Shown here: piece by piece, positions 1 to 64,000 of the stretch
How positions within the stretch are numbered: the stretch's first letter is position 1
Layout of the letters: each line of letters starts with the position of its first letter
Source: Phallusia mammillata
Taxonomy: Eukaryota
Direction of reading: 5' to 3'
Length of the DNA stretch: 64,000 bases
NCBI GenBank assembly: GCA_965637545.1
Contig: OZ281501.1
Coordinates: 19,530,001-19,594,000, forward strand
Notes under the pieces: generated by a model
What the model was told of the DNA's origin: nothing
The model's input: the letters and a program-made list of their open reading frames with translations, nothing else
Databases searched by the model: none
Translations under genes and position numbers: made by a program

Positions 1-56
1 AAACGTGATTGGAAATAAATTGTTGAGATTTATATTTCTTGAATAAAAACTTTAAA

Positions 57-1625
57 ATGAGCGAAACTGAGGTAAGGTTTGGAAGTTTGAAGGCGGATTT
101 GGAGGAACTTGAACAGCTTCTTGGAATCGCAAAACAGAAAAGAATCATAATTTTGCTCAAAGCGGAAAAAGCTGTTGTTGAAAAACAACTCCAACAACTC
201 AACAAAGCGGCATCACCGAGAAACGTTGTCCCTACTGTAACTATCACCTCATATGGCAAGTTAAATAATTATAAACTTTAGAAGCAGTTTTATTTTGTTT
301 ATCTGTTGTTTTTATCAATATGTATGTATATAATTGAAGGGTGTTTGGAGAACATAAACTGCTCAACTCACAACTTGTATTGATTTTAAACTTTGTACTT
401 TGTTGTGGTTTTAATATTTTTTCTAGTATTTGATTTTTATTGTGGATTTTTGTTTACAGCTTGGGATCAATCAGAGAAGTTTGTGAAAATCTACCTTTCC
501 AACCTGGGAGGAATTCAGAACATTGATCCAACAAATGTTACTTTGAATACAAAAGAACAACCGAACACAGTTAATGTGAAAAACTTAAAGGGGAAAAACT
601 ATGTTTTCCAAATTCCAAAGCTGGCTCATGCAGTTGAAGAACCAACTATAAAAGTAAGCTTGTTTGTTAACTAAAGTTCTTCTGTAGGATTGATTATTTT
701 TATTAAACTGTTCATCAATGACAATTGGATATAGTGACAATGCAAATAAAAACTCGACTTGACTTGACTATTTGATTTATATGTTGGTACATAAGTGTTC
801 TGATAATACATTTGTGGAATTTTTATTCGTTTTTAGATCAAAACTGACATGATTTTAATCATGCTTAAAAAGCAAGAGCTAAGAAAATGGGACGTTTTGA
901 CTGATAAAGAAAGAATCAAGAAAGAGGAAAATACAGTGTAAGTCAGAACTTTCTTTTTAAAATTTTAGCAAACATATATAATACCTGATATCCTACTTTC
1001 AAATCATTGCACAACTGGTCATTTGTCTTGTATAAGTTGCATTGTTACACTGCCTACATTTTGACTTCTAGCAAAATACAACATAGCAACTTTTATTATC
1101 GCTGCATACTACCCAAACTTTGAATGGTTAAACCAAACCTATTTTAGTTATGTGGGCTTCACTGGGCTAGCATGTTTTTGAAACCAGTATGGTAGGCAAT
1201 ACAAAATAATACAAAAATAAAAAAAAAATAAAAAAAATAAGAGTTTTAGCAAAAACCAGGACTAAGTAGTTGGGTCAGTTGAGTTGTAACTTTCAATATG
1301 GCTTCAATTGACCATAATAGTTAACTGTTCATGTACCCACTAGTGGTATGCATATCACTGGTTAAAAAACAGTGCTGTAAAACCACAGGGACCAAAAAAT
1401 TTATGTGTTTCACTCGTCAAAAGTTTCATCTCTTGTTTCACTCATTGGGTGTTTTATTGATATTGTTACTGCAGACCACTTTCAAAGCAAAACGAAGACG
1501 CAGACCCTTCACAGTCTATCATGCACATGATGAAGAAAATGTATGATGATGGTGATGATGAGATGAAAAGAACAATCGCAAAAGCTTGGACACAATCACG
1601 GGAGAAAAATGAACCAATGTTGTGA
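57..1625 (+). CDS. CACYBP: Calcyclin-binding protein / Siah-interacting protein (CS + SGS domains), 4 coding exons
   Basis: Exons 57-255, 460-653, 837-937 and 1475-1625. The spliced product reads ...TITSY-A-WDQSEKFVKIYL (CS domain start) and ends ...DPSQSIMHMMKKMYDDGDDEMKRTIAKAW (SGS motif). Intron 1 must be GC-AG (256-459) to keep frame. Confidence 0.92.
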
Positions 1626-2018
1626 TAATCATGTGCAACTGATCGGCAAAACTCTGTAACTACGATGAATCCCCACAAGAAACAACACTTGTGTATTTCT
1701 GGGTCAAAATCATTGCAGCAATGGGTTGTTTCTTGATATTTCTTCATGTAATTGTGCAGTGCTTAATGCAAACCATGTAAAACAGTTTTTTACCAGTTTT
1801 TTTGTACACATTGGTTAGATATGGAGCAGGCATTTGTCACATAATGTGAAATAACTAATTGTCATATGGCTGCAATAAATTTGTATTGATTACTTTTCAA
1901 ACGTTTTTTTAAAAAAACAATCAACACGATGCGTAATGCAGGGCTGCAAGCAGGACACAATTTGCACATTAGACGATTCTTGCAAGCTTGCACGGACAAA
2001 CGTGGCAGATTAAAACAG

Positions 2019-5000
2019 TTAGGCAGAATTCAGACAAGAATCATCATAAACTGGAGGGAATGGAAGAGCTTGTGAAGGTTGTAACCTAAACAACAGCATG
2101 TTAAAATATGTATGCCAGGTTCACAAAAAGTTTATTCCTTACCAGTTGCGCTTGCTCCACGCTGATTGGCTGCTTTCTGTCACGTGATATGTGTAGATAT
2201 GACGTGAAGACTGTGACGTATTTTTCTTGCTGTAATGATGGACCTAAAAAATGAACGCAACATTTGAAGGTAGAAGCCACAACACGGCAACCTAGGGATC
2301 AAACCTTTCCGTGAATAAGAACCAGTGATCCCCGCTTTACTGGTGTTATCTCGTATTTGTCGAAAGGAAGATGTTCCATCTCACCTTCGAACAATGTGTG
2401 CGGGAGGGCGCCATCAACCGGATTCCTCACCATGCGCATCGTCACTTCAGCTAAAGAAGTCAATTGTCTAATTTAAAACAACACGCTTCCGTTAAAAGGT
2501 AACAATACTTGCTTACGGCCTTCAAGCGCGTTATGACTGATTCAGTTGCCACTGTTGCTAGGCGTAATATGCTTGAGGGGGTTTCTTGAAGTAAACTTAA
2601 TGAACCGTTTGTTCCACTCCGCTGACAAGTTTGAGAAGCAAACACGTTGGAAGATGAAAATATTTGATAACAGCTCGCGACAATAGTGTTATAGTGGACT
2701 TAATTACCGGGGTGATTTAATTGGAAGGGGTTATTCGCGTAAAATGCTCGACAGAATTTCCTAATTTACCCTCCCTTATATTTTTGGCTTTTTTAATGTG
2801 CACAAAGTTATTTCGTCTAATCCGAGCACAACTTACTATTTTTGTGCGATCCTCTCGCGAACCACATGCATCCGTTCTCCTCAGTAGCATCCTGCAGCGC
2901 TACCCAGAACCCGATCAACTTGAGAGGTTCGGAATAGAGAAAACTCGCATCAATGTGGCGACATACCTCTCCTCCTATACCTGGCGGCTGTGACAGAAAA
3001 AGTTGATGAAAACGACGAAGTATACGCAGGCCACACGAAAGGGAGTCAGTCAGTGCGCTGTATTAGAGCCTATTACAGTCTAAGCGGACACATATATGAG
3101 AATGGACAATTACGTATTAATTTTAACTGTTTTTATAAAGTGTTGTTGTTAATTGCCCAGTGTAGCATTTTGGTACAAATAACAACTAATTCAATTGTGA
3201 CTTTTGTTCAATTATGGGACCAGAAAATGTCTTCACCAGGACACGTTTATTCTCACCAGGAAAAAAGTTGATGCAAACGATAATTGTTTGTCAAAACCCG
3301 TCGGTATGATACAAAGTGGTTTAGTGTAGCGATGTACCGAATTGGTTGAATTTAGTTTATCAGCGGTTTTATGCGCTAAAAAGCTTTGCTTTGTTATTGT
3401 GATTGATTGAGTCATAGGTAACTGACACACATACAGCGATGTGACGGGGTTCGAACCCAAGACCCTTCAATTGTAACCCGTTGGAATTTTTACAGAAGTT
3501 TTCTCCCTGAAGCAAAGTTTGCAGGAAGCGCAGACGAACTGACCAATAAAGCTCGAGGTCAAGCACACATTCCACGTTGTAGGTTTGTAACCAGTCTGTC
3601 TCACTTGGTTGCTGGTTTTGTTCAACATGCATCTGCTTTGTACATTTGTTGTTTCTGTTTGTTGTATTGTAAGATTCGCTTTTTCGTTTCCAGTAGAAAG
3701 TTTTGAAAAGGTAAGAGGAAAAATAAGCTTTATATTTTTTTGGCTTAAATTTTATTTTCATTTTTGTTGATATATTTTCATTTCGTAATTGTGGTAAACT
3801 ACCCAAGCAACCTTCAAAAATTAGTTATGTTTGCATAATTTTTATTTTATTTAGCATGTTGATACGGTGTCCATAAGTTACTTCAAGAAAAAAAATGGGT
3901 ATTGTTCGAATGTGGTAAACCCTCGGGTCCTTAGCTCAGCAGCCCAAGTGGATGATAACATGTTTTACAGGATTTGGAAAACTTGCGAAACTCGAACGAA
4001 CAAAATTTGCCGGAAGTTGACGATTTACGTGAAGTGACACGTCATATCCGGTTCAAAGTTGAGAAGAATTTTCAAGATGAAGTTCAAGTTGAGAAGAATT
4101 TTCAAGATGAAGTTCAAGTTGGGAAGAATGAGGTTTCGACCGGTGTTAGTTATGGTGTGGCAGAATGGTTGATACATGGTTGAACTTTGTACTTAAACAA
4201 GGCGGGGATGCTGTTTTTTTTGTATTTCGGGAGCCACAAATTTTATTATAGCTTAGCAACAAAACATATATTGTTCATTTTGTCATTAAAGTCTAACCCA
4301 CCCTTAAAAAGAAGCTTTTATGTGATATTTTTTCTTGTGGTTTAAATTGAAATCAATTTTGTAACTAAATGCCAAAACAAATTTTACTATTTGTTTTCTC
4401 GGATTTTCCAACCTTTTGTGTTACAGCGAAGCAAGAAAGTTCTTCAACTGAAATGTGCGACCTGCATTTTGCTGGTGAACTACGAACTGAGCAGAGTGAA
4501 AATATTAGGCGGAGATTTTGCTTCAGTAGATGATATGGTCCACTGGGTGGCGGACAAGTGCAAACTCCTCAAACTTGAAACTGCTCGTGTCTGCAAGGGG
4601 GCACTAGAGAACTTCGGTGGAGAGGTTTCTCGAGTTTTGTCTCAGGTTCGTGAAAAATTGAGGTTGGTGATCAGGCGTGTTAAATATTATTAATGTGATG
4701 AGCTTGTTTCCAAACCAGATTTGTGCGTTGATCCCAGTTTGCTTCGAGTTGTGTGAAATTCGTAAAAGCTGATTTCTCGCGACCTTTTCTCGGTTGGCTC
4801 GAAAATCGCCAAAAAATATTTTATTTCTAGGTCAATCTGACAGCAGAAGAGGTTTGTGGCATCACAATGCCAGATGCATGTCCAAATTACAAGGTAACTA
4901 CGGACAATCACAAGACCGCTTGGAATGTGTCGTTGCCACCGAAATCCCATCTCATACCGATTTCACCACGAAAGTTTACAATCGAGGGCCCGACGTTAAA

Positions 5001-8000
5001 GGTGGATCGGTTTTGCTTGTGATGTACATGTACTGAATATTTTGTCACCCGCTGCATTTTTATTTTAACTCATAACTAATTGAGTTAAGTTGAGTTTATT
5101 TCTCTACAGAATTTCGGTAAAAGAATTTGTTTAGGGTAGTCACTTATTTTGGGGCTATTTGTTTTGTTTGGCAGCAGAAATTAGCTTGTAATGTTACGTA
5201 TTGAATGTATCTAGCAAATTTTGTCATCAACTGTATTTGACTTATGACTGATTGATATACCAGGGTAGCCTAGTCACTTATTTTGGGGTTTCACCGCTAG
5301 GTACTCCACCTAACCGACGTCCACGTGGACTCCTTGTACAAAGTTGGTTCAACAGCAAACTGCAACGAGCCGCTCTGTTGCCATGGCGATGACGTCACTG
5401 GTGATGACATCATCGAACCGATAGACCCGGAACAGCCTGTTCGTGACGTACACGTCTCAAAGCAGCCTGCAGGACAGTGGGGGGACTACAGGTATTGCGA
5501 CCTCCCGTGGTGGACTTTCACAGACATGATGAAAAATATTCAAACTCGCAAAATCGATTACGTCATATGGACAGGGGACATCCCCGCGCATGACGTATGG
5601 TCGCAAAGCAAACGTCAACAAACCGAATTACTTTTCAAACTGACGTCAACTCTTGTGGAATATCTTCCGTTCGTTCCAATTTATCCGGCAGTAGGGAACC
5701 ATGATAGTTTCCCTTCAAACAATTTTCCACCAAGCAAGGTTCGGACCAGCGGGAAATATTCGGTAACTTGGTTCTACAAAGCTCTGGCGAAGGCGTGGGC
5801 TCCGTGGCTCGGCCCTGAAGCTTTGAAGGTCAGTTGAAGGTCAAACCAAAGTTTACTAATTAACTTACTAATGGTGTATATGAGTGTGTATGATAAACCC
5901 TCATTTCAGTAATAAGATATCCATTTTAGCGACAGCAGTTTGTTGACGAAATATTTTGTTTCAGACGGTTGAAATCGGTGGATTCTACACAACCCTGGTA
6001 CGGCCCGGTCATCGGATTGTTTCGCTCAACACAAACTTTTGTTACAACGAGAATTGGTGGATCTGGCTGAACCAAGATGACCCATCAGGTGAGCAGCCCT
6101 TCCTCTCATCCGTTTTACTGGTGATGCACCGAACCCTACTCAAAATGTTCGGGCCGAAACCGAATATTCGGCCACAAGACCGAATAATTTCGGCCGAATG
6201 AGGCCGAACCAAAAATCTCTTACTGATTGATGTTTTCAACTGAACGTTGTGTCGTTGATGCAAGTGAACTGGTTTTAGGACACTCCAAAATCACTTTCAC
6301 AATGCGATAATCACTAGTATAAATCTCACCACGCTCTCCCCGACAGGAATGTTGCAGTGGTTCGTACAAGTTTTGACCGAAGCCGAAAAAAACAACGAGA
6401 AAGTACACGTCATAGGTCACGTGCCACCGGGAAAGTCCCCGGATTGTCGAGAAGAATGGAGTAAAAATTATTTCAGGTTTCCAACTGTTTTATCTTTGAG
6501 TTGTAAATGTTTGCGTAAACCGGAAGTGACACTTACGGCTCTTATTGTTTGCTCAGAATCGTGGAACGCTTCCGTGACATCATTTCCGGTCAGTTTTTCG
6601 GGCACACACATTTCGACGAAGTTTTGGTTTACTACGGACCGTCACAACGATTGATGTCGGTGGCTTACATTGGACCGAGCGCGACCCCTTATGCGTGGCT
6701 CAACCCGGCTTACAGGTGGAATATGTTCAACATAATTCAATGGTTCCCAACCAGGGGGGAATTTGTGTCACAATATTAATCTCTCACTGGTTGTCTGTGC
6801 TATGTGTTATTGCTGCATTTGCCATATATGAGCTGAGAAAAAGAAAGTTCTCGTATGATCGATTTAAGGCAGCGGACAAAAAAGGTTGGGAACCACTGAC
6901 TTAATTCCTTCACTCAAACATAGTGACATCTTCGTTTGTTTTCTGCTCAAACTAATTATTTTCAAACATAAACTTGCCAAAAAATCCATCGCTCGATTTT
7001 TGTTCCGCAGAATTTATGACGTCAGTGGATTCGGTTCCGGTTGGTCGGTCACAAACCATCGCACTTACGTCATGAATCTCGCTACAGCGAACACCAGAAA
7101 CACGACAGTGTGGTATGTGGAATATGACGCGTGTCAAGCTTTCGGTGTTGATAAGCTCAGCCCTGCCGCATGGGATAAATTACTGCGAGAGTGGGTGAAG
7201 TATAATGAAGATCAAAGTGCAGTAAAAAGTAAGTTAGTAGAGCTTGGTTTAATATTTCCAACCGGTTTGATACTGGGAATCTTGGAATTTAGGGAACTTT
7301 TGATTCTGAGTATATTGCCGCTATATTACCGGAAATCAACTTTGAAGGCTATGGGGTTGAGGTTTGTCAGGTAATTTGAAAACTCGTAAGCATTATTCCA
7401 AAGTTGCTAAATCAATGCGCACTTGCCACTGAGTATGTTGATAACGGCTGGTGCTTTACACAGCCTCCGTATATTGCACGACCAGCAATGAATAACAATG
7501 ATTGCTGCTTTTGCTGCTGATGTTAATGCAACTTCAAGTATCATTAGAGCAAGTCAAGTTGAGCATAGTTTGTTTCGTTCCTACTTGTTTAAGGTTAAAT
7601 AACGCTTGTGTGGCAGAAAGCTTGTGTATAAGTTTCAGTCGGTAACTATTTGTTTTTAGTTCCAGAAAGTTTGAAGAATTACGTCAAGTTTTACGTCAGA
7701 AACGATGAAATCTCGATCCCAAAACTCGGAGGAGAGTTGAGTTGTTCAACTCTTGAAGATTGTGTGAAGGAAATTGTTTGTAAGATTCCGAAAAATAAAA
7801 CGTTCGATGTTTGTCGCAAAGTATGACCAGCATTGATCGGAAAATAAAAACTTTGAATTTGATTCCGATTGTTTTTTAGCATCGATTTGCAGTCAATGCA
7901 TTTGAGGGTTCGGTTTGTTTGCAGATGTGAGAACCGAAGTCGCGTTTAAGTTGGAATTAAATACTGAACAATGGGGTTTGGGTGCGAGTGGTGATTTCAA

Positions 8001-9408
8001 ACAAATATAAATTGCCAGTTGAAACGAAAGTGTCAGTTACGACTTGATAGAAGTTGTAACGAAATAGACCTGCTAAGTAATTAGGCCTACATGTCTATCA
8101 GTGTAAGTTTTTTGGTAATAAACAATGAAACCGCTTTTCTGCAGGAATTTGTAAGCGCGAGACGTAACAAGGCTGCAGGTTGGCTGGTACAAGTGATAAA
8201 AAAACTTACTTTAAATATGTACATGCTTTGGGGAACCACCGGACGCACAAATCTGAGTTTGCGAAGAATTTCTTTCACCCTGGGGTCAAAGGTCGCGGTT
8301 TTGAAGGTTGGGCTGAGAGCGTGAAGAGCTGGGGACGCAGAAAAATATTAAGTAAATTGACGATTTCAAACTAATACATAAACCAAGTGTACGAAAATAA
8401 ATAAAATTTGAAACACATTGTTTGTGTTTAGTGCGCTTCAATACGCAATCTATTGCTAAGGTTTCTATTAACTACAAGAGAAAATGAATCCGCTTAGGGC
8501 GCAAATCACGCTTAATAATTGTAGGGATTTTACATTTTCAATTGTATTGGCACAACGTTGTAATTAACATTCGTTTTTCGTTGTTTGATGCAACGATTTC
8601 TGTTACATTGCAGTGATAACAACTGAGCAAATAGGTTTTGCAAAGTTAAGATGTTTTCACCAACCATGTCCGATTTTATTGATGGATTCGTGTTTCGGTT
8701 TCAACAAACTTCCGTCGTTATTTATTGCCTCTTTCTCCCAGAAAAACCCAATCTTGTCGCTGCTGTTCAGCAAATATTCTGATTTCATCTGCAAATGAGA
8801 GATAAGGTACGCAGGAAAGATTAACGACCAAAAAGACGGGAATTTTATTTTCTGTACTTGATTCTTTAACACAAAACCCAACGTTTAAACTGATATTAGG
8901 GTCCATAAACAAACGCAGGTGTAGTTGTACTTGTATTGTACTATTACACACGACGCCCACAATACGCAGTATACTAGCCACGAGCTAGTTTTCATATATA
9001 TTGACAACAACCAAATATTATTTGTTGTTTAAACATCGTGCTTTACCTGTTCATGATCATCTGTTGAAAACACTTCCCTGTGGTCGAGCGGATTCATTTC
9101 ATCAACAATTCGGAAGCATTCTTTCTGCATTTCATCGCATTGTGACGAAGTGAAGAAATCTTCGATCACCAGGAATCCGTCATCTTCAAACTAAACAAAC
9201 AAGTTTCAAACAAACTTCGATAACATCCGTCCTGGCTAATGCGGTCAGCAATTTTCCACCAATCGTGCATTACGGAACTCGTAGCTATGACGTCACAAAC
9301 CACAACACGCGATGCAATGCATGTGTGTGTGCTTTGACTAAACGCGTTCGATGCTGCAACACAACATACCTTTTGCTTCTGAGCATCGGTAAAAGCGTAA
9401 TCCTTCAT
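2019..9408 (-). CDS. PHYHD1: Phytanoyl-CoA dioxygenase domain-containing protein 1 (Fe(II)/2OG dioxygenase), 8 coding exons, about 296 aa
   Basis: Exons 9408-9370, 9190-9047, 8788-8665, 8328-8210, 2987-2837, 2450-2305, 2243-2143 and 2085-2019. All introns are GT-AG with consistent phases. Recognisable motifs: [61 protein letters not shown] (HxD), DATEENGCMWF..GSH, GSLVLIHGKVHHYS and NWLQPS..LPFP. Confidence 0.92.
3436..3480 (-). mobile_element. Short tRNA/SINE-like fragment with a Pol III B-box
   Basis: The minus strand reads ...gggtcttGGGTTCGAACCCCgtcacatcg..., a B-box-like GGTTCGAAYC. No full cloverleaf is recognisable. Confidence 0.3.
3627..7826 (+). CDS. SMPD1: Acid sphingomyelinase-like protein (signal peptide, saposin-B, metallophosphoesterase), nested in PHYHD1 intron 4
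   Basis: Exons 3627-3710 (MHLLCTFVVSVCCIVRFAFS signal peptide), 3971 to about 4130 (donor uncertain), 4427-4645 (saposin: KCATC..KCKLLKL..VCKG), 4831-5001, 5301-5828, 5965-6088, 6347-6476, 6557-6715, 7011-7228 and 7660-7826. The metal-binding motifs TDVHVD, WTGDIPAHD, GNHD, IGHVPPG and FFGHTHFD are intact. Confidence 0.9.
4051..4130 (+). repeat. 30-bp tandem repeat, about 2.5 copies (EKNFQDEVQV in the SMPD1-like frame)
   Basis: The unit gttcaagttgagaagaattttcaagatgaa is directly repeated. Confidence 0.8.
6140..6210. repeat. Palindrome-rich repeat fragment (ccgaatattcgg motifs) in an SMPD1-like intron
   Basis: Clustered ggccgaa, ccgaatattcgg and ttcggccgaa motifs of the kind found in subterminal arrays of DNA transposons. 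Confidence 0.4.
6738..6898. mobile_element. hAT-type MITE in an SMPD1-like intron
   Basis: Terminal inverted repeats caatggttcccaacc ... ggttgggaaccactg, flanked by a near-identical 8-bp target-site duplication (acataatt / acttaatt). Confidence 0.75.
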
Positions 9409-10252
9409 CGCAGGTTTCTGTAAGCTGCTTCTTTACAACAAAACTTGGAACAACCTTACATGTGCCCCTAAAACTGCTACAACAACAGCAAGTTTTTCAT
9501 GTATTGTAAACATGTGCAGTTACTTACTACTTGTATAGTAAAGGCTCACAAACACCATTTAGTTTCCGATTAGAAGGTCTACTGCACTGTAGTCTCACAA
9601 TGTTACGAATATGTTTACTGAATATGCGTTCACTGTCTGCAGTGTCTGGGTCTGGACCCTGGCACTGAGCAGAAACCAATTTAAACTTGCAGCAAACCTG
9701 ATGCATTCAAACTATTTCAGAAGATCGCGATACTTGTTCGAACCTTTTTTGTGTAAACGACTGCAAACTTAAGCTACAGGGCAGGAAGACATCAGTACAA
9801 ACAACATTAGCTCCAGTTTATGTTTGCCCACGTGCGGTTCACTCGCGCGCCAGAGAAAAAAAAGCAACAAAAGATCGACTTACGCTATGCCTGTGACGTC
9901 ATAAGACTGTATTGTTCAGAGGCGCGAATCATAAACAGGGTTTTGTAAAACGACGAAAAAGTGCTGCCTCGATGTTTACCCGACCCGTCTTCACGTAGTT
10001 TGACAGCTTAAGGACTATATCACACTTTTTGCTTGTGTTTCTGATGCATTTTATGAAGTCAAAAACATGTTAACTAAACATTGGGGGGCGTATGCTTTGT
10101 TGCGGCAAACATTGTATGTACTAATTAACATGGCGAACTGCTGTTTTGTTTATTTGTAATGTTAACCACCAATAATATGTGATTAAATATGGTATAATGT
10201 CACATAAAAAGAAAACCACTGTTGTTACCTTTTATACTTTAAAGGAGACAAT

Positions 10253-11360
10253 ATGAGTATGTGTGTTTCAAAATGCACTTTCAAAGTACTTTTTGTTTGT
10301 AAACGAAAAATATTGTTGTGAAAGTTTTCGAAATTTCTTTGTTTTGTTCACTTTTGATGTTTCTTTTCCCGCAAAAATAGAATAATCCGAATGGATCTTT
10401 TCATGGAATCATGAATTGTTCGAGTGTTGATTGTGTCCATCGCGATCTTACGCTTGAAAAGGTTCGTTCTTGTTGCAAGTTAAAAAATCTAAACTTTTGG
10501 GTTTATGAACTAATTCCAAGCTAGAAAGTATAGAAAAAATAAGATTGCGTATGTCAAACTTGCGTTTAAACTGGACCGAAAATTTATTTTCAGATAATGA
10601 ATCAACAATGGTATTTTTTCAGAACGCATTTCGTGTTGAGGCTTGCAAATCTGAAAGTTTGAAAATAAATTATCTGATTGTACAAATAACAAAGTCATCA
10701 CTGAAAACGATTGTGCTTCCTGTAAGTGCATCAGACTCATTTGCACAGCCATGGTACGTTGAGAATTTTGTGCAAAGATTATTAAACTGCAAAAATGTTA
10801 AATAAAGTATTAAAAAGATAAGTAATTCAATCTTGTCCATTGTGAACCGTCAAACTACATTGTTGAGGCATGGCTTTTAAGTCTGTTACTATCAACAAAC
10901 TGGAATGCAATACTGCCATTAGATGGCTACACTAACCAACATGTTGCATAGCTAATTGAGACCTTGTATATCTAAACAGTGTGCATTGTGTGCAGCTTAC
11001 CAATTATTTATTGGTTTGATGCCTTGAAGAAACTAAAAACATTTACGAAAATATGTAAAAACTCATTTAGAATTAAGCAATAATCAGTTTCTTGAATATT
11101 TAGGCTTGCATCTTTATTCGATGTCTTGTGTCCACCAGGCAACTTGGATGAATATGAGGAAGGATTCCTTCTTGCAATTGTAAGAATCTGAAATCATCCT
11201 GTTTTTTATTATTTTTGATAATTACTTTGACTTTTTGTTTGCTTTTTAGGTTGGACATTCATCATCCAAAATTGTTTATCATAAAGTTATGCCAGGAATT
11301 GCAAACATTTGTCCAACAATGAAGTTAGGAAGCATGTTTCAAGATCAAGACCAAACTTGA
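10253..11360 (+). CDS. TSEN15: tRNA-splicing endonuclease subunit Sen15
   Basis: Exons 10253-10285 (start uncertain; alternative ATG at 10411), 10381-10461, 10623-10753, 11104-11179 and 11250-11360. The spliced product VHRDLTLEKNAFRVEAC..KTIVLPVSASDSF..EGFLLAIVGHSSSKIVYHKVMPG matches the Sen15 pattern (V-x-x-DL...vvP....FtLAIV..dStIVYyk...G). Confidence 0.75.
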
Positions 11361-11657
11361 ACTGAACAAACTTAAAATCAGACAAACAACTGTTATGCAG
11401 AAGTGCAGAGATGAAAAGAGCAAAAATATGTTATTCACAAAATGAATACTGCCACTAAGTTTACGAAGATATTAAATATGCAGCTTGCATTTCATATTGA
11501 ATTGTTATTTCAACATAAAACCAAATGTTATTGTAGCAATGGCAACCTAATATTGTATTGTTTCTTGTATCAACAGGACCAACTGATAGTTAACATGTAA
11601 ATATGTGTTGGTAATCATAAGACCTTGTTCGTTGAATTTAAGCTGTGTTTTCTGGGA

Positions 11658-14600
11658 ATGTCAAATACAAAAGAGGAAGCTGAAGATGTAAAAGATGAAA
11701 AAAAGAAAAAGAAAGAGAAGAACCTGATTTCTTCAAAGGTATTTAGTGGCAGAGATAAGCTGTGCACAATTTCTGATTTTTTAAGTTGTTTAAATTTTTG
11801 GGATCTTGAAAATAACTTGTTGTGTAAATCACCACTTCCCAGCCGGTGGTAGGCTGCAAAGCATTAACTTACAGAGCAGTTGCAATTGCCAGTGTTTTTG
11901 TAAATGATCTTTATAGTTTATTCTATATTTTTTTGTTAATGCAGAAGTTGTTGGTGATATACAGTCTACTATGCACAAACAAGCCAGAAATTAAAGCTTT
12001 GTTACAAATCAAACATCAATATAGATTTTTTAACTGTCCTTGAGAAAAATGAATGAACCTTTTGCTAAGTTGGAATTTTATAGGCAAACATATACATTCT
12101 GTGTACGTTTTTTTCTGTAAATCCAATGGTGGTTTGAAAAACAAAATCTATTTGAAATTGTGGTTGCATGCTGAAAGAGGTTAGAAAGTATTGTTGCAAG
12201 TGGTGAAAACATTTTACCAGTAGTTTTTCTTCTTGTGCAGGTTATAGTTCGTCGATTACCACCCGGATTCACACAAGAGGAGTTTTTGAAGGTTGCTGAC
12301 CCCGTTCCTGATCACGATTATTTCCGATTCGTTCCTGGTGATCGCACGTAAGTCCTCGCCTGCAAAGAAGTTTGTTCCAACCCAACATGTCATACAAACT
12401 TGTTTTGCAGGTTGGCACCGAATAATTTTTGTCGGGTTTATATTAATTTTACGAATGTGGAGGAAATTGTAAAATTCAGAGACAAGTTGGATGGTTTGGA
12501 AATTGACAAAAATGGTCAGTTGGTTTTTTTATTCATTACAAAAAAATGTTGGTCTTTAAAATAAAGTTGTCAAAATGTGCAGGACACAGGACTCAATGCA
12601 TCGTGGAGTTTTCTCCATTTCAAAAAGTTCCCAAGAAGTTGAAAAAGAAAGAAGACCCAAAAGTGAACACAATCGAACAAGGTAACTTAAAAATTGTTCC
12701 AAACTTATTCTGAATTGGGGTCAGTGATTTCGGTTACTTAACATCCCATTCCCAGGGTTAAACATTCTCGACACCAGATTAGTGTTTTCCATTTTTGTAA
12801 ATTTTGTAGATCCAGAATATGTGAAGTTTGTTGAATCTCTTGAAGAAGATGATGAAAAAAATATTCTCGATGTTGAAAAGTATCTCGACGAGTTGGAGAA
12901 ACGAGACAAGCAGTACAGCAATGCTGTCGACACCCCACTGACCACTTACATCAAACAAAAACGAGAGGAGAGAAAGGTTCATGGGCTGCATGTGTAGCAG
13001 AATACAGTTTTAATGCTCTGTTTCTTTCTAGTTTGACTAATCGGTGTCAAAAAATTGCAACACAGCTTATGTATGGGCTTTGTTTAAACAATATTTTTTA
13101 CACAGAAATTGAGAGAAGAACGCAAACGACTTGATATTGAACGACGCAAGAAGAAAGATGAAGAGCGTAGAAGGAGACGAGAATTGGAGAAAAAGAAACG
13201 AATTGAAGCTGAAAAAGCTCGAAAGAAAAAAGAGGTATTTGTTTGGTAACCTATTACATGTAAGAGAGTTTACTGAATCGCCCTTATTTTGGCTTGTTGC
13301 ACTGAACTAAGGCAACTTTCTATGCTAAAGGTCGTGTTTTCTGGTGGGCTGCAAAGTATTCTAAAGTTTTTGTACGGACAGTGCTGTTGCAAAAGCCAGA
13401 GTTTATATGGACAAACGTTTCAAGTTTACAGCTGCGTGTCAGCAAAGTTGCTCACTGGCAGACATATCTAGACCTATCTACTGCCTACTATGTATAAGCA
13501 TGCAAGTTACAAAACAAAGCTTGGTTATGAAACAGTTGTCAATTTTGATGTCACAACAGGAATCTTCAAAGAACTGTATGGTTCTTTGTGTTAAAAGAAT
13601 TTTACACATAACTTTTTTGGGAAAATATTGGTTGCCTAGAAAACAAAATATTTTTGGAAAGTGGTTTGCAAACTGTTAACATTGGAAGTACTGTTTTTAG
13701 TATTGTTGGGTTGTTTAATGTTTGTGTGTGTTTTTTGTTTCGTATTCATGGTTCCAGTTTGTGACTATCACATTTTGTACCGGCACAACATAAAACCCAG
13801 CACCAGTGTCCTGAACAACTTTGTTTTTCGACAGAAAGTTCTTAATGGTTTGTTGTTATTCAGGTGAATGGAACTGATGACCCAAAGAAAAAGACTTTGG
13901 CTGAAACAATGAGGGAGGCAAATGCACGACCAAAATCATCCCATGATGATGATGGGAAAATGAAGGTAACAAAACATATAATGCTGCAAAAATGACCAAT
14001 GTCTCCAAACATACAAAACATAATTACTGTGTCACTATTTCATGCACAGACTGTCAACTTATCTTATCAGTCTCAGTTACATATGCACGAGTATACAAGG
14101 TTTGTGTTAAATGATTTTGGTGTGTCTATAATTTTGTAACCAATTATTTAATGTGCAGAAAAGGTCAAGCTTAATTTAAATGAAAAAAAGTAAAATTTGT
14201 TGTTTGTGCAGATTCTCCAAAAAGATGGTGTTGATGCGAAGAAGCAAACTTTATTAAAGGTATGTTAAAATTCCACTTGTTTTCTTCACCTTTGTAATGT
14301 TTGTTTTTGCTAAATCAAGCATGTTGCAGTTGAAAGGTTTTGTGAGTAATTGAGCAATATGTGTAGGAGTTTCGGGCTGGAGTTTTTTCGCATCTTGACT
14401 TGGAAACTTCGTGGGCAGATAGTTTTAATCAGGAATGGCCGCAGTTGTTTGAGGTAATTCAGTTAGACGAGTGTTTAGAAGCCAGAATAGTTAGATATGA
14501 GGTGTGTACTTGCAAGGGCAGGTTATGTTAAAGCAGACTAAAGGTGAGCTATGTGTAAGTTGTTACTACTGTTAGAATCCACAATTGCCATGCATTGGAA

Positions 14601-15309
14601 AGCTGCAAGTATAATTAGTATTCAGTGAGTGAGACTAAATTTTACACAGAACGACATGAAAAAGTTTAAAGATTATTAACCGATAAAAGAGGATAATACT
14701 GTTTCATTAAATATAATTTTGTTGATGAATAAAGATTTTGAATTTTTTGTGGTTTACAAATTTCAATTTAGGCAACGACCAACAATGAATCGGCAAGCAA
14801 ACCTGACAACCACAAGGAGGCGAGGAAGAGTCAAACACTAAAAGAGAGCGCTCCTCCCCCGCGCTGGAGGAACGAGGATGGGAAAAACGAAAAATATCTG
14901 GAGAGTGGAAAAAGAGATGACAAGCATGGGAAAGGGAGCACCAACAAAGTGAGCTCTTTGGTTTGGTCCTTCATCACCACATGAAGTTCGCTGTTTGTTT
15001 AATTGTTCCTTTACATCAGTGGTCGGCAACCACCGGTCCGCGAGGAGTTCTTTCCCGAGCCGTTTGTTGTCATTTATTTTGTTTCGGCATCAATAATTCA
15101 ACTTTGCATGACTTAATTCCAAACTCTTCTTTGCATCCATTTATATGTCAACTTTTGTTTAGAAACCCGACCGTCAGATTTACCGACCTTCATCGCCTCG
15201 AGGTCGTGGCTCTTCACATCGACCAGGATCGGGCCGAGGAGGAACCAGACCACAGAAATACAGCGAACAGCGGAACCGAAGTGCCAGGAAAAGTGAGGCC
15301 GACCAATAA
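11658..15309 (+). CDS. UPF3: Nonsense-mediated decay factor UPF3 (UPF3A/B pro-orthologue), about 10 coding exons
   Basis: The RRM-like exons 12241-12347, 12411-12514, 12583-12681 and 12810-12976 give KVIVRRLPPGFT..PDHDYF, VEFSPFQKVPKK and TIEQDPEYVKFVE. Lys/Arg/Glu-rich coiled-coil exons follow. The last exon (15163-15309) begins KPDRQIYRP, resembling the EJC-binding motif. Confidence 0.88.
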
Positions 15310-16050
15310 TGTGGAACCGACTTGTTCCAGAGCACTGCAGGTGGTTGTTGATTGAAGAGAGGTGAAGAATAAGGAGGCTTCCTCGCCCTGTAGACCGGGG
15401 TATCGAGCAATGACTCTCAATGATGGATGTTTTTACTTGATCATACAAGAAAAACAACTTGTTAATAAAGCTCTGGCATTATATATCTAGTAGAGTGGAT
15501 AATTGCATCTCTTGGCAAATCCAATTAACATACTTTGGTGATTTCGTATATTTTGCAGCTATATTGTTTTAATTTGTTTTGTTGTTGATTTCTGTTGGAA
15601 TAATCTGAAATACAAGTTTGCTGGGACAGAAATCCGCTAAACATGAAATGAAACGTTATATTGCGTACATTTGGAGGTTTGTAGCAGACACAATCGGTTA
15701 AACATGCTTCACAGGACTCATTGAAAACGAAGATTTTCCGCAAGCATTTGTTTTATATATTAGGTATGTTTTGATTTAAAAAAACTCGAATTTGCGGGGG
15801 ACGTTTTTTATGGGAAATACAAGGTTTGATGTCAGTTTCTTCACGTTAGCTGCAAAATGAGAGAAACATATCGAATTCAAGACATGGTAAATGTAGACAC
15901 AAAGGTCGACAGGTCAGGTGGATTATTATTTTGCGACGTTATTACAAATATAGAGAATCCAAACGTATAAGCTACAAAGCAGCAAAATTTTACGATTTTT
16001 TTATTTTACGACATAAAAATAATAGGCTATTGCTGCCAGGCATAATGTAT

Positions 16051-16360
16051 AACAAAGTATTGCTCAAAATTCTTATATAGCGACAAAGTGCAAAACACAC
16101 ACAAAAAATAGCGATAAGAAGATCGCGCGGCTGCAAACTCGCACCACGCAATGATAACACAACTCGTGCTGTAATTGCGTGGTGCGAGTTTGCAGCCGCG
16201 CGATCTTCTTATCGCTATTTTTTGTGTGGGTTTTGCACTTTGTCGCTATATAAGAATTTTGTCCTGCAAGTTACGTCATTATCCTGATGAAGGCGTCTTG
16301 TATAGGACGTCGAAACGTCGATTAGTTATAATAAAACTGCTGGATGAGCAATACTTTGTT
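16051..16360. repeat. Fold-back inverted repeat (87-bp arms, one mismatch) with an 85-bp insertion in the right arm
   Basis: 16066-16152 is the reverse complement of 16174-16260 at 86/87 positions. The outer 15 bp (16051-16065) pair with 16346-16360. Confidence 0.9.
16281..16322 (+). ncRNA. Minimal type-I hammerhead ribozyme-like motif (Penelope-type)
   Basis: The sequence is atc-CTGATGA-a-ggcgtctt-gtat-aggacgtc-GAAAC-GTC-gat. It has the conserved core, an 8-bp stem II with G:U pairs, a palindromic ACGT stem III, a GUC cleavage triplet and a 3-bp stem I (atc/gat). Confidence 0.55.
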
Positions 16361-16572
16361 TTTAAAAATAATAGTTCGTACATTTCTATTGCACTGATCC
16401 GACTTCACATTCTCGGTCATCCGAATTCCGGACATCAATTGTTTTGGTTTTAGTTGCTTACTTGCTTGGCCTTGTTTTATATTTCCAACTTTACTTTATG
16501 CGAAGTTTTCTAGTTTTTTGAGTAACATACCAGCAGGTTCTTGTGGTGAGTGTGCTGGGAAAAGTTTAAGTG

Positions 16573-18859
16573 ATGGCGGACGGAGGTTCAATGCAACTCG
16601 ACCTTGAGCAAGGATACAACGCATTAGGTAACTACAGGATCGAAAAAAAGATTGGAAAAGGACAATTCAGCGAAGTCTACAGAGCAATATGTTTATTAGA
16701 CAACAAACTTGTTGCCCTAAAGAAGGTTAAGGTAAGGAACAAATTTTTGTGCAACTTAAAACTCAAAAACTGTTCGCATAAAAAATATCATTATAATATA
16801 GTTGGTGTTTTACTGTTTTTATAATTTCAGATCTTTGAGATGATGGATGCTAAAGCTCGACAAGATTGTATCAAGGAAATTGACCTGTTGAAAGTAAGTT
16901 TGATGGAAGCTAGAGAATAATTAAAATTTGTGTTAAATTAAACTAAATAACCTTTGTTCACAAAACTTTATGTTGGTTGTACTTGTCATGCCCCATTTGT
17001 TGGTTTAATTGTTGTTTATCTCAACAAGCATGTTTTTTCCTATTTTGACAATTTCAGCAACTCAATCATGGGAATGTGATTTGTTACCTTGCATCGTTTA
17101 TCGAGGAAAATGAGTTGAACATCGTGCTGGAGCTCGCGGATGCCGGAGATCTCAGTCGGATGATCAGGGTAAAATCATTACTAGTTGAGTAAACAGGAAT
17201 TAACCAACTAAAAATGATTTGTGCATCTGCAGCATTTCAAGAAGCAAAAGCGACTTATTCCTGAACGAACCATCTGGAAATATTTTGTCCAGCTTGCCTC
17301 AGCTGTTGCTCACATGCATTCAAGAAGGTAGATTTGCTCAGTGCATTGCTTTACTTTGTGGATGTCCAGCTTAATTAAAGGAATATTGTTGTCCATCTGA
17401 TTTTTGAGTAAGGATAAAGAAAACATCATATTTGGGATTTTGGGCTTGAAATGTGTTTCTTCAGAACAGAGTTTTATAAGTCATGTAAAGTATTTGACAG
17501 CTTATGTTCCGATCTGAAATCTATTTTGGCAGTCGGTCACAGCAAGGACACCGAAAAACACAGCCTAACGAGTCTGGGTGTGTTCTGCCATAAGATCAGA
17601 CACTGCACATATTTCTTGCAAACATAATTTTCAGTTAACCATCAAATGTAGCAGACCACTCCTCTACGACCACAGCTTAGCTGAACAAAATAACAATTTA
17701 AATGTTTTTGTTTTTCAGAGTAATGCATCGCGACATCAAACCCGCCAACGTTTTCATCACAGCTCAGGGAATTGTTAAACTCGGCGACCTGGGGCTTGGA
17801 AGATATTTTTCATCAAAAACAAGCTTTGCACAAAGTTTAGGTAACTTGTCTGCAACATAAAAGTCAAATTTTAAAACAGTAGCAAGTGATATATGTGTGC
17901 TTCATTAAAAAGTGTGAATTTTGTCTACAACTGTTAAACTTGTCTTATTTATGTAGCATGTATGTAGAGCAGTGATTCTTAAACTAGTGTGTCACAAAAG
18001 ATTTCCCAGTGTGCCGCGAAATATTCCCTGTTTTAAAGTGCAAACAATTTCTGGTAATTTAGGGCTCACTGATGAAGTACTGGTGTGCTTGACAAAGTTT
18101 CAGAGCTCATATTTTAGTAATAAGTTGTGGGTTGAATATAACCCCACTGTGTGTTTTAACTTTATCAATATGTTGTTGTAGTTGGGACTCCATACTACAT
18201 GTCACCGGAGAGAATTCATGAAAATGGCTACAACTTCAGATCTGACATTTGGTCTCTCGGATGCTTGTTGTATGAGATGGCTGCCTTGCAATCCCCATTC
18301 TATGGAGATAAAATGAATCTCTATGCTCTGTGCAAAAAGATTGAGAGTTGTGAATACCCTCCCCTGCCAGCTGATATCTACTCTGATGAGGTTTGTGTGA
18401 TATTAAGTTAAAATCATATTTCCTAAATCTACTAAAACCACAAAAGAGTATGCAGTATATGCATTACAACCTACCAGTGCAAGCATGGGCGGCGGCGGCA
18501 AAAATTTTTCCAAGGGGAGGCAAAAAATATATGTAGTCGCTTTGCGTCAACGATAAAAAATCTCTGCACAGCCACGCAACTATGTACCATTTTGTCCCCC
18601 TCTTACCCCTACGAGCCGGTGCCTAAAAGGCTTCACTTAATGTCAACACAATGTAGGGCCTAAGTGGTTAAAATTCCAACTAAAATTTAATCTTTTGTTG
18701 AAAATAACTTCATGATAAAAAAAAAGTTTTTGTTTTCCGTTTCAGCTTCGCAATCTGGTTGCGATGTGTATCAACCCTGACCCTGACAAGCGACCAGAAA
18801 TCCAATACATCTTCACCGTTGCCCAAAACATGTACGAAAAAACTAAACCAGAAACCTGA
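16573..18859 (+). CDS. NEK7: NIMA-related kinase NEK6/NEK7 pro-orthologue, 7 coding exons
   Basis: [106 protein letters not shown] and [10 protein letters not shown]. The sequence alone cannot separate NEK6 from NEK7. Confidence 0.93.
18486..18660. repeat. GC-rich repeat-like insert in the last NEK6/7 intron
   Basis: An abrupt GC-rich start (ggcggcggcaaaaatttttccaaggggaggc) in an AT-rich intron, which is typical of DNA-element ends. The family was not identified. Confidence 0.3.
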
Positions 18860-19782
18860 TTCTTCAAATTTCAGCTCTTCAATAAATTTACCACTGTCAC
18901 AAGAGTGATAGAAAATATGTCTGATTTTTTTGCTTTTTGCCTTTTTTTGTGGCTTTATCAGTATGAACTTTGCATTGTTTACTTTTGACGTTCGAACTTA
19001 GAAATGTTATGATTGTGTTTTAGTTTTACTTTTAGATTTTATGTTTTCACGTAACTTTTCACATTATCCAAATTCATATACGTCTGTTTTTTTTACTTTT
19101 TGCAACTTAAGCCCCAAAATACATGCTGCGTCGTAAAAGTTTTTGCAATCCTTTACATTTAACACCACAAAAGTTTTAAACCAAAGCATTCCAATTACAA
19201 AACTTTAACAAATGACCAAGTTTTTTTCTACCTACCTGTGGTGCTTTTGTAGTTTTTGTATATTACTGTAATGATACCAAATGTTTACGTGTAGTTCATA
19301 TATAGTACTTTACCAATGTGCACTTTGGTGTGTCAGAATAAAATTGTACTTGGCTTTGCGCTGTACCTGTGTACCTGTTTGTAAAAAGGTTTTGGTAGTT
19401 GCCTGTCCAGGGGTCAAACTCAACGACAATATAGCAAATCCTAATTCTAAATAATCTGGCTGATCGAAATCTTGCGGCAAGGTAAATATGTTAGCGGAAT
19501 TGTGTTACTAAAGCGAAATTAACTGGTGAAGGGTAAATTGTGTTTGATGCTAATTTTGTCAAGGACAACTGTATTTTAACTTACATTATTGACAAATAGT
19601 GTGAATTTACAGTAATAAAAACTTATGTTTGCTTTGTTGACAACCTGAAAGACAGCTTTTCGAAATTAATTTTGTGGTTTCTTTTGATAAAGTTTAAGTC
19701 CCCAAAATTAAAAAATAATTTCCCACGGTCCGGGGTCATGACCCGGCATGTGCGGAAGACCGAACTAAACGAAACGAATTCG

Positions 19783-19792
19783 TTCCTTTCCC
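19783..19792 (+). promoter_or_regulatory. TCT / 5'TOP-like polypyrimidine initiator of RPL5
   Basis: ttcctttccc lies about 75 nt upstream of the RPL5 ATG. An ETS-like gcggaag (about 19752) and a palindrome gggtcatgaccc lie just upstream. Confidence 0.5.
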
Positions 19793-19862
19793 GATGTGAA
19801 ACCCCAAGACCGAGGCTACCTGAAATTGTGTCCCAAGTTAATGCTTTAACTGGTCCTTAAAC

Positions 19863-22800
19863 ATGGTACGTTACAAATCGAAACCGTGCTGAAGTCAATC
19901 CATATAATATTCAGCAACAAAAACTTTTAAGGAGAGACTTCTTTGCGATGTAATCGTTGTGATTTAATCGGATTACTAAAATGACTTGATTTGTTTGTCT
20001 GCCAAGTGATAGCAGATCATCGATTACATTATAGAAACCGTAGTGAAAACCGTATTTATTTTGGTATTTTTCTTCAGGGATTCGTAAAAGTTGTGAAAAA
20101 CAAGGCTTACTTCAAGCGATACCAAGTGAAATATAAACGGCGACGAGAGGGTAAAACTGACTACTTTGCCCGTAAACGTCTCGTGGTTCAAGACAGGAAT
20201 AAATACAACAGTCCAAAGTATCGCATGATTGTAAGGTTTACAAACAAGGACATTATTACTCAGGCAAGTTGTTTAAAACAATGAAATCTGTAAAATAATA
20301 ATAGAACCGAAGTTTTTGCCACAAATCTGTAAAATAATAATAGAACCCAAGTTTTTGCTCTGCGCAATTTATGAAAGAAAACTGTCCTATTTTTTTTTAA
20401 TTGTCTTAATTTTAAACCAATCCTATTTATATACATTTTACACCCAAACTACTGCCTTACATCTGAAAAATTGGTACATACTTATTTACTTTTTCATAAT
20501 ATTTGGTACAATACAAAAACATATTGAGGCACTTTGAGTTTAACCTGATTATAAATTTGCAGATAGCGTATGCTCGTATCGAAGGAGATGTGGTTATATG
20601 TGCTGCATATGCCCATGAACTTCCCAGATACGGAGTCAAGGTCGGGTTGACCAACTACGCCGCTGCGTACTGCACTGGTCTACTTCTCGCACGTCGGGTC
20701 AGTATTTGTTTTTCAATATTTTTCTTGTGTGTCAAAAGAATGTGCTAATAGCTATCTTGTACTGATGTCTATTTGGGCGACTGCATTATGCCGTTTAAAA
20801 ATTTCGGGAAACTACCATTTCATATTTACAACTAAACATGGGCCATTGTTTTAGCTGTTGAACAAGTTTGGCTTGGACAAGATTTATGAGGGACAAACAG
20901 AAGTTGATGGAGATGATTTCAATGTGGAGGATGTTGATGGACAGCCTGGTGCATTCAGGTATTTGGATTGTTTGTTTGTTTTTTTGGTTGTTGCCAAGTG
21001 TGTGGAAACTAATACAAAATCGCTAGTTTATTTTACACAAATGGTACTAAATTGCATGTAATTTGGAGAGTTTGTTAGCATGCCATTATGTTGTATTTAT
21101 GGCTCTTTTTCCACAACTGGTCAATCAGTGTGAAGCCAGTAACCAAATGTTGGTAATTTTTTGTGAACTGCTTGGCCGGTTAGTTTGTACAATATGTAAT
21201 ATGTAATCCAATGTACAGTAATGTGTATGGTAAATATATGTCTCTTAAAACGGGTATGTCATGGTAATATGTTTTAGTATTTTTTTCACTTAACTTGTTG
21301 TTTAAAACATTATACTTTGTTTAAATTAGGTGATCAATAGGTTTACAATCAAAGCAGTGTTTGGTGCATAAATATATTTGCGACTGGTCAATGTGTTTGT
21401 TGTTAAAATTGATCTGGATTTGCATAGTTGTATTTTAGCTTGTTATAACACTTTGTGTTAAAACTTCATTTTGCAGTTGGCTTCATTTGCAAACAGTGTA
21501 GATGTGTGGCATCAGATTTTCCAACAGTACCAAGCATTTGTGCTTTTAGTTTCGGTACATATTTATTATCTTGAAGTAAAATGAACCTTTTTATTTTGTT
21601 TACCTGCAAAACATTGTTAAACAAATCAATAAACTACTACATGTCAATAAAAACATAAAAATGTGATTAAGTGATTAAGTGGTTATTGTCTTGGCTTCTT
21701 CACAGCAGCAGATTACTGCCGGTTAAGTTACATGTACCAGGTTTACTTGTTATGAACTACCTCTTTATATTTGACATGAATAAAACTCATCAAATGATAC
21801 TTACGTTTACCATCCAGCAAAACATAGTTGTTAAACATTAAGCATAGTCAGCTTTTACCTGTATGTAACTGAAACTGTGTTAAACGGTCATTGTCAGCTT
21901 TCACATTGCACAAAATAAAAGGGTACTGCAGTTCAACTTATATATATGTATTACAATTGCATTGTTATGATGGAGATCTTTGCTGTAAGCTCACTTGTTG
22001 ATCTGTCCGTGTGTTTACGTTTTCTTAAAGCTTGACTAAAAGCTAAAGGGCATTGGGTATATTTTTATCTGTTTAAATGGGAACAGTTTTGCTACTAAAT
22101 ATATTTTGATGGTCAACAAACGGTTGTTTGTGCAGAGCTTACCTTGATATCGGCTTGGCTCGAACGACCACTGGTGCAAGGATATTTGGTGCCATGAAAG
22201 GAGCTGTTGATGGAGGTTTGGATATTCCTCACTCCAACAAGAGATTTCCTGGTGCGTTCTGCTGCTATGTTGCGACATGATAATGTCGTGTGATGTTTAC
22301 TGTGTAGTCTGCTTTGTTTACTGTGGCTTTGTAGCAAGCACCTTTATCATTTGAATGGTGTTTATCAGAAAATGCTTTGTTCTTGTGAAAGCATTGCCAC
22401 ATAAATGTGGATGTGCTGCTCTTTTATAAATAATTGGTTCTATCATATATATTACCCATTTGTGATGTACCATTGACAACGAAATCTTATTTAGTGATTT
22501 AACTTTTTCATGCAGGTTATGATTCCGAATCGAGTGAATTCAGTGCTGAGGTACATAGAAATCATATTTTCGGACAACATGTTGCAGAATACATGAGGAG
22601 TCTGGAAGGTGATGATGAGGATGCTTACAAGAGACAGGTCGGTGGTTGTTTATCATTATCATGGGTCGATGATGTGTAGACCAGGATTCTTAAAATGTGG
22701 TAAACCACAACCTTTTGGGTTGTGCAGGCATAGCTTTCTGGTACTCAATCTAAGTCAGGTCCAAAATTGCTATTCAAGAAACCCAACATGGTTTCAGACA

Positions 22801-23926
22801 TCCTGGTCAAGAAAAAAATAGGCTCTCGGTGTAGCAATTCAAACATAGTTCAGTAAGCAAGGATAGAAAGGCTTTAAGATCCTACGCGAACCATATTAGG
22901 TCGAGAACCACTGAAGTAGATTGTTGCAGCTACAATAACACATGATTTGACTGTGTAGAAATAACAAGCATTTTGATACTGTGTAGAAATAAAACCTGCA
23001 TTACCTATATCATGTTGCTTATGTTTGAGTGTAGACTTCTTTTTCTATTGTTCAAAGTAGGTTTCTTTCCTTGCATTTACTTTTCTATTTTGTGCTGAAA
23101 TTGATTAGGTTTTCACATATGACTTGCAACCACAAATTTGTTTTAATTTGTCCAGTTTTCCCAATTCATTAAGAATGGTATAACTGCCGATAATGTGGAG
23201 GAAATGTACACAAAGTGCCATGCTGCAATTCGCGAAGATCCAACACCTAAACCGAAAGTTGACAAGCAGGTCACCAAGAGAAGGTGGGAAATCTTGATGT
23301 GTATTTTAAACTTGAATCCCAACAATTTTAAGCTTAAGTCGAAACAATGAGGAGAAATAATCTTTTTAACTTCATTCTTCGACCAACTGTCCAATTTTTT
23401 GCTATTGTTTTCAAATGATTTTTAGGCCATGGTTTCCATGTATTCTAAAAATTAAACCAACCTAATGTGTTTTATATTGTCATAGTTTATTTATTTGACT
23501 TGGTACAAAATTTAATTCACGAAATGATTTTCAGGTGGAACCGTAAGAAAATGTTGTTTTCAAACTTAAACCCTGGTTTCTGTGTTTAAGATTTCTATGT
23601 GACCCAATTAAATTTCTAAGCAGATTTTAGTTCAAACAGTAAAGAGAAATAATTTTGCTTCATTCATCGACCAAACTGCCTGATTTTTAGTGTATTAACG
23701 ACTTTCAGGCTTTGTTTTTTATGTTCTAAAAAAATTGAAACTAAACTTTACTGTGTGTCATGTATTGACATATTTTTTCTATTTGTTAAAAAATTTTTGG
23801 TTTTTAATTTACGAAATGGTTTTCAGGTGGAACCGTGAGAAAATGTCCCGCGCCCAAAGAATGGACAGTGTCAAGCAGAAGAAAGCTTCTCACAAACGAG
23901 CACTGGAGGCCGCTGGTGACAACTAA
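19863..23926 (+). CDS. RPL5: 60S ribosomal protein L5 (uL18), 8 coding exons
   Basis: Exons: ATG only at 19863-19865, then 20078-20263 ([29 protein letters not shown]), 20563-20697, 20855-20958, 22136-22251, 22516-22637, 23156-23283 and 23827-23926. Intron 2 is GC-AG. Confidence 0.96.
22687..22915. mobile_element. Degenerate hAT-type MITE in RPL5 intron 6
   Basis: The left end caggattcttaaa is degenerate; the right end is gagaaccactg, matching the CAGTGGTTCTC-type terminal repeat seen elsewhere in the window. Confidence 0.45.
23330..23845 (+). repeat. Diverged ~290-bp tandem duplication of the RPL5 last intron 3' end plus acceptor
   Basis: cgaaatgattttcag|gtggaaccgtaagaaaatgt at 23535 versus cgaaatggttttcag|gtggaaccgtgagaaaatgt at 23827. 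The upstream intron segments are also similar (gagaaataat...cttcatt..tcgacca). Confidence 0.8.
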
Positions 23927-24433
23927 CAGCTTATTGTGCGTCACAAATGAGCCTGCAAATATTTGTGTATGCAATAAAAATATCACAAACACAACTATGC
24001 GTGTGTTTTGTTAGGGTAGAACAGGCTCTAAACTGTCGTCCTCCTGGTGTGGTGTTTCGTATAACACCACAAACCAAAGCATATTATGCCAAGACTCAGC
24101 TGCTACAACACATTTTGGTAATGACGGTGGCACAGCTGATTCTTTTGCATGTATTTCTGTTCTGTATTATTTTTGAAGTAAATAACGTAATTGCAATATG
24201 TGTCTAAAAAATCTTACTCTACCAGTATTTTTTATACTTACATAGCCCTCTATCTTGGCTTAATATTCTGCTTTTAACTAAGAATGTAAATATTTTTGTG
24301 GATTAAACGATTAATATCGTTTTGATAAGCTGCAGAAGTGGCACGGTCTGTTTCGACCAATTAAACCTCAGTTCAGCTGGTGACAAGACATAGGTCGTAT
24401 TGGCAAGTGTAGCCATCTAACCACACTCCAGTT

Positions 24434-24535
24434 TGTAGGTTCCCAACCTTTCGTGGACCATGGCCCCCTTAAAGTAACTTTTTGGCCTCGTGGCCCCCTT
24501 CAAGTAACCCTGTAGGACCTGGTTGGGAACCACTG
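24434..24535. mobile_element. Short hAT-type MITE
   Basis: Ends ..ggttcccaacc and ggttgggaaccactg, with flanks ctccagtt / ctctagtt as a near-identical 8-bp target-site duplication. Confidence 0.6.
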
Positions 24536-24847
24536 CTCTAGTTTGGTGAGACATGCTGAAAATTCTTGTCACACCTATTTAGTGTGCACTGTCTGCATCT
24601 TATCATTTATTGGCTCTATGCTTTTACATTAATATTGTTTTGAGTTTGTTGAAATACGCTTAGCAATAACCAACGAACTCATTGTAATGGCTTGTGTTTG
24701 TTACAGCGCGAAAATAGATACAGTGGAACACAAAAATAAAACTATGATGCGAAGTCAGTAATTATTCATACATTGCAGTTTTAAACAAAACAAAGAACTT
24801 TAATTGTCGCAAATTTTTACTCACATTAAATTTTTGCGAGGTGGAAA

Positions 24848-27800
24848 TTATTTTTTAAATATTTGACTGACGGAAAGTTGACGTTCGAAATCTCGTTTAT
24901 ATTTGGTTCTGACGTATCTTGCTCTCCTTGCGTCTTCGTAAGCTTTTCGTGGGTCGGGCAGACGGTGAACCATTCGGACTCTGTCATCACAAATTTCAGT
25001 TTTAGATAATTTCAACATAGCTGTCTTTACTGCATAGGTTGGCACGTGTACACCAAGTGATGTGGAAGTTTGTATTTGTAAACATCTTTGGTAAAATTTA
25101 AACTAGTTTTAGAAAGTTGTTCTGTGTTTGTTATGACGTAGTAAGCCTAAAACCCATTCTACACGCATGATTCTGTGTCATTTCTATCCAAATCAGATGA
25201 CATTAACCACTATTGTAGCAAAAATGTTGGCACGCTAAAGCAAGATTCACACCAGACGCGGTTGGCGGATAGCGACGCATTTTTGCGTTCGACGGCAAGC
25301 GACGGGGTATTCACACCAGACAGCGACTTGCCGTGACGGCGTGATTTTCTCGGTTGAAACGGCTGACGGCAAAGTTAAATCGGATTTAACTTTTCCGTCA
25401 GCCGCGCTAGACTGCTGGATGAAAAACTTGATATTCGGCGGGTGCTCGACTTGTTTATGATACATTTCTGCCTGATTTAGGTCTTTTTGTTTGTAGGTGG
25501 GTTGTTTTATTTTTATTTACCAGGAAAATAAGAATAGAGTTAATCTTGTTTTCATTGTTTTTTGGCTGTTTTTAGCAAATTAGTTTGAAATGGTCGTTTA
25601 ATATTTTTGTAAACAGTTTGAAATTAAATACTGAACAAAAACCCACTAAATTTTCTTACCAGTGGCTTAAAGAACTTTTATTTACAGCTTTTTGTTTAGT
25701 CTTGGGCTGGTCAATTTCAATTTAACTGGTCATTTTTAATGAAATTATTTTGCAATTATGTAACCACGAACCACGACTTTGCAAAAAGAAAAGTACAAGA
25801 GAGGTGCTGCTGTTGAAATCTTATCAGGAAGGAAACACTATTCATATGAGCCTATGTGTAGATAAATTTTGGTATAAGTTCTAAATGTATTGCTCCTTTA
25901 ACAACTTTGATTTGTTGCAGAAGTGTAGGAACGTTTCCTAATCTACATGTCTATGACTAATTCAACAACTCCAGTGCATCTGTTCAATAAACTTCGAAAA
26001 GAAAACGTTGTATATGGATTTTCAGGTTGGTATACTTGAATAAAAATGTAGTTTCTGCTGATCAACTGTTCCATATATATTTCCATAGAGTTCAATATAT
26101 GAATTTATGACATGTTTGTCAGACTATAGAAAGCAATTTCCCAATAAAAACCTCATTCAACATCACTGAGCAAATCGATGAAGCTGCAAACTTCAGAAAA
26201 GTATGCCACAAGCCAAAGAATACCAGTTTTCTTCTTGCATTTGACAACATCTAGCATCATTGTGATTGTGCAACAATGTGCAAGTTTATTTATGTACATG
26301 CATCTTTTTACATAGAAGCTTTTTTTGTGTGTTGTTTTATGATTGCTTTCTTTGTGTTTCTGCAATCTTGTCTTTTCTAAAATGTGTTTGTTTATGTTAT
26401 TGCTATTATATTACCAACTTTGAAACATAAAGTGTCTTTAAAACAGGGAAGTGTGTTTCAACAGCAATGACAGAAGTAAACTAAATCCAATATTGCTGTT
26501 GCAATTGTTTTTGGAAACATTTTACCGTGGAATGATGATCAACGTTATATTTTGTCACAAAATAAACTAAACGGAATTTTGTAGCAACTTTCTTAAGACG
26601 TAGAAACACTAAATATGTCGAGCACATTGACCTAGTTTTCTTTGCAACAAAATCGTCGACGGCAACCGCACTGCCGGTGTGAAGGGCCAACGACGTTACG
26701 CGCAAAATCCGCCAACAACCGCCGGCGCTGACAGCGCTAGCCGCCACCGTCAACCGCGTCTGGTGTGCAGAGCCCTTAAGCCATTACAAAATAAACATGA
26801 CAAGTAACTTGACACGCGGTGTTTGTTGCCTTTGCTAGTTTGTTACTGCAAGCGCATTGAATTTCTGTGTCACACACTCTGTGTGGAAACGAACGTATCA
26901 CATACAAGTACCTTCCATCGGGGGCGTAAAAGTCTGCGTTGAACGTGTTTGCATCGTTTGGGACGTTTTGAGGTTTTATCTGCGAAATGTGGTAAAGATA
27001 AGTTTGTGGCTACAGGTTCAATCGCACCCAAACAAGTAATATGAAAACGAACCTCCGGTATTGATGACGGGACCACTTCGGGCGTGTCTTCGAAAACGTC
27101 ATCGCCTTGTGTGACGTCACCTGTTGTTACGTCATCACCAGTGTTACGTGGCGTGACGTCAGGCAGTCGGACAACCCCGTTGTGTTTTTCGGCGAATTCG
27201 TCTCGGAGAAATCGCATGTGTCGTAGATTTGGCGGAACTGATATCGAAACTGAAATTACAAATAAGTTACTTTGAGCTGGCTGCCACGAAACACGTGTAG
27301 AGGCATTATTGTGAAGCAAGTTTCATGTGCTTGTATTATTGGTGAATAACGGCCCAAATAGACGTAAAAAGTGACATGCTTTATTTTCCAAACGTTAGAC
27401 GTAAAAAGTGACATGCTTTATTTTCCAAATGCTCATGCAATCATCAGTGACATGAGAGGCCACATCAGTTTCGTTATGACTTTGACTGTTGATTTGTATT
27501 GGTGAGATATTTGATGGAAGTTTAACTCACATTTCCGTTTGCTTGAGTTTCTGACAGACCACGAGTTAACTCTGTCTTGAATCTGTTCGTTCTGTTTTTT
27601 CTGTTGCTTCAGTTTCTTCTTTCTTCGTCTTTCCGCGACGGGATCCTCGTCATTATCGAGATTGTAAAATAGGCTGCAACGTATGAACGTAATTCGTCAT
27701 AAAGTGGTTAATTTTTACCTTTGAAATTTACGAGAGAGTCTGGGTTAAAATTTTACATCGAAGAAAACTCGTAAAGTTTATGTGGATTTATTGTCTGGAA

Positions 27801-28834
27801 ATGATTAATTTCTCCCGGAAAACTTGTTGCTTTCCTGATCGCTCCAGTAAAAAAAACAACTCAACTGACTCAAGCAACTCACTCGAGTGACTTTTCGAGT
27901 TCTTTTGCTGTTTTGTGGTGGTTTTTGTTCGATCCTGGGGCACTCTGGTATTAAGTAATTTCTGCCGTATCCTGGAATCGACAAAACACATTAAAGTGTA
28001 TTCATGGAGAAAACAAAATATTTACACAAACCGTTGTCAATTTGCGCGAGTGTTGGTTGATTTTTGATCGCGGAATTTTCTCGGCTGTTTTCAAGTTGTG
28101 GCTCTGCAAGGTGGATGACACCTGCGTACCGGAAGTTTAAGTTAATTCACATCAATACCTACCACTGGAGGTCGCCTACCGTGTTTGCGGGCTCCCATTT
28201 CCTTTGCTGTTTTCGCTTCTTCCAACAACTTCAAATTTCTCAATTCTCTCTTGAGCATTGTCTGTTCCCGTTTGATCTGAGCCATATGATATCTATGTCG
28301 AAATATGCTGGTTAGTTTGCAGTAAGTTCAGCTGGTTGGTCGGGTTGGGGCGTGTGAAAAATATCATCAACTATCTGTACTTATTACACAATCTATGATT
28401 TCATGCGTTTAGGTGATAACGAAGTTAACAAAGTTGCCGGTACATTGGTCAGTTTACATTTTAATGACAATATTTACAGTGATTTGGTGAATATTGTTTA
28501 AGTTTGTTAAAATCACTTGGCCCACTGGGAGCCTAGCAACAAAAACGTTGCCAGTACGTCGATATATTTAAATTATATTCGTCAGGATTTCACCGCCATC
28601 TTTGCTGTTGAAGCGACCGAGTGGAAACCAGTCACGTGGAATGTTTGCATAAGCCCAATTCACTCATGTACATTCTATATGCAGTTGAACAACACTTGAG
28701 ACAAGATATTACCTCATTTCGTCATCGATGCCTCCTACGTCATTGAAACGGCGTGCTAGCCTCGCATCAGCCCTTTTGCTGGCTTGTCTTGCAGCTTCGC
28801 TCCGCTTGAAAATATCATTATTGAATCTCTTCAT
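24848..28834 (-). CDS. CCDC190: CCDC190-like coiled-coil protein, 8 coding exons, about 319 aa
   Basis: Exons 28834-28713, 28307-28163, 28121-28032, 27944-27883, 27673-27531, 27249-27053, 26979-26912 and 24980-24848, with consistent phases. The N-terminus (ARQASKRADARL..YHMAQIKREQTMLKREL) and C-terminus (YEDARRARYVR...ERQLSVSQIF) resemble the two conserved blocks I recall from CCDC190. The middle exons are less certain. Confidence 0.65.
25239..26776. mobile_element. Non-autonomous PIF/Harbinger-like DNA element (1.5 kb) in the last CCDC190-like intron
   Basis: Terminal inverted repeat core cacaccagacgcggttg(g/a)cgg at both ends, a TAA target duplication at 25236-25238 and 26777-26779, and GC-rich subterminal regions. 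No transposase ORF was seen. Confidence 0.7.
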
Positions 28835-31800
28835 TGTCCACAACAATCGGCTTGTTCTTATTCTAACAGTTGCTTATTTTTGTTACGTAACAACAGATAT
28901 CGCGAAAATGTGCTGGGCTGAAATCACATGAACTGATGTGAAAAAGAAAAAACTCGACTATTGCGTTACAAAAGGACATTCTACTTAACATTGTTTTTGA
29001 CAACAACATTCGCGAAGCACCACTAAACTGAAACTAATGACAACTAAATGACTTTCGTCCACAAACAGCCATAAACCTTTTTCGATTTCATTCACGTCAT
29101 ATGTGATTGTTACGCTCACAACAGGTGGTTATGACGTCACAAAGCCTTCGCGTTAGAAGTTAATGGAAGTTCGCGAAGCAACAAATAAAGTCGTAATTTG
29201 CGTGTCCGATTTTCTTCCGCTTCAGCTATTCCTACTTTCCACTTCACATTAAATCACTTTCAGTTAACTTGTAACTTGTAACTCTCCTGTGGTCAACTTT
29301 TGATTCAATACTTCAATAATACGTTCATCAAAACTGCGTTTTCTTGTCTTAGCTGGTAACTCGTCTCAAAACCTTCCCTTGCAATTCTGTGCGAATCCCA
29401 TCAGACCAAACAACGTTGACAAAAGCCACCGCTCCGTTTATATTTGTCTGGTAAATATTTACAGAGCGCAATAAAACATTCAATCTCGGTCGCATCGACC
29501 TCGCAGAGTCGGTACCTACTTTCCCAGCTTTGCTACGTCACAATCCGCGAAACCTTCTCGGATTGTGACAAAACTTTAACTGGTTGTTTTTGGTTGTTTC
29601 GTCATAGGGCTTGAGCGCGGAATCGATTTTTGATTGGTTGGGACAATTCGTGTTGTTAAAAGCTCCCCTTCATATTGTTGTTGTAACCTCCTGCCCGAAC
29701 CGGGCCACTGTAAAAATATTCGCTCTCCAATTATGTCTGGTATGCTTGTAATGGTTTCACCTCATTACTACGTTGAAACGAAATAACTTAATCAACTGTT
29801 CTTTTCTTATAGACGGAAACTGACGATGCCTTCTAAATAGGCGAAATAAATATTTCTGCAAATAGAAGATTACACTGACGCTGATCGTATGCCGCTGTTT
29901 TTCAGTATATTTTGTACATCAACTGTAACAAGTGCGGAATTTCAACTAAACCTTTAGTCACGTCTGACGTGGGTTTCTGTAGAAATCAACGATACAACTT
30001 TGAAACAATTTGTCATCTACTTTCTAGGTTGATCAAGTCGTCTTGCTCTAACATGATATTATCCACGGCGGGTCTTGTTGAGGTTTCAAAACAGTTGGCG
30101 GTGATTATAAGCGCGCAGTTTTGTAAACATGCGTTTGTAATTGTCTGAATGTAACTGGACACGGCAAATACTTACGGGTTTATGACATAGGCATGTTTAC
30201 GTTACTTGATACGTTTGTAAGTTAGTGTATTGAATAATGCGAGCATAAACAGCCGGAAATCACTTTATTAAGCACTCCAATCAAACGCAGCGTTTTGTTA
30301 AGAAAAACATTACAAATCACCTGTTCCTCCTGTTTTGTCCGAATTAGACAAAGATCCGGATTAACAAAATCATTCCATGTCCGAAATTTTAGCCTCTATA
30401 ACACTACAATTTTTTTTGACCGAAATTGTCTTCACGGGAAGATATAAGCGAAGGGGAATAAATGCCTCATCACATTAATATTCGAAACCGATTGCTTGGT
30501 TTTTTCCTTATTTTAGCGAACAACGATGTTTAGGGCGGTTTACGATTTCTTTTGTCTATGCGGTTTTGATACACAATGCTATAAAACATAATATGGCCCC
30601 AGTTCGGTATGTTTTCAATCAAGCTGTAGAACACGGTATATAAAGCACTATTTATAAAAAAATGTCAAGAATTTGCTCACTTATATATGGCAAGCTTATT
30701 GTAGATGGGTTTGATAGTCGATTAATTGGTGAAAGGACGTCCGTACTATGCACTAACATTCGGAAACCCGATTTATAAATGCCCGACTTTAAATGCCGAG
30801 GAAATCTGACGCAAAATTTATTACATCATTCGGTCGTTTTTAGCCTTTATAGAGCGCTTAATTACTATAATTGTGATGGATAATTTGACACTAGCAATTT
30901 AGCAAAAAATTGCTCTAAGCGAAGTTTTTTTAGTTTTGCAACAAAGTGTTAAATCTCCTGGTTTAAATTCTAGCTTTTTTCGTGAGTACTGCTAAAAGGA
31001 ATATAAAATATAACATAGTTTTCTTTGGAGGAAATAAATCAAGGCTACGTCTAAAAGGGTAAGTGGGGATAAGCGACAAAAAGTTTTACTTTGCATTGAT
31101 AAAAAAGGGTGTGGACTTTGTTTTGAATCAAATGCTTAAAAAATGGTTTGAATTATTTAGTTCTTGGTTTAACCAAGCTAGATAGGGTAAAGTTAAAGAC
31201 GGGTTTCATGAGCAATTTATTTAGACAACATCGCTTTGTGTAATTTATGAATGCTACACTGTGACATCACATTCACAATTACGTACTTAGAATAAACAGT
31301 AATTAACTTTCAGGTAAGGCAGGAGGTGCAGTCGGCGTGTTGCTGGAGTAATCAGTGCAACGTAACGTTTTAGGCAAGTTTTGCTTGAGGCAAGCGCTTC
31401 AACATTTGCAGTCTGTTCCGACTTCAGTTTTGCTGTGAGGTGTTGGGCTGCAGTTAAATGGAGTTTGTAAGATTTGTTGTACCACAGTTTAGTTTAAATG
31501 TAGTGAATACATTTTGCAGGCATTTCTGCATTTTAAAAACATGTGATTTTTGCAGAACAGTTTATTTCTCTTCTTAAATTTTGTACTGAATACATTCTCT
31601 TTTGGATATATTTTCTATCACATATATTTTCGAAGGATATATTCGCCGAGGTTAAAAACATGGAGCCCTAATGGTTGAAATGTAAGTGAACTTTCCAAAT
31701 ATAATTGGTAACAATTTATTAAATTTTTTGTTTAGTGAAGCAAACATGAATAATAATTGCACAACATTTGTCAAACGTTTCAAACATTATCATAACAATG

Positions 31801-31935
31801 TTGTTTATTACACATGAAATTGTCATTTTTAAATTATAGCTAGCACTTAAATTATTTGTCGTTATACATTATTTATGATTTCTTTTTACATCATGTACAA
31901 AATATTGAAAATTTTTTCACAGTGGTTTGATTTGT

Positions 31936-34624
31936 TTAGAAAAGTTGTTGCATGAAAAATCCAATGATCGCTAGGACCGATACAATCATCAGGTTTTGAA
32001 GTGGTCGATTGGAAGCATTCATCCCTGAAATAAGTAAGATGTTTTTTCAGTTACCAGTGGAAAGCAAAAACATGATTTATTACAATACCATAATATTGGA
32101 TTGCATACAATTGTCAGATGGGAGGTTAATTTTGTTCGGTTTATTAGAAGTGGTTTGAAAAGATCGTTTTTGTGGTGTTTGTAAATTACCCTAATTGTCG
32201 GTTTACCGGATAATTGGTTTTGAATTATTGTTTTTGCGTTTTTTTGGTGTTGGTAAGATACCTTGGTTGCAGCCGTCCAAGATGCATGTTTTGTTGCATT
32301 CCATAAAAGTTGTTTGGTCGATCACACTTTCTGAACATCCGTTGCCGATTTCAACATGCGCACAACCCCGGGTGATTGACCTTGTGTAACCTGTGCGACC
32401 GTGCAGAACTTGACCTGGAAATATTGTTGGTTGTCAGCATTAGGTGTTAAGGCATATCTCACTGGTTGCTATGGGCGACACGAACCTGTTAAATCGCCCG
32501 ACTTTCCGATATCGTGGTAGTAACACCGAGACATAAACGGCCAAACACATTGTGTGGGGGCGGGAGGGTTGAACAGACATTCGTCATAACCATCAGCAGT
32601 GCCGGACGATGAACATTGACTGCACGTGGGACGGTTGGCTGCAAATTTAAAAGTCATACTGTTAAGAGTATACAAGTAGTTTTGTGAACGAACACTATAT
32701 TGTGGTCAGTTTGATTTTGGCCATCGTAGGTTAATTACAGGAGTTATTTTGATTTTTGCGCTGAATAGAAAAACCGCAGAACTTACGCCACCCGATGTTA
32801 CATCCGTCGATTTGACAGCTTTCCTGACAAACTGTTTTGTAGCCGCTTGTTGTTCCTAGTTGGGTTTCTGTGCATTGCGCAGTGAGGGCGCTTGTTCCGC
32901 ATCCACGCTCGATCGAAACGAACTTGTATTCAGGCAAAGCTGGAAAAAAATATCGATGTAAAGTTGTGGATAGCGTTACTGAAACACCGCGCAAAAAACT
33001 TCCAAAAAAGCAAAAACATAGTTGCTAACGCTAGTGCTAAAGCGCTTGTAACTTTCTACCTTCGTTGGTGCTGAGGTCGGTCTTGTTGGAAGTGTAATAA
33101 GTCGTTGTCGCATAGCAGTGTGTGGACGCAGCGGGGCAGAGTGTCCTGCTGACAGTTGACGATGCGCAACTACCCGAGTCAATTACATCTGTGCACTGGA
33201 GGCAGTATAGAGCAGTTATTTCACTTCCATCCAATAATCCGTTTGCTGCGGAAATAAATTTTCAGTTATGCGTGTTGTGGACGTTTAGTTTTCATGTTGT
33301 GCAAGTTACGTGTTGCTGTGTTGCAGTTGTCAGTTGCGCACGTGCTTACGCATGTGTATTCGTTATATGCGCTGTACTGAGGGTCGGTAGGAGTGGAGAA
33401 AAAGCATTCATCTCTGTAGTTTAGCTCAGTAGCGCAGCCTCTCACAGCCCTGGTACGCACCACATTTTCACCTGCGCAAAAAAATCATTTTTTTTTCTGC
33501 TTGACCTCACATATCTTGCATCAACTTACTGTCGTCAAAGAGGGTCGTGTGAGTTGTGGTGCAGTAGTTTTGTGTTGTAAGTGGACAAGTGCTTCCTGTG
33601 GTTCTGCTTGCACAAGTGGAGTCAGTTTCTTCATCGCATTGAACACAACTACGAAATGCTGAGGTTGAAACTGTGCAAAAAATGTTTATCATTTAATTAA
33701 CAACTGGTAGGGGCTTTTCCAAATCTGCGCTTTATGTGTAGATGAAAAGGCAAAGCACTGATAAAGTTACCTGTGGTTGAACAGTCCGCTCCAGTGAATC
33801 CCGAGTTACACATGCAAGTTCCCGTAAAATAATCGCAGTTCCCTTGTCCTAAGTCGTTTGAGCAGTTGCTCTGGCAAACCTGAAGATTGTCTGCAATCGA
33901 AATATCCGAAGTTAATTTAGAATCATTCCTGCTTCGAAGTAATGTTTAACTCCATGTTTATGTTTTATTTATGACTGCACTAATTTCAAGTAATATTTAA
34001 AACAAGTAAAGTTAGGTCTTTTTGGGATTAGGACGAACTAACGGTTTGAGCTTACTTGTTGTCACCGTGTTGCAGTTGTTCGTTGTACATGATTGTTGGC
34101 ATGTTGTTCTTTCCACACCATTGTTGAATGATGTTGAGCATTTTGTGGTTGTTGGAGCACCAGTTTCAGTTGTAACTGGATCGCTTGATCCGTCATAACA
34201 TCCACGCTGGACACTCACCACTAAACCTGAACGGTAACACAAGCATGTAAAAATATTTTCGAAATGCTCTGGTTTTTAGGTCTTTATAATTTCGTCCGCA
34301 GCTAAAGGTTTGCAAATATGTGAAAGACTAACAGCAATTTGCGGCCTACCGTCATCTATCTCAAAAGTTGCGTGGCAATATGGAGAGCTTGTGGTTGGGC
34401 ACGTGATGAATGCGACGCTTGTAGCTCTGTCGTAACAATCGTTGTTGATGTAAGGCTCTCCGTTGAAGTAAGATTGGGAACAAAACCGACAGGTCCTTGT
34501 GATTTGTCCTGGTAAAACCCAATGCATCGAGTTAACTGGTGAACCAAAACACAAACATTTCATGTAACTCACCATTTACGAGCACCAAAGAAACCGCAAA
34601 GATTGTCAACAACAACAACTTCAT
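31936..34624 (-). CDS. Array copy A (divergent): signal peptide + LU1 + EGF + LU2 + LU3 + LU4 + GPI-type tail, about 521 aa
   Basis: Eleven exons: 34624-34573 (MKLLLLTIFAVSLVLVNG), 34535-34350, 34226-34056, 33890-33771 (EGF), 33670-33530, 33471-33310, 33245-33060, 32939-32787, 32638-32486 (donor least certain), 32414-32262 and 32024-31936 (GMNASNRPLQNLMIVSVLAIIGFFMQQLF*). All introns are phase 1. Each LU domain reads CxxC..C..C..C..RGC..C..CxxxCxxxxCN. Confidence 0.85.
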
Positions 34625-36033
34625 TTTTTCAAATAACCAGTTTACAACTATCACCTAATCCTACTTCTGCAAAACAAAACACATATTGCTATAAACCAGA
34701 ATAAGGTTATGAACAAAACGTTTCCACCAGCGCTCTGCCTTCGACAAAGTTCTGATTTATCTGTTTAATCACAAAATGCCTACATTTCTACTCCTCTGAC
34801 ACAAACTTGCATTTTCTGTCTACATTGAACTAAAACGTAGAAAATCGAAATGTTTGCTAGTACGAAAAATAAATTATCGCGCGTGCTGAGACTGCTCGGA
34901 CCCACCCTGCTTGCTTTCAATCTCCAAGCTTAAACTAAAGTGGTTATTTGTAATTACCTGAGTTGATCTTGCATTTATGTCATAAAGCAAGTTTTTTAAT
35001 CACAAACTCCGCGTTAGTATTTTGTGCGTCATAAAACCTCGTTGGTTTCAACACTCCCTGAATAAACTTGACTCTCGATTAGCATTAACTCTTGCACTAA
35101 TACTACTTTCACAACACTAGAATAACGTTTGCCAAGCCATGGTGTAAACTTGGTCACCACTATGGGTAGACAGAGAGATATGTTTTGCGCATACAACGTT
35201 GTGACAATGTATGAGAAGCTTACCTTCCAAGGTACCTGCAAAAAAATATTTAACCAAACTTAATATCATGAAATTATTCAGATTAAGTGCTTTTATATGG
35301 GGTCGCGTGAAACTTAAGGTGTTGTTTTGTTAAAGTATATTTTGAAATTACCCATGCATTTAGCAAGCATTTAGCTTTTTGACGGAAGATTAGCATTAAT
35401 GCTGTATTAAATAATGCTTATACATGTTGTTAGAATGTTATCACTGTGGTTCAGGTTTTTCGTTGGTGATGTTTACCATTTTAGTACATATGTTCGATGT
35501 TCAACATTTAGTATGTACAACGGACAATATTAAAATGTGTCGCTGAAATCTAAAGGCTTTAGCCCGAAAAACAAAAATGTGTTTGGCATACAGCCTACAA
35601 AACTGGTGCAATTATTGCGCACAGAAGATTAGCAACTTTATAATCTTCTAAACAAACTGCAAATTAGCTTTTCAGAACATTGGATACTACTGTTGGTTTA
35701 TTAAATTCAAACTTCTTGAACAAAATTATATATATAACATGCAATAATTACAATCTCAAAATTATAAAATGTGGGAAATTATCTACACTACGTGAACTAA
35801 CATTAGACAAACACATCAAATTATGTAAAATACACAGCAATGCACAAATAACAGAATTAAATTTTCATGCTCGTCGAAACTGAACAGTCCACTCCAGTTC
35901 TACATCCGGCAACAAATTATTCGCCTTCATTTGGAATCGGAGAGGTGGAAACAACAATTGATGGGGAAATTGGTGAATTACTGAAATTACAGTGAGTGGT
36001 TGGTGGGATATTTACACTGAGTTGTTTGGTCGG

Positions 36034-38394
36034 TTAAGCGGTTTGCTGAAGAAGGTAGCCGAGCATAGCGGTGACAAGGATCACCAACACATTCTGCACT
36101 GGAGAAGTTGATCCGCTGCCTGTAACAGAGCGAGAAACAATTGAAGTTCATCAATGAAGTTTTTCCCTAGTGATGCAATATGCACAGAAATCCCGACCAA
36201 CGCGCATAACCGATATTTTAAATCAATATTATTCGAATATTATTCTTTAATATTGTGGGTTGAACAGTTTTTATCTACAATTTTTGGTTTGCGTAACAGA
36301 ACTTAAATATAGCGCACCTTGGTTGCATCCATGTCCTGTGCAGGTTCTGTTGCACATTCTGTAATCGATTCCATCAACAGTAGTCTCGTTGCAGCCGTTG
36401 CCTTGATCGAAGAAAGCGCATCCTCTGACGACTTCTGAAGTAAATCGTTCCTTTGAACTTTCCGGACCTAAACATTTTCACAACATGTACATTTTGGCCC
36501 CCAACCATTGTGATGCTCCTAAAATTTTAGTTTGCTTACCGATTTCCCTGACGAAGCAGTATTGGTGAGCAGGATTGGAGCAGACAGTTGCCACTGGTGG
36601 GTTTTTAAGGCAAATGTCGTATCCAGCCACAAGTCCGTCAAAGCTAGATGAAGATCTTTGAGTACTGCATTGCACACATCTGCTTCGGGTTGCTGTAAAA
36701 AAAATTGTGAACAAACTTTATTTTCCAATCTAGAAAGTTTTAAGGACGGAAGTAAAACTTACGAAATCCTACGTTGCATCCGTCTTCAGTGCAGCTTTCC
36801 TCGCAAGTCACTCTCAATGCGCTGCTTGTTCCAAGTGTTGCGTTCGTGCAAGAATTCACAGATGTTGTGGAATCACGGCATCCGCGTTCAATTGATTCAA
36901 TCCAAACATCGGGATTAGCTGAACAACAATCCACAATAAAGCACAAAGAAAGTTTGATTCAAACACGAACCACGTACCTTGGTGTCGAAGATCGCCTTTT
37001 TCCTGGTAGTAGTAGATAATTTTTGAGTAGCACTGATTCGCTGCACCTTGGCAAAGTGTTCTTCCGGTTGCGGTGGTGCATGAGTGAGAATTTCCGGTTC
37101 CTGTACATTGTACGCACTGGAGAGCTCTATCTGCGGCCGCTACAACTCCATCAGCTGCAAACATTCACTTGTCAACCTCGCTGTTTTCCATATTATTGCT
37201 TGTGCTTACGTGTTCCTGTGTTGCAGTCATCGGTCTGACAAGTACTGGTGCAGGTCTGTTCAGTGTGGTCGGTGAATCTGGTGTCAGAAGGGTTAGAAAA
37301 CTCGCATCGGTCTTGGAAGTTGTTGGTTGTTGTGCATCCGCGGGTTATTCGGCTCGCCACCACGGCCCCAACTAAAACATACGTGAATATATGAAAACAT
37401 AAAAGTTTTTTTTTCATCTGGACTGATCAAAACTTTTGTTCACTTACCGGTATCATACAGGGTAGTTCTAGTTGTTGTGCAGTAAACATTTGCAGCCGGC
37501 TGATTAATAGAGCAAGCTGTTCCTGCTGTTTTTGTGGCACAAGTGCTGTCAGTTTCCTGGGAGCATTGGACGCAAGAACGACGGGTAATTGTCACTGTGT
37601 GTAGAAAGTTGGATAAATTTGTAATGGTCGCAAATCTGATGTTAATATTTACCTGCAGTTGTACAATTAGTTCCCATGAAATCTCCCACACAAACACACT
37701 GACCAGTGAAGTAATTGCAATATCCGTTGTTCATGCATGTTGATGCGCATGACATCAAGCTGTCTATAAGTTAATAGTATCTATATTATCTTGTAATGTT
37801 TAGCGAGGTGGTATCAACTTACTCGGTGCGATCGTGTTGCAGTTATTAGTTGTACAAATATGGTAGCAAGTTGTCTCTGCAACATTGCTGTTGGCGCCGA
37901 ATACTGTGTTACACTTTGGCGATGCTGGGACGGTGTTTATTGTCGTGTCAAAGTCGGCAGGAGTTTCAGCATCTTGTCTGCTTCTCATCATCAGGCTCAG
38001 AACGCCTAAACAGATTTATCAAGACATGCAACTTCAAGTCCAGTAACGTAATTCACTTATTCTCACCGTCGCTGAACACACTTCTGGTTAAGCAATATGG
38101 AGTCATAGATGAAGTTACAGTTGGTGGGGTTAAGTTAGTTGCGTTGTCGTAGCAATGGTTGTTGGTCTGAGTCTGGTCAAAGAAGCCCGTTGTCGTGCAC
38201 TCTATACATGACCTGTTTGTTTGGCCTAAAAAATGTCGTTGTTAGAAATTGTTAGATGATCTTCCACCGCATATTAATATTTTTCAAGAACCTCAGACAT
38301 TTACATTATTTAACTTTTATTAACCTTAAAACTTACCATTCACAGAAACGAAGCAGGCAACCGCCATCATCACACAAACTGTCGACAACTTCAT
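36034..38394 (-). CDS. Array copy B: 4xLU + EGF GPI-type surface protein
   Basis: ATG at 38394 (MKLSTVCVMMAVACFVSVNG), the same 11-exon phase-1 layout, and a last exon 36119-36034 reading GSGSTSPVQNVLVILVTAMLGYLLQQTA*. Confidence 0.85.
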
Positions 38395-39325
38395 TTTTAT
38401 CACTTATTTAACGTTTTTAAATTAAACAAAAAGTTTCCTACAACCTGAAAAACAGAACAACAACAACACTTAGCGGTTGAAAGTCGGATTCTTTCAAAAC
38501 GAAACTAAATTGGATTCTTAGTTTTTTTGCCTATTAATCTGAAGCTGCAAAAACAAATTTAACTTTGAAAAGTTTTGACCGCGTTCCGTCGAACCTGAAA
38601 GTAAAAAGATATCAGTATTAAAAAAACTAGTTTTATCTTTGACAAAATTGTTAATGCTTGATTTTTTTCTCTATGGCGTTTGTGTTTAATATGGTGATAT
38701 AAAAAGAATCCTCCAAAACGCCCAAAACAATCTAATTTTTCTGTCACAAAGATGTGAGTTAAAAACAAGTTCCCGCCGTATGTCGTTTTAAGTTTCTGTT
38801 TTTTTGCCACGGCAAAGCATTGCAGAAGTTATGAAGTTTTAATAAACTCTGGTTTTGATTGATGTCGCTATACATCGACAAATTGAAATTCGTTTACAAT
38901 TTTCTTCAGTTAAATGGCGTGTTGGATGAAGTTTGTTCGCCAAATTTGCCGCTGTAACGTTTAGTGTGAGGATATTTGGTGGAGAATTGAAAGCTACTCT
39001 TAAAGGTTTTCCACACAGAAAAGTTTTTGGTTCAAGTTTTCGTTGCAAGTAATTGTCTGGCTTTATGTGCAAGTTCGATTTTGGTTTAAATTATTTTTAG
39101 TCAATTTTAGTCAATTCGCTTGGGCACTTTCAGTTGAACGGTTAATTATTAACATTATTACTGTGGGTCATTTTAAACAGGGTCTGACCTATTCGAACGA
39201 GGCTCTGTTTTAAAATATTCGGTTTTTGTGCGAATTTGAAAACGCTGCCGGGAAACAGAGCATCCTTAGCAGCATCTTGTCCAGACCATACTACTTTGTG
39301 TTGCTTGATACGGGATGCTTTAAAA

Positions 39326-39565
39326 CAGGGGTGTGCAGCCCGAGTCCAATTGTTCTATATTTTGAGCAGATTAATGCGTCCGGTGCTATTTTTCTCCGAC
39401 CTGACAATATGAGGCTAGAATCAAATGGGAATTTTACTTGTATTTGTTAAATAGGCATATTTGGTACGCAACAAGGTAAAATCACCTAATATTAAAGGTG
39501 TGGCCCGCGATCTAATTATTGTAACTGTATTTGGCCCCAAAGTGACAAAGGTCGCACATCCCCCG
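39326..39565. mobile_element. hAT-type MITE in the B-C spacer
   Basis: caggggtgtgc ... gcacatcccccg, with 8-bp flanks ctttaaaa / gtttaaaa. Confidence 0.65.
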
Positions 39566-40659
39566 GTTTAAAACATCGGTTTGGCTAAAATTTTGGAGGT
39601 GCCATATAAAGTTTTTGTGAGGTTTGGAGCTTTTTAAACTTGTTTCCACTCAACGATCGGAATGACCGTTAGTTTGTGTGAGGTCAGGTTTCATAAATAT
39701 TACGGTGCGGCGAGATTTTAATTTTGGTTGGGTTGCGCTAAAATTTGTGCAGAAAAATGGCCGACGTTTAACTCGCCGGCGTGAGTTACACGCGTGAGTG
39801 ATTATGCCACGGTTGGCATGGGAACGGGCGGTTGTCGGGAGAGTTTTGTCATGCGGAACGTTGCGTTGAAACATTTCCAACCCACGCGCGAAGTTGGCAG
39901 GTTGTACGGTTAATTTCGGGATATTTAGGGGCGTAACTTACCGATCAAACTTTGTAAATCCAGTGGTGGGTATTTAAGTGGTTGAATATTATGTCAACGT
40001 GAGTCGGGCCCTGCACCTTTGAATACTTACAGCACACTGTGCATACTACGCATGTTTCATTGCACCGCAACCTATTTGTTTCGATGCAGACTAAACTAAA
40101 GGCGGTTTTCATGGTTTGTAATCGAGAGTTTTCGATAAACCCCCGTTTGTTTGTTAAGCCCATATTTAGTAAGCTTTGGGGGATTTTATGTTGATTTTAA
40201 CTTCCCCATACATTGAGATTGCGGGTGCAAAGGTGCGGGAAATTACAGTGTGCTATATCTGCAAGGGTCAACAAACTAAAGCTGAAGCGGAAAAAAATCA
40301 CAAAGCAGCTTTTTGAATCAGCGTGAAGCAAGCAAGCATAAATCGTTGTGTGAATAAGCTGCATGCACGACTGCACGTCACATTGCGGAAAGCAGGTTTT
40401 GCGATTAATAGAAAGCATTTGTATTTTGCGGCACACAGAAAACATTCAATTATCTTGCCAACTGAAAAAGTCAACAATCATGCAATGAACGTCCAACTGT
40501 GCGCTAAATATTCACCAAATTGAAGCAAGCATTAGCGAATAAGCGGAAGCATTGACTACAAGCATTTCCCTTGCTGGGATAAAATAATAATTATTTCTAC
40601 ATCATGCAAATCACTCAGTTAAAACGTCACCCAGCAAACAAACAAATTCTCTTTCCATT

Positions 40660-43176
40660 TTACAACGAGAAGAATCGTTGCAAAGAATATCCGACGAGTG
40701 GAGGGAGAGACATCATCAGCAAATTCTGCAATGGCATCACAGACCCGTTGCCTGTCAACAAAACTTTTTTAAATACTCGATCAAGTGGGTTTCGCTTTTT
40801 ATTTAAAGCGGCAAATCATATTAAGTGCGACTTCATTTGTCGAAAACGCTTGGGAACGTAGAATTCTGGGTATTTATATTCTGAGGCAGTTGTTTGTTGC
40901 ATTTTATATTAGGACGCCTTTTTGTCCAGTTTTAATTGGAAGTGGATTCCTAAACTTTATTAAACTTTTCACAAATCAACTTTGGTGCAAAAAGACGCAG
41001 GAAAATGTGACTGGTTTACACTTGCATGTTTTATCGTAACACGCACCTTGGTTGCAACCATGTCCTGTGCAGGTTCTGTTGCACACCCGGTAATCGACCC
41101 CGTCAACAGTAGTCTCGTTGCAGCCGTTGCCCTGATCGAAGAAAGCGCAGTCTCTGACGACATCTCGGCTGAAACCTTCTCTGTCTTCACCTGAACCGAA
41201 AAAGTTTGGGTCAGAAACGGCACTTACTGTTTTAACCAACAAGTTTGCTTACCGGTTTCCCTTACGAAGCAATATTGTTCAGCAGGGCTTTCGCAGACAG
41301 TTGCCACTGGTGGGTTGTTCAGGCAAATGTCGTATCCAGCCACAAGTCCGTCAAAGCTGGACGAAGATCTTTGAGTCCTGCATTGCACACAGCTGCTTCG
41401 GTTTGCTGGGGGAAAGTTAAGGTAAACATCTAAACTGGGATCAGTCCTAAAGCGCCGATGCAGACCAGTACAATAAAATATTTTTAAACTAGAACGACCG
41501 AAGTGAAACTTACGAAATCCGACGTTGCATCCGTCTTCAGTGCAGCTTTCCTCGCATGTCACTCTCAATGCGCTGCTTGTTCCAAGTGTTGCGTTAGTGC
41601 AAGAGTTTACAGATGTTGTGGAATCACGGCATCCGCGTTCAATTGATTCAACCAATACATCGGGATCAGCTGAACAACAATCCACAATAAACACAAAGGA
41701 AGTTTGATTCAAACACGAACCACGTACCTTGGTGGCGAAGATCGCCTTTTTCCTGATAGTAGTAGATAATTTTTGAGTAGCACTGATTCGCGGCACCTTG
41801 GCAAAGTGTTCTTCCGGTTGCGGTGGTGCATGAGTGAGAATTTCCGGTTCCTGTGCATTGTACGCAATAGAGAGCTCTATCTGCGGCCGCTACAACTCCA
41901 TCAGCTGCAAACATTCACTTGTCAACCTCGCTGTTTTCCATATTATTGCCTGTGCTTACGTGTTCCTGTGTTGCAGTTATCGGTCTGACAAGTACTGGTG
42001 CAGGTCTGTTCAGTGTGGTCGGTGAATCTGGTGTCAGAAGGGTTGGAAAACTCGCATCGGTCTTGGAAGTTGTTGGTTGTTGTGCATCCGCGGGTTATTC
42101 GGCTCGTCACCACAGCCCCAACTACAAGAAAGCGAATAAAATGGTTGAAAATCGTGCTTACCAGGAACAGAATATACTTTAATTTGCCTTTCACAGCTTC
42201 TCATTTTTGAAATAACTTACCGGCATCGTACAGGGTAGTTCTAGTTGTTGTGCAGTAAACATCTGCAGCCGGCGAGTCAATAGAGCAAGCTGTTCCTGCT
42301 GTTTTTGTGGCACAAGTGCTGTCAGTTTCCTGGGAGCATTGAACGCAAGAACGACGGGTAACTGTCACTGTGTGTAGAAAGTTGGATAATTTTGTGATGA
42401 TCGCAAATCTGATGTTGATATTTACCTGCAGTTCCACAACCAGTTCCACTGAAACCTGAATTGCAAACGCACTGACCAGTGAAGTAATTGCAATATCCTT
42501 GGTTTGTCGTGCATGTTGATGCGCATGACATCAAGCTGTCTGTAAGTTGCAACAGGTGATTTATCTTGTGATGATAAGTAATAATGTTGTAAGGTATCAA
42601 CTTACTTGCTGTGATCGTGTTACAATTGTCAGTTGTACAAGTATGGTAGCAAGTTGTCAGTTCAATTCCGTTGCCGAATACTGTATTACACTTTGGCGAT
42701 GTTGGGACGGTGGTTATTGTGGAGTCAAAGTCACTTGATGCATCTTGAACGCTTCTTTCCACAGATCTTAGGTTTCCTTAACAACAATATTCTGTCAATA
42801 CCTGCACTTAATCAACCAAATGTAGCCACTTAATCTTACCGTCGGCGATTGTGAACGTGGTGAGGCAATATGGTGTTGTGACTGTTGTCAATGACGCTGT
42901 TGGTAAGTTGGTCGTGTTGTCATAGCAATGGTTGTTGGTCTGAACTTCGTCATAAAACTGAATAGTAAGTGAGCATATTCTGCACATTCTTGTGGTCGTT
43001 GTTTGGCCTAGAGAGAAAGGAAATTTTACATTATGAGAACACCTTGCCCCGCTTGTAAATATTTCTCAAGAAACTTAGGCATTTACATTATTTAACTTTT
43101 GTTAAACTTAAAACTTACCATCGACCGAAACGAAGCAGGCAACCGCCAACATCACACAAACTATCGACAACTTCAT
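40660..43176 (-). CDS. Array copy C: 4xLU + EGF GPI-type surface protein
   Basis: ATG at 43176. LU1 begins RMCRICSLTIQFYDEVQTNNHC, the EGF reads SCASTCTTNQGYCNYFTGQCVCNSGFSGTGC, and the tail is GNGSVMPLQNLLMMSLPPLVGYSLQRFFSL*. Confidence 0.83.
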
Positions 43177-44038
43177 TCTTATCACTTATTCAATGTTTTT
43201 AAATTAAACAGAAAGTTTCCTACAACCTGAAAAACCGAACAACAACAATTGTTAGTAGGAGGATCGGACATGCGTATTCGCATCAAAAGTGAAATAAAGA
43301 TGCTCGTTTGCATTTTAGACTCAGTATTAATTTGAAAACTTTTTTCTGATGTTCTTGAGTAAAAAGTCATTTTTTCCATTTCCAACTTCGCTGCAAAGAC
43401 CTAAAAAATGGCAAAAACATGATTTTATTTTAGATAGATTTTGCACAGTATGTTTTGGAAGCCAGTGTTCATGTCGAAACAACCCATTGTTTTTTGTTAA
43501 TTTCTTGAAATGAAGCGAGAAGATGTTGGCTGCAATTTGTTTTCGCGTTTGCAATTTGGTCATATATCGAAGGACACTATTTCATTAGCGTTATTTAAAA
43601 CCTTGAATCGATCGACTGAAAACCAAGTTTCAAGACTGTGGAAATTTATTTAGTAACATAATATTAGACCAACATGTTTGTGTCGGCAGCAGCTGTAAAA
43701 AACATTACAAAGCCTTCGCATTAAGTTCAAAACGCTTGAAGTATTTTTAGTCAACCAAAATTACAAACGTTGGCAAACAAAGACTTGATTATTTTGGATT
43801 AACTTGGTAATTGGCACACAACGTTCAAAAAGTTGCCGACCCCTGATCGAAAGATTTTTACTGAAATATTAGACGACAGGTCTGTAGCACGGCTGAATTT
43901 GACTCATAACGCAACTCTAAAAATTAATCAACGAAATGTAGTGGTTTACAAATCAGAGGGAATATAATTTAGTAAAATTAGTGAAAAATGTTGTAATTTG
44001 AAAGAGTTTAAAACTAAGTGTTCCTGATCGGTCTATAC

Positions 44039-44542
44039 CAGTGGTTCTCAACCTTTTTTCTTTTTTTTTGCCCATTTTCATTGCTCAAAACTTCTGTGGC
44101 CCAGTAAACTTTTTGAAAGAAAAAAACAACAACTATTAAATAGGTTCAGAAAAGAAATGCAGAACATATTTCAAACAGATTATAAGTTCAAAATAACTTA
44201 ATGCAAAAAAATCATAAAACAGCGCTTTCCCTTCTTTAATCAAGCATGTTGAGTTATGACCGAGTAATTGGACAATTGATATGCTGCTATCTGGCTTTAT
44301 TGTAATCACAAAGTAGTTTATTACATCATAAACATAAAGTGTTGTAGAAATTCAAAGTTACTTTATACCTTAAATAGATTAATTCAAATTAATTTACATT
44401 CCTTCTCAATTCCTCCCCAAGCCATTATTCTTGTAAAATTGAGTGTAGTGACACAAATGAAAATTCTTAAAAAAAGCTTTCTATTTGATTGGTCTGTGGC
44501 CCAATCAAAATGCTTCCATGGCCCACTGGTTGAGAACCGCTG
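44039..44542. mobile_element. hAT (Charlie-like) MITE in the C-D spacer
   Basis: Terminal inverted repeats cagtggttctcaacc / ggttgagaaccgctg, target-site duplication gtctatac / gtctttac, and subterminal tggccca motifs. Confidence 0.8.
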
Positions 44543-45773
44543 GTCTTTACCGTAAGCTAAAGTGCAAAAACATAATAATTATTGCACTTATAAATATTGC
44601 TATAGTATTACTAAATAGCTGATAATACAAACCGCACCTTTCCAACATCTTGAAGCTTGACCTAAAAATGTTATCAATATGAACGCAACCGGTTTAAAAA
44701 TTGTGGATAGAGAATGAACTTTACTACACGACATAACAGCTCTATGTTGGTCTGGCGTATATATCCGTCTGTTAAAATCCTCCTTAATAATTTCAGGAAC
44801 ATCGAAGCATGCGATCAATTTTCAGACAAGATACTAATTGAACTTACAGGGTATTCCGTCTTGAGTTTTGTCGTTACCAGGAACATGTTTGTTTGTTACA
44901 CAAAACATGGGAAGAATTTTTCTAGGTTACTTCTCAGCCACCGTTTTTCAATTCAAAAAGGCTGAATTTTTCCGCTACATGCTGTGATAGTTTTAACTCA
45001 ATTAACTCATGCCTAAATGGTGGCGCATGCTTTTCTCGTTGTCGTGGAAACAAGCGGCAAGTTTTCATGCAAGATGCGATTCAGGGATAAACCACAAGAT
45101 GGGCCATGTCCAGTGTTTCTCAAAATGGGCGCCAAATCATTTACGTGGCTGTTCGCAATAATATAGGGGGTCCGGAGGTTAAATGGATTATTCGGGGCCC
45201 TGAAATAAATCTTCGAACTTAATACAGGGACATGGACAATTTGTTCACATAATACTTTAGGTAAAATGTTTGTTTTTTTAAAAAAACATTTCTTTTTAAA
45301 ATTCGAACTTGGTCAAACAGTGTCAGTGTTTGAGCCTAAATTGTCCGATTTTTTTCGTTGTTTTAGGCCGTTAGAGAAAGTGTATTGCCATCACCAGCGG
45401 TTTAGAGGGGTAATATGTGATAGAAACTTTTGAGAAACACTGGTCTGGTCACTAAACGAATGCGTGCAGTATTGGGTAAAAAATATTTAATCTGCCAGAT
45501 ACCGGTTGGAATAAATCACGCTACAACATGCAAAATGTACAACATGATACGCTTTTGCAATAAACATGGAAACTTTGTATTTGATGACATGCAGATCATA
45601 TTCAAAGTCGCGCCAACTGTCAAAGTCAGCAATCATGCAAAGAATATAAACTGCTTCAATAAATTTACAGTAAAGGTTTATAACCGGAGTTTAACACTAC
45701 ATAATATAATCTACATCATGCAAATCACACAGTTTAAACGTCACCCAGCAAACAAACAAAATCTCTGTCCATT

Positions 45774-48641
45774 TTACAACGAGAAGAATCGTTGCAAGGA
45801 ATATCCGATGAGTGCAGGGAGAGACATCATCAGCAAACTCTGCAATGGCATCGCAGACCCGTTGCCTGCAAACAAAACTTTGTTTAAATACTCGACCAAG
45901 TGTGTTTCGTTTACTTCATTTGTCGAAAACGCTTTTGAACGTAGAATTCTGGGTATTTATCTTCTGAGGCAGTCGTTTGTTGCATTTTATATCAGGACGC
46001 TTTTTGGTCCAGTTCTTATTCAAAGTGAATTCTTAAAGTTTATTAAACTTTTCACAAATCGACTTTGGTGCAAAAAGTCACAGAAAAAGTAACTGGGTTA
46101 CACCGGTATGTTTTATGGTAACACGCACCTTGGTTGCAACCATTCCCTGTGCAGGTTCTGTTGCACACTCGGTAATCGACCCCGTCAACAGTAGTCTCGT
46201 TGCAGCTGTTTCCTTGGTCGAAGAAAGCGCATCCTCTGGTGACGTCTCGGCTGAAACCTTCTCTGTCTTCACCTGAACCGCGAAAGTTTGGGTCAGAAAT
46301 GTCATTTTCCACTTTCATTGACAAGTTTGCTTACCGATTTCCCTGACGAAGCAATATCGATGAGCAGGGCTTGTGCAGACAGTTGCCACTGGTGGGTTGT
46401 TGAGGCAAATGTCGTATCCAGCCACAAGTCCGTCAAAGCTGGATGAAGACCTTTGAGTACTGCAGTCCACACATCTGCTGCGGTTTGCTATAAAAAGATT
46501 GTCAACAAACTTTATAATTTCCAAACTGGAAACAGCGCTGAAGCGTTTATGCAGAACAACGATCACGGCACACTTATTATATGTATAAACCATAATACGC
46601 CAGGCCCATTGAACGAGTCTTATCGAATCAGCCGGTCACCAAGCATTCCCGTATATGACAAGACATAAATTAGAGAAATCTAGCATGCAGTGGGATTCGA
46701 ACCCATGTCAGGGGCCATTTTCACGTCTTGCGCTTTATCAACTGTTCTAAACAGGCTACGTGTCGAGCCATAATTCAATCGGTCTGGCGTACAGTGAAGT
46801 ATTTCCAAACTAGAAAGGTTTAACGACCGAAGTGCAACTTACGAAATCCAACGTTGCATCCGTCTTCAGTGCAGCTTTCCTCGCATGTCACTCTCAATGC
46901 GCTGCTTGTTCCAAGTGTTGCGTTAGTGCAAGAGTTCACAGATGTTGTGGAATCACGGCATCCTCGTTCAATTGATTCAATCATAACATCAGGATTAGCT
47001 GAATAGCAATCCACGTTAAAGCACAAAGAAAACAGTAAAACCAACGGACGATAAAATTCTTGCTAGAACAGAATACTAAGGTTTTTATCGTCCTTTGGTT
47101 TTACTCTAATAAAAAAAAGCAAACAGTGATCGTCAGTTTAAGTCGTGCTGTGATGGTTTTCATCGATTACTAAAGTTGTCATTTTGAAAGCACAACAATT
47201 CAAACACGAACCACGTACCTTGGTAGCGAAGATCGCCTTTTTCCTGGTAGTAGTAGATAATTCTTGTGTAGCACTGATTCGCTGCACCTTGGCAAAGTGT
47301 TCTCGCGGTTTGAGTGATGCATGAAGAACCTCCGGTTCCTGTGCATTGTACGCACTGGAGAGCTCTATCTGCGGCCGCTACAACTCCATCAGCTGCAAAC
47401 ATTCACTTGTCAACTTCGCTGTTTTCCATATTATTGTTTGTGCTTACGTGTTCCTGTGTTGCAGTTATCGGTCTGACAAGTGCTAGTGCAAGTCTGTTCA
47501 GTGTGATCGGTGAATCTGTTGTCAGAAGGGTTGGAAAACTCGCATCTGTCTTGGAAGTTGTTGGTTGTTGTGCACCCGCGGGTTATTCGGCTCGTTACCA
47601 CGGCCCCAACTACAACAGACGTGAATAAAAATATTAAAGTTTTTTTCCGTCTGAGCTTGTCACAACATTTGCTTTTGTGCATTTTTAAAATAACCTACCG
47701 GCATCATACAGGGTAGTTCTAGTTGTTGTGCAGTAAACATTTGCAGCCGGCATATTAATAGAGCAAGCTGTTCCTGTTGTTTTTGTGGCACAAGTGCTGT
47801 CAGTTTCCTGGGAGCATTGGACGCAAGAACGACGGGTAACTGTCACTGTGTGTAGAAAGTTGGATAAATTTGTGATGGTTGCAAATCTGATGTTGATATT
47901 TACCTGCAGTTCCACAATCAGTTCCACTCCAATCTCCCGCACAAACGCACTGACCAGTGAAGTAGTTGCAATATCCGTTGTTCATGCATGTTGATGCGCA
48001 TGACATCAAGCTGTCTGTAAGTTGCAGCAATAAGTGATTTATCTTGTAATGATAAGTAATAACGTTGTCATATGTCAACTCACTTGCTGCGATCGTGTTG
48101 CAGTTGTTAGTTGTGCAAATATGGTAGCAAGTTGTCATTTCAATTCCATTGTTGAATGCTACTTCGCATTTTGGCGATGCTGGGACGGTTGTTATTGTGG
48201 AGTCAAAGTCACTTGCAGCATCTTGTCTGGTTCTCGTCATCATGCTCAGAACACCTAAACAGATTTGTCAAAACATGAAACTTCAAGTTTACTAACTCAA
48301 TTCACTTAATCTCACCGTCGCGGAAAACGCTCGTGGTTAAGCAATATGGAGTCATAGATGAAGTAGCAGCTGGTGGGATTAAGTTAGTTGCGTTGTCGTA
48401 ACAATAGTTGTCCGTCTGAGTCTGGTCAGCATACAAGCCCGTTGTCGCGCACACTATGCATGATCTGTTTGTTTGGCCTGAAAGAAATGTCGTATTGTTA
48501 GACGATCTTGCGTCGTGTAACTAACATTTCTCAAGAAACTCAGACATTTGCATTATTTATCTTTTATTAAACTTAAAACTTACCATTGACAGAAACGAAG
48601 CAGGCAACCGCCAACATCACACAAACTATCGACAACTTCAT
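45774..48641 (-). CDS. Array copy D: 4xLU + EGF GPI-type surface protein
   Basis: ATG at 48641. LU1 begins RSCIVCATTGLYADQTQTDNYC, and the tail is GNGSAMPLQSLLMMSLPALIGYSLQRFFSL*. Introns in the LU3/LU4 region are enlarged by insertions. Confidence 0.83.
46540..46790 (-). mobile_element. tRNA-derived SINE-like insertion in the LU3b-LU4a intron of copy D
   Basis: The minus strand reads catGGGTTCGAATCCcactgcatgc, a B-box at about 46693-46703. A homologous insert sits at the same intron in F and G and is absent from B, C and E. Confidence 0.45.
47034..47106. repeat. Small palindromic insertion unique to copy D (LU3a-LU3b intron)
   Basis: agtaaaaccaacggacgataaaa ... ttttatcgtcctttggttttact inverted arms. 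Confidence 0.6.
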
Positions 48642-49775
48642 TATTATCACTTATAATTACTGTTTTCGAATTAAACAAAATGTTTCCTACAACCTGAAAA
48701 ACAGAACAACAATAGTTTGTGGTGGGAAGACGTATTTTTTTAAAACTTAATTGGATTCTCAGTTTTTCTTATTAATGAATCTGAAGCTGCAAAACAGAGT
48801 TAACTTTGTCAAGTTTTGACCGTTTTTCCGCCGAACCTGAAAGTAAAAATATCAGTATCAGTAAAAATCTTTATCAGTAAAAAATTTTTTGTCTTTAACA
48901 AAATTCGATTTTTATTGCTTGATTTTTTTCTCTACGGCGTTTGTATTTAATATGGTGATATAAAAAGTAACCTTCCAAAACGCCCAAGACCAATCTAGTT
49001 ATTCTGTTACAAAGATGTTATTTAAAAACAAGTTCCCGCCATGTTGTGTAACAATATTTATGTAACATAATAATTGCTGTTGTAAATTTTTGTACAAATT
49101 TTTTTGGGTATGTATTTCCATTGTGTATTTTGCTCCTTGCTGCAATTTTTTCCGGGTAAACGTTTTTTTTTTTCTTAGTCTTAGTACTCTTCATAGTAAA
49201 TGAACGTTGAGTAAAAAAATTTACGTTGATTGGGCAGATAGGGCTAGGTTTGCGTTTTTTGCCATGGCAAAGCATTGCAGAAGTTATGAAGTTTTAATAA
49301 ATTGTAGTTTTCCTTGGTGCCGCTGTACATCGACAAATTGAAATGCGTTTACGATTGCAATCAGTTAAATAGCGTGTTGGGTGAACTTTGTTCGCCACAT
49401 TTGCCGCTTTGACGTTTAGTTTGAGGTTTTTGGTGGCGAATTGAAAGCTACTCTTAAAGGTTTTCAAAACAGAAAAGTTTTTGGTTCAAGTTTTCGTTGC
49501 GAGTAATTGCCTGGTTTATGCGCAAGTTCAATTATTTTTCGTCAATTAAGACCACTTACTAAACAATGGTTCGCTTGGGCACTTTTAGTTGAACGGTTAA
49601 TTTTTAACATTATTGTTGTGGATAATTTTAAACAGGGGCATCCCCATCGACCGTACGGTTTTAAATTTTCGGATTTTGAGCGAATTTTAAAACGTTGCCG
49701 GGAAACAGAACATTTTTAGCAGCGTCATGTCCAGACTAAATTATGTTGTGTTGCTTAGTACGGGTTGGTTTAAAA

Positions 49776-50103
49776 CAGGGGTGTGCAGCCTGCAGCCCAC
49801 CGGCCAAATACGGCCCTTGATTAAAGGTTGTGCAGTCCGCAGTGACGCTTGGTTTTCAAATGTACTGGCAAACGAGTCCAGTTAATATATATTTTTAAGC
49901 AGATTAATGCATCCGGTGCTATTTTTCTCCGACCTGACAATATGTGGCTAGAATCAAATGTGTATTTTACTTGTAATTGTTAACTCAATATAGGCATATT
50001 TGGTATGCAACAAAGTAAAATCACCTTGTGTTAAAGGTGCGGCTCGCGATCTAATTATTGAAATTGTATTTGGCCCCAAAGTGACAAAGGTTGCACACCC
50101 AAT
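49776..50103. mobile_element. hAT-type MITE in the D-E spacer, homologous to the one at 39326
   Basis: gtttaaaa|caggggtgtgcagcc ... ggttgcacaccc, at the same position within the duplicated spacer. Confidence 0.6.
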
Positions 50104-51165
50104 GTTCGAAACGTCGGTTTGGCTAATTTGCAGGTGCCATAAAAAGTTTTTGTGAGATTTAGAACGTTTTTAACTGTTTTACCCTATGATCGGAATGAGC
50201 GTTAGTTGTGTGAGGTTAGGTTTAATAAATATTACGGTCCGACAAGATTTTGATTTGGTTGCGCCAAAATTTAAGCTGAGCAGAAAAAAATGTCGAAAGT
50301 TTAAGTCGCCGGCGTGAGTTACACGGATGAGTGATTACGTCACGGTTGGCATGGTAACGAGTGGTATCAAAAGAGTTTGTCATGCGGAACGTTGCGTTGA
50401 AACATTTCCGACCCACGCGCGAAGTTGGCAGGTTGTACGGTTAATTCTGGGATAATTTGGCGCGTAACTTACCGGTCAAACTTTGTAAATCCAGTGGGTG
50501 GATATTTAAGTGGTTAATATAATACCAACGTGGATTGATCCTTGCACCTTGGACATACTTACTGCACATTCGACATACTACACATGTTTCATTGCACCGC
50601 AACCTATTTTTTTCAATGCAGACTATAACAAAAGGCGGTTTTCACGTTTTTTTGCCATTTTTGTAAAGCCCAACATATTTAGTAAGTTTTGGTGGATTTT
50701 ATGTTGATTTAAACTTCCCCATACATTGAGATTGCGGGTGCAAAGTTGTAGGAAATTACAGTGTGCAATATCTTCAAGGTTCAGAAAACTAAAACTGAAG
50801 CGGAAAAAAATCACAAAGCAGCTTTTTGAATCAGTGTGAAGCAAGCAAGCATAAATCGTTGTGTGAATAAGCTGCATGCACGTCACATTGCGGAAAGCAG
50901 GTTTTGCGATTAATAGAAAGCATTTGTATTTTGCGGCACACAGAAAACATTCAATTATCTTGCCAACTGAAAAAAGTCAACAATCATGCAATGAACGATC
51001 AACTGTGCGCTCAATATTCACCAAATTGAAGCAAGCATTAGCGGATAAGCGGAAGCATCGACTACAAGCATTTCCCTTGCTGGGATAAAATAATAATTAT
51101 TTCTACATCATGCAAATCACACAGTTAAAACGTCACCCAGCAAACAAACAAATTCTCTGTCCATT

Positions 51166-53635
51166 TTACAACGAGAAGAATCGTTGCAAGGAATATCCGA
51201 TGAGTGCAGGGAGAGACATCATCAGCAAACTCTGCAATGGCATCACAGACCCGTTGCCTGCAAACAAAACTTTGTTTAAATACTTGGCCAAGTGGGTTTC
51301 GTTTTTGTTGAAGCATTAAACTTTTGTAAAGTGCGACTGTGGCGGTTGGACACGTCCCAGGTGCGAAGTAATCACGAGTAACATATTCAGGTGCAATCAA
51401 TAAAAGCAGAGTTTGATCGCTAATACTTGTGCGTACGGATCGAAAACCCAAATAGTTAAACTTTATTACAAACCTTATTTCTGAACAGTGGCGTTTTAAA
51501 TTCTTACTGCCTAGTTGAGACACCGGTTTGTTTTATCGTAACACGCACCTTGGTTACAACCATGTCCGGTGCAGGTTCTGTTGCACACTTTGTAATCGAC
51601 CCCGTCAACAGTAGTCTCGTCGCAGCTGTTGACCTGGTCGAAGAAAGAGCATCCTCTGACGACTTCTCTGCTGAAACCTTCTCTGTCTTCACCTAGACCA
51701 AGAAAGTTTGGGTCAGAAACGTCACTTTTAACTTTCACTGACAAGTTTGCTTACCGGTTTCCCTGACGAAGCAATATCGATGAGCAGGGCTTGAGCAGTC
51801 AACTGCAATTGATGGGTTGTTCAGGCAAACGTCGTATCCAACCACAAGTCCGTTGATGTTGAGAGTAGTTCCCCCAGTGGATGCCGCGACGGATCTTTCA
51901 GTACTGCATTGCACACATCTGCTGCGGTTGGCTGCAAAAAGATTGTCAGCAAACATTAGTATTTCCGAATTAGAAACGTTTTAACGACCGAAGTGAAACT
52001 TACGAAATCCTACGTTGCATCCGTCTTCAGTGCAGCTTTCCTCGCATGTCACTCTCAATGCGCTGCTTGTTCCAAGTGTTGCGTTAGTGCAAGAGTTCAC
52101 AGATGTTGTGGAATCACGGCATCCGCGTTCAATTGATTCAATCATAACATCGGAATCAGCTGAATAGCAATCCACAATAAAGCACAAAAAAAGTTTGATT
52201 CAAACACGAACCACGTACCTTGGTAGCGAAGATCGCCTTTTTCCTGGTAGTAGTAGATGATTCTTGAGTAGCACTGATTCGCTGCACCTTGGCAAAGTGT
52301 TCTGTCGGTTCGAGTGTTGCATGAGGAACCTCCGGTTCCTGTGCATTGTACGCACTGGAGAGCTCTATCTGTGGCCGCTACAACTCCATCAGCTGCAAAC
52401 ATTCACTTGTCAATTTCGTTGTTTTCCATATTATTGCTTGTGCTTACGTGTTCCTGTGTTGCAGTTATCGGTCTGACAAGTACTGGTGCAAGTCTGTTCA
52501 GTGTGGTCGGTGAATCTGCCGTCAGAAGGGGCGGAAAACTTGCATCTGTCTTGGAAGTTGTTGGTTGTTGTGCATCCGCGGGTTATTCGGCTCGTCACCA
52601 CGGCCCCAACTACAAGAAAGCGAAAGAACTAGTTTAAAATCGTGTTTAACGGGAACAGAACATACTTGAATTTTGCTTTTCACAGCTTCTCATTTTTGAA
52701 ATGACTTACCGGCATCGTACAGGGTAGTTCTAGTTGTTGTGCAGTAAACATTTGCAGCCGACATATTAATAGAGCAAGGTGTTCCTGCTGTTTTTGTGGC
52801 ACAAGTGCTGTCAGTTTCCTGGGAGCATTGGACGCAAGAACGACGGGTAACTGTCACTGTGTGTAGAAAGTTGGATAAATTTGTGATGATTGCAAATCTG
52901 ATGTTGATGTTTACCTGCAGTTCCACAATCAGCTCCACTCCAATCTCCCACACAAACGCACTGACCAGTGAAGTAGTTGCAATATCCGTTGTTCATGCAT
53001 GTTGATGCGCATGACATCAAGCTGTCTGTAAGTTCCAGCAATAAGTGATTTATCTTGTGTTGTTTAGTGATAATGTTGTCAGGTATCAACTTACTTGCTG
53101 TGATCGTGTTACAATTGTCAGTTGTGCAAGTGTGGTAACAAGTTGTCAGTTCAACTCCTTGGCTAAATACTGTGTTGCATTTTGGCGATGTTGGGACGGT
53201 TGTTATTGTGGTGTCAAAGTCACTTGATGCATCTTGTCTGCTTCTGTCCACAGATCACAGGTTTGCTTAACAAAATTCTGTCAATACCTGCACTTATCAA
53301 CTAACTGTATCCTCCACTTAATTTACCATCGGCGATTGTGAACGTGGTGAGACAATGTGGAGTGACGGATGATTGCAACATAGATGCTTCATTTGTCGAG
53401 TTGTCATAGCAGTGGTTGTTGTTCTGGTCTTGGTCATAGTGCATGGAATTCGAACATACTCTGCACATTCTGTCCACATTTGTTTGGCCTGGAAATAAAT
53501 TAATAAACAACAATTGAACAAAACTCCTGTAACGTGGGCATTCGTATGATTCATCTTTTGTCAAACTTAAAACTTACCATTGACAGAAACGAAGCAGGCA
53601 ACCGCCAACATCACACAAACTATCGACAACTTCAT
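51166..53635 (-). pseudogene. Array copy E: full exon set but with an in-frame TGA in exon 3 (probable null allele or pseudogene)
   Basis: Exon 3 reads ttaag|CA AAC CTG TGA TCT GTG (TGA at 53257-53255), where copy C has ttaag|GA AAC CTA AGA TCT GTG. I found no nearby AG that restores frame past the stop. Confidence 0.65.
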
Positions 53636-56602
53636 TATTATCACTTATTTAATGTTTTTTAATTAAACACAAAGTTTCCTACAACCTGAAAAACAGAACA
53701 ACAACACTTAGTGGTGGAAGGCGGATTCTTTCAAACAAAACTAAATCAGGCTCTTAGTTTTTTTTGCTATTAATCTAAAACTGCAAAACAAGTATAATTT
53801 TGACAAGTTTTGACCGTTTTCCGTCGAATCTGAAAGTAAAAATATCGGTGTCAGTAAAAACTATTTTTTTTCGCTCTGGCAGAATTAGGAATAAAAAATG
53901 TTTTACTGATTTTTTTATTGCAAGATTTTTGTCTCATGCTGGTAATAAATTTTATTTCCCTGAACGTCCAAGGGTCGTCTAATTTTCCCTGTTACAAAAA
54001 AAATTTCCTTATGTTGCTTAACAATGTGTTTATTTTATTCGATAACTGGTGTTGTTAAAATTGGTGTACACACTTTTTTGGGTTTTTTATATGTTTTTAT
54101 GACTTCTTTTGTAATATCTGCTTCAGCCAAAACTGATGGATTTAAACAGGTGACGTAATTGGTTGATTGCAAGCAGCTGCAAATTTTGTTTTTACAAATT
54201 TTTAGTTTAGTATGAACGCTGAGTAAAAACGAGCACATGTTTTGAACAGATCCGTTTAAATGCGGTTGCTTGACTTTCTTCAGGTTTGTAACACCAATAT
54301 TGTGAGGTTTGAATGCTGCCGCTGTGTATGGACAAATTGATATACGTTTACTGTTGCCATCAGTTACATGGCGTTTTGAGTTTAGATTGCTTGCCAGATT
54401 TGCATCTTTAACGTTAAGTTTTTGAATGTTTGGTGACCAAATAAAAGTTACCCTAGTGGTTTGCAAAACATGAGAGTTTTTTTCTGCGTGTTTTCTTCGC
54501 GAGTAATGTTCTGGTTTTATACGCAAACTCTCTGAAGCAAAATTTTGTTTGGGCACTTTCAGTTGAACGGTTAATTGTTAATATTATTGCTGTGGATTTC
54601 TTACTCGGGTGATTCGTTTTAAAGATCCGGGTTTTATGCGAATTTGAAAACGTTCTCGGGAAACAGAGCATCGTTAGCAGCGTCATGTCCAGACTAAACT
54701 ATGTTGTGGTGCTTAATACGGGTTGGTTTAAATATCACTTCAGCTACCCTAGCAGGTGAAACAAGGAATTTTGTGAGGTTTAAAGCTTTTTGAACTTGTT
54801 TCTACTCTATGATCTGAATGACTATTAGTTTGTGTGAGGTCATGTCTAGTATTACGGTGCGGCGAGATTTTAGTTTTGGTTTGGTTGCGCTAAAAATTAA
54901 GCGGAGCAAAAAAGGGTGTGAAGTTTCACGGATGAGTGATTACGTCACGGTTGGCATGGTAACGACTGGTAGCATTAGGGTTTTGTCATGCGGAACGTGA
55001 CGTTAAAACATTTCCAACCCGTGCACAAAGTTGCAAAGTTACACTAAAGATTTTTGCTGCAATTTATTTTTAAACTTTGAATTGACCGCTCGATACAAAT
55101 TTTGAAAAATGTGGAAATTTATTTAGCAACAGGATATTCGGTCAATATGTTTGCTCCGGCGAACGCTGTATTTTTCCCGTACAAATGTTATTGCATGTGA
55201 TTAAAACCGCTTAAAAATTTTTAGTCAACCAGTATTACTCGCATAAATGTTGACACACGCAGCCATGTTTAATTTGAAATGGCACGTAAGTTGTCAAACA
55301 GCTTTTAAAAACTTGCCGAGCCTTGATATGCAGTTTGTAACTGAAACAATAGACAATCAAAGTTGCCAAAAATGAAAACTCTCATACGATTTAATTCGAC
55401 GCATTTCGCAACTCTAGGAAATTTATCTGCGAAATATATTGAAAAGGTATAGATGCGTAAAAAGTGTTGTCGTTAGAAAACGGTGTGAAACTTGTTACAT
55501 CAGGTTTGAAGGTATACGTCGTAAATTAAAGTATGAAAACATAAAAATTATGGTAAAATGACCAAACAGTTGATGACACAAAGCGCGTCTTCCAGGAGCT
55601 TTATCTGAAAATGCTGTCAATACGAACCCAACCGATTTGAAAGTTGTAACAGAAAATCAGGTTATAAATGAAATAACTATATGTAATTCTGCTTACGAAT
55701 TAGTTTTCTGGATTATTTCATTAACATTAGATAACAAAGTTAATTTGCCGAAAAGTTACTGGACTAAACAACAAGGTATTTCGTGTTTCAGTTTTGTGGT
55801 TATCAAGGAACATGGTTGTTTTACAAAGCATGGGAACATTTTTTTTACTTTATTAAACGACGATGCATTTTGCCTTTACGTGCTGTGATAGTTTTAACCC
55901 ATTTAACCCATGCCTAAAGGGTGGCGCATGCTTTTCTCGTTGTCGTGGAAACAAGCGGCAAGTTTTCATGCAAGATGTGATTCAGGGTTTAAACCACAAA
56001 ATTGTTTGTCTAGTGTTTCTCAAAATGAGCGCAAACGCATTCATGGGGCTGTTCGCAATAATGGTCGGGCGCTGGAATAAATCTGGGCAGTTGGAACCCT
56101 AAGCAGGGACAAATGAAATTCGTTCACATATCCATTTAAACATCCAACATGAGCAACTTGGGTAAATGTATTTGTAAAATCGATTCCTACGGAAATTCGA
56201 TCTTGGTCAACCGGTGTCAGTGTATAAACCGTGGTTAAGTTTTTTTAAAGAAACTGTTTTGCAAATGGCAAGCAGTTTAGGGTAGTGATAAGGAAAACTG
56301 TTTAAAAACACTGGTTTGGTCAATAATAATTAAATGCGTGCAGTTAACGCTACAACATGCAAAATGTACAACATTGTACGCTTGTGCAATAAATATGGAA
56401 AATTTGTATTTGATGACATGCAGGTCACATTCAGAATTGAGCCAACTGTAAAAGTCAGCAATCATGCAAAGAATAGAAACTGCTTCGATAAATTTACAGT
56501 GAAGGTTTATAACCGGAGTTTAACACTACAAAATATAATCTACATCATGCAAATCACACAGTTAAAACGTCACCCAGCAAACAAACAAATTCTCTGTCCA
56601 TT

Positions 56603-59262
56603 TTACAACGAGAAGAATCGTTGCAAGGAATATCCGATGAGTGCAGGGAGAGACATCATCAGCAAACTCTGCAATGGCATCGCAGACCCGTTGCCTGCAA
56701 ACAAAACTTTGTTTAAATACTCGGGTTTCGCTTTTTAGTTGAAGCCGCAAGTCAAGTTAAGTGCGACTTAATTTGTCGAAAACGCTTGAAAGCGTAAAAT
56801 TCTTGGTATTTATTTTCTGAGGCAGTTGTTTCTTGCATTTTATATCAGGACGCTTTTTTGTCTAGTTCTTATTGATAGTGGAATTTTAAACTTTATTAAA
56901 CTTTTCACGATACAATTCTGGTGCAAAAGGCGCAGGAACTGTGACTGGTTTACACTTGTATGTTTTATTTTAACACGTACCTTGGTTGCAACCATTTCCG
57001 GTGCAAGTTCTGTTGCACATTTTGTAATCGACCCCGTCAACAGTTGTCTCATTGCAGCCGTTGCCCTGATCGAAGTAAGCGCAGCCTCTGGTGACTTCTC
57101 GAGTGAAACCTTCTCTGTCCTCACCTGAACCGAGAAAGTTGGTGTTTAGAACAGCCATTTTCAACTTTCACTGACAAGCTTGCTTACCGGTTTCTCTGAC
57201 GAAGCAATATTGTTCAGCAGGGCTATCGCAGCGTGCTGCCACTGTTGGGTTGTTGAGGCAAACGTCGTATCCAGCCACAAGTCCGTGGTAGTTGGTTAAT
57301 TCTCTTTGAGTACTGCATCGCACACATCTGCTACGGTTGGCTGGAAAAAGTTAAGATAAACATAAGATCTAAACTGGTATCAGTTTTAAAGCGTCGTTGC
57401 AGACCAGCAATCACGGCACACTTATAAATCACACGCCAGTCGCCAGGCCTATTGAACCAAACACTCAGCATTCCGTCATATGGCTAGGCGTAGGCTAGAA
57501 AAATCTGGCATGCGGTGGGATTTGAACCCATGTTCGCATCTTGCGCTCGATCAAGGCTCAGTGGCGAGCCTAAATACAAGGTCTGGACGTACAATTAAAT
57601 ATTTTTCGAACTGGAAACGTTTTGACGACGAAAGTGCAACTTACGAAATCCGACGTTGCATCCGTCATCAGTGCAGCTTTCCTCGCATGTCACTCTCAAT
57701 GCGCTGCTTGTTCCAAGTGTTACGTTAGTGCAAGAGTTCACAGATGTTGTGGAATCACGGCATCCGCGTTCAATTGATATAATCCAAACATCGGGATTAG
57801 CTGACCAACAATCCACAATAAAGCACAGAGAAAGTTTGATTCAACCACGAACCACGTACCTTGGTGGCGAAGATCGCTTTTTTCCTGGTAGTAGTAGATA
57901 GTTTTTGTGTAGCACTGATTCGCTGATTCGCGGCAAAGTTTTCTCGCGGTTGCATCAATGCATGTGTGGCCATTGCCTGTTCCTGTACATTGTACGCACT
58001 GGAGAGCTTTATCTGCGGCCGCTACAACTCCATCAGCTGCAAACATTCACTTGTCAACCTCGCTGTTTTCCATATTATTGCTTGTGCTTACGTGTTCCTA
58101 TGTTGCAGCCGTCGGTCTGACACGTGCTGGTGCAAGTCTGTTCAGTGTGGTCGGCGAATCTGGTGTCAGAAGGGGCGGAAAACTCGCATCTGTCTTGGAA
58201 GTTGTTGGTTGTTGTGCATCCGCGGGTTATTCGGCTCGTTACCACGGCCCCAGCTACAACATACGGGAATAAAAGTAATAAAGTTTTTTTGTCTGAGCTT
58301 GTCTCAACTTTTGCTTTTAATATTGCCTTACCGGCATCGTACAGGGTAGTTCTAGTTGTTGTGCAGTAAACATTTGCAGCCGGCGAGTTAATAGAGCAAG
58401 CTGTTCCTGTTGTTTTTGTGGGACAAGTGCTATCAGTTTCCTGGGAGCATTGGACGCAAGAACGACGGGTAACTGTCACTGTGTGTAGAAAGTTGGATAA
58501 ATTTGTGATGATTGCAAATATGCTGTTGATATTTACCTTCAGTGCAATTAGTTCCCATGAAATTTCCCACACAAACGCACTGACCAGTGAAGTAATTGCA
58601 ATAACCTCCGTTCATGCATGTTGATGCGCATGACAACAAGCTGTCTGCAAGTTGCAACAAGTGAATTATCTTGTGATGTTTAGTGATAATGTTGTCAGGT
58701 GTCAACTTACTTGCTGCGAGAGTGTTGCAGTTGTTAGTTGTACAAGTGTGGCGGCAGGTAGTTACTTCAACTCCGTTGCCGAATACTACTTCGCATTTCG
58801 GGGATGCTGGGACGGTGGTTATTGTCGTGTCAAAGTCACTTGCAGCATCTTCTCTGGTTCTCGTCATCATGCTCAAAACACCTAAACAGATTTATCAAAA
58901 CATGAAACTTCAAGTTCACTAACTCAATTCCTTTATTCTCACCGTCGCGGAAAATGCTCGTGGTTAAGCAATATGGAGTCATAGATGAAGTAGCAGGTGG
59001 TGGGGTTAAGTTAGTTGCGTTGTCGTAGCAATGGTTGTCGGTCTGGTCTTCGTCGTAAAAACCCGTTGTCGCGCACTCTATGCATGATCTGTCTGTTTGG
59101 CCTGAAAAAATTTCGTATTGTTAGACGACCTTGCGTCGTGTTTAACATTTCTCAGAAAACTCGGACATTTACATTATTTAACTTTTATTAAACTTAAAAC
59201 TTACCATTGACAGAAACGAAGCAGGCAACCGCCAACATCACACACACTATCGACAACTTCAT
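56603..59262 (-). CDS. Array copy F: 4xLU + EGF GPI-type surface protein
   Basis: ATG at 59262. LU1 begins RSCIECATTGFYDEDQTDNHC, LU3 has HTCIDATARKLCRESANQC, LU4 has RCVRCSTQRELTNYHGLVAGYDVC, and the tail exon is intact. Confidence 0.83.
57400..57600 (-). mobile_element. SINE-like insertion in copy F, homologous to those in D and G
   Basis: The minus strand reads catGGGTTCAAATCCcaccgcatgc, with shared flanks gtacg(t)ccagacc and ataagtgtgccgtgat. Confidence 0.4.
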
Positions 59263-62155
59263 TATTTTCACTTATTTAATGTTTTTTAATTAAACAAAAA
59301 GTTTTCTAGAACCTGAAAAACAGAACAACAACGATAGTTTGTGGTGGAAGGTGGATTCTTTCAAACAAAACTAAATCAGACAAGTTTTGACCGTTTTTCC
59401 GTCGAACCTGAAAGTAAAAATATCAGTGTCAGTAAAAAATATTTTTTTCACTCTGGCAGAATTAGGAATAAAAATTGTTTTTTACTGACTTTTATTGCAA
59501 GATTTTTGTTTCATGCTGGTAATAAATGTTATTTCCCTGAACGTCCAAGGGTCGTCTAATTTTCCCTGTTACAAAAAAAATTTCCTTATGTTGCTTAACA
59601 ACATATTTATTTTATTCGATAACTTGTGTTGTTAAAATTGGTGTGGACATTATTTGTTTTTTTATGACTTCTTTTGTAATATCTGCTCCCACCAAAACTG
59701 ATTGGATTTAAACAGATTGCGTAATTGGTTGATTGCAAGCAGCCGCAAATTTTGTTTTTACAAATTTTTAGTTTGTATGAACGCTGAGTAAAAACGAGCA
59801 CATGTTTTGAACAGATGCGTTTAAATGCGGTTGCTTGAATCCTTCAGGTTTCTAGCACCAATATTGTGAGGTTTGAATGCTGCCGCTGTGTATGGACAAA
59901 TTGGTAAACGTTTACTGTTGCTGTCAGTTAAAGGCGTTTTAAGTTAAGATTTCTCGCCAGATTTGCAGCTTTAACGGCAAGTCTTTGGATGTTTGGTGAC
60001 CAAATGAAAGCCCCCACGCCTAATGGTTTTCAAAACATGAAAGTTTTTTTCTGCGTGTTTTCTTCACGAGTAATGTTTTGGTTTTATACTCAAACTCTCT
60101 GAAGCAAAAATTTGTTTGGGCACTTTCACTTGAAAGGTTAATTGTTAATATCATTGCTGTGGATATCCTATTCGAGCGATTCGTTTTAAATATACGGGTT
60201 TTGTGCGTATTTGAAAACGTTTTCGGGAATCAGAGCATACTTAGCAGCGTCATGTCCAGACTAAACTATGTTGTGTTGCTTAATACGGATTGGTTTTAAA
60301 TATCACTACAGCTACCCTAGCAGGTGAAACAAGGAATTTTAGGAAGCTTAGAGCTTTTTGAACTTGTTCCTACCCTGTGATCGGAATGACCATTAGTTTG
60401 TGTAAGGTCGGGTTTAATAAATATATCACAGTACGGCAAGATTTTAATTTTGATTTGGTTACGCCAAAATTTAAGCAGAGTAAAAAAAGATGTGAGGTCG
60501 CCGCCGGTGTAAGTTACATGGATGAGTGATTATGTCAGGGTTGGCATGGAAACTGCCCATAGCATTAGGGTTTTGTCATGCGGAACGTCAAAACATTTTG
60601 CAGGTTATACGGAAGTTTTTGCTGCAATAAGTTTTTTTTGGAAATTTATTTAGCAACAGGATATTAAGTCAATATGTTTGCCCGGCGAATGCTATTTTCC
60701 CCGTATTATAATGCTATTGCATGTGATTAATACGCTTAAACAATTTTTAGTCAACCAATATTACTCTTATAAATGTTGGCACACGAAGCCATGTTTTTGA
60801 TTTGAAATGACACGTAAGTTGTCAAACAGCTTTTAAAAACTTGCCGAGCCTTGATATGCAGTTTGTAACTGAAACAATAGACAATCAAAGTTGCCAATAA
60901 TGAAAACTCTCATACGATTTAATTTGACGCATTTCGCAACTCTAGGAAATTTATCTGCGAAATATATTGAAAAGGTATAGATGCGTAAAAAATGTTGTCG
61001 TTAGAAAACGGTGTGAAACTTGTTACATCAGGTTTGAAGGTACGTCGTAAATTAAAGTATGAAAACATAAAAATTATGGTAAAATGACCAAATAGTTGAC
61101 GACACAAAGCGCGTCTTCACGGAGCTTTATCTGAAAATGCTGTCAATACGAACCCAACCGGTTTGAAAGTTGTAACAAAAAATCAGGTTATAAATGACAT
61201 TATGTAATTCTGCTATATGTAATGTGTAAACTATATGTAATTCTGGTTACAAATTAGTTTTCTGGATTATTTCATTAACATTAGAATACAAAGTTAATTT
61301 GCCGAAAAGTTACTGGACTAAACAACAAGGTATTTCGTGTTTCAGTTTTGTGGTTATCAAGGAACATGGTTGTTTTACAAAGCATGGCAACATTTTTTTT
61401 ACTTTATTAAACAAATTTGCATTTTTTCGCTACATTCTGTGATAATTTAACCCAATTAACTCATGCCTAAAGGGCGACACATGCTTTTCTCGTTTTCGTG
61501 GAAACAAGCAGGAAGTTTTCATGCAAGATGTGATTCAGGGTTTAAACCGCAAAATTGTTTGTCCAGTGTTTCTCAAAATCAGCTCCAACGCATTCATGGG
61601 GCTGTTTGCAATAATGGTCGGGCGCTGGAATAAATCTGGGCAGTTGGAACCCCAAGCAGGGACAAATGAAATTCGTTCACATATTCATTTAAACTTCCAA
61701 CATGAGCAATTTGGTTACATGTTTTTGTAAAATCGATTCCAACTAAAATGCGAACTTGGTCAATCGGTGTCAGTGTATAAACCGTGGTTAAGTTTTTTTA
61801 AAGAAACTGTTTTGCAAATGGCAAGCAGTTTAGGGGAGTGATAAGGAAAACTGTTTAAAAACACTGGTTTGGTCAATAATAATTAAATGCGTGCAGTTAA
61901 CGCTACAACATGCGAAATGTACAACATTGTACGCTTGTGCAATAAATATGGAAAATTTGTATTTGATGACATGCAGATGATATTCAGAATCGAGCCAACT
62001 GTAAAAGTCAGCAATCATGCAAAGAATAGAAACTGCTTCGATAAATTTACAGTAAAGGTTTATAACCGGAGTTTAACACTACATAGTATAATTTACATCA
62101 TGTAAATCACACAGTTAAAACGTCACCTAGCAAACAAACAAATTCTCTGTCCATT

Positions 62156-64000
62156 TTACAACGAGAAGAATCGTTGCAAGGAATATCCGATGAGTGCAGG
62201 GAGAGACATCATCAGCAAACTCTGCAATGGCATCACAGACCCGTTGCCTGCCAACAAAACTTTGTTTAAATACTCGACCAAGTGTGTTTCGTTTCGTAGT
62301 TAAAGCCGCAAATCACATTAAGTGCGACTTCATTTGTCAAAAACGCTTTTGAACGTAGAATTCTGGGTATTTATATTCTGAGGCAGTTGTTTATTGCATT
62401 TTATATCAGGACACTTTTTTGTCCAGTTCTTATTCAAAGTGAATTCTTAAAGTTTATTAAACTTTTCACAAATCGACTTTGGTGCAAAAAGTCACAGAAA
62501 AAGTAACTGGGTTACACCGGTATGTTTTATGGTAACACGCACCTTGGTTGCAACCATTCCCTGTGCAGGTTCTGTTGCACACTCGGTAATCGACCCCGTC
62601 AACAGTAGTCTCGTTGCAGCTGTTTCCTTGGTCGAAGAAAGCGCATCCTCTGGTGACGTCTCGGCTGAAACCTTCTCTGTCTTCACCTGAACCGCGAAAG
62701 TTTGGGTCAGAAATGTCATTTTCCACTTTCATTGACAAGTTTGCTTACCGATTTCCCTGACAAAGCAATATCGATGAGCAGGGCTTGTGCAGACAGTTGC
62801 CACTGGTGGGTTATTTAGGCAAATGTCGTATCCAGCCACAAGTCCGTCAAAGCTGGATGAAGACCTTTGAGTACTGCAGTCCACACATCTGCTTCGGGTT
62901 GCTGTAAAAAGATTGTCAACGAACTTTATAATTTCCAAACTGGAAACAGCCCTGAAGTGTTTATGCAGAACAGCGATCACGGAATACTTATAAACCATAA
63001 TACGCCAGCCCCATTTAAGGAGACTTATCTAATCAGCCGGTCACCAAGCATTCCCATATATGAAAAGACATAGGCTAGAGAAATCTAGCATGCAGTGGGA
63101 TTCGAAGCAATTTCAGGGGCCATTTTCACGTCCTGCGCTCTATCAACTGTTCTACACAGGCTCAGTGTCGAGCCTTAATTCAATCGGTCTGACGTACAGA
63201 GAAATATTTCCAAACTAGACAGTTTTAACGACCAAATTGAAACTTACGAAATCCGACGTTGCATCCGTCTTCAGTGCAGCTTTCCTCGCATGTCACTCTC
63301 AATGCGCTGCTTGTTCCAAGTGTTGCGTTAGTGCAAGAGTTCACAGATGTTGTGGAATCACGGCATCCGCGTTCAGTTGATATAATCCAAACATCGGGAT
63401 TAGCTGAACAACAATCCACAATAAAGCACAGAGAAAGTTTGATTCAACCACGAACCACGTACCTTGGTGGCGAAGATCGCCCTTTTCCTGATAGTAGTAG
63501 ATAATTTTTGAGTAGCACTGATTCGCGGCACCTTGGCAAAGTGTTCTTCCGGTTATGGTGTTGCACGAGTGACCATTTCCGGTTCCTGTGCATTGTACGC
63601 ACTGGAGAGCTCTATCTGCGGCCGCTACAACTCCATCAGCTGCAAACATTCACTTGTCAACCTCGCTGTTTTCCATATTATTGCTTGTGCTTACGTGTTC
63701 CTGTGTTGCAGTTATCGGTCTGACAAGTGCTGGTGCAAGTCTGTTCAGTGTGGTCGGTGAATCTGGTGTCAGAAGGGTTGGAAAACTCGCATCGGTCTTG
63801 GAAGTTGTTGGTTGTTGTGCATCCGCGGGTTATTCGGCTCGTCACCACGGCCCCAACTACAAGAAATCGAAAGAACTAGTTTGAAATCGTGTTTACCGGG
63901 AACAGAACATTATTTAATTTCTTCTTCACTCTCAGTTTTGAAATAACTTACCGGCATCGTACAGGGTAGTTCTAGTTGTTGTGCAGTAAACATCTGCAGC
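62156..64000 (-). CDS. Array copy G (5' part outside the window): end of LU2 through LU3, LU4 and GPI-type tail
   Basis: The same exons as B-F from LU2a onward. The LU4 exons translate identically to copy D, and the stop is at 62158-62156. Confidence 0.8.
62970..63200 (-). mobile_element. SINE-like insertion in copy G, near-identical to that in D
   Basis: gcttcgaatcccactgcatgctagatttctc, with surrounding sequence closely matching 46600-46790. Confidence 0.45.

Follow-up and report, generated by a model that had tools for sequence, protein, structure and literature searches.

The DNA analysed here, a window of 64 kb, carries on its minus strand, from 31936 to 64000, a head-to-tail tandem array of six complete genes (A to F) and a seventh, G, which is cut by the window end (Table 1). 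Gene coordinates are those of splice-aware models, with gene E as the reference, its exon ends being taken directly from the sequence. The complete genes each have 11 exons and intact reading frames, with introns that are all GT-AG and phase 1, and encode ~500 aa. The symmetrical exons follow the order signal peptide, LU1 (two exons), EGF, LU2, LU3 and LU4 (two exons each) and GPI-signal-like tail, where LU denotes the cysteine-rich modules. Within the window, the motif C-x3-C-x4-C-N is confined to minus-strand frames from 32298 to 63737, where we count 27 copies, four in each of A to F and three in truncated G. Models and motif together bear out the seven minus-strand paralogues that an earlier note had proposed. 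That note also described a stop-to-stop spacing of 4.6 to 5.6 kb among B to G, for which we measure 4626, 5114, 5392, 5437, and 5553 bp (A to B, 4098 bp), and a common layout, present in each complete gene, in which a signal-peptide exon precedes four cysteine-rich modules, an EGF exon separates module 1 from module 2, and the last exon encodes small residues and then a hydrophobic stretch. The models correct an earlier reading in that every cysteine-rich module is divided between two exons.

Table 1. Coordinates of the array genes and of the exons of gene E within the window
Feature	Position	Strand	Description
Gene A	31936..34624	-	508 aa, 11 exons; divergent paralogue; 10 Cys in all four LU modules
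Gene B	36034..38394	-	502 aa, 11 exons; own version of GPI-signal exon (36119-36034)
Gene C	40660..43176	-	502 aa, 11 exons; RDC replaces RGC in LU4
Gene D	45774..48641	-	498 aa, 11 exons
Gene E	51166..53635	-	506 aa, 11 exons; reference model
E exon 1	53578..53635	-	start codon and predicted signal peptide (MKLSIVCVMLAVACFVSVN/G)
E exon 2	53327..53488	-	LU1, first half; lacks Cys4; greatest divergence of any exon among B-F
E exon 3	53095..53232	-	LU1, second half; displaced acceptor (..ACAAG/AT); lacks the RGC cysteine (Cys6)
E exon 4	52915..53025	-	EGF domain, six Cys
E exons 5 and 6	52856-52710, 52609-52448	-	LU2; highest conservation among modules
E exons 7 and 8	52392-52219, 52159-52004	-	LU3
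E exons 9 and 10	51931-51755, 51692-51549	-	LU4, 10 Cys
E exon 11	51166..51257	-	GPI-signal-like tail: G-NGS, spacer, hydrophobic stretch, stop
Gene F	56603..59262	-	497 aa, 11 exons
Gene G	62156..64000, continuing beyond the window	-	exons 6-11 complete, exon 5 partial

From end to end, the spliced models can be aligned with annotated ascidian proteins, RefSeq or cDNA-derived, at 35 to 41% identity and with E values down to 2e-118, and are therefore not chance chains of open reading frames. Gene A matches Ciona P0024 with 39% identity over residues 1 to 508 (E, 2e-118), while genes B and E reach about 1e-90 against annotated ascidian proteins. The homologues, collinear over the full length at 30 to 41% identity, comprise LOC100181470, LOC100177378, LOC100182096, LOC108949271, LOC100184585, and LOC100177746 of Ciona intestinalis, CAB3262712.1 of Phallusia mammillata, and LOC120329939 of Styela clava; their entries have no functional name, being "uncharacterized" or carrying misnomers ("G surface protein", "comC", "cell death abnormality protein 1"). 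The proteins of all three genera have the architecture and cysteine counts of the window genes, and three mapped Ciona genes likewise consist of 11 phase-1 exons, with boundaries at matching domain positions. Ciona homologues also lie in same-strand tandem clusters, with at least five copies at 6.06 to 6.11 Mb and a pair at 6.66 to 6.68 Mb that adjoins UPF3, as the array does in this window. HMMER, run exhaustively against 1.84 billion protein representatives at an E value of ≤1e-3, returned relatives from ascidians only, with no vertebrate protein among the matches. These results support a real family that is restricted to ascidians as judged by sequence search. The lineage-specific family of the earlier note thus stands at the level of ascidians and not of a single species, since Ciona has tandem clusters too. 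The B to G clade, with its eight-cysteine LU1, is specific to the lineage of this genome and differs from the other ascidian homologues. As to the further proposal that the family is undescribed, we found no description of an ascidian four-LU plus EGF family in the searchable literature, and a survey from 2026 of LU architectures in invertebrates, in which tunicates were not sampled, does not list the combination of LU and EGF; the Ciona, Phallusia, and Styela homologues, however, were already in the databases, uncharacterized or misnamed.

We next consider what the cysteine-rich modules are. The structure prediction and Foldseek search proposed in the earlier note gave a three-finger fold for the window's own LU2, taken from gene F, in which the 78-nt intron inside this module (58331-58254) keeps the frame and lacks a stop. 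The segment folded and queried was the read-through at 58093-58476 of the minus strand, and its 26 intron-derived residues form a low-confidence loop in the AlphaFold (AF2) model (pLDDT, 82; pTM, 0.72). Foldseek relates this model to uPAR and C4.4A with probabilities of 0.99 to 1.00. Upon re-alignment of the Foldseek matches with VIA-align, Z scores were 9.8 for C4.4A, 9.5 for uPAR D1, 8.8 for GPIHBP1, 8.6 for LYPD6B, 8.3 for TEX101, 7.9 for CD177, and 7.9 for a three-finger toxin (snake toxins being among the matches), and the best 48 PDB entries are three-finger folds without exception. A full-length model of a Ciona homologue, of low confidence (pLDDT, 59), has matches to the ectodomain of CD177 (5e-9) and to uPAR (about 1e-8). 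Pfam matches on the half-domains of gene E are partial and fall below the cutoffs: exon 7 (LU3) matches positions 2 to 40 of 82 of UPAR_LY6 (E, 1.8e-4; 22.3 bits, cutoff 24.8), and exons 6 (LU2) and 8 (LU3) match QVR at positions 46 to 86 and 47 to 86 of 86 (E, 0.009 and 0.045; 17.4 and 15.2 bits, cutoff 27.3). The read-through LU2, with 12.9 bits, is also below the gathering score. Ciona homologue P0007 exceeds the QVR threshold (32.9 bits versus 27.3), and four of the five full-length or near-full-length homologues scanned have no LU-family Pfam match. Searched against the sequences of solved structures in the PDB, an LU profile of the ascidian family found nothing at E values up to 1. As there is no significant sequence similarity, the link to Ly6/uPAR is based on the fold, the cysteine framework, and the gene structure. 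The predicted folds of window LU2 and of the Ciona homologue, together with the partial Pfam matches, support the earlier assignment of the modules as Ly6/uPAR three-finger (LU) domains. The EGF module proposed between LU1 and LU2 is recognized directly, as E exon 4 scores 25.6 bits with Pfam EGF_2 (gathering score, 22.1) and has the pattern C-x3-C-x5-C-x7-C-x-C-x8-C.

An alignment of 41 LU modules, including the window's own LU2, has ten invariant cysteine columns, an invariant Asn after Cys10, and a nearly invariant Arg before Cys6. The claim that the RGC cysteine pattern recurs in all four modules holds for modules 1 to 4 of A and modules 2 to 4 of B to G, with the exception of RDC in module 4 of C, but fails for LU1 of B to F. 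The latter has eight cysteines and no RGC, Cys4 and Cys6, which are located in different exons, having been lost. In canonical LU domains the disulfide pairing is 1-5, 2-3, 4-6, 7-8, and 9-10. On its sequence, LU1 of B to F has thus lost both partners of the predicted C4-C6 disulfide, which correspond to those of the 19-39 bridge of CD59 (PMC4839075), a joint loss that would fit the canonical pairing. The displaced acceptor AG of exon 3 is conserved in B to F, and in gene E a remnant of the ancestral segment remains, untranslated, in the intron directly upstream of this exon (about 53233-53250).

Signal-peptide and GPI-signal calls were made by hydropathy and sequence inspection. The maximum over 13 residues is 2.7 to 3.0 at the N termini of A to F and 1.3 to 2.9 at the C termini, with C to G only moderate (1.3 to 1.7), and no internal transmembrane-like segment is found by hydropathy in the window proteins. 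Directly after LU4 come the small residues NGS, SGS, or NAS, the tails starting G-NGS, G-SGS, or G-MNAS and ending in 13 to 14 hydrophobic residues. The Ciona and Phallusia proteins share with the window genes this conserved arrangement of small residues and a hydrophobic C-terminal peptide, although exon 11 of B has only 56 to 57% nucleotide identity with that of C to G. Ser and Thr make up 22 to 25% of the residues of the window proteins, which have four to eight N-glycosylation sequons each. Both hydropathy and small residues fit the signal peptide and GPI-type C terminus of the earlier note, from which anchoring and surface location would follow, and the array product is probably a lipid-anchored surface glycoprotein.

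The best structural matches of the ascidian family, by predicted model, are the vertebrate multi-LU GPI proteins. CD177 (up to four LU domains), uPAR/PLAUR (three), and C4.4A/LYPD3 and TEX101 (two) resemble the array in having consecutive LU domains between a signal peptide and a GPI-type signal, and in both groups each LU domain is a pair of exons. In a typical Ly6 gene a separate exon encodes the signal peptide and two exons share the LU domain, and vertebrate multi-LU genes are also found in clusters (PMC4839075); the Ly6-type gene structure recurs in the array and in the three Ciona genes. In contrast, the array has an EGF domain between LU1 and LU2 where the vertebrate LU domains are contiguous, and C-x3-C instead of CC between Cys8 and Cys9. 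Furthermore, the first LU domain of the vertebrate multi-LU proteins lacks the 7-8 disulfide (PMC6337849), whereas array LU1 has all ten cysteines in A and lacks the 4-6 pair in B to F. Orthology to the uPAR/CD177/C4.4A/TEX101 lineage was considered and rejected, given the lack of vertebrate sequence homology, a first LU domain that is not of the type without the 7-8 disulfide, and the interposed EGF. As three-LU genes are reported to begin with lungfish (PMC6337849), ascidians most likely have a multi-LU lineage independent of the vertebrate one. Insect Ly6/Quiver (QVR), Lynx1, SLURPs, LYPD6, and GPIHBP1 have the fold and GPI-anchored layout in common with the array and provide the best Pfam profiles (QVR and UPAR_LY6), but QVR and single-domain Ly6 proteins have one LU of about 80 to 100 aa and no EGF, compared with four LU domains plus EGF here.

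In a phylogenetic tree, genes B to G form a clade with 100/100 support and a stem length of 0.96, while gene A, which is 44 to 48% identical to B to G, is sister to a Phallusia mammillata protein (92/86). G and D are 96% identical over 292 aligned residues, and similarity between the array units spans the whole unit, spacers included. Tree and whole-unit similarity both attest tandem duplication, as expected of the expanding family described earlier. Genes B to G arose by whole-unit tandem duplication after the split from an A-type gene, and gene conversion has since partly homogenized them, with a strong effect in LU2-LU3 and a weak one in LU1.

Across exons, dN/dS ranges from 0.24 to 0.90, and dS from 0.06 to 0.87. 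With no exon reaching a dN/dS of 1, the array genes are constrained, and purifying selection acts on their coding sequence. This constraint also argues against decaying duplicates or gene-prediction artifacts without a protein product, a reading that we consider highly improbable: the intron 2 acceptor of B to G does have a weak polypyrimidine tract, but in all six complete copies the reading frames are open, the splice sites canonical, and the structural cysteines all retained, and the exon structure of the copies is that of annotated Ciona genes. Could the array instead be a diversifying locus of self/non-self or gamete recognition, with positive selection on exposed LU1 fingers driving paralogues and alleles apart? 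The first half of LU1 (LU1a, equivalent to E exon 2) far exceeds the other exons in divergence and comes in two sequence types along the array (B/D/F versus C/E), copy number has expanded, and dN/dS exceeds 1 in two short windows (1.5 in the second half of EGF and 2.6 in the LU2 loops). Other LU proteins are also reported to act in fertilization (Bouncer, 10.1101/354688; TEX101/LY6K, PMC4804279). However, dS of LU1a climbs together with dN (0.87 versus 0.29; ratio, 0.33), which indicates older divergence and not positive selection, close pairs within LU1 have ratios of 0.32 to 0.52, and the two windows above 1 rest on only 6 to 17 synonymous changes, pooled over non-independent pairs. Neither uPAR, Ly-6, Bouncer, nor SPACA4 occurs in a review of ascidian fertilization, which also counts against such a role. 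The recognition role raised in the earlier note is thus not supported, and we regard a recognition locus as improbable.

Somewhat less doubtful, but still unlikely in our judgment, is that the products are secreted or shed matrix components of tunic, egg coat, or mucus, structural or protective, whose C-terminal peptide is cleaved or whose anchor is shed. The high Ser and Thr content, the sequons, and the merely moderate hydrophobicity of the C to G tails would suit such components, and secreted LU proteins are well known (PMC13719153). Yet the conserved small residues followed by a hydrophobic C-terminal peptide have the layout of a GPI signal, and the nearest structural matches are GPI-anchored receptors.

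We therefore favor, as the fairly probable explanation, a tandem array of functional paralogues encoding ascidian-restricted, GPI-anchored glycoproteins of the secretory pathway, ~500 aa in length, that act as uPAR-like binders. The signal peptide would be removed, and at a small-residue site (N/G/S) that immediately follows LU4 a GPI anchor would replace the last ~25 residues, so that the protein would stand on the outer leaflet with LU4 close to the membrane and LU1-EGF distal. By analogy with uPAR, CD177, C4.4A, and TEX101, it may bind extracellular or membrane protein partners non-enzymatically through its finger loops and inter-domain surfaces, with the paralogues differing mainly in membrane-distal LU1 and less in EGF and LU4.

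The array of tandem genes described in the earlier note is confirmed, with corrections. A six-frame scan returned 27 matches to the signature C-x3-C-x4-C-N, all on the minus strand and between 32298 and 63737, and at least seven tandem copies (A to G) are present. Base-by-base reading of one unit, gene E, gave 11 exons encoding 506 aa, with all introns GT-AG and in phase 1. The exons run in the order signal peptide, LU1a, LU1b, EGF, LU2a, LU2b, LU3a, LU3b, LU4a, LU4b, and a last exon with small residues and a hydrophobic tail, where LU denotes a cysteine-rich Ly6/uPAR-type module and a and b its two exons. The other units were modelled by script, which matched every E exon to the open AG...GT interval that fitted best in a compatible phase. 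Full 11-exon models were recovered for A to D and F; for G, where the window ends within exon 5, the models cover exons 6 to 11. The stop codons of A and B lie 4098 bp apart, and the distances along B to G are 4626, 5114, 5392, 5437, and 5553 bp, in line with the spacing first proposed. B to G share 77 to 96% protein identity with each other, whereas A shares only 44 to 48% with them.

Because open frames, canonical splice sites, and structural cysteines are kept in all six complete genes, and pooled dN/dS is 0.24 to 0.90 across all exons, these are evidently constrained genes, not decaying copies. Intergenic open reading frames (ORFs) of 83 to 220 aa, including those antisense over exon 11 and just downstream, have no significant Pfam match, and we read this sequence as putative non-coding spacer. 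The same search gave no significant match for the two plus-strand ORFs scanned, 45430-46089 and 56334-56735; the simplest reading of the plus-strand antisense ORFs is as a side effect of recent duplication.

Positions of individual features in the window
Feature	Position	Strand	Remarks
UPF3 (Smg4_UPF3) homologue exons	12728-15352	+	
Gene B last exon	36034-36119	-	56-57% nucleotide identity to C-G; small-residue site kept, tail more hydrophobic
Exon 2 (LU1a), examples	53327-53488, 48316-48477, 42840-43007		two types alternating along the array
Remnant of the 5' part of ancestral exon 3, gene E	~53233-53250	-	same place in B-F
Conserved ORFs, 69-220 aa	45430-46092, 51110-51319, 56334-56738	+	antisense to exon 11 and adjoining downstream region, several units

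To establish what the modules are, we compared them with domain profiles and with known structures. The EGF exon scores 25.6 bits against Pfam EGF_2, above the gathering score of 22.1, which bears out the proposed EGF module between LU1 and LU2. In single-exon searches, LU3a aligned with Pfam UPAR_LY6 (positions 2-40, E = 1.8e-4) and LU2b and LU3b with the LU profile Quiver (QVR; positions 46-86), all below threshold, since each exon is half a domain. Full-length domain tests were therefore a matter of database homologues and scripts: QVR was passed by one Ciona homologue (32.9 versus 27.3 bits), with no match in four others, and a profile built from 41 LU modules of the family found no match among PDB sequences at E up to 1. 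Given the subthreshold Pfam scores, the four homologues without a match, and the lack of a PDB match, the tie of the window modules to classical Ly6/uPAR proteins is weak at the level of sequence.

The structural tie, judged from predicted models, is not weak. An AlphaFold2 model of a window LU2, built on a 41-row family LU alignment, has a mean pLDDT of 82 and a pTM of 0.72, its poorly defined part being limited to 26 intron-derived residues. When Foldseek's own matches to this model were re-aligned with VIA-align, the first 48 entries were all three-finger folds, among them C4.4A (Z = 9.8; 86 residues aligned, rmsd 2.8), uPAR domain 1 (9.5), GPIHBP1 (8.8), LYPD6B (8.6), TEX101 (8.3), CD177 (7.9), and a three-finger toxin, the MT7 chimera (7.9); Foldseek probabilities for uPAR and C4.4A were 0.99 to 1.00. 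A full-length model of a Ciona homologue is of low confidence (pLDDT 59), and all 35 of its best PDB matches are LU-domain proteins with multi-LU receptors on top, the CD177 ectodomain first at 5e-9, followed by uPAR, C4.4A, and TEX101. Ly6 genes typically have a separate signal-peptide exon and two exons per LU domain (PMC4839075), a layout that the window genes share. Both the claimed three-finger fold and the claimed signal-LU-EGF-LU-LU-LU architecture are supported.

Over 13 residues, hydropathy at the N-termini peaks at 2.7 to 3.0, and at the C-termini LU4 is followed by small residues (NGS, SGS, NAS), a short spacer, and 13 to 14 hydrophobic residues with no cytoplasmic tail, a layout that we infer to be the form of a GPI signal. 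By hydropathy, none of the internal segments would be expected to cross a membrane. The Ciona and Phallusia database proteins have the same end layout.

The cysteine pattern that the earlier note had assigned to every module holds for LU1 of A, which has ten cysteines, but not for LU1 of B to F, which has eight and lacks the "RGC" cysteine. LU1 of the database homologues likewise has ten cysteines, the one exception being Ciona P0022, in which the first module does not match the pattern. Missing from B to F are Cys4 (exon 2) and Cys6, the "RGC" cysteine (exon 3). In CD59 the bridges are 3-26, 6-13, 19-39, 45-63, and 64-69 (PMC4839075). As Cys4 and Cys6 are partners in the canonical pattern, one whole core disulfide is, on the predicted pairing, gone from these domains. 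The loss of Cys6 goes back to a downstream shift of the exon 3 acceptor to a conserved ..AAG|AT site, which left the 5' part of ancestral exon 3 as a dead, now intronic remnant, which in E reads ..SVDRSRQ versus ..SVQRGCY in gene A and is preceded by an in-frame stop. Vertebrate multi-LU proteins have an eight-cysteine first domain too, but there the 7-8 bridge is absent (PMC6337849); as a different bridge is gone, the likeness is parallel, not inherited. LU1 of B to G offers a natural experiment on how a three-finger domain tolerates core-disulfide loss.

Maximum-likelihood analysis places the window genes with the Phallusia mammillata database protein CAB3262712.1 (96/96). Gene A is sister to that protein (92/86), and a long stem leads to a separate clade of B to G (100/100). 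The alternation of LU1a types along the array would suggest a simple two-gene duplication unit, but this finds no support, as the E and F units match over their whole length, with 84% identity over 4.7 kb; duplication evidently copied whole units, spacers included. Synonymous divergence is a mosaic, 0.06 in LU2a versus 0.87 in LU1a. Nucleotide identity is 86 to 90% within LU1a type B/D/F, 73% within type C/E, and 58 to 65% between the types, versus 91 to 98% in neighbouring exons. This mosaic, the two LU1a types, and the distinct exon 11 of B point to gene conversion that would homogenise LU2-LU3 and spare LU1. Sliding windows gave dN/dS above 1 at two places only, in the latter half of EGF (1.5) and in the LU2 loops (2.6), both resting on few changes counted over non-independent pairs, and we do not regard positive selection as shown by these windows or by per-exon dN/dS.

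To find relatives, 1.84 billion representative proteins were searched exhaustively with HMMER. The query was LU2 of gene F, chosen because, its intron being in frame, it is the sole window LU module readable without a stop. Only 12 proteins were found at E ≤ 1e-3. The eight longer matches were identified as seven ascidian proteins and one bacterial; the other four are short (80 to 96 aa). The bacterial match, P0003 (1814 aa), is a cadherin-repeat protein and was rejected as a false positive due to composition. Two further Ciona proteins and one from Styela came from a profile search. The spliced window proteins align over their full length with annotated proteins of Ciona intestinalis, Ciona savignyi, Phallusia mammillata, and Styela clava, A with Ciona P0024 at 39% identity (residues 1-508, E = 2e-118) and B and E with their annotated ascidian relatives at E of about 1e-90. 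Three Ciona proteins mapped exactly to the genome each have 11 exons, all in phase 1, with exon boundaries that cut the domains where those of the window genes do. In the databases the homologues are labelled "uncharacterized" or carry misleading transferred names, for example "G surface protein". An ESM Atlas look-alike search returned only low-scoring LU-family clusters (≤0.79), none with the four-LU/EGF architecture.

One Ciona chromosome carries at least five same-strand copies at 6.06-6.11 Mb, a pair at 6.66-6.68 Mb, and another copy at 1.55 Mb. On Ciona AP043575.1, at about 6.06-6.10 Mb, LU-type cysteine signatures at L001 15169-20609 and L003 1901-3712 indicate further copies, annotated merely as short products (157-218 aa) or unannotated. 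The pair, P0024/P0013, lies directly downstream of UPF3 and a B4GALT gene. As UPF3 is also present in the window, this pair and the array probably correspond in position; the microsynteny is conserved and the array orientation is opposite here. The Ciona LOC100177746 locus, beside a PhyH gene, gave a single weak exon match to the window (E = 0.007).

Multi-LU receptors of the uPAR and CD177 type are treated as a late vertebrate invention. In a chordate-wide study, three-LU genes are reported only from lungfish onward, with none from cartilaginous fishes to coelacanths (PMC6337849). Three points place the window family outside the uPAR/CD177/C4.4A/TEX101 gene lineage: sequence homology is not detectable, the disulfide that was lost is another one, and LU1 is separated from LU2 by an EGF. 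A 2026 survey of invertebrate LU architectures, with amphioxus as the sole chordate sampled, describes LU combined with Kunitz, C1q, fibrinogen-like, Ig, IGFBP, LRR, GPS, and other domains and never mentions EGF. No paper on the family, or naming any of the Ciona loci and accessions, was found in the literature by locus name, accession, automatic name, or key word, and uPAR, Ly-6, Bouncer, and SPACA4 are absent from the text of a review of ascidian fertilisation. HrSMLP1 (PMC6916515) proved unrelated, being DD3-3-like. We regard these proteins as a multi-LU family with an EGF insert and predicted GPI anchoring that spans the ascidians and was most likely assembled independently.

By analogy with uPAR, CD177, C4.4A, and TEX101, the proteins most likely act as GPI-held multi-LU binders; a recognition function is put forward as an idea only. 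In uPAR, the three LU domains enclose the EGF-like growth-factor domain of urokinase. By that analogy, it is conceivable, though we think it improbable, that the EGF is more than a spacer and forms a built-in ligand-like element packed in the cavity of the flanking LU domains. Tunicates would then have built a "receptor with tethered EGF" independently, displacement or exchange of the EGF in trans could serve cell-cell or cell-matrix recognition, and paralogue specificity might be set by the fast-diverging LU1 and EGF.

With a four-LU family conserved across ascidians, tunicates would have built multi-LU GPI proteins on their own, through the shuffling of phase-1 exons. We found no description of an EGF insert in multi-LU proteins, and the family has repeatedly expanded in tandem arrays. 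In Ciona, a model open to genetic work, it provides further candidate surface proteins that are uncharacterised.

What the first reader, a model, noticed from the sequence alone, without database searches (positions are those of the whole stretch)
33900..59110. Paired loss of Cys4 and Cys6 (one whole disulfide) in LU1 of all the young copies
Seen in sequence: copy A LU1 has all 10 Cys, including ITC4PTTSSPYC5 and QRGC6Y. In B, C, D, E and F both positions are non-Cys. At Cys4 they read PPTVTSS, PTASLTT, PPAATSS, EASMLQS and PPPATSS; at Cys6 they read RSRQ, RSVQ, RTRQ, RSRQ and RTRE. The other eight Cys remain. Established knowledge: LU disulfides pair 1-5, 2-3, 4-6, 7-8 and 9-10, so exactly one bonded pair was lost, across two different exons. 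In uPAR domain I it is the 7-8 bond that is missing, and that loss is tied to ligand-binding flexibility. Inference: this supports the fold assignment independently and suggests a structural change in the membrane-distal domain before the expansion.
Basis: partly seen in the sequence, partly recalled or inferred. Interest (0 to 1): 0.75.

Follow-up and report, generated by a model that had tools for sequence, protein, structure and literature searches.

The report
Tunicate Ly6/uPAR domain missing core disulfide
In a tandem family of tunicate cell-surface proteins built from four Ly6/uPAR (three-finger) domains and one EGF module, the outermost domain of five copies has lost both cysteines of one normally invariant core disulfide, a real but single, lineage-specific event whose structural effect is still untested.

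Summary
On the minus strand lies a tandem array of 11-exon genes: signal, LU1, EGF, LU2, LU3, LU4, GPI tail. All splice sites are canonical and all introns are phase 1. Copy A has 10 Cys in LU1. Copies B-F have 8, lacking exactly Cys4 (Val/Leu/Ala/Leu/Ala) and Cys6 (Arg/Val/Arg/Arg/Arg).

The C3-C5 spacing is the same in A and B, so the Cys4 column is ungapped. All other LU domains in the window (21) keep 10 Cys.

Homologues were found only in tunicates (Ciona, Styela). All of their LU1 domains keep Cys4 and Cys6. A groups with B-F (99/99), so the loss is one event on the B-F stem.

LU1 still shows purifying selection (dN/dS 0.3-0.5).

- LU1 is not young. The two LU1 types differ at dS 0.7-1.0, while LU2/LU3 are homogenised.
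- Copy E has an in-frame stop in LU1.
- The pairing is only weak support for the fold (1 in 9 by chance).
- Contigs from runs only guessed to be RNA confirm the e3/e4 and e4/e5 junctions, not e2/e3.

The scan had noted this gene family before, at the window's edge.

The parts
31936..34624 (-). Copy A, complete 11-exon gene (signal, LU1, EGF, LU2, LU3, LU4, GPI tail). LU1 has all 10 Cys.
   Evidence: Gene model with canonical splice sites, 512-codon ORF.
34350..34508 (-). A exon 2 (LU1 first half, Cys1-5). Cys4 codon TGC at 34399-34401.
34056..34226 (-). A exon 3 (LU1 second half, Cys6-10). Cys6 codon TGT at 34198-34200 in the motif RGC.
36034..38394 (-). Copy B (LU1 type 1), intact 513-codon ORF. 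LU1 exons 38067-38225 and 37823-38005. Cys4 column Val (38116-38118), Cys6 column Arg (37977-37979). Its GPI-tail exon differs from that of C-G.
40660..43176 (-). Copy C (LU1 type 2), intact ORF. LU1 exons 42840-43007 and 42606-42776. Cys4 column Leu (42889-42891), Cys6 column Val (42748-42750).
45774..48641 (-). Copy D (type 1), intact ORF. LU1 exons 48316-48477 and 48084-48254. Cys4 column Ala (48365-48367), Cys6 column Arg (48226-48228). Its e4/e5 junction appears spliced in a contig from a run guessed to be RNA.
51166..53635 (-). Copy E (type 2). LU1 exons 53327-53488 and 53095-53265. Cys4 column Leu (53376-53378), Cys6 column Arg (53237-53239). In-frame TGA at 53255-53257 (C has AGA at the same place), so it is a probable pseudogene.
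56603..59262 (-). Copy F (type 1), intact ORF. LU1 exons 58943-59101 and 58711-58881. Cys4 column Ala (58992-58994), Cys6 column Arg (58853-58855).
62156..64000 (-). Copy G, partial. Exons 6-11 are modelled (62156-63856) and the 3' end of exon 5 matches at 63946-64000. LU1 lies beyond the window, so its Cys state is unknown.

Best explanation
B-F are members of a tunicate-specific family of GPI-anchored surface proteins with the layout signal, LU1, EGF, LU2, LU3, LU4, GPI. The family expands in tandem independently in different species.

After the duplication that separated A from the ancestor of B-F, the N-terminal (membrane-distal) LU domain lost both cysteines of the plesiotypic 4-6 disulfide. 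This bond is one of the four core bonds of the three-finger fold. The likely sequence is one substitution first, then rapid loss of the orphaned partner.

The resulting 8-Cys LU1 should keep bonds 1-5, 2-3, 7-8 and 9-10. It then diverged into two old LU1 types and was carried through further tandem duplications. The rest of the gene was kept similar by gene conversion. LU1 remained a selected, presumably folded domain.

Shown: the sequence facts, the phylogenetic placement, purifying selection, and transcription and splicing of downstream exons.

Inferred: that Cys4 and Cys6 were bonded; that the domain still adopts a three-finger fold; and that removing the bond loosens the base of fingers I and II and changes binding properties, by analogy with the missing 7-8 bond of uPAR DI.
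For: Gene models and Cys census:
- All 21 other LU domains in the window have 10 aligned Cys, with the motif R-G-C at Cys6.
- All 14 database homologues (4 Ciona intestinalis, 10 Styela clava), plus one ENA contig (L001), keep Cys4 and Cys6 in LU1.

Phylogeny and selection:
- A+(B-F) forms a clade at 99/99, with a stem of 0.57 substitutions per site (98/96).
- LU1 dN/dS is 0.31-0.49 in every B-F pair. The eight other Cys and the C10-Asn are invariant, although the two types are only 60% identical in LU1.

Family and fold:
- Ciona P0004 passes the Pfam QVR (u-PAR/Ly-6-like) cut-off (32.9 > 27.3).
- 8 of 16 homologue LU domains hit QVR and 3 hit UPAR_LY6 over the full profile length.
- The AF2 model of the window's own LU2 (pLDDT 76) has uPAR and C4.4A as its best Foldseek matches, with prob 0.96-0.99.

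Literature and transcription:
- The consensus pairing and the known erosions (2-3 common, 7-8 rare, 4-6 not listed) are in PMC6600238.
- Contigs from runs guessed to be RNA show the spliced D e4/e5 junction and a type-2 e3/e4 junction exactly at the modelled sites.
Against: - No transcript covers the e2/e3 junction of any copy.
- E has a premature stop. The B-F stem is long, so some relaxation of constraint is possible.
- The LU fold is assigned from weak individual scores. Exon-wise Pfam on the window gives only E 0.036. Profile searches of the PDB find nothing. Foldseek E-values are 0.08 or worse, and VIA Z is at most 4.
- The 8-Cys LU1 itself was never folded, and no disulfide connectivity was observed for any member.
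- Arg is an unusual replacement for a buried half-cystine.
Confidence: 0.78

Rival explanations
1. LU1 of B-F is a decaying domain. After duplication the N-terminal domain lost constraint, and the missing cysteines are early damage in genes on their way to pseudogenes, or to a protein whose LU1 is only a disordered, glycosylated spacer.
For: - E carries an in-frame TGA in LU1.
- LU1 is the most divergent part of the copies.
- The segment around the former Cys4 is rich in Pro, Thr and Ser, and all five copies gained an N-x-T sequon just after Cys3.
- The B-F stem is long.
Against: - dN/dS in LU1 is 0.31-0.49, no higher than in LU3 or LU4.
- All eight remaining Cys and the C10-Asn are invariant across two LU1 types that differ at dS 0.7-1.0.
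- Four of the five copies have intact ORFs and all have canonical splice sites.
- Downstream exons are transcribed and spliced.
- A-versus-B dN is similar in all domains (0.44-0.66), so LU1 was not singled out.
Confidence: 0.12
2. Annotation artefact. The real transcripts use other exons or splice sites that restore the cysteines, or the LU1 exons belong to a different transcript.
For: - No RNA contig covered e2 or the e2/e3 junction.
- The species' proteins are not in the protein collections searched.
Against: - Cys4 lies inside exon 2 between Cys3 and Cys5, in an ungapped 19-residue stretch, so no splice variant can supply it.
- Exon boundaries are the same in A, in B-F and in all four LU domains. 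All are phase 1 and all fall between Cys5 and Cys6.
- A stop codon lies directly upstream of the e3 acceptor.
- The e3/e4 and e4/e5 junctions seen in RNA contigs fall exactly at the modelled sites.
Confidence: 0.03
3. The two lost cysteines were not partners. This divergent tunicate family uses a non-canonical connectivity, as the salamander pheromone PMF does, so B-F lost halves of two bonds or re-paired the rest.
For: - PMF keeps the eight conserved Cys but pairs them 1-2, 3-6, 4-5, 7-8 (PMC4029566), so Cys order alone does not prove connectivity.
- The LU1 model of Ciona P0010 is of low confidence (pLDDT 61; the first 30 residues are below 50).
- Cys8 and Cys9 are separated by three residues here rather than adjacent.
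Against: - An even, clean loss of exactly the consensus 4-6 pair with the other eight retained is what co-loss of partners predicts.
- Loss of two non-partners would leave two unpaired Cys, yet those eight Cys are strictly conserved.
- Full-length matches to the QVR and UPAR_LY6 profiles support a canonical domain.
Confidence: 0.05

Closest known systems
N-terminal LU domain of mammalian multi-LU GPI proteins (uPAR DI, C4.4A/LYPD3, Haldisin/LYPD5, TEX101, CD177)
   Same: Both are GPI-anchored proteins with several consecutive LU domains, each LU domain encoded by two exons with phase-1 introns. In both, it is the N-terminal, membrane-distal domain that lacks one plesiotypic core disulfide while the following domains keep theirs (PMC6600238). 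uPAR and C4.4A are the best structural matches of the window's LU2 model.
   Different: The mammalian proteins lack the 7-8 bond, which stabilises finger III. Here 7-8 is present and 4-6 is missing. That bond ties the end of finger I to the end of finger II. The tunicate proteins have four LU domains plus an EGF module between LU1 and LU2. No sequence-level relation to uPAR was detectable, so any parallel is convergent.
8-Cys three-finger proteins lacking the 2-3 bond (short-chain snake toxins, many Ly6 proteins)
   Same: They are also LU or three-finger domains with four instead of five disulfides, reached by loss of a whole pair.
   Different: The 2-3 bond is the dispensable finger-I bond and its loss is common. 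The 4-6 bond (called 2-4 in 8-Cys numbering) belongs to the canonical core, which is reported as shared by more than 200 solved structures (PMC4029566; PMC6600238).
Plethodontid modulating factor (PMF), a hypervariable salamander three-finger pheromone
   Same: It is a three-finger family under lineage-specific gene amplification in which the canonical core disulfide network was altered.
   Different: PMF keeps all eight Cys and re-pairs them, is secreted, and has a single domain. Here two Cys are deleted in one domain of a GPI-anchored five-module protein, and positive selection was not detected (pairwise dN/dS < 1).
Uncharacterised Ciona intestinalis and Styela clava proteins (for example LOC100182096, LOC108949271, 'EGF-like domain-containing protein comC', LOC120329939)
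   Same: They have the same architecture and length (about 506-533 aa): signal, LU1, EGF, LU2, LU3, LU4, hydrophobic tail. They are 33-47% identical to one another and to the window copies, and are tandemly expanded in Styela.
   Different: All of them keep Cys4 and Cys6 in LU1. None has a described function.

Membership tests
Ly6/uPAR (LU) three-finger domain | Ten plesiotypic Cys in consensus order, with Asn directly after Cys10 | tested here: met
   Met in copy A LU1, in all LU2-LU4 of A-G (21 domains in the window, counting A LU1), and in the homologues' LU domains. B-F LU1 keep eight of the ten plus the C10-Asn. That deviation is the finding itself.
Ly6/uPAR (LU) three-finger domain | All four core disulfides (1-5, 4-6, 7-8, 9-10) present | tested here: not met
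   B-F LU1 lack both Cys of 4-6. Accepted LU members such as uPAR DI also lack one core bond (PMC6600238). Membership here rests on descent from a 10-Cys LU1.
Ly6/uPAR (LU) three-finger domain | Domain encoded by an exon pair with symmetrical phase-1 boundaries, split between Cys5 and Cys6 | tested here: met
   All four LU domains of all copies have this structure. The generic structure is described in PMC6600238.
Ly6/uPAR (LU) three-finger domain | Significant match to an LU-clan profile (Pfam UPAR_LY6, QVR, Toxin_TOLIP) | tested here: inconclusive
Window exons scanned singly give only QVR E 0.036 for LU3b and nothing for LU1. Homologue P0004 passes the QVR cut-off (32.9 > 27.3). Of 16 homologue domains, 8 hit QVR (best 2e-5) and 3 hit UPAR_LY6.
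Ly6/uPAR (LU) three-finger domain | Three-finger fold | tested here: inconclusive
   The window LU2 model (pLDDT 76) has uPAR and C4.4A on top, with prob 0.96-0.99 but E of 0.08 or worse. The Ciona LU1 model (pLDDT 61) has TGF-beta receptor II, BMPR2 and TEX101 on top at E about 0.1, and VIA Z of at most 4 with CD177, TEX101 and GPIHBP1. The 8-Cys LU1 was not folded.
Ly6/uPAR (LU) three-finger domain | Cys4 bonded to Cys6 | not testable with these tools
   Model coordinates are not returned and no solved relative was found. This needs disulfide mapping or a structure.
Mammalian-type multi-LU GPI receptors (uPAR / C4.4A / CD177 group) | Several consecutive LU domains, an N-terminal signal and a C-terminal GPI signal | tested here: met
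   Read from the models: a hydrophobic N-terminus, four LU domains, small residues followed by a hydrophobic tail. No GPI predictor was run.
Mammalian-type multi-LU GPI receptors (uPAR / C4.4A / CD177 group) | [quoted passage not shown] | tested here: not met
   Cys7 and Cys8 are present in LU1 of A-F. The missing pair is 4-6.
EGF-like module | Six-Cys EGF signature matching Pfam EGF_2 | tested here: met
   A exon 4 scores 29.1 bits against a cut-off of 22.1. B exon 4 scores 21.4 bits, just under it.

The most novel reading that the evidence does not exclude
Tunicates and mammals may have converged on the same design. In both, a multi-LU GPI-anchored receptor has a membrane-distal LU domain deliberately loosened by deleting one core disulfide: 4-6 here, 7-8 in the uPAR group. 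In the tunicate, this head evolves as old, divergent alleles or types on a stalk kept uniform by gene conversion. That would make the array a variable recognition system (for gametes, self versus non-self, or microbes). It would also make this the first natural three-finger domain shown to fold without the 4-6 bond.
Probability: 0.15. Interest if true: 0.7.

Novelty: new variant of a known kind. Interest (0 to 1): 0.45.

Why it matters
The 4-6 bond belongs to the disulfide core treated as invariant in three-finger proteins. The reviews consulted list natural losses of 2-3 (common) and 7-8 (rare, and functionally important in uPAR), but none of 4-6.

This array offers a natural pair in one genome: copy A with the bond and B-F without it, next to each other and otherwise of the same architecture. 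That is a ready-made experiment on how much of the core a three-finger domain can lose. It also allows a test of whether loosening the outermost domain recurs as a way to new binding functions in multi-LU receptors.

The array is also a clear example of mosaic concerted evolution, with a divergent head and a homogenised stalk. The limits are real: this is a single event in one uncharacterised family of one species, and there is no protein-level evidence yet.

Tried and rejected
- Exon-wise Pfam scan of window exons: only EGF and one weak QVR hit.
- Profile of LU second halves, and profile of 16 full LU domains, against PDB sequences: nothing relevant.
- HMMER search of 1.84 billion representatives with LU3b-intron-LU4a of copy C: only 7 hits, of which one full-length Ciona protein opened the family.
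- Word search with the F LU1b-EGF ORF: no hit. The species and its close relatives are absent from the protein collection, so the loss could not be dated more finely.
- Sequencing-run search: all runs guessed to be RNA hold almost none of the stretch. The single read-laying run gave only short contigs over e3/e4/e5 and none over LU1.
- AF2 of Ciona LU1 from a 16-row alignment: pLDDT only 61, with finger I unmodelled.
- Reading LU1 through intron 2 by reference was considered and rejected. The intron is out of frame in B, D, E and F (61 nt) and contains stops in A and C, which the tools do not accept.
- Positive selection as the driver of LU1 divergence was considered and rejected, because pairwise dN/dS is below 1 everywhere in LU1. 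Site or branch-site models were not run.
- Literature search for a function of the Ciona and Styela homologues found nothing.
Full report
**What is in the window**

The window has no N runs. From about 31.9 kb to its end, the minus strand carries a tandem array with a period of about 5 kb. I built explicit gene models for each copy.

Each gene has 11 exons:
- e1: signal peptide
- e2+e3: LU1
- e4: EGF module
- e5+e6: LU2
- e7+e8: LU3
- e9+e10: LU4
- e11: short Ser/Gly stretch followed by a hydrophobic tail, read as a GPI signal

Every intron is phase 1 with AG/GT boundaries. Every LU domain is split between Cys5 and Cys6, which is the generic LU gene structure described in PMC6600238.

Gene coordinates are A 34624-31936, B 38394-36034, C 43176-40660, D 48641-45774, E 53635-51166 and F 59262-56603. 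G is partial, from the window edge down to 62156. A, B, C, D and F give uninterrupted ORFs of 508-513 codons.

**The observation**

An alignment of all 26 LU domains of the window has ten Cys columns. Twenty-one domains have all ten Cys. The five LU1 domains of B-F lack exactly the fourth and sixth.

- At the Cys4 column the residues are Val (B), Leu (C), Ala (D), Leu (E) and Ala (F).
- At the Cys6 column, inside the otherwise conserved R-G-C motif, they are Arg, Val, Arg, Arg and Arg.

The stretch from Cys3 to Cys5 is 19 residues in both A and B, so no gap is needed at Cys4. Cys4 lies inside exon 2, so no splice variant can restore it.

**Is it an LU domain, and is 4-6 a pair?**

Window exons scanned one at a time give only EGF_2 for e4 (A: 29.1 bits, above the cut-off) and a weak QVR hit for LU3b. 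Half-domain and full-domain profiles find nothing in the PDB by sequence. A HMMER search of 1.84 billion representatives with an in-frame stretch of copy C found seven proteins. One of them was a 506-aa Ciona intestinalis protein of identical architecture.

Word searches seeded with that protein, and then with a four-protein profile, found 14 full or nearly full proteins. All are from Ciona intestinalis, C. savignyi or Styela clava. The window therefore most likely comes from a tunicate. The species stayed coded.

- The Ciona protein passes Pfam's cut-off for QVR, the Quiver u-PAR/Ly-6-like family.
- Of 16 homologue LU domains scanned singly, 8 hit QVR and 3 hit UPAR_LY6 over the full profile.
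- An AF2 model of the window's own LU2, read by reference through an in-frame intron, has pLDDT 76. Its best Foldseek matches are uPAR and C4.4A, with prob 0.96-0.99 and E 0.08-0.18.
- A model of Ciona LU1 is poorer (pLDDT 61). Its best matches are again three-finger receptors and TEX101, CD177 and GPIHBP1, at weak scores.

Taken together, the LU assignment is sound for the family. The 1-5, 2-3, 4-6, 7-8, 9-10 pairing is the published consensus for 10-Cys LU domains. For this family it is inferred, not observed.

**When was the pair lost?**

In a census of LU1, Cys4 and Cys6 are present in all 14 database homologues, in copy A, and in a related gene on an ENA contig (L001). They are absent only from B-F. 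Among those homologues, P0016 (N-terminally truncated) and P0022 lack other LU1 cysteines at the N-terminus, probably through gene-model errors.

In maximum-likelihood trees, A and B-F form one clade (98/96 and 99/99). B-F sit on a long stem of about 0.6 substitutions per site. Styela has its own separate expansion. The simplest history is one paired loss on the B-F stem, after the A/B-F duplication and within the lineage of this species. The five copies are therefore one evolutionary observation. The chance that two randomly lost Cys are partners is 5/45, so the pairing is only modest independent support for the fold.

**The copies are not simply young**

There are two LU1 types: B, D and F on one hand, C and E on the other. 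They alternate along the array, which fits duplication of a two-gene unit.

Between types, exon 2, intron 2 and the start of exon 3 are only 57-69% identical in DNA. LU1 dS between types is 0.70-0.97. From the second half of exon 3 through LU3, identity is 80-99% and dS is 0.07-0.17, regardless of type. The head is old and the stalk is homogenised, most likely by gene conversion.

Divergence of A from B is similar in all domains (dN 0.44-0.66). LU1 was therefore not singled out on the stem.

**Is the 8-Cys LU1 still functional?**

Pairwise dN/dS in LU1 is 0.31-0.49. The eight remaining Cys and the Asn after Cys10 are invariant, although the two types share only 60% of LU1 residues. Splice sites are intact in all copies.

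Contigs from runs guessed to be RNA contain two informative junctions:
- a D e4/e5 junction, with 0 mismatches to D's exon 4 end;
- an e3/e4 junction of a type-2 copy, with 2 mismatches to C and E.

Both are joined exactly at the modelled sites. The e2/e3 junction was not covered.

Copy E has an in-frame TGA at 53255-53257 where C has AGA, eight codons before the Cys6 column. E is probably a recent pseudogene, unless this is an assembly error or a polymorphism.

All five 8-Cys LU1 domains share a derived N-x-T sequon two residues after Cys3 that A lacks. A glycan there might compensate for the lost bond, but this is speculation.

**Comparison with what is known**

PMC6600238 lists erosion of the LU disulfide pattern by loss of 2-3 (frequent) and 7-8 (very rare). 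The 7-8 loss is seen in the N-terminal domain of all mammalian multi-LU proteins, and in uPAR DI it is linked to the flexibility needed for uPA binding. The review mentions no 4-6 loss. PMC4029566 states that more than 200 solved three-finger structures share the canonical core, in which 2-4 is the LU 4-6 bond. It describes PMF as an exception that re-pairs but keeps its Cys. The 2026 invertebrate survey PMC13719153 does not list an LU-EGF architecture among its non-standard ones.

The present case is thus a new variant of a known phenomenon. As in the mammalian proteins, the N-terminal domain of a multi-LU GPI protein has given up a core bond, but a different one, and in an unrelated lineage.

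Joined sequences were used only inside local scripts, for alignment, trees and dN/dS.

Noticed in passing
window 53255-53257 (minus strand): Copy E has an in-frame TGA in LU1 exon 3, where copy C has AGA. The rest of E is intact, so it is a probable recent pseudogene or an assembly or polymorphism issue.
   Followed up: partly
window 36000-59300, copies B-F: The array shows mosaic divergence. Exon 2, intron 2 and the start of exon 3 are 57-69% identical between the two LU1 types (dS 0.7-1.0). From the second half of exon 3 to LU3, identity is 80-99% (dS 0.07-0.17). This suggests gene conversion of the stalk with an old, divergent head. The types alternate (F1, E2, D1, C2, B1), as expected for duplication of a two-gene unit.
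   Followed up: partly
window 36034-36467 (copy B exons 10-11 and the intron between): Copy B has a different start of exon 10 and a different GPI-tail exon from C-G (49-63% identity there versus 80-98% among C-G). Its 3' end has a separate history.
   Followed up: no
LU1 exon 2 of B-F, e.g. window 38140-38160: All five 8-Cys LU1 domains share an N-x-T glycosylation sequon two residues after Cys3 (NAT, NTT or NST). Copy A and most Ciona and Styela homologues lack it. B and F add a second sequon (NLT) just before the former Cys4.
   Followed up: partly
P0012, P0014-P0022 (Styela clava, those with a contig on record lie on one 21.36-Mb contig): Styela clava has at least ten paralogues of the same architecture. 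The seven with a contig on record lie on the same 21.36-Mb contig. This is an independent lineage-specific expansion. P0022 lacks Cys1 and Cys2 of LU1, probably through a gene-model error at the first exons.
   Followed up: partly
L001 4313-11400: An ENA metagenome-assembly contig (ERZ21736675) carries a complete gene of this family with a 10-Cys LU1. It is presumably tunicate DNA in that sample.
   Followed up: partly
whole family: The architecture with an EGF module between LU1 and LU2 is not among the non-standard LU architectures listed in the 2026 invertebrate survey (PMC13719153). NCBI names one Ciona member 'EGF-like domain-containing protein comC'.
   Followed up: partly

What the first reader, a model, noticed from the sequence alone, without database searches (positions are those of the whole stretch)
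36034..64000. Domain-selective diversification: variable LU1 and loop I of LU3/LU4, near-invariant LU2 and LU3b
Seen in sequence: LU2b (SRITRGCTTTNNFQDRCEFS.PSD.RF.DHTEQTCTSTCQTD.CN) and LU3b (ERGCRDSTTSVNSCTN.TLGTSSALRVTCEESCT.DGCN) barely differ among B-G. By contrast, LU1 loop I reads TTTGFFDQTQ / SLTIQFYDEVQ / ATTGLYADQTQ / SNSMHYDQDQ / ATTGFYDEDQ. LU3 loop I reads NSHSCTTATG / GSSCITQTA / GSSCNTRTD / NGHTCIDATA / NGHSCNTITG. LU4 loop I reads RSSSSFD / RSVAASTGGTTLNIN / RELTNYH and includes indels. Inference: finger-tip variation on a conserved scaffold is what a diversifying binding surface would look like. Uneven gene conversion could give a similar pattern.
Basis: partly seen in the sequence, partly recalled or inferred. 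Interest (0 to 1): 0.7.

Follow-up and report, generated by a model that had tools for sequence, protein, structure and literature searches.

The report
Gene-conversion mosaic in Ly6/uPAR array
A tandem array of seven sea-squirt-type surface-protein genes really does have variable and near-invariant domains, but the pattern mostly reflects uneven copying between neighbouring gene copies, not selection for diverse binding loops.

Summary
The minus strand carries close paralogs B-G, plus H beyond the window end and a diverged copy A upstream. Each gene has 11 exons: signal peptide, LU1, EGF, LU2, LU3, LU4 and a GPI-signal exon. Each LU domain takes two exons, and all introns are phase 1 with GT/AG ends. 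LU1 and the first loops of LU3 and LU4 vary; LU2b and LU3b barely do (chi2 = 57, p = 2e-9).

Neutral divergence follows the same map. Synonymous divergence (dS) is 0.87 in LU1a against 0.07-0.13 in LU2a, LU2b and LU3b. Introns I4, I6 and I7 differ by 5-9%, against about 30% elsewhere. Every exon has dN/dS (omega) below 1.

Segment trees conflict (AU p down to 1e-38). In the central block, neighbouring genes of different LU1 type cluster together. The array is a repeated alpha-beta gene pair whose EGF-LU3b block has been homogenised.

The M2a and M8 positive-selection signals disappear once site rates may vary, except in EGF+LU2a.

Relatives are few and, where named, ascidian. An earlier scan note (s1-399174) had already described the G/H pair.

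The parts
31936..34624 (-). Gene A: diverged paralog (about 40-57% aa identity per exon) with the same architecture SP-LU1-EGF-LU2-LU3-LU4-GPI signal
   Evidence: tblastn of gene C exon peptides; all exon ORFs read
37823..38394 (-). Gene B 5' block (SP, LU1a, LU1b), alpha-type LU1
   Evidence: gene model with AG/GT at all introns; S1 tree
36763..37763 (-). Gene B central homogenised block (EGF, LU2a, LU2b, LU3a, LU3b)
   Evidence: 3.5% from neighbour C in LU2b-LU3b
36034..36692 (-). Gene B 3' block (LU4a, LU4b and its own diverged GPI-signal exon at 36034-36119)
43119..43176 (-). Gene C exon 1: signal peptide
42840..43007 (-). Gene C exon 2: LU1a (beta type)
42606..42776 (-). Gene C exon 3: LU1b
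42426..42539 (-). Gene C exon 4: EGF module (6 Cys)
   Evidence: Pfam EGF_2 E = 0.004, below its cut-off
42221..42367 (-). Gene C exon 5: LU2a
42122..42220 (-). Gene C intron I5: keeps deep two-class divergence (p 0.38-0.48 between classes) between two homogenised exons
41960..42121 (-). Gene C exon 6: LU2b (near-invariant)
41905..41959 (-). Gene C intron I6: 55 nt in all seven copies, 5% divergence
41728..41904 (-). Gene C exon 7: LU3a
   Evidence: Pfam UPAR_LY6 E = 5e-4, below its cut-off
41514..41669 (-). Gene C exon 8: LU3b (near-invariant)
41253..41405 (-). Gene C exon 9: LU4a
41047..41190 (-). Gene C exon 10: LU4b
40660..40751 (-). Gene C exon 11: C-terminal GPI-signal-like tail (GNGSVMPLQNLLMMSLPPLVGYSLQRFFSL)
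   Evidence: inferred from sequence features only
48084..48641 (-). Gene D 5' block (alpha LU1)
46843..48014 (-). Gene D central block (a 161-nt insertion in I7)
45774..46487 (-). Gene D 3' block; 1.4% from gene G and identical to it in I9
53095..53635 (-). Gene E 5' block (beta LU1); in-frame TGA at 53255-53257 in the 4th codon of LU1b
52004..53025 (-). Gene E central block; an RNA-type contig joins 52856 to 52915, which is the predicted intron I4
51166..51931 (-). Gene E 3' block, with an 8-codon insertion in LU4 loop I
58711..59262 (-). Gene F 5' block (alpha LU1)
57645..58644 (-). Gene F central block
56603..57340 (-). Gene F 3' block
63248..64000 (-). Gene G central block, cut by the window end (LU3b, LU3a, LU2b, part of LU2a); the rest of G (alpha LU1) and gene H lie beyond 64000
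62156..62901 (-). Gene G 3' block
42928..42972 (-). LU1 loop I, gene C (B 38155-38196, D 48404-48448, E 53412-53453, F 59031-59072): omega 0.42, synonymous rate 1.9x the block
41804..41854 (-). LU3 loop I, gene C (B 37054-37104, D 47295-47342, E 52295-52342, F 57936-57986, G 63539-63589): divergence island with synonymous rate 2.6x the rest (p = 0.001) and omega 0.69
41326..41379 (-). LU4 loop I, gene C (B 36613-36666, D 46408-46461, E 51828-51905, F 57261-57314, G 62822-62875): indels; omega 0.86 vs 0.30 in the rest
42439..42462 (-). EGF C5-C6 loop, gene C (B 37666-37689, D 47917-47940, E 52928-52951, F 58547-58570): by my hand count about 17 nonsynonymous and no synonymous changes; the only patch with omega above 1 (found post hoc)

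Best explanation
The region holds a tandem array of seven closely related genes (B-H), plus a diverged copy A, for putatively GPI-anchored surface proteins. Each is built as signal peptide, LU1, EGF, LU2, LU3, LU4 and a GPI signal. The array grew by duplicating a two-gene unit: an alpha gene (B, D, G, plus an extra F) followed by a beta gene (C, E, H). The two types differ deeply in LU1.

After these duplications, gene conversion and/or unequal crossing-over repeatedly copied sequence between copies, mostly between neighbours. This happened most effectively in the central EGF-LU3b block and less so in the LU4-GPI block. It hardly happened in the SP-LU1 block, or in intron I5, whose length differs between copies.

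So 'variable LU1, invariant LU2b/LU3b' is mainly a map of how long ago each segment was last homogenised. Protein-level constraint per unit of neutral change is similar across domains (omega about 0.3-0.6). Loops are moderately less constrained than the scaffold but not demonstrably under positive selection.

Shown: the gene models, the divergence map, discordant histories, omega at or below 1 in the named loops, and one spliced transcript junction. Inferred: conversion as the mechanism, GPI anchoring, and surface-receptor function.
For: Gene models: 11 exons and 10 phase-1 GT/AG introns in all seven copies, six with open frames. An RNA-type contig splices exactly at predicted intron I4.

Neutral divergence tracks the pattern:
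- dS is LU1a 0.87, LU1b 0.43, EGF 0.13, LU2a 0.07, LU2b 0.13, LU3a 0.18, LU3b 0.09, LU4a 0.26, LU4b 0.32.
- Intron JC distances are I1 0.32, I2 0.35, I3 0.18, I4 0.09, I6 0.054, I7 0.093, I8-I10 about 0.3.
- Among amino-acid-invariant codons, 58-62% carry synonymous differences in LU1, against 15-22% in EGF-LU3b.
- Exon pS and pN correlate (Spearman 0.87, p = 0.002).

Discordant histories:
- In AU tests the 5' block rejects the other topologies at p < 1e-38, and the LU4 block at p < 5e-4. The central blocks reject the 5' and LU4 trees at p = 0.0002-0.015.
- In the central block, alpha and beta genes of one unit are each other's closest relatives: B-C 3.5%, D-E 2.5-5.6%. In LU1 the same pairs differ by 28%.
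- Spacer types define the alpha-beta unit.
- Shared tracts are longer than permutations allow. D-G agree at 157 consecutive variable sites, E-H at 73, and B-C at 29 consecutive variable sites within LU3a; B and C are also identical across LU3 loop I. All p < 0.0005.

Selection tests:
- M0 omega is 0.57 (LU1), 1.09 (EGF+LU2a), 0.48 (LU2b-LU3b), 0.37 (LU4).
- With a patch-specific synonymous rate, the loops give omega 0.42, 0.69 and 0.86.
- M1a vs M2a is significant without rate variation. With gamma site rates it vanishes for LU1 (p = 1), LU2b-LU3b (p = 0.17) and LU4 (p = 0.94).
Against: Intron I5 stays deeply diverged (JC 0.36) between two homogenised exons. This needs short tracts or a heterology barrier, which is assumed, not shown.

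LU3 loop I is a narrow island with both synonymous and nonsynonymous excess inside the homogenised block. Neutral conversion does not predict that.

EGF+LU2a keeps a class of sites with omega above 1 even with rate variation (2dL = 13.9, p = 0.0009).

The codon models are my own implementation, run on only seven paralogs with fixed block trees. Recombination inside blocks is not excluded. Conversion cannot be separated from unequal crossing-over with these data.
Confidence: 0.8

Rival explanations
1. Diversifying positive selection on finger-tip loops (LU1, LU3 loop I, LU4 loop I) of a binding surface is the main cause of the domain-selective variation.
For: Variation and in-frame indels are concentrated in loop I of LU3 and LU4 and across LU1. 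Standard site models without rate variation favour a class with omega above 1: P3 2dL = 20.7, P1 7.1, joint 53. LU4 loop I has a higher omega than its scaffold (p = 0.027).
Against: omega is at or below 1 in every named loop. LU1 loop I is significantly below 1 (p = 0.02). Synonymous and intron divergence follow the same map. The M2a signal disappears for these blocks when site rates may vary. B and C share an identical LU3 loop I.
Confidence: 0.08
2. Divergence islands are kept by selection against homogenisation. Conversion acts everywhere, but tracts that would erase functional differences are removed by selection, so linked synonymous differences survive there too. The candidate islands are the alpha/beta LU1 types, LU3 loop I and the EGF C5-C6 loop. 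This adds to the best explanation rather than replacing it.
For: LU3 loop I is a roughly 50-bp island with a 2.6-fold synonymous rate excess (p = 0.001) inside a block with 5-9% intron divergence. The alpha/beta LU1 types persist in strict register with the two-gene unit while the downstream exons are homogenised. The EGF C5-C6 loop has nonsynonymous changes only.
Against: Sequence heterology alone can block conversion in LU1 and I5, which have indels and 28-40% divergence. B and C share LU3 loop I. The islands were delimited after looking at the data. There are no population or functional data.
Confidence: 0.2
3. There is no conversion. LU2b, LU3b and the central block are simply under stronger purifying selection, including at the nucleotide level, and all copies are equally old along their whole length.
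For: LU2b and LU3b have low omega (0.37). Introns I4 and I6 have the same length in every copy, and I7 does so except for an insertion in D. That could hint at constraint.
Against: Constraint does not change tree topology, yet the central block groups adjacent alpha and beta genes and rejects the LU1 topology. Low divergence extends to three introns and to synonymous sites. The central-block distances (2.5-11%) are mostly below the divergence between the duplicated units' spacers (12-17%).
Confidence: 0.04

Closest known systems
Multi-LU GPI-anchored receptors of vertebrates (uPAR with 3 LU domains, C4.4A/LYPD3 with 2, CD177 with 4)
   Same: Several consecutive Ly6/uPAR three-finger domains. 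The 10-Cys pattern ends C-x3-C-x4-C-N. Each LU domain has two exons with phase-1 introns. There is a C-terminal hydrophobic GPI-type signal. Foldseek's top matches to the modelled LU3 include LYPD6/6B, uPAR, GPIHBP1 and C4.4A.
   Different: An EGF module sits between LU1 and LU2. No vertebrate protein was found by sequence: 12 relatives in 1.84 billion representatives, and 5 of the 6 clusters looked up are ascidian. Pfam LU models stay below their cut-off on the window's exons. This is the same domain class, not orthology.
Uncharacterised ascidian proteins (Ciona intestinalis XP_002129979, misnamed 'G surface protein', XP_002128273 'EGF-like domain-containing protein comC', LOC108949271; Ciona savignyi H2YKK1; Phallusia mammillata CAB3262712)
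   Same: Same length (499-527 aa) and same order SP-LU1-EGF-LU2-LU3-LU4-hydrophobic tail. They are 33-54% identical over the matched stretches. Ciona also has a same-strand tandem pair of 523 and 527 aa. The LU3 of one Ciona member passes the Pfam QVR threshold.
   Different: The window's array is larger (8 genes) and its members are much closer to each other. None of the Ciona or Phallusia proteins has a described function.
Concerted evolution with divergence islands in tandem duplicates (gene-conversion models of Innan and Teshima; RHD/RHCE; from my own knowledge)
   Same: The mosaic consists of homogenised tracts and old segments. Synonymous and intron divergence vary together. Segment trees conflict. 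Adjacent copies are the most alike.
   Different: Here the mosaic coincides with domain boundaries of a modular, exon-shuffled protein. Whether any island is kept by selection is untested.
Hypervariable three-finger repertoires (snake three-finger toxins; plethodontid modulating factor; from my own knowledge)
   Same: A three-finger scaffold with conserved cysteines, variable loops and a multigene family.
   Different: Those families show dN/dS above 1 in the loops. Here the loops have omega 0.4-0.9 with matching synonymous divergence.

Membership tests
Ly6/uPAR (LU, three-finger) domain superfamily | 8-10 cysteines in the canonical spacing, ending C-x3-C-x4-C-N | tested here: met
   46 invariant Cys columns: LU1 has 8, EGF has 6, and LU2, LU3 and LU4 have 10 each. 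All four LU domains end CxxxCxxxxCN in all seven genes.
Ly6/uPAR (LU, three-finger) domain superfamily | Profile-HMM match above the curated threshold | tested here: inconclusive
   On the window's exons only UPAR_LY6 matches, at 20.9 bits against a cut-off of 24.8 (LU3a). Exons had to be searched separately. The Ciona homolog P0007 passes QVR (32.9 bits against 27.3) over its LU3.
Ly6/uPAR (LU, three-finger) domain superfamily | Three-finger beta fold | tested here: inconclusive
   The AF2 model is of a Ciona homolog's LU3, with the window's LU3 exons in the alignment (pLDDT 64, pTM 0.57). Almost all of the top 30 Foldseek PDB matches are LU or three-finger domains, including TGF-beta-family receptor ectodomains (LYPD6B, LYPD6, uPAR, GPIHBP1, C4.4A), but at E = 0.025-0.5 and TM 0.26-0.56. 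ESM-Atlas feature hits all fall in the same clan, at scores 0.78-0.84.
Ly6/uPAR (LU, three-finger) domain superfamily | Two exons per LU domain, flanked by phase-1 introns | tested here: met
   All 10 introns are phase 1 with AG/GT in seven genes. One junction (I4) is confirmed by a spliced contig.
GPI-anchored proteins | C-terminal signal: small omega-site residues, a spacer and a hydrophobic tail that is removed on anchoring | not testable with these tools
   The last exon encodes G-N-G-S...LLMMSLPALIGYSLQRFFSL in C-H and GSGSTSPVQNVLVILVTAMLGYLLQQTA in B. No GPI predictor or experiment was available.
Positively selected (diversifying) loop repertoires | dN/dS above 1 in the variable loops, not explained by local synonymous rate or recombination | tested here: not met
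   Loop omega is 0.42 (LU1), 0.69 (LU3) and 0.86 (LU4). M2a with gamma rates is not significant for those blocks. Only the EGF C5-C6 loop, found post hoc, exceeds 1.
Concerted evolution by gene conversion or unequal crossing-over in a tandem array | Segment phylogenies significantly discordant | tested here: met
   AU tests.
Concerted evolution by gene conversion or unequal crossing-over in a tandem array | Neutral sites (synonymous sites, introns) homogenised together with the coding sequence | tested here: met
   The exception is intron I5.
Concerted evolution by gene conversion or unequal crossing-over in a tandem array | Pairwise shared tracts longer than chance | tested here: met
   A GENECONV-like permutation test gives 15 of 21 pairs p <= 0.0005. 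The GPI-region runs are inflated by B's unrelated exon, but D-G, E-H and B-C lie outside that region.

The most novel reading that the evidence does not exclude
The old segments are not just places that conversion failed to reach. On this reading the alpha/beta LU1 dimorphism, the LU3 loop-I island (threefold synonymous excess inside a homogenised block) and the EGF C5-C6 loop (nonsynonymous changes only) are specificity determinants protected from homogenisation by selection. The array would then encode a small repertoire of paired alpha/beta surface receptors with distinct ligands in an ascidian-type genome, for example in cell-cell or gamete recognition.
Probability: 0.2. Interest if true: 0.6.

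Novelty: new member of a known kind. Interest (0 to 1): 0.3.

Why it matters
This is a clean worked example of how a 'variable loops on a conserved scaffold' pattern among tandem paralogs can come from uneven gene conversion rather than adaptive diversification. It also shows that standard site models (M2a, M8) give false positives in that case unless synonymous or site-rate variation and segment-specific trees are allowed. The work yields complete gene models for an uncharacterised family of four-LU plus EGF surface proteins that appears restricted to ascidians, organised as alpha-beta gene pairs. It also points to three small segments (LU1 type, LU3 loop I, EGF C5-C6 loop) as the places to test first for functional differences between paralogs.

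Tried and rejected
- Pfam on exon ORFs gave only sub-threshold UPAR_LY6 and EGF_2 matches.
- A profile search of PDB sequences with the ascidian homolog alignment gave nothing significant (LYPD6 at E = 0.6).
- Literature searches found no paper on an LU+EGF family in ascidians. The 2026 invertebrate LU survey does not mention tunicates or EGF.
- Reads: only Logan contigs were available. One RNA-type contig confirmed one splice junction, but it cannot be assigned to a single paralog: it carries non-E states at 52779 and 52976 and a private one at 52804.
- The DNA run X3 gave a cluster of 'variants' at 52761-52779. These are the C/G-type paralog sequence laid on gene E, so no allelic polymorphism could be measured.
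- The M1a/M2a and M7/M8 significance in LU2b-LU3b, LU1 and LU4 was rejected as evidence of positive selection after adding gamma site rates and patch-specific synonymous rates.
- The NEB sites in EGF+LU2a are mostly codons with multi-nucleotide differences and a homoplasic distribution on the block tree (for example CAG/TCG/ATG at column 206). This pattern is suspect for micro-mosaicism or multi-nucleotide mutation.
- Templated micro-conversion from outside the array was considered as a source of loop variants. No other close copy exists in the genome; other LU paralogs are at most 50% identical.
- The joint M8 fit timed out.
- Joined (spliced) protein models were never sent to any database search, fold or family tool. 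Those tools received single exons or uninterrupted ORFs by reference. Full-length searches with the window's own proteins were therefore left out. The joined models were used only inside local scripts: codon alignment, codon models and a local tblastn against locus L031.

Full report
**What is there.** The window is G000:C8:19530001-19594000 of a 240-Mb animal genome. From 36 kb onward the minus strand carries repeats of about 5.3 kb. Peptide searches and alignments resolve these into paralogous genes B-G. G is cut by the window end and a further copy H follows; both were recovered from loci L005 and L003. A diverged copy A lies at about 31.9-34.6 kb.

Each gene has 11 exons:
- a signal peptide (MKLSIVCVMLAVACFVSVNG);
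- LU1a and LU1b;
- an EGF module;
- LU2a/b, LU3a/b and LU4a/b;
- a short last exon encoding small residues followed by a hydrophobic tail, which looks like a GPI signal.

All ten introns are phase 1 with AG/GT in all seven close copies. Six of those copies have open frames of 509-520 codons. Gene E has an in-frame TGA at the 4th codon of LU1b. An in-frame acceptor 27 nt downstream could rescue it. A contig from a run guessed to be RNA joins 52856 to 52915, exactly the predicted EGF-LU2a intron of gene E. At least one array member is therefore transcribed and spliced as modelled, although the contig cannot be assigned to one paralog.

**Domain identity.**
- LU2, LU3 and LU4 each have 10 invariant cysteines, LU1 has 8 and EGF has 6. 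Every LU domain ends C-x3-C-x4-C-N.
- Pfam sees the window's exons only below threshold: UPAR_LY6 at E = 5e-4 and EGF_2 at E = 0.004.
- A search of 1.84 billion representative proteins with the LU2 domain found only 12 relatives. I looked up six of their clusters. Five are ascidian (Ciona intestinalis, C. savignyi, Phallusia mammillata) and one is a planctomycete metagenome protein.
- The five full-length or near-full-length relatives I read (329-524 aa) have the same domain order; two shorter ones are N-terminal fragments that fit it.
- One Ciona member passes the Pfam QVR (Ly6-like) cut-off over its LU3.
- I modelled a Ciona LU3 with the window's LU3 exons in the alignment (pLDDT 64). Almost all of its top 30 PDB matches are LU or three-finger domains (LYPD6B, LYPD6, uPAR, GPIHBP1, C4.4A), at weak E-values. 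ESM-Atlas feature hits agree.
- Ciona also has a same-strand tandem pair of family members.
- The genome is therefore probably a tunicate's. The family is an uncharacterised four-LU plus EGF surface protein that appears restricted to ascidians.

**The observation.** The fraction of variable amino-acid columns is 0.67 in LU1a, 0.57 in LU1b, 0.39 in EGF, 0.20 in LU2a, 0.22 in LU2b, 0.36 in LU3a, 0.15 in LU3b, 0.53 in LU4a and 0.42 in LU4b. The heterogeneity chi2 is 57.1, p = 1.7e-9. The pattern is real.

**Why the pattern exists.** Neutral divergence follows the same map.
- Nei-Gojobori dS, pooled over the 21 pairs, is LU1a 0.87, LU1b 0.43, EGF 0.13, LU2a 0.07, LU2b 0.13, LU3a 0.18, LU3b 0.09, LU4a 0.26 and LU4b 0.32.
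- dN/dS for the same exons is 0.32, 0.51, 0.93, 0.61, 0.37, 0.55, 0.37, 0.57 and 0.26. The 'hypervariable' LU1a thus has the same omega as the 'invariant' LU2b and LU3b.
- Intron distances (JC) agree: I1 0.32, I2 0.35, I3 0.18, I4 0.09, I6 0.054, I7 0.093 and I8-I10 about 0.3.
- At codons whose amino acid never changes, 58-62% carry synonymous differences in LU1, against 15-22% in EGF-LU3b.
- Exon pS and pN correlate (Spearman 0.87, p = 0.002).

**Different segments have different histories.**
- ML trees for SP-LU1b, EGF-LU2a, LU2b-LU3b and LU4a-LU4b conflict. In AU tests the 5' block rejects the other topologies at p < 1e-38 and the LU4 block at p < 5e-4. The two central blocks reject the 5' and LU4 trees at p = 0.0002-0.015 but accept each other's tree.
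- In LU1 the genes fall into two old types that differ by about 28%: alpha (B, D, F, G) and beta (C, E, H).
- The intergenic spacers show why. B|C, D|E and G|H are one spacer type (83-88% identical over 2.1-2.4 kb). E|F and F|G are another. The array is therefore a repeated alpha-beta gene pair with one extra alpha, F.
- In the central block the alpha and beta genes of one unit are each other's nearest relatives: B-C 3.5%, and D-E 2.5% and 5.6%. Only sequence exchange after the unit duplicated can produce this.
- A GENECONV-like permutation test finds shared tracts far longer than chance. D-G agree at 157 consecutive variable sites (LU4a to I10), E-H at 73, and B-C at 29 within LU3a. All have p < 0.0005. 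B and C are also identical across LU3 loop I.
- Intron I5 is the exception. It keeps alpha/beta-level divergence (p 0.38-0.48 between classes) and varies in length from 76 to 100 nt. Its classes are swapped in the G-H unit. I read this as a heterology barrier that splits the central block into two conversion domains. That step is inference.

**Selection tests.** I wrote a Goldman-Yang-type codon likelihood (F3x4) and ran it with segment-specific trees.
- M0 omega is 0.57 (LU1), 1.09 (EGF+LU2a), 0.48 (LU2b-LU3b) and 0.37 (LU4). All except EGF+LU2a are significantly below 1.
- Plain M1a/M2a, M7/M8 and M8a/M8 tests favour a small class with omega above 1. The M1a/M2a statistics are EGF+LU2a 2dL = 28.4, LU2b-LU3b 20.7, LU1 7.1, LU4 5.9 and joint 53.
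- These models assume one synonymous rate and one tree per block. With gamma-distributed site rates the signal vanishes for LU2b-LU3b (p = 0.17), LU4 (p = 0.94) and LU1 (p = 1). It remains only for EGF+LU2a (2dL = 13.9, p = 0.0009).
- Patch tests with a free local synonymous rate give these results:
  - LU1 loop I: synonymous rate 1.9x, omega 0.42 (significantly below 1).
  - LU3 loop I: synonymous rate 2.6x the rest of its block (p = 0.001), omega 0.69, which is different neither from 1 nor from the scaffold's 0.42.
  - LU4 loop I: omega 0.86 against 0.30 for the scaffold (p = 0.027), not above 1.
- Within-type comparisons (alpha genes only, beta genes only) also keep every loop below 1.

**What remains.** Three small features are not explained by neutral conversion alone.
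- The strict persistence of the alpha/beta LU1 types.
- The narrow LU3 loop-I island, where both synonymous and nonsynonymous divergence are raised inside a homogenised block.
- The EGF C5-C6 loop. By my hand count from the codon alignment it has about 17 nonsynonymous and no synonymous changes. omega exceeds 1 at p = 0.0035, and exceeds the rest of the block at p = 0.0016.

The EGF loop was found post hoc among about 45 segments. The high-posterior sites in that block are mostly multi-nucleotide, homoplasic codons, a known source of false positives. Genes A and C share the NSGF.G form of the loop, which is therefore probably ancestral. Selection against homogenisation at these islands is possible; I put it at about 0.2.

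**Limits.**
- There are seven paralogs from one genome.
- The codon models are my own implementation, with branch lengths fixed from M0.
- Loop alignments contain indels.
- The stop codon in gene E was treated as missing data.
- Population data could not be extracted. The DNA contigs laid on gene E mixed paralogs.
- GPI anchoring and surface location are inferred from sequence.
- Spliced protein models were used only in local scripts. Database, family and fold tools received single exons or uninterrupted ORFs by reference, so full-length searches with the window's own proteins were left out.

**Verdict.** Its main cause is a mosaic of concerted evolution in a tandem array of alpha-beta gene pairs, not adaptive diversification of finger tips. 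The phenomenon is of a known kind. The protein family is uncharacterised and appears to be lineage-restricted.

Noticed in passing
window 53255-53257 (minus strand): Gene E has an in-frame TGA at the 4th codon of exon LU1b. An in-frame AG acceptor 27 nt downstream could bypass it. E may be a pseudogene or may use a shorter LU1b.
   Followed up: partly
window 46500-46800, 57400-57600, 62950-63200 (intron I8 of D, F, G); 47060-47220 (intron I7 of D): tRNA-like SINE fragments (with a ...GGTTCGAATCCCAC... T-arm motif) are inserted in introns of some copies only. A roughly 55-nt piece, also present in C's I8, matches dozens of sites on many chromosomes.
   Followed up: partly
L003:3370-3440 (window-equivalent about 69740-69810, upstream of H's LU1a): A relic of a C-type LU1a exon start (GCCAAACAACGACCACAA...) sits in H's enlarged intron 1 (240 nt). 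It looks like a leftover of an exon replacement or partial duplication.
   Followed up: no
window 42122-42220 and equivalents (intron I5): I5 falls into two deep classes, B/D/F/H and C/E/G, that do not follow the alpha/beta types. G carries the beta-type intron and H the alpha-type one (H vs D p = 0.048), as if swapped within the G-H unit.
   Followed up: partly
G000:C8 about 4.01-4.09 Mb, 6.02 Mb, 8.27 Mb; C4 8.05 Mb: More distant LU-domain exons (32-52% identity to LU2) cluster elsewhere on the same chromosome. They are probably other members of the family.
   Followed up: no
window 56127-56513: A 387-nt contig from a run guessed to be RNA lies in the spacer just below gene F's GPI exon. It could be F's 3' UTR or a transcript of the plus-strand ORF at 56334-56738.
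   Followed up: no
window 45430-46092, 40604-40861, 51110-51319, 56334-56738 (plus strand): Conserved plus-strand ORFs (up to 220 aa, MQITQLKRHPANKQ...) overlap the GPI-exon region of each unit on the opposite strand. They are probably a by-product of DNA-level conservation between recent duplicates.
   Followed up: no
window 36034-36119: Gene B has a GPI-signal exon unrelated at the DNA level to that of C-H. It resembles gene A's tail (…PVQNVLVILVTAMLGYLLQQ vs …PLQNLMIVSVLAIIGFFMQQ). B's 3' end may be the older form.
   Followed up: partly
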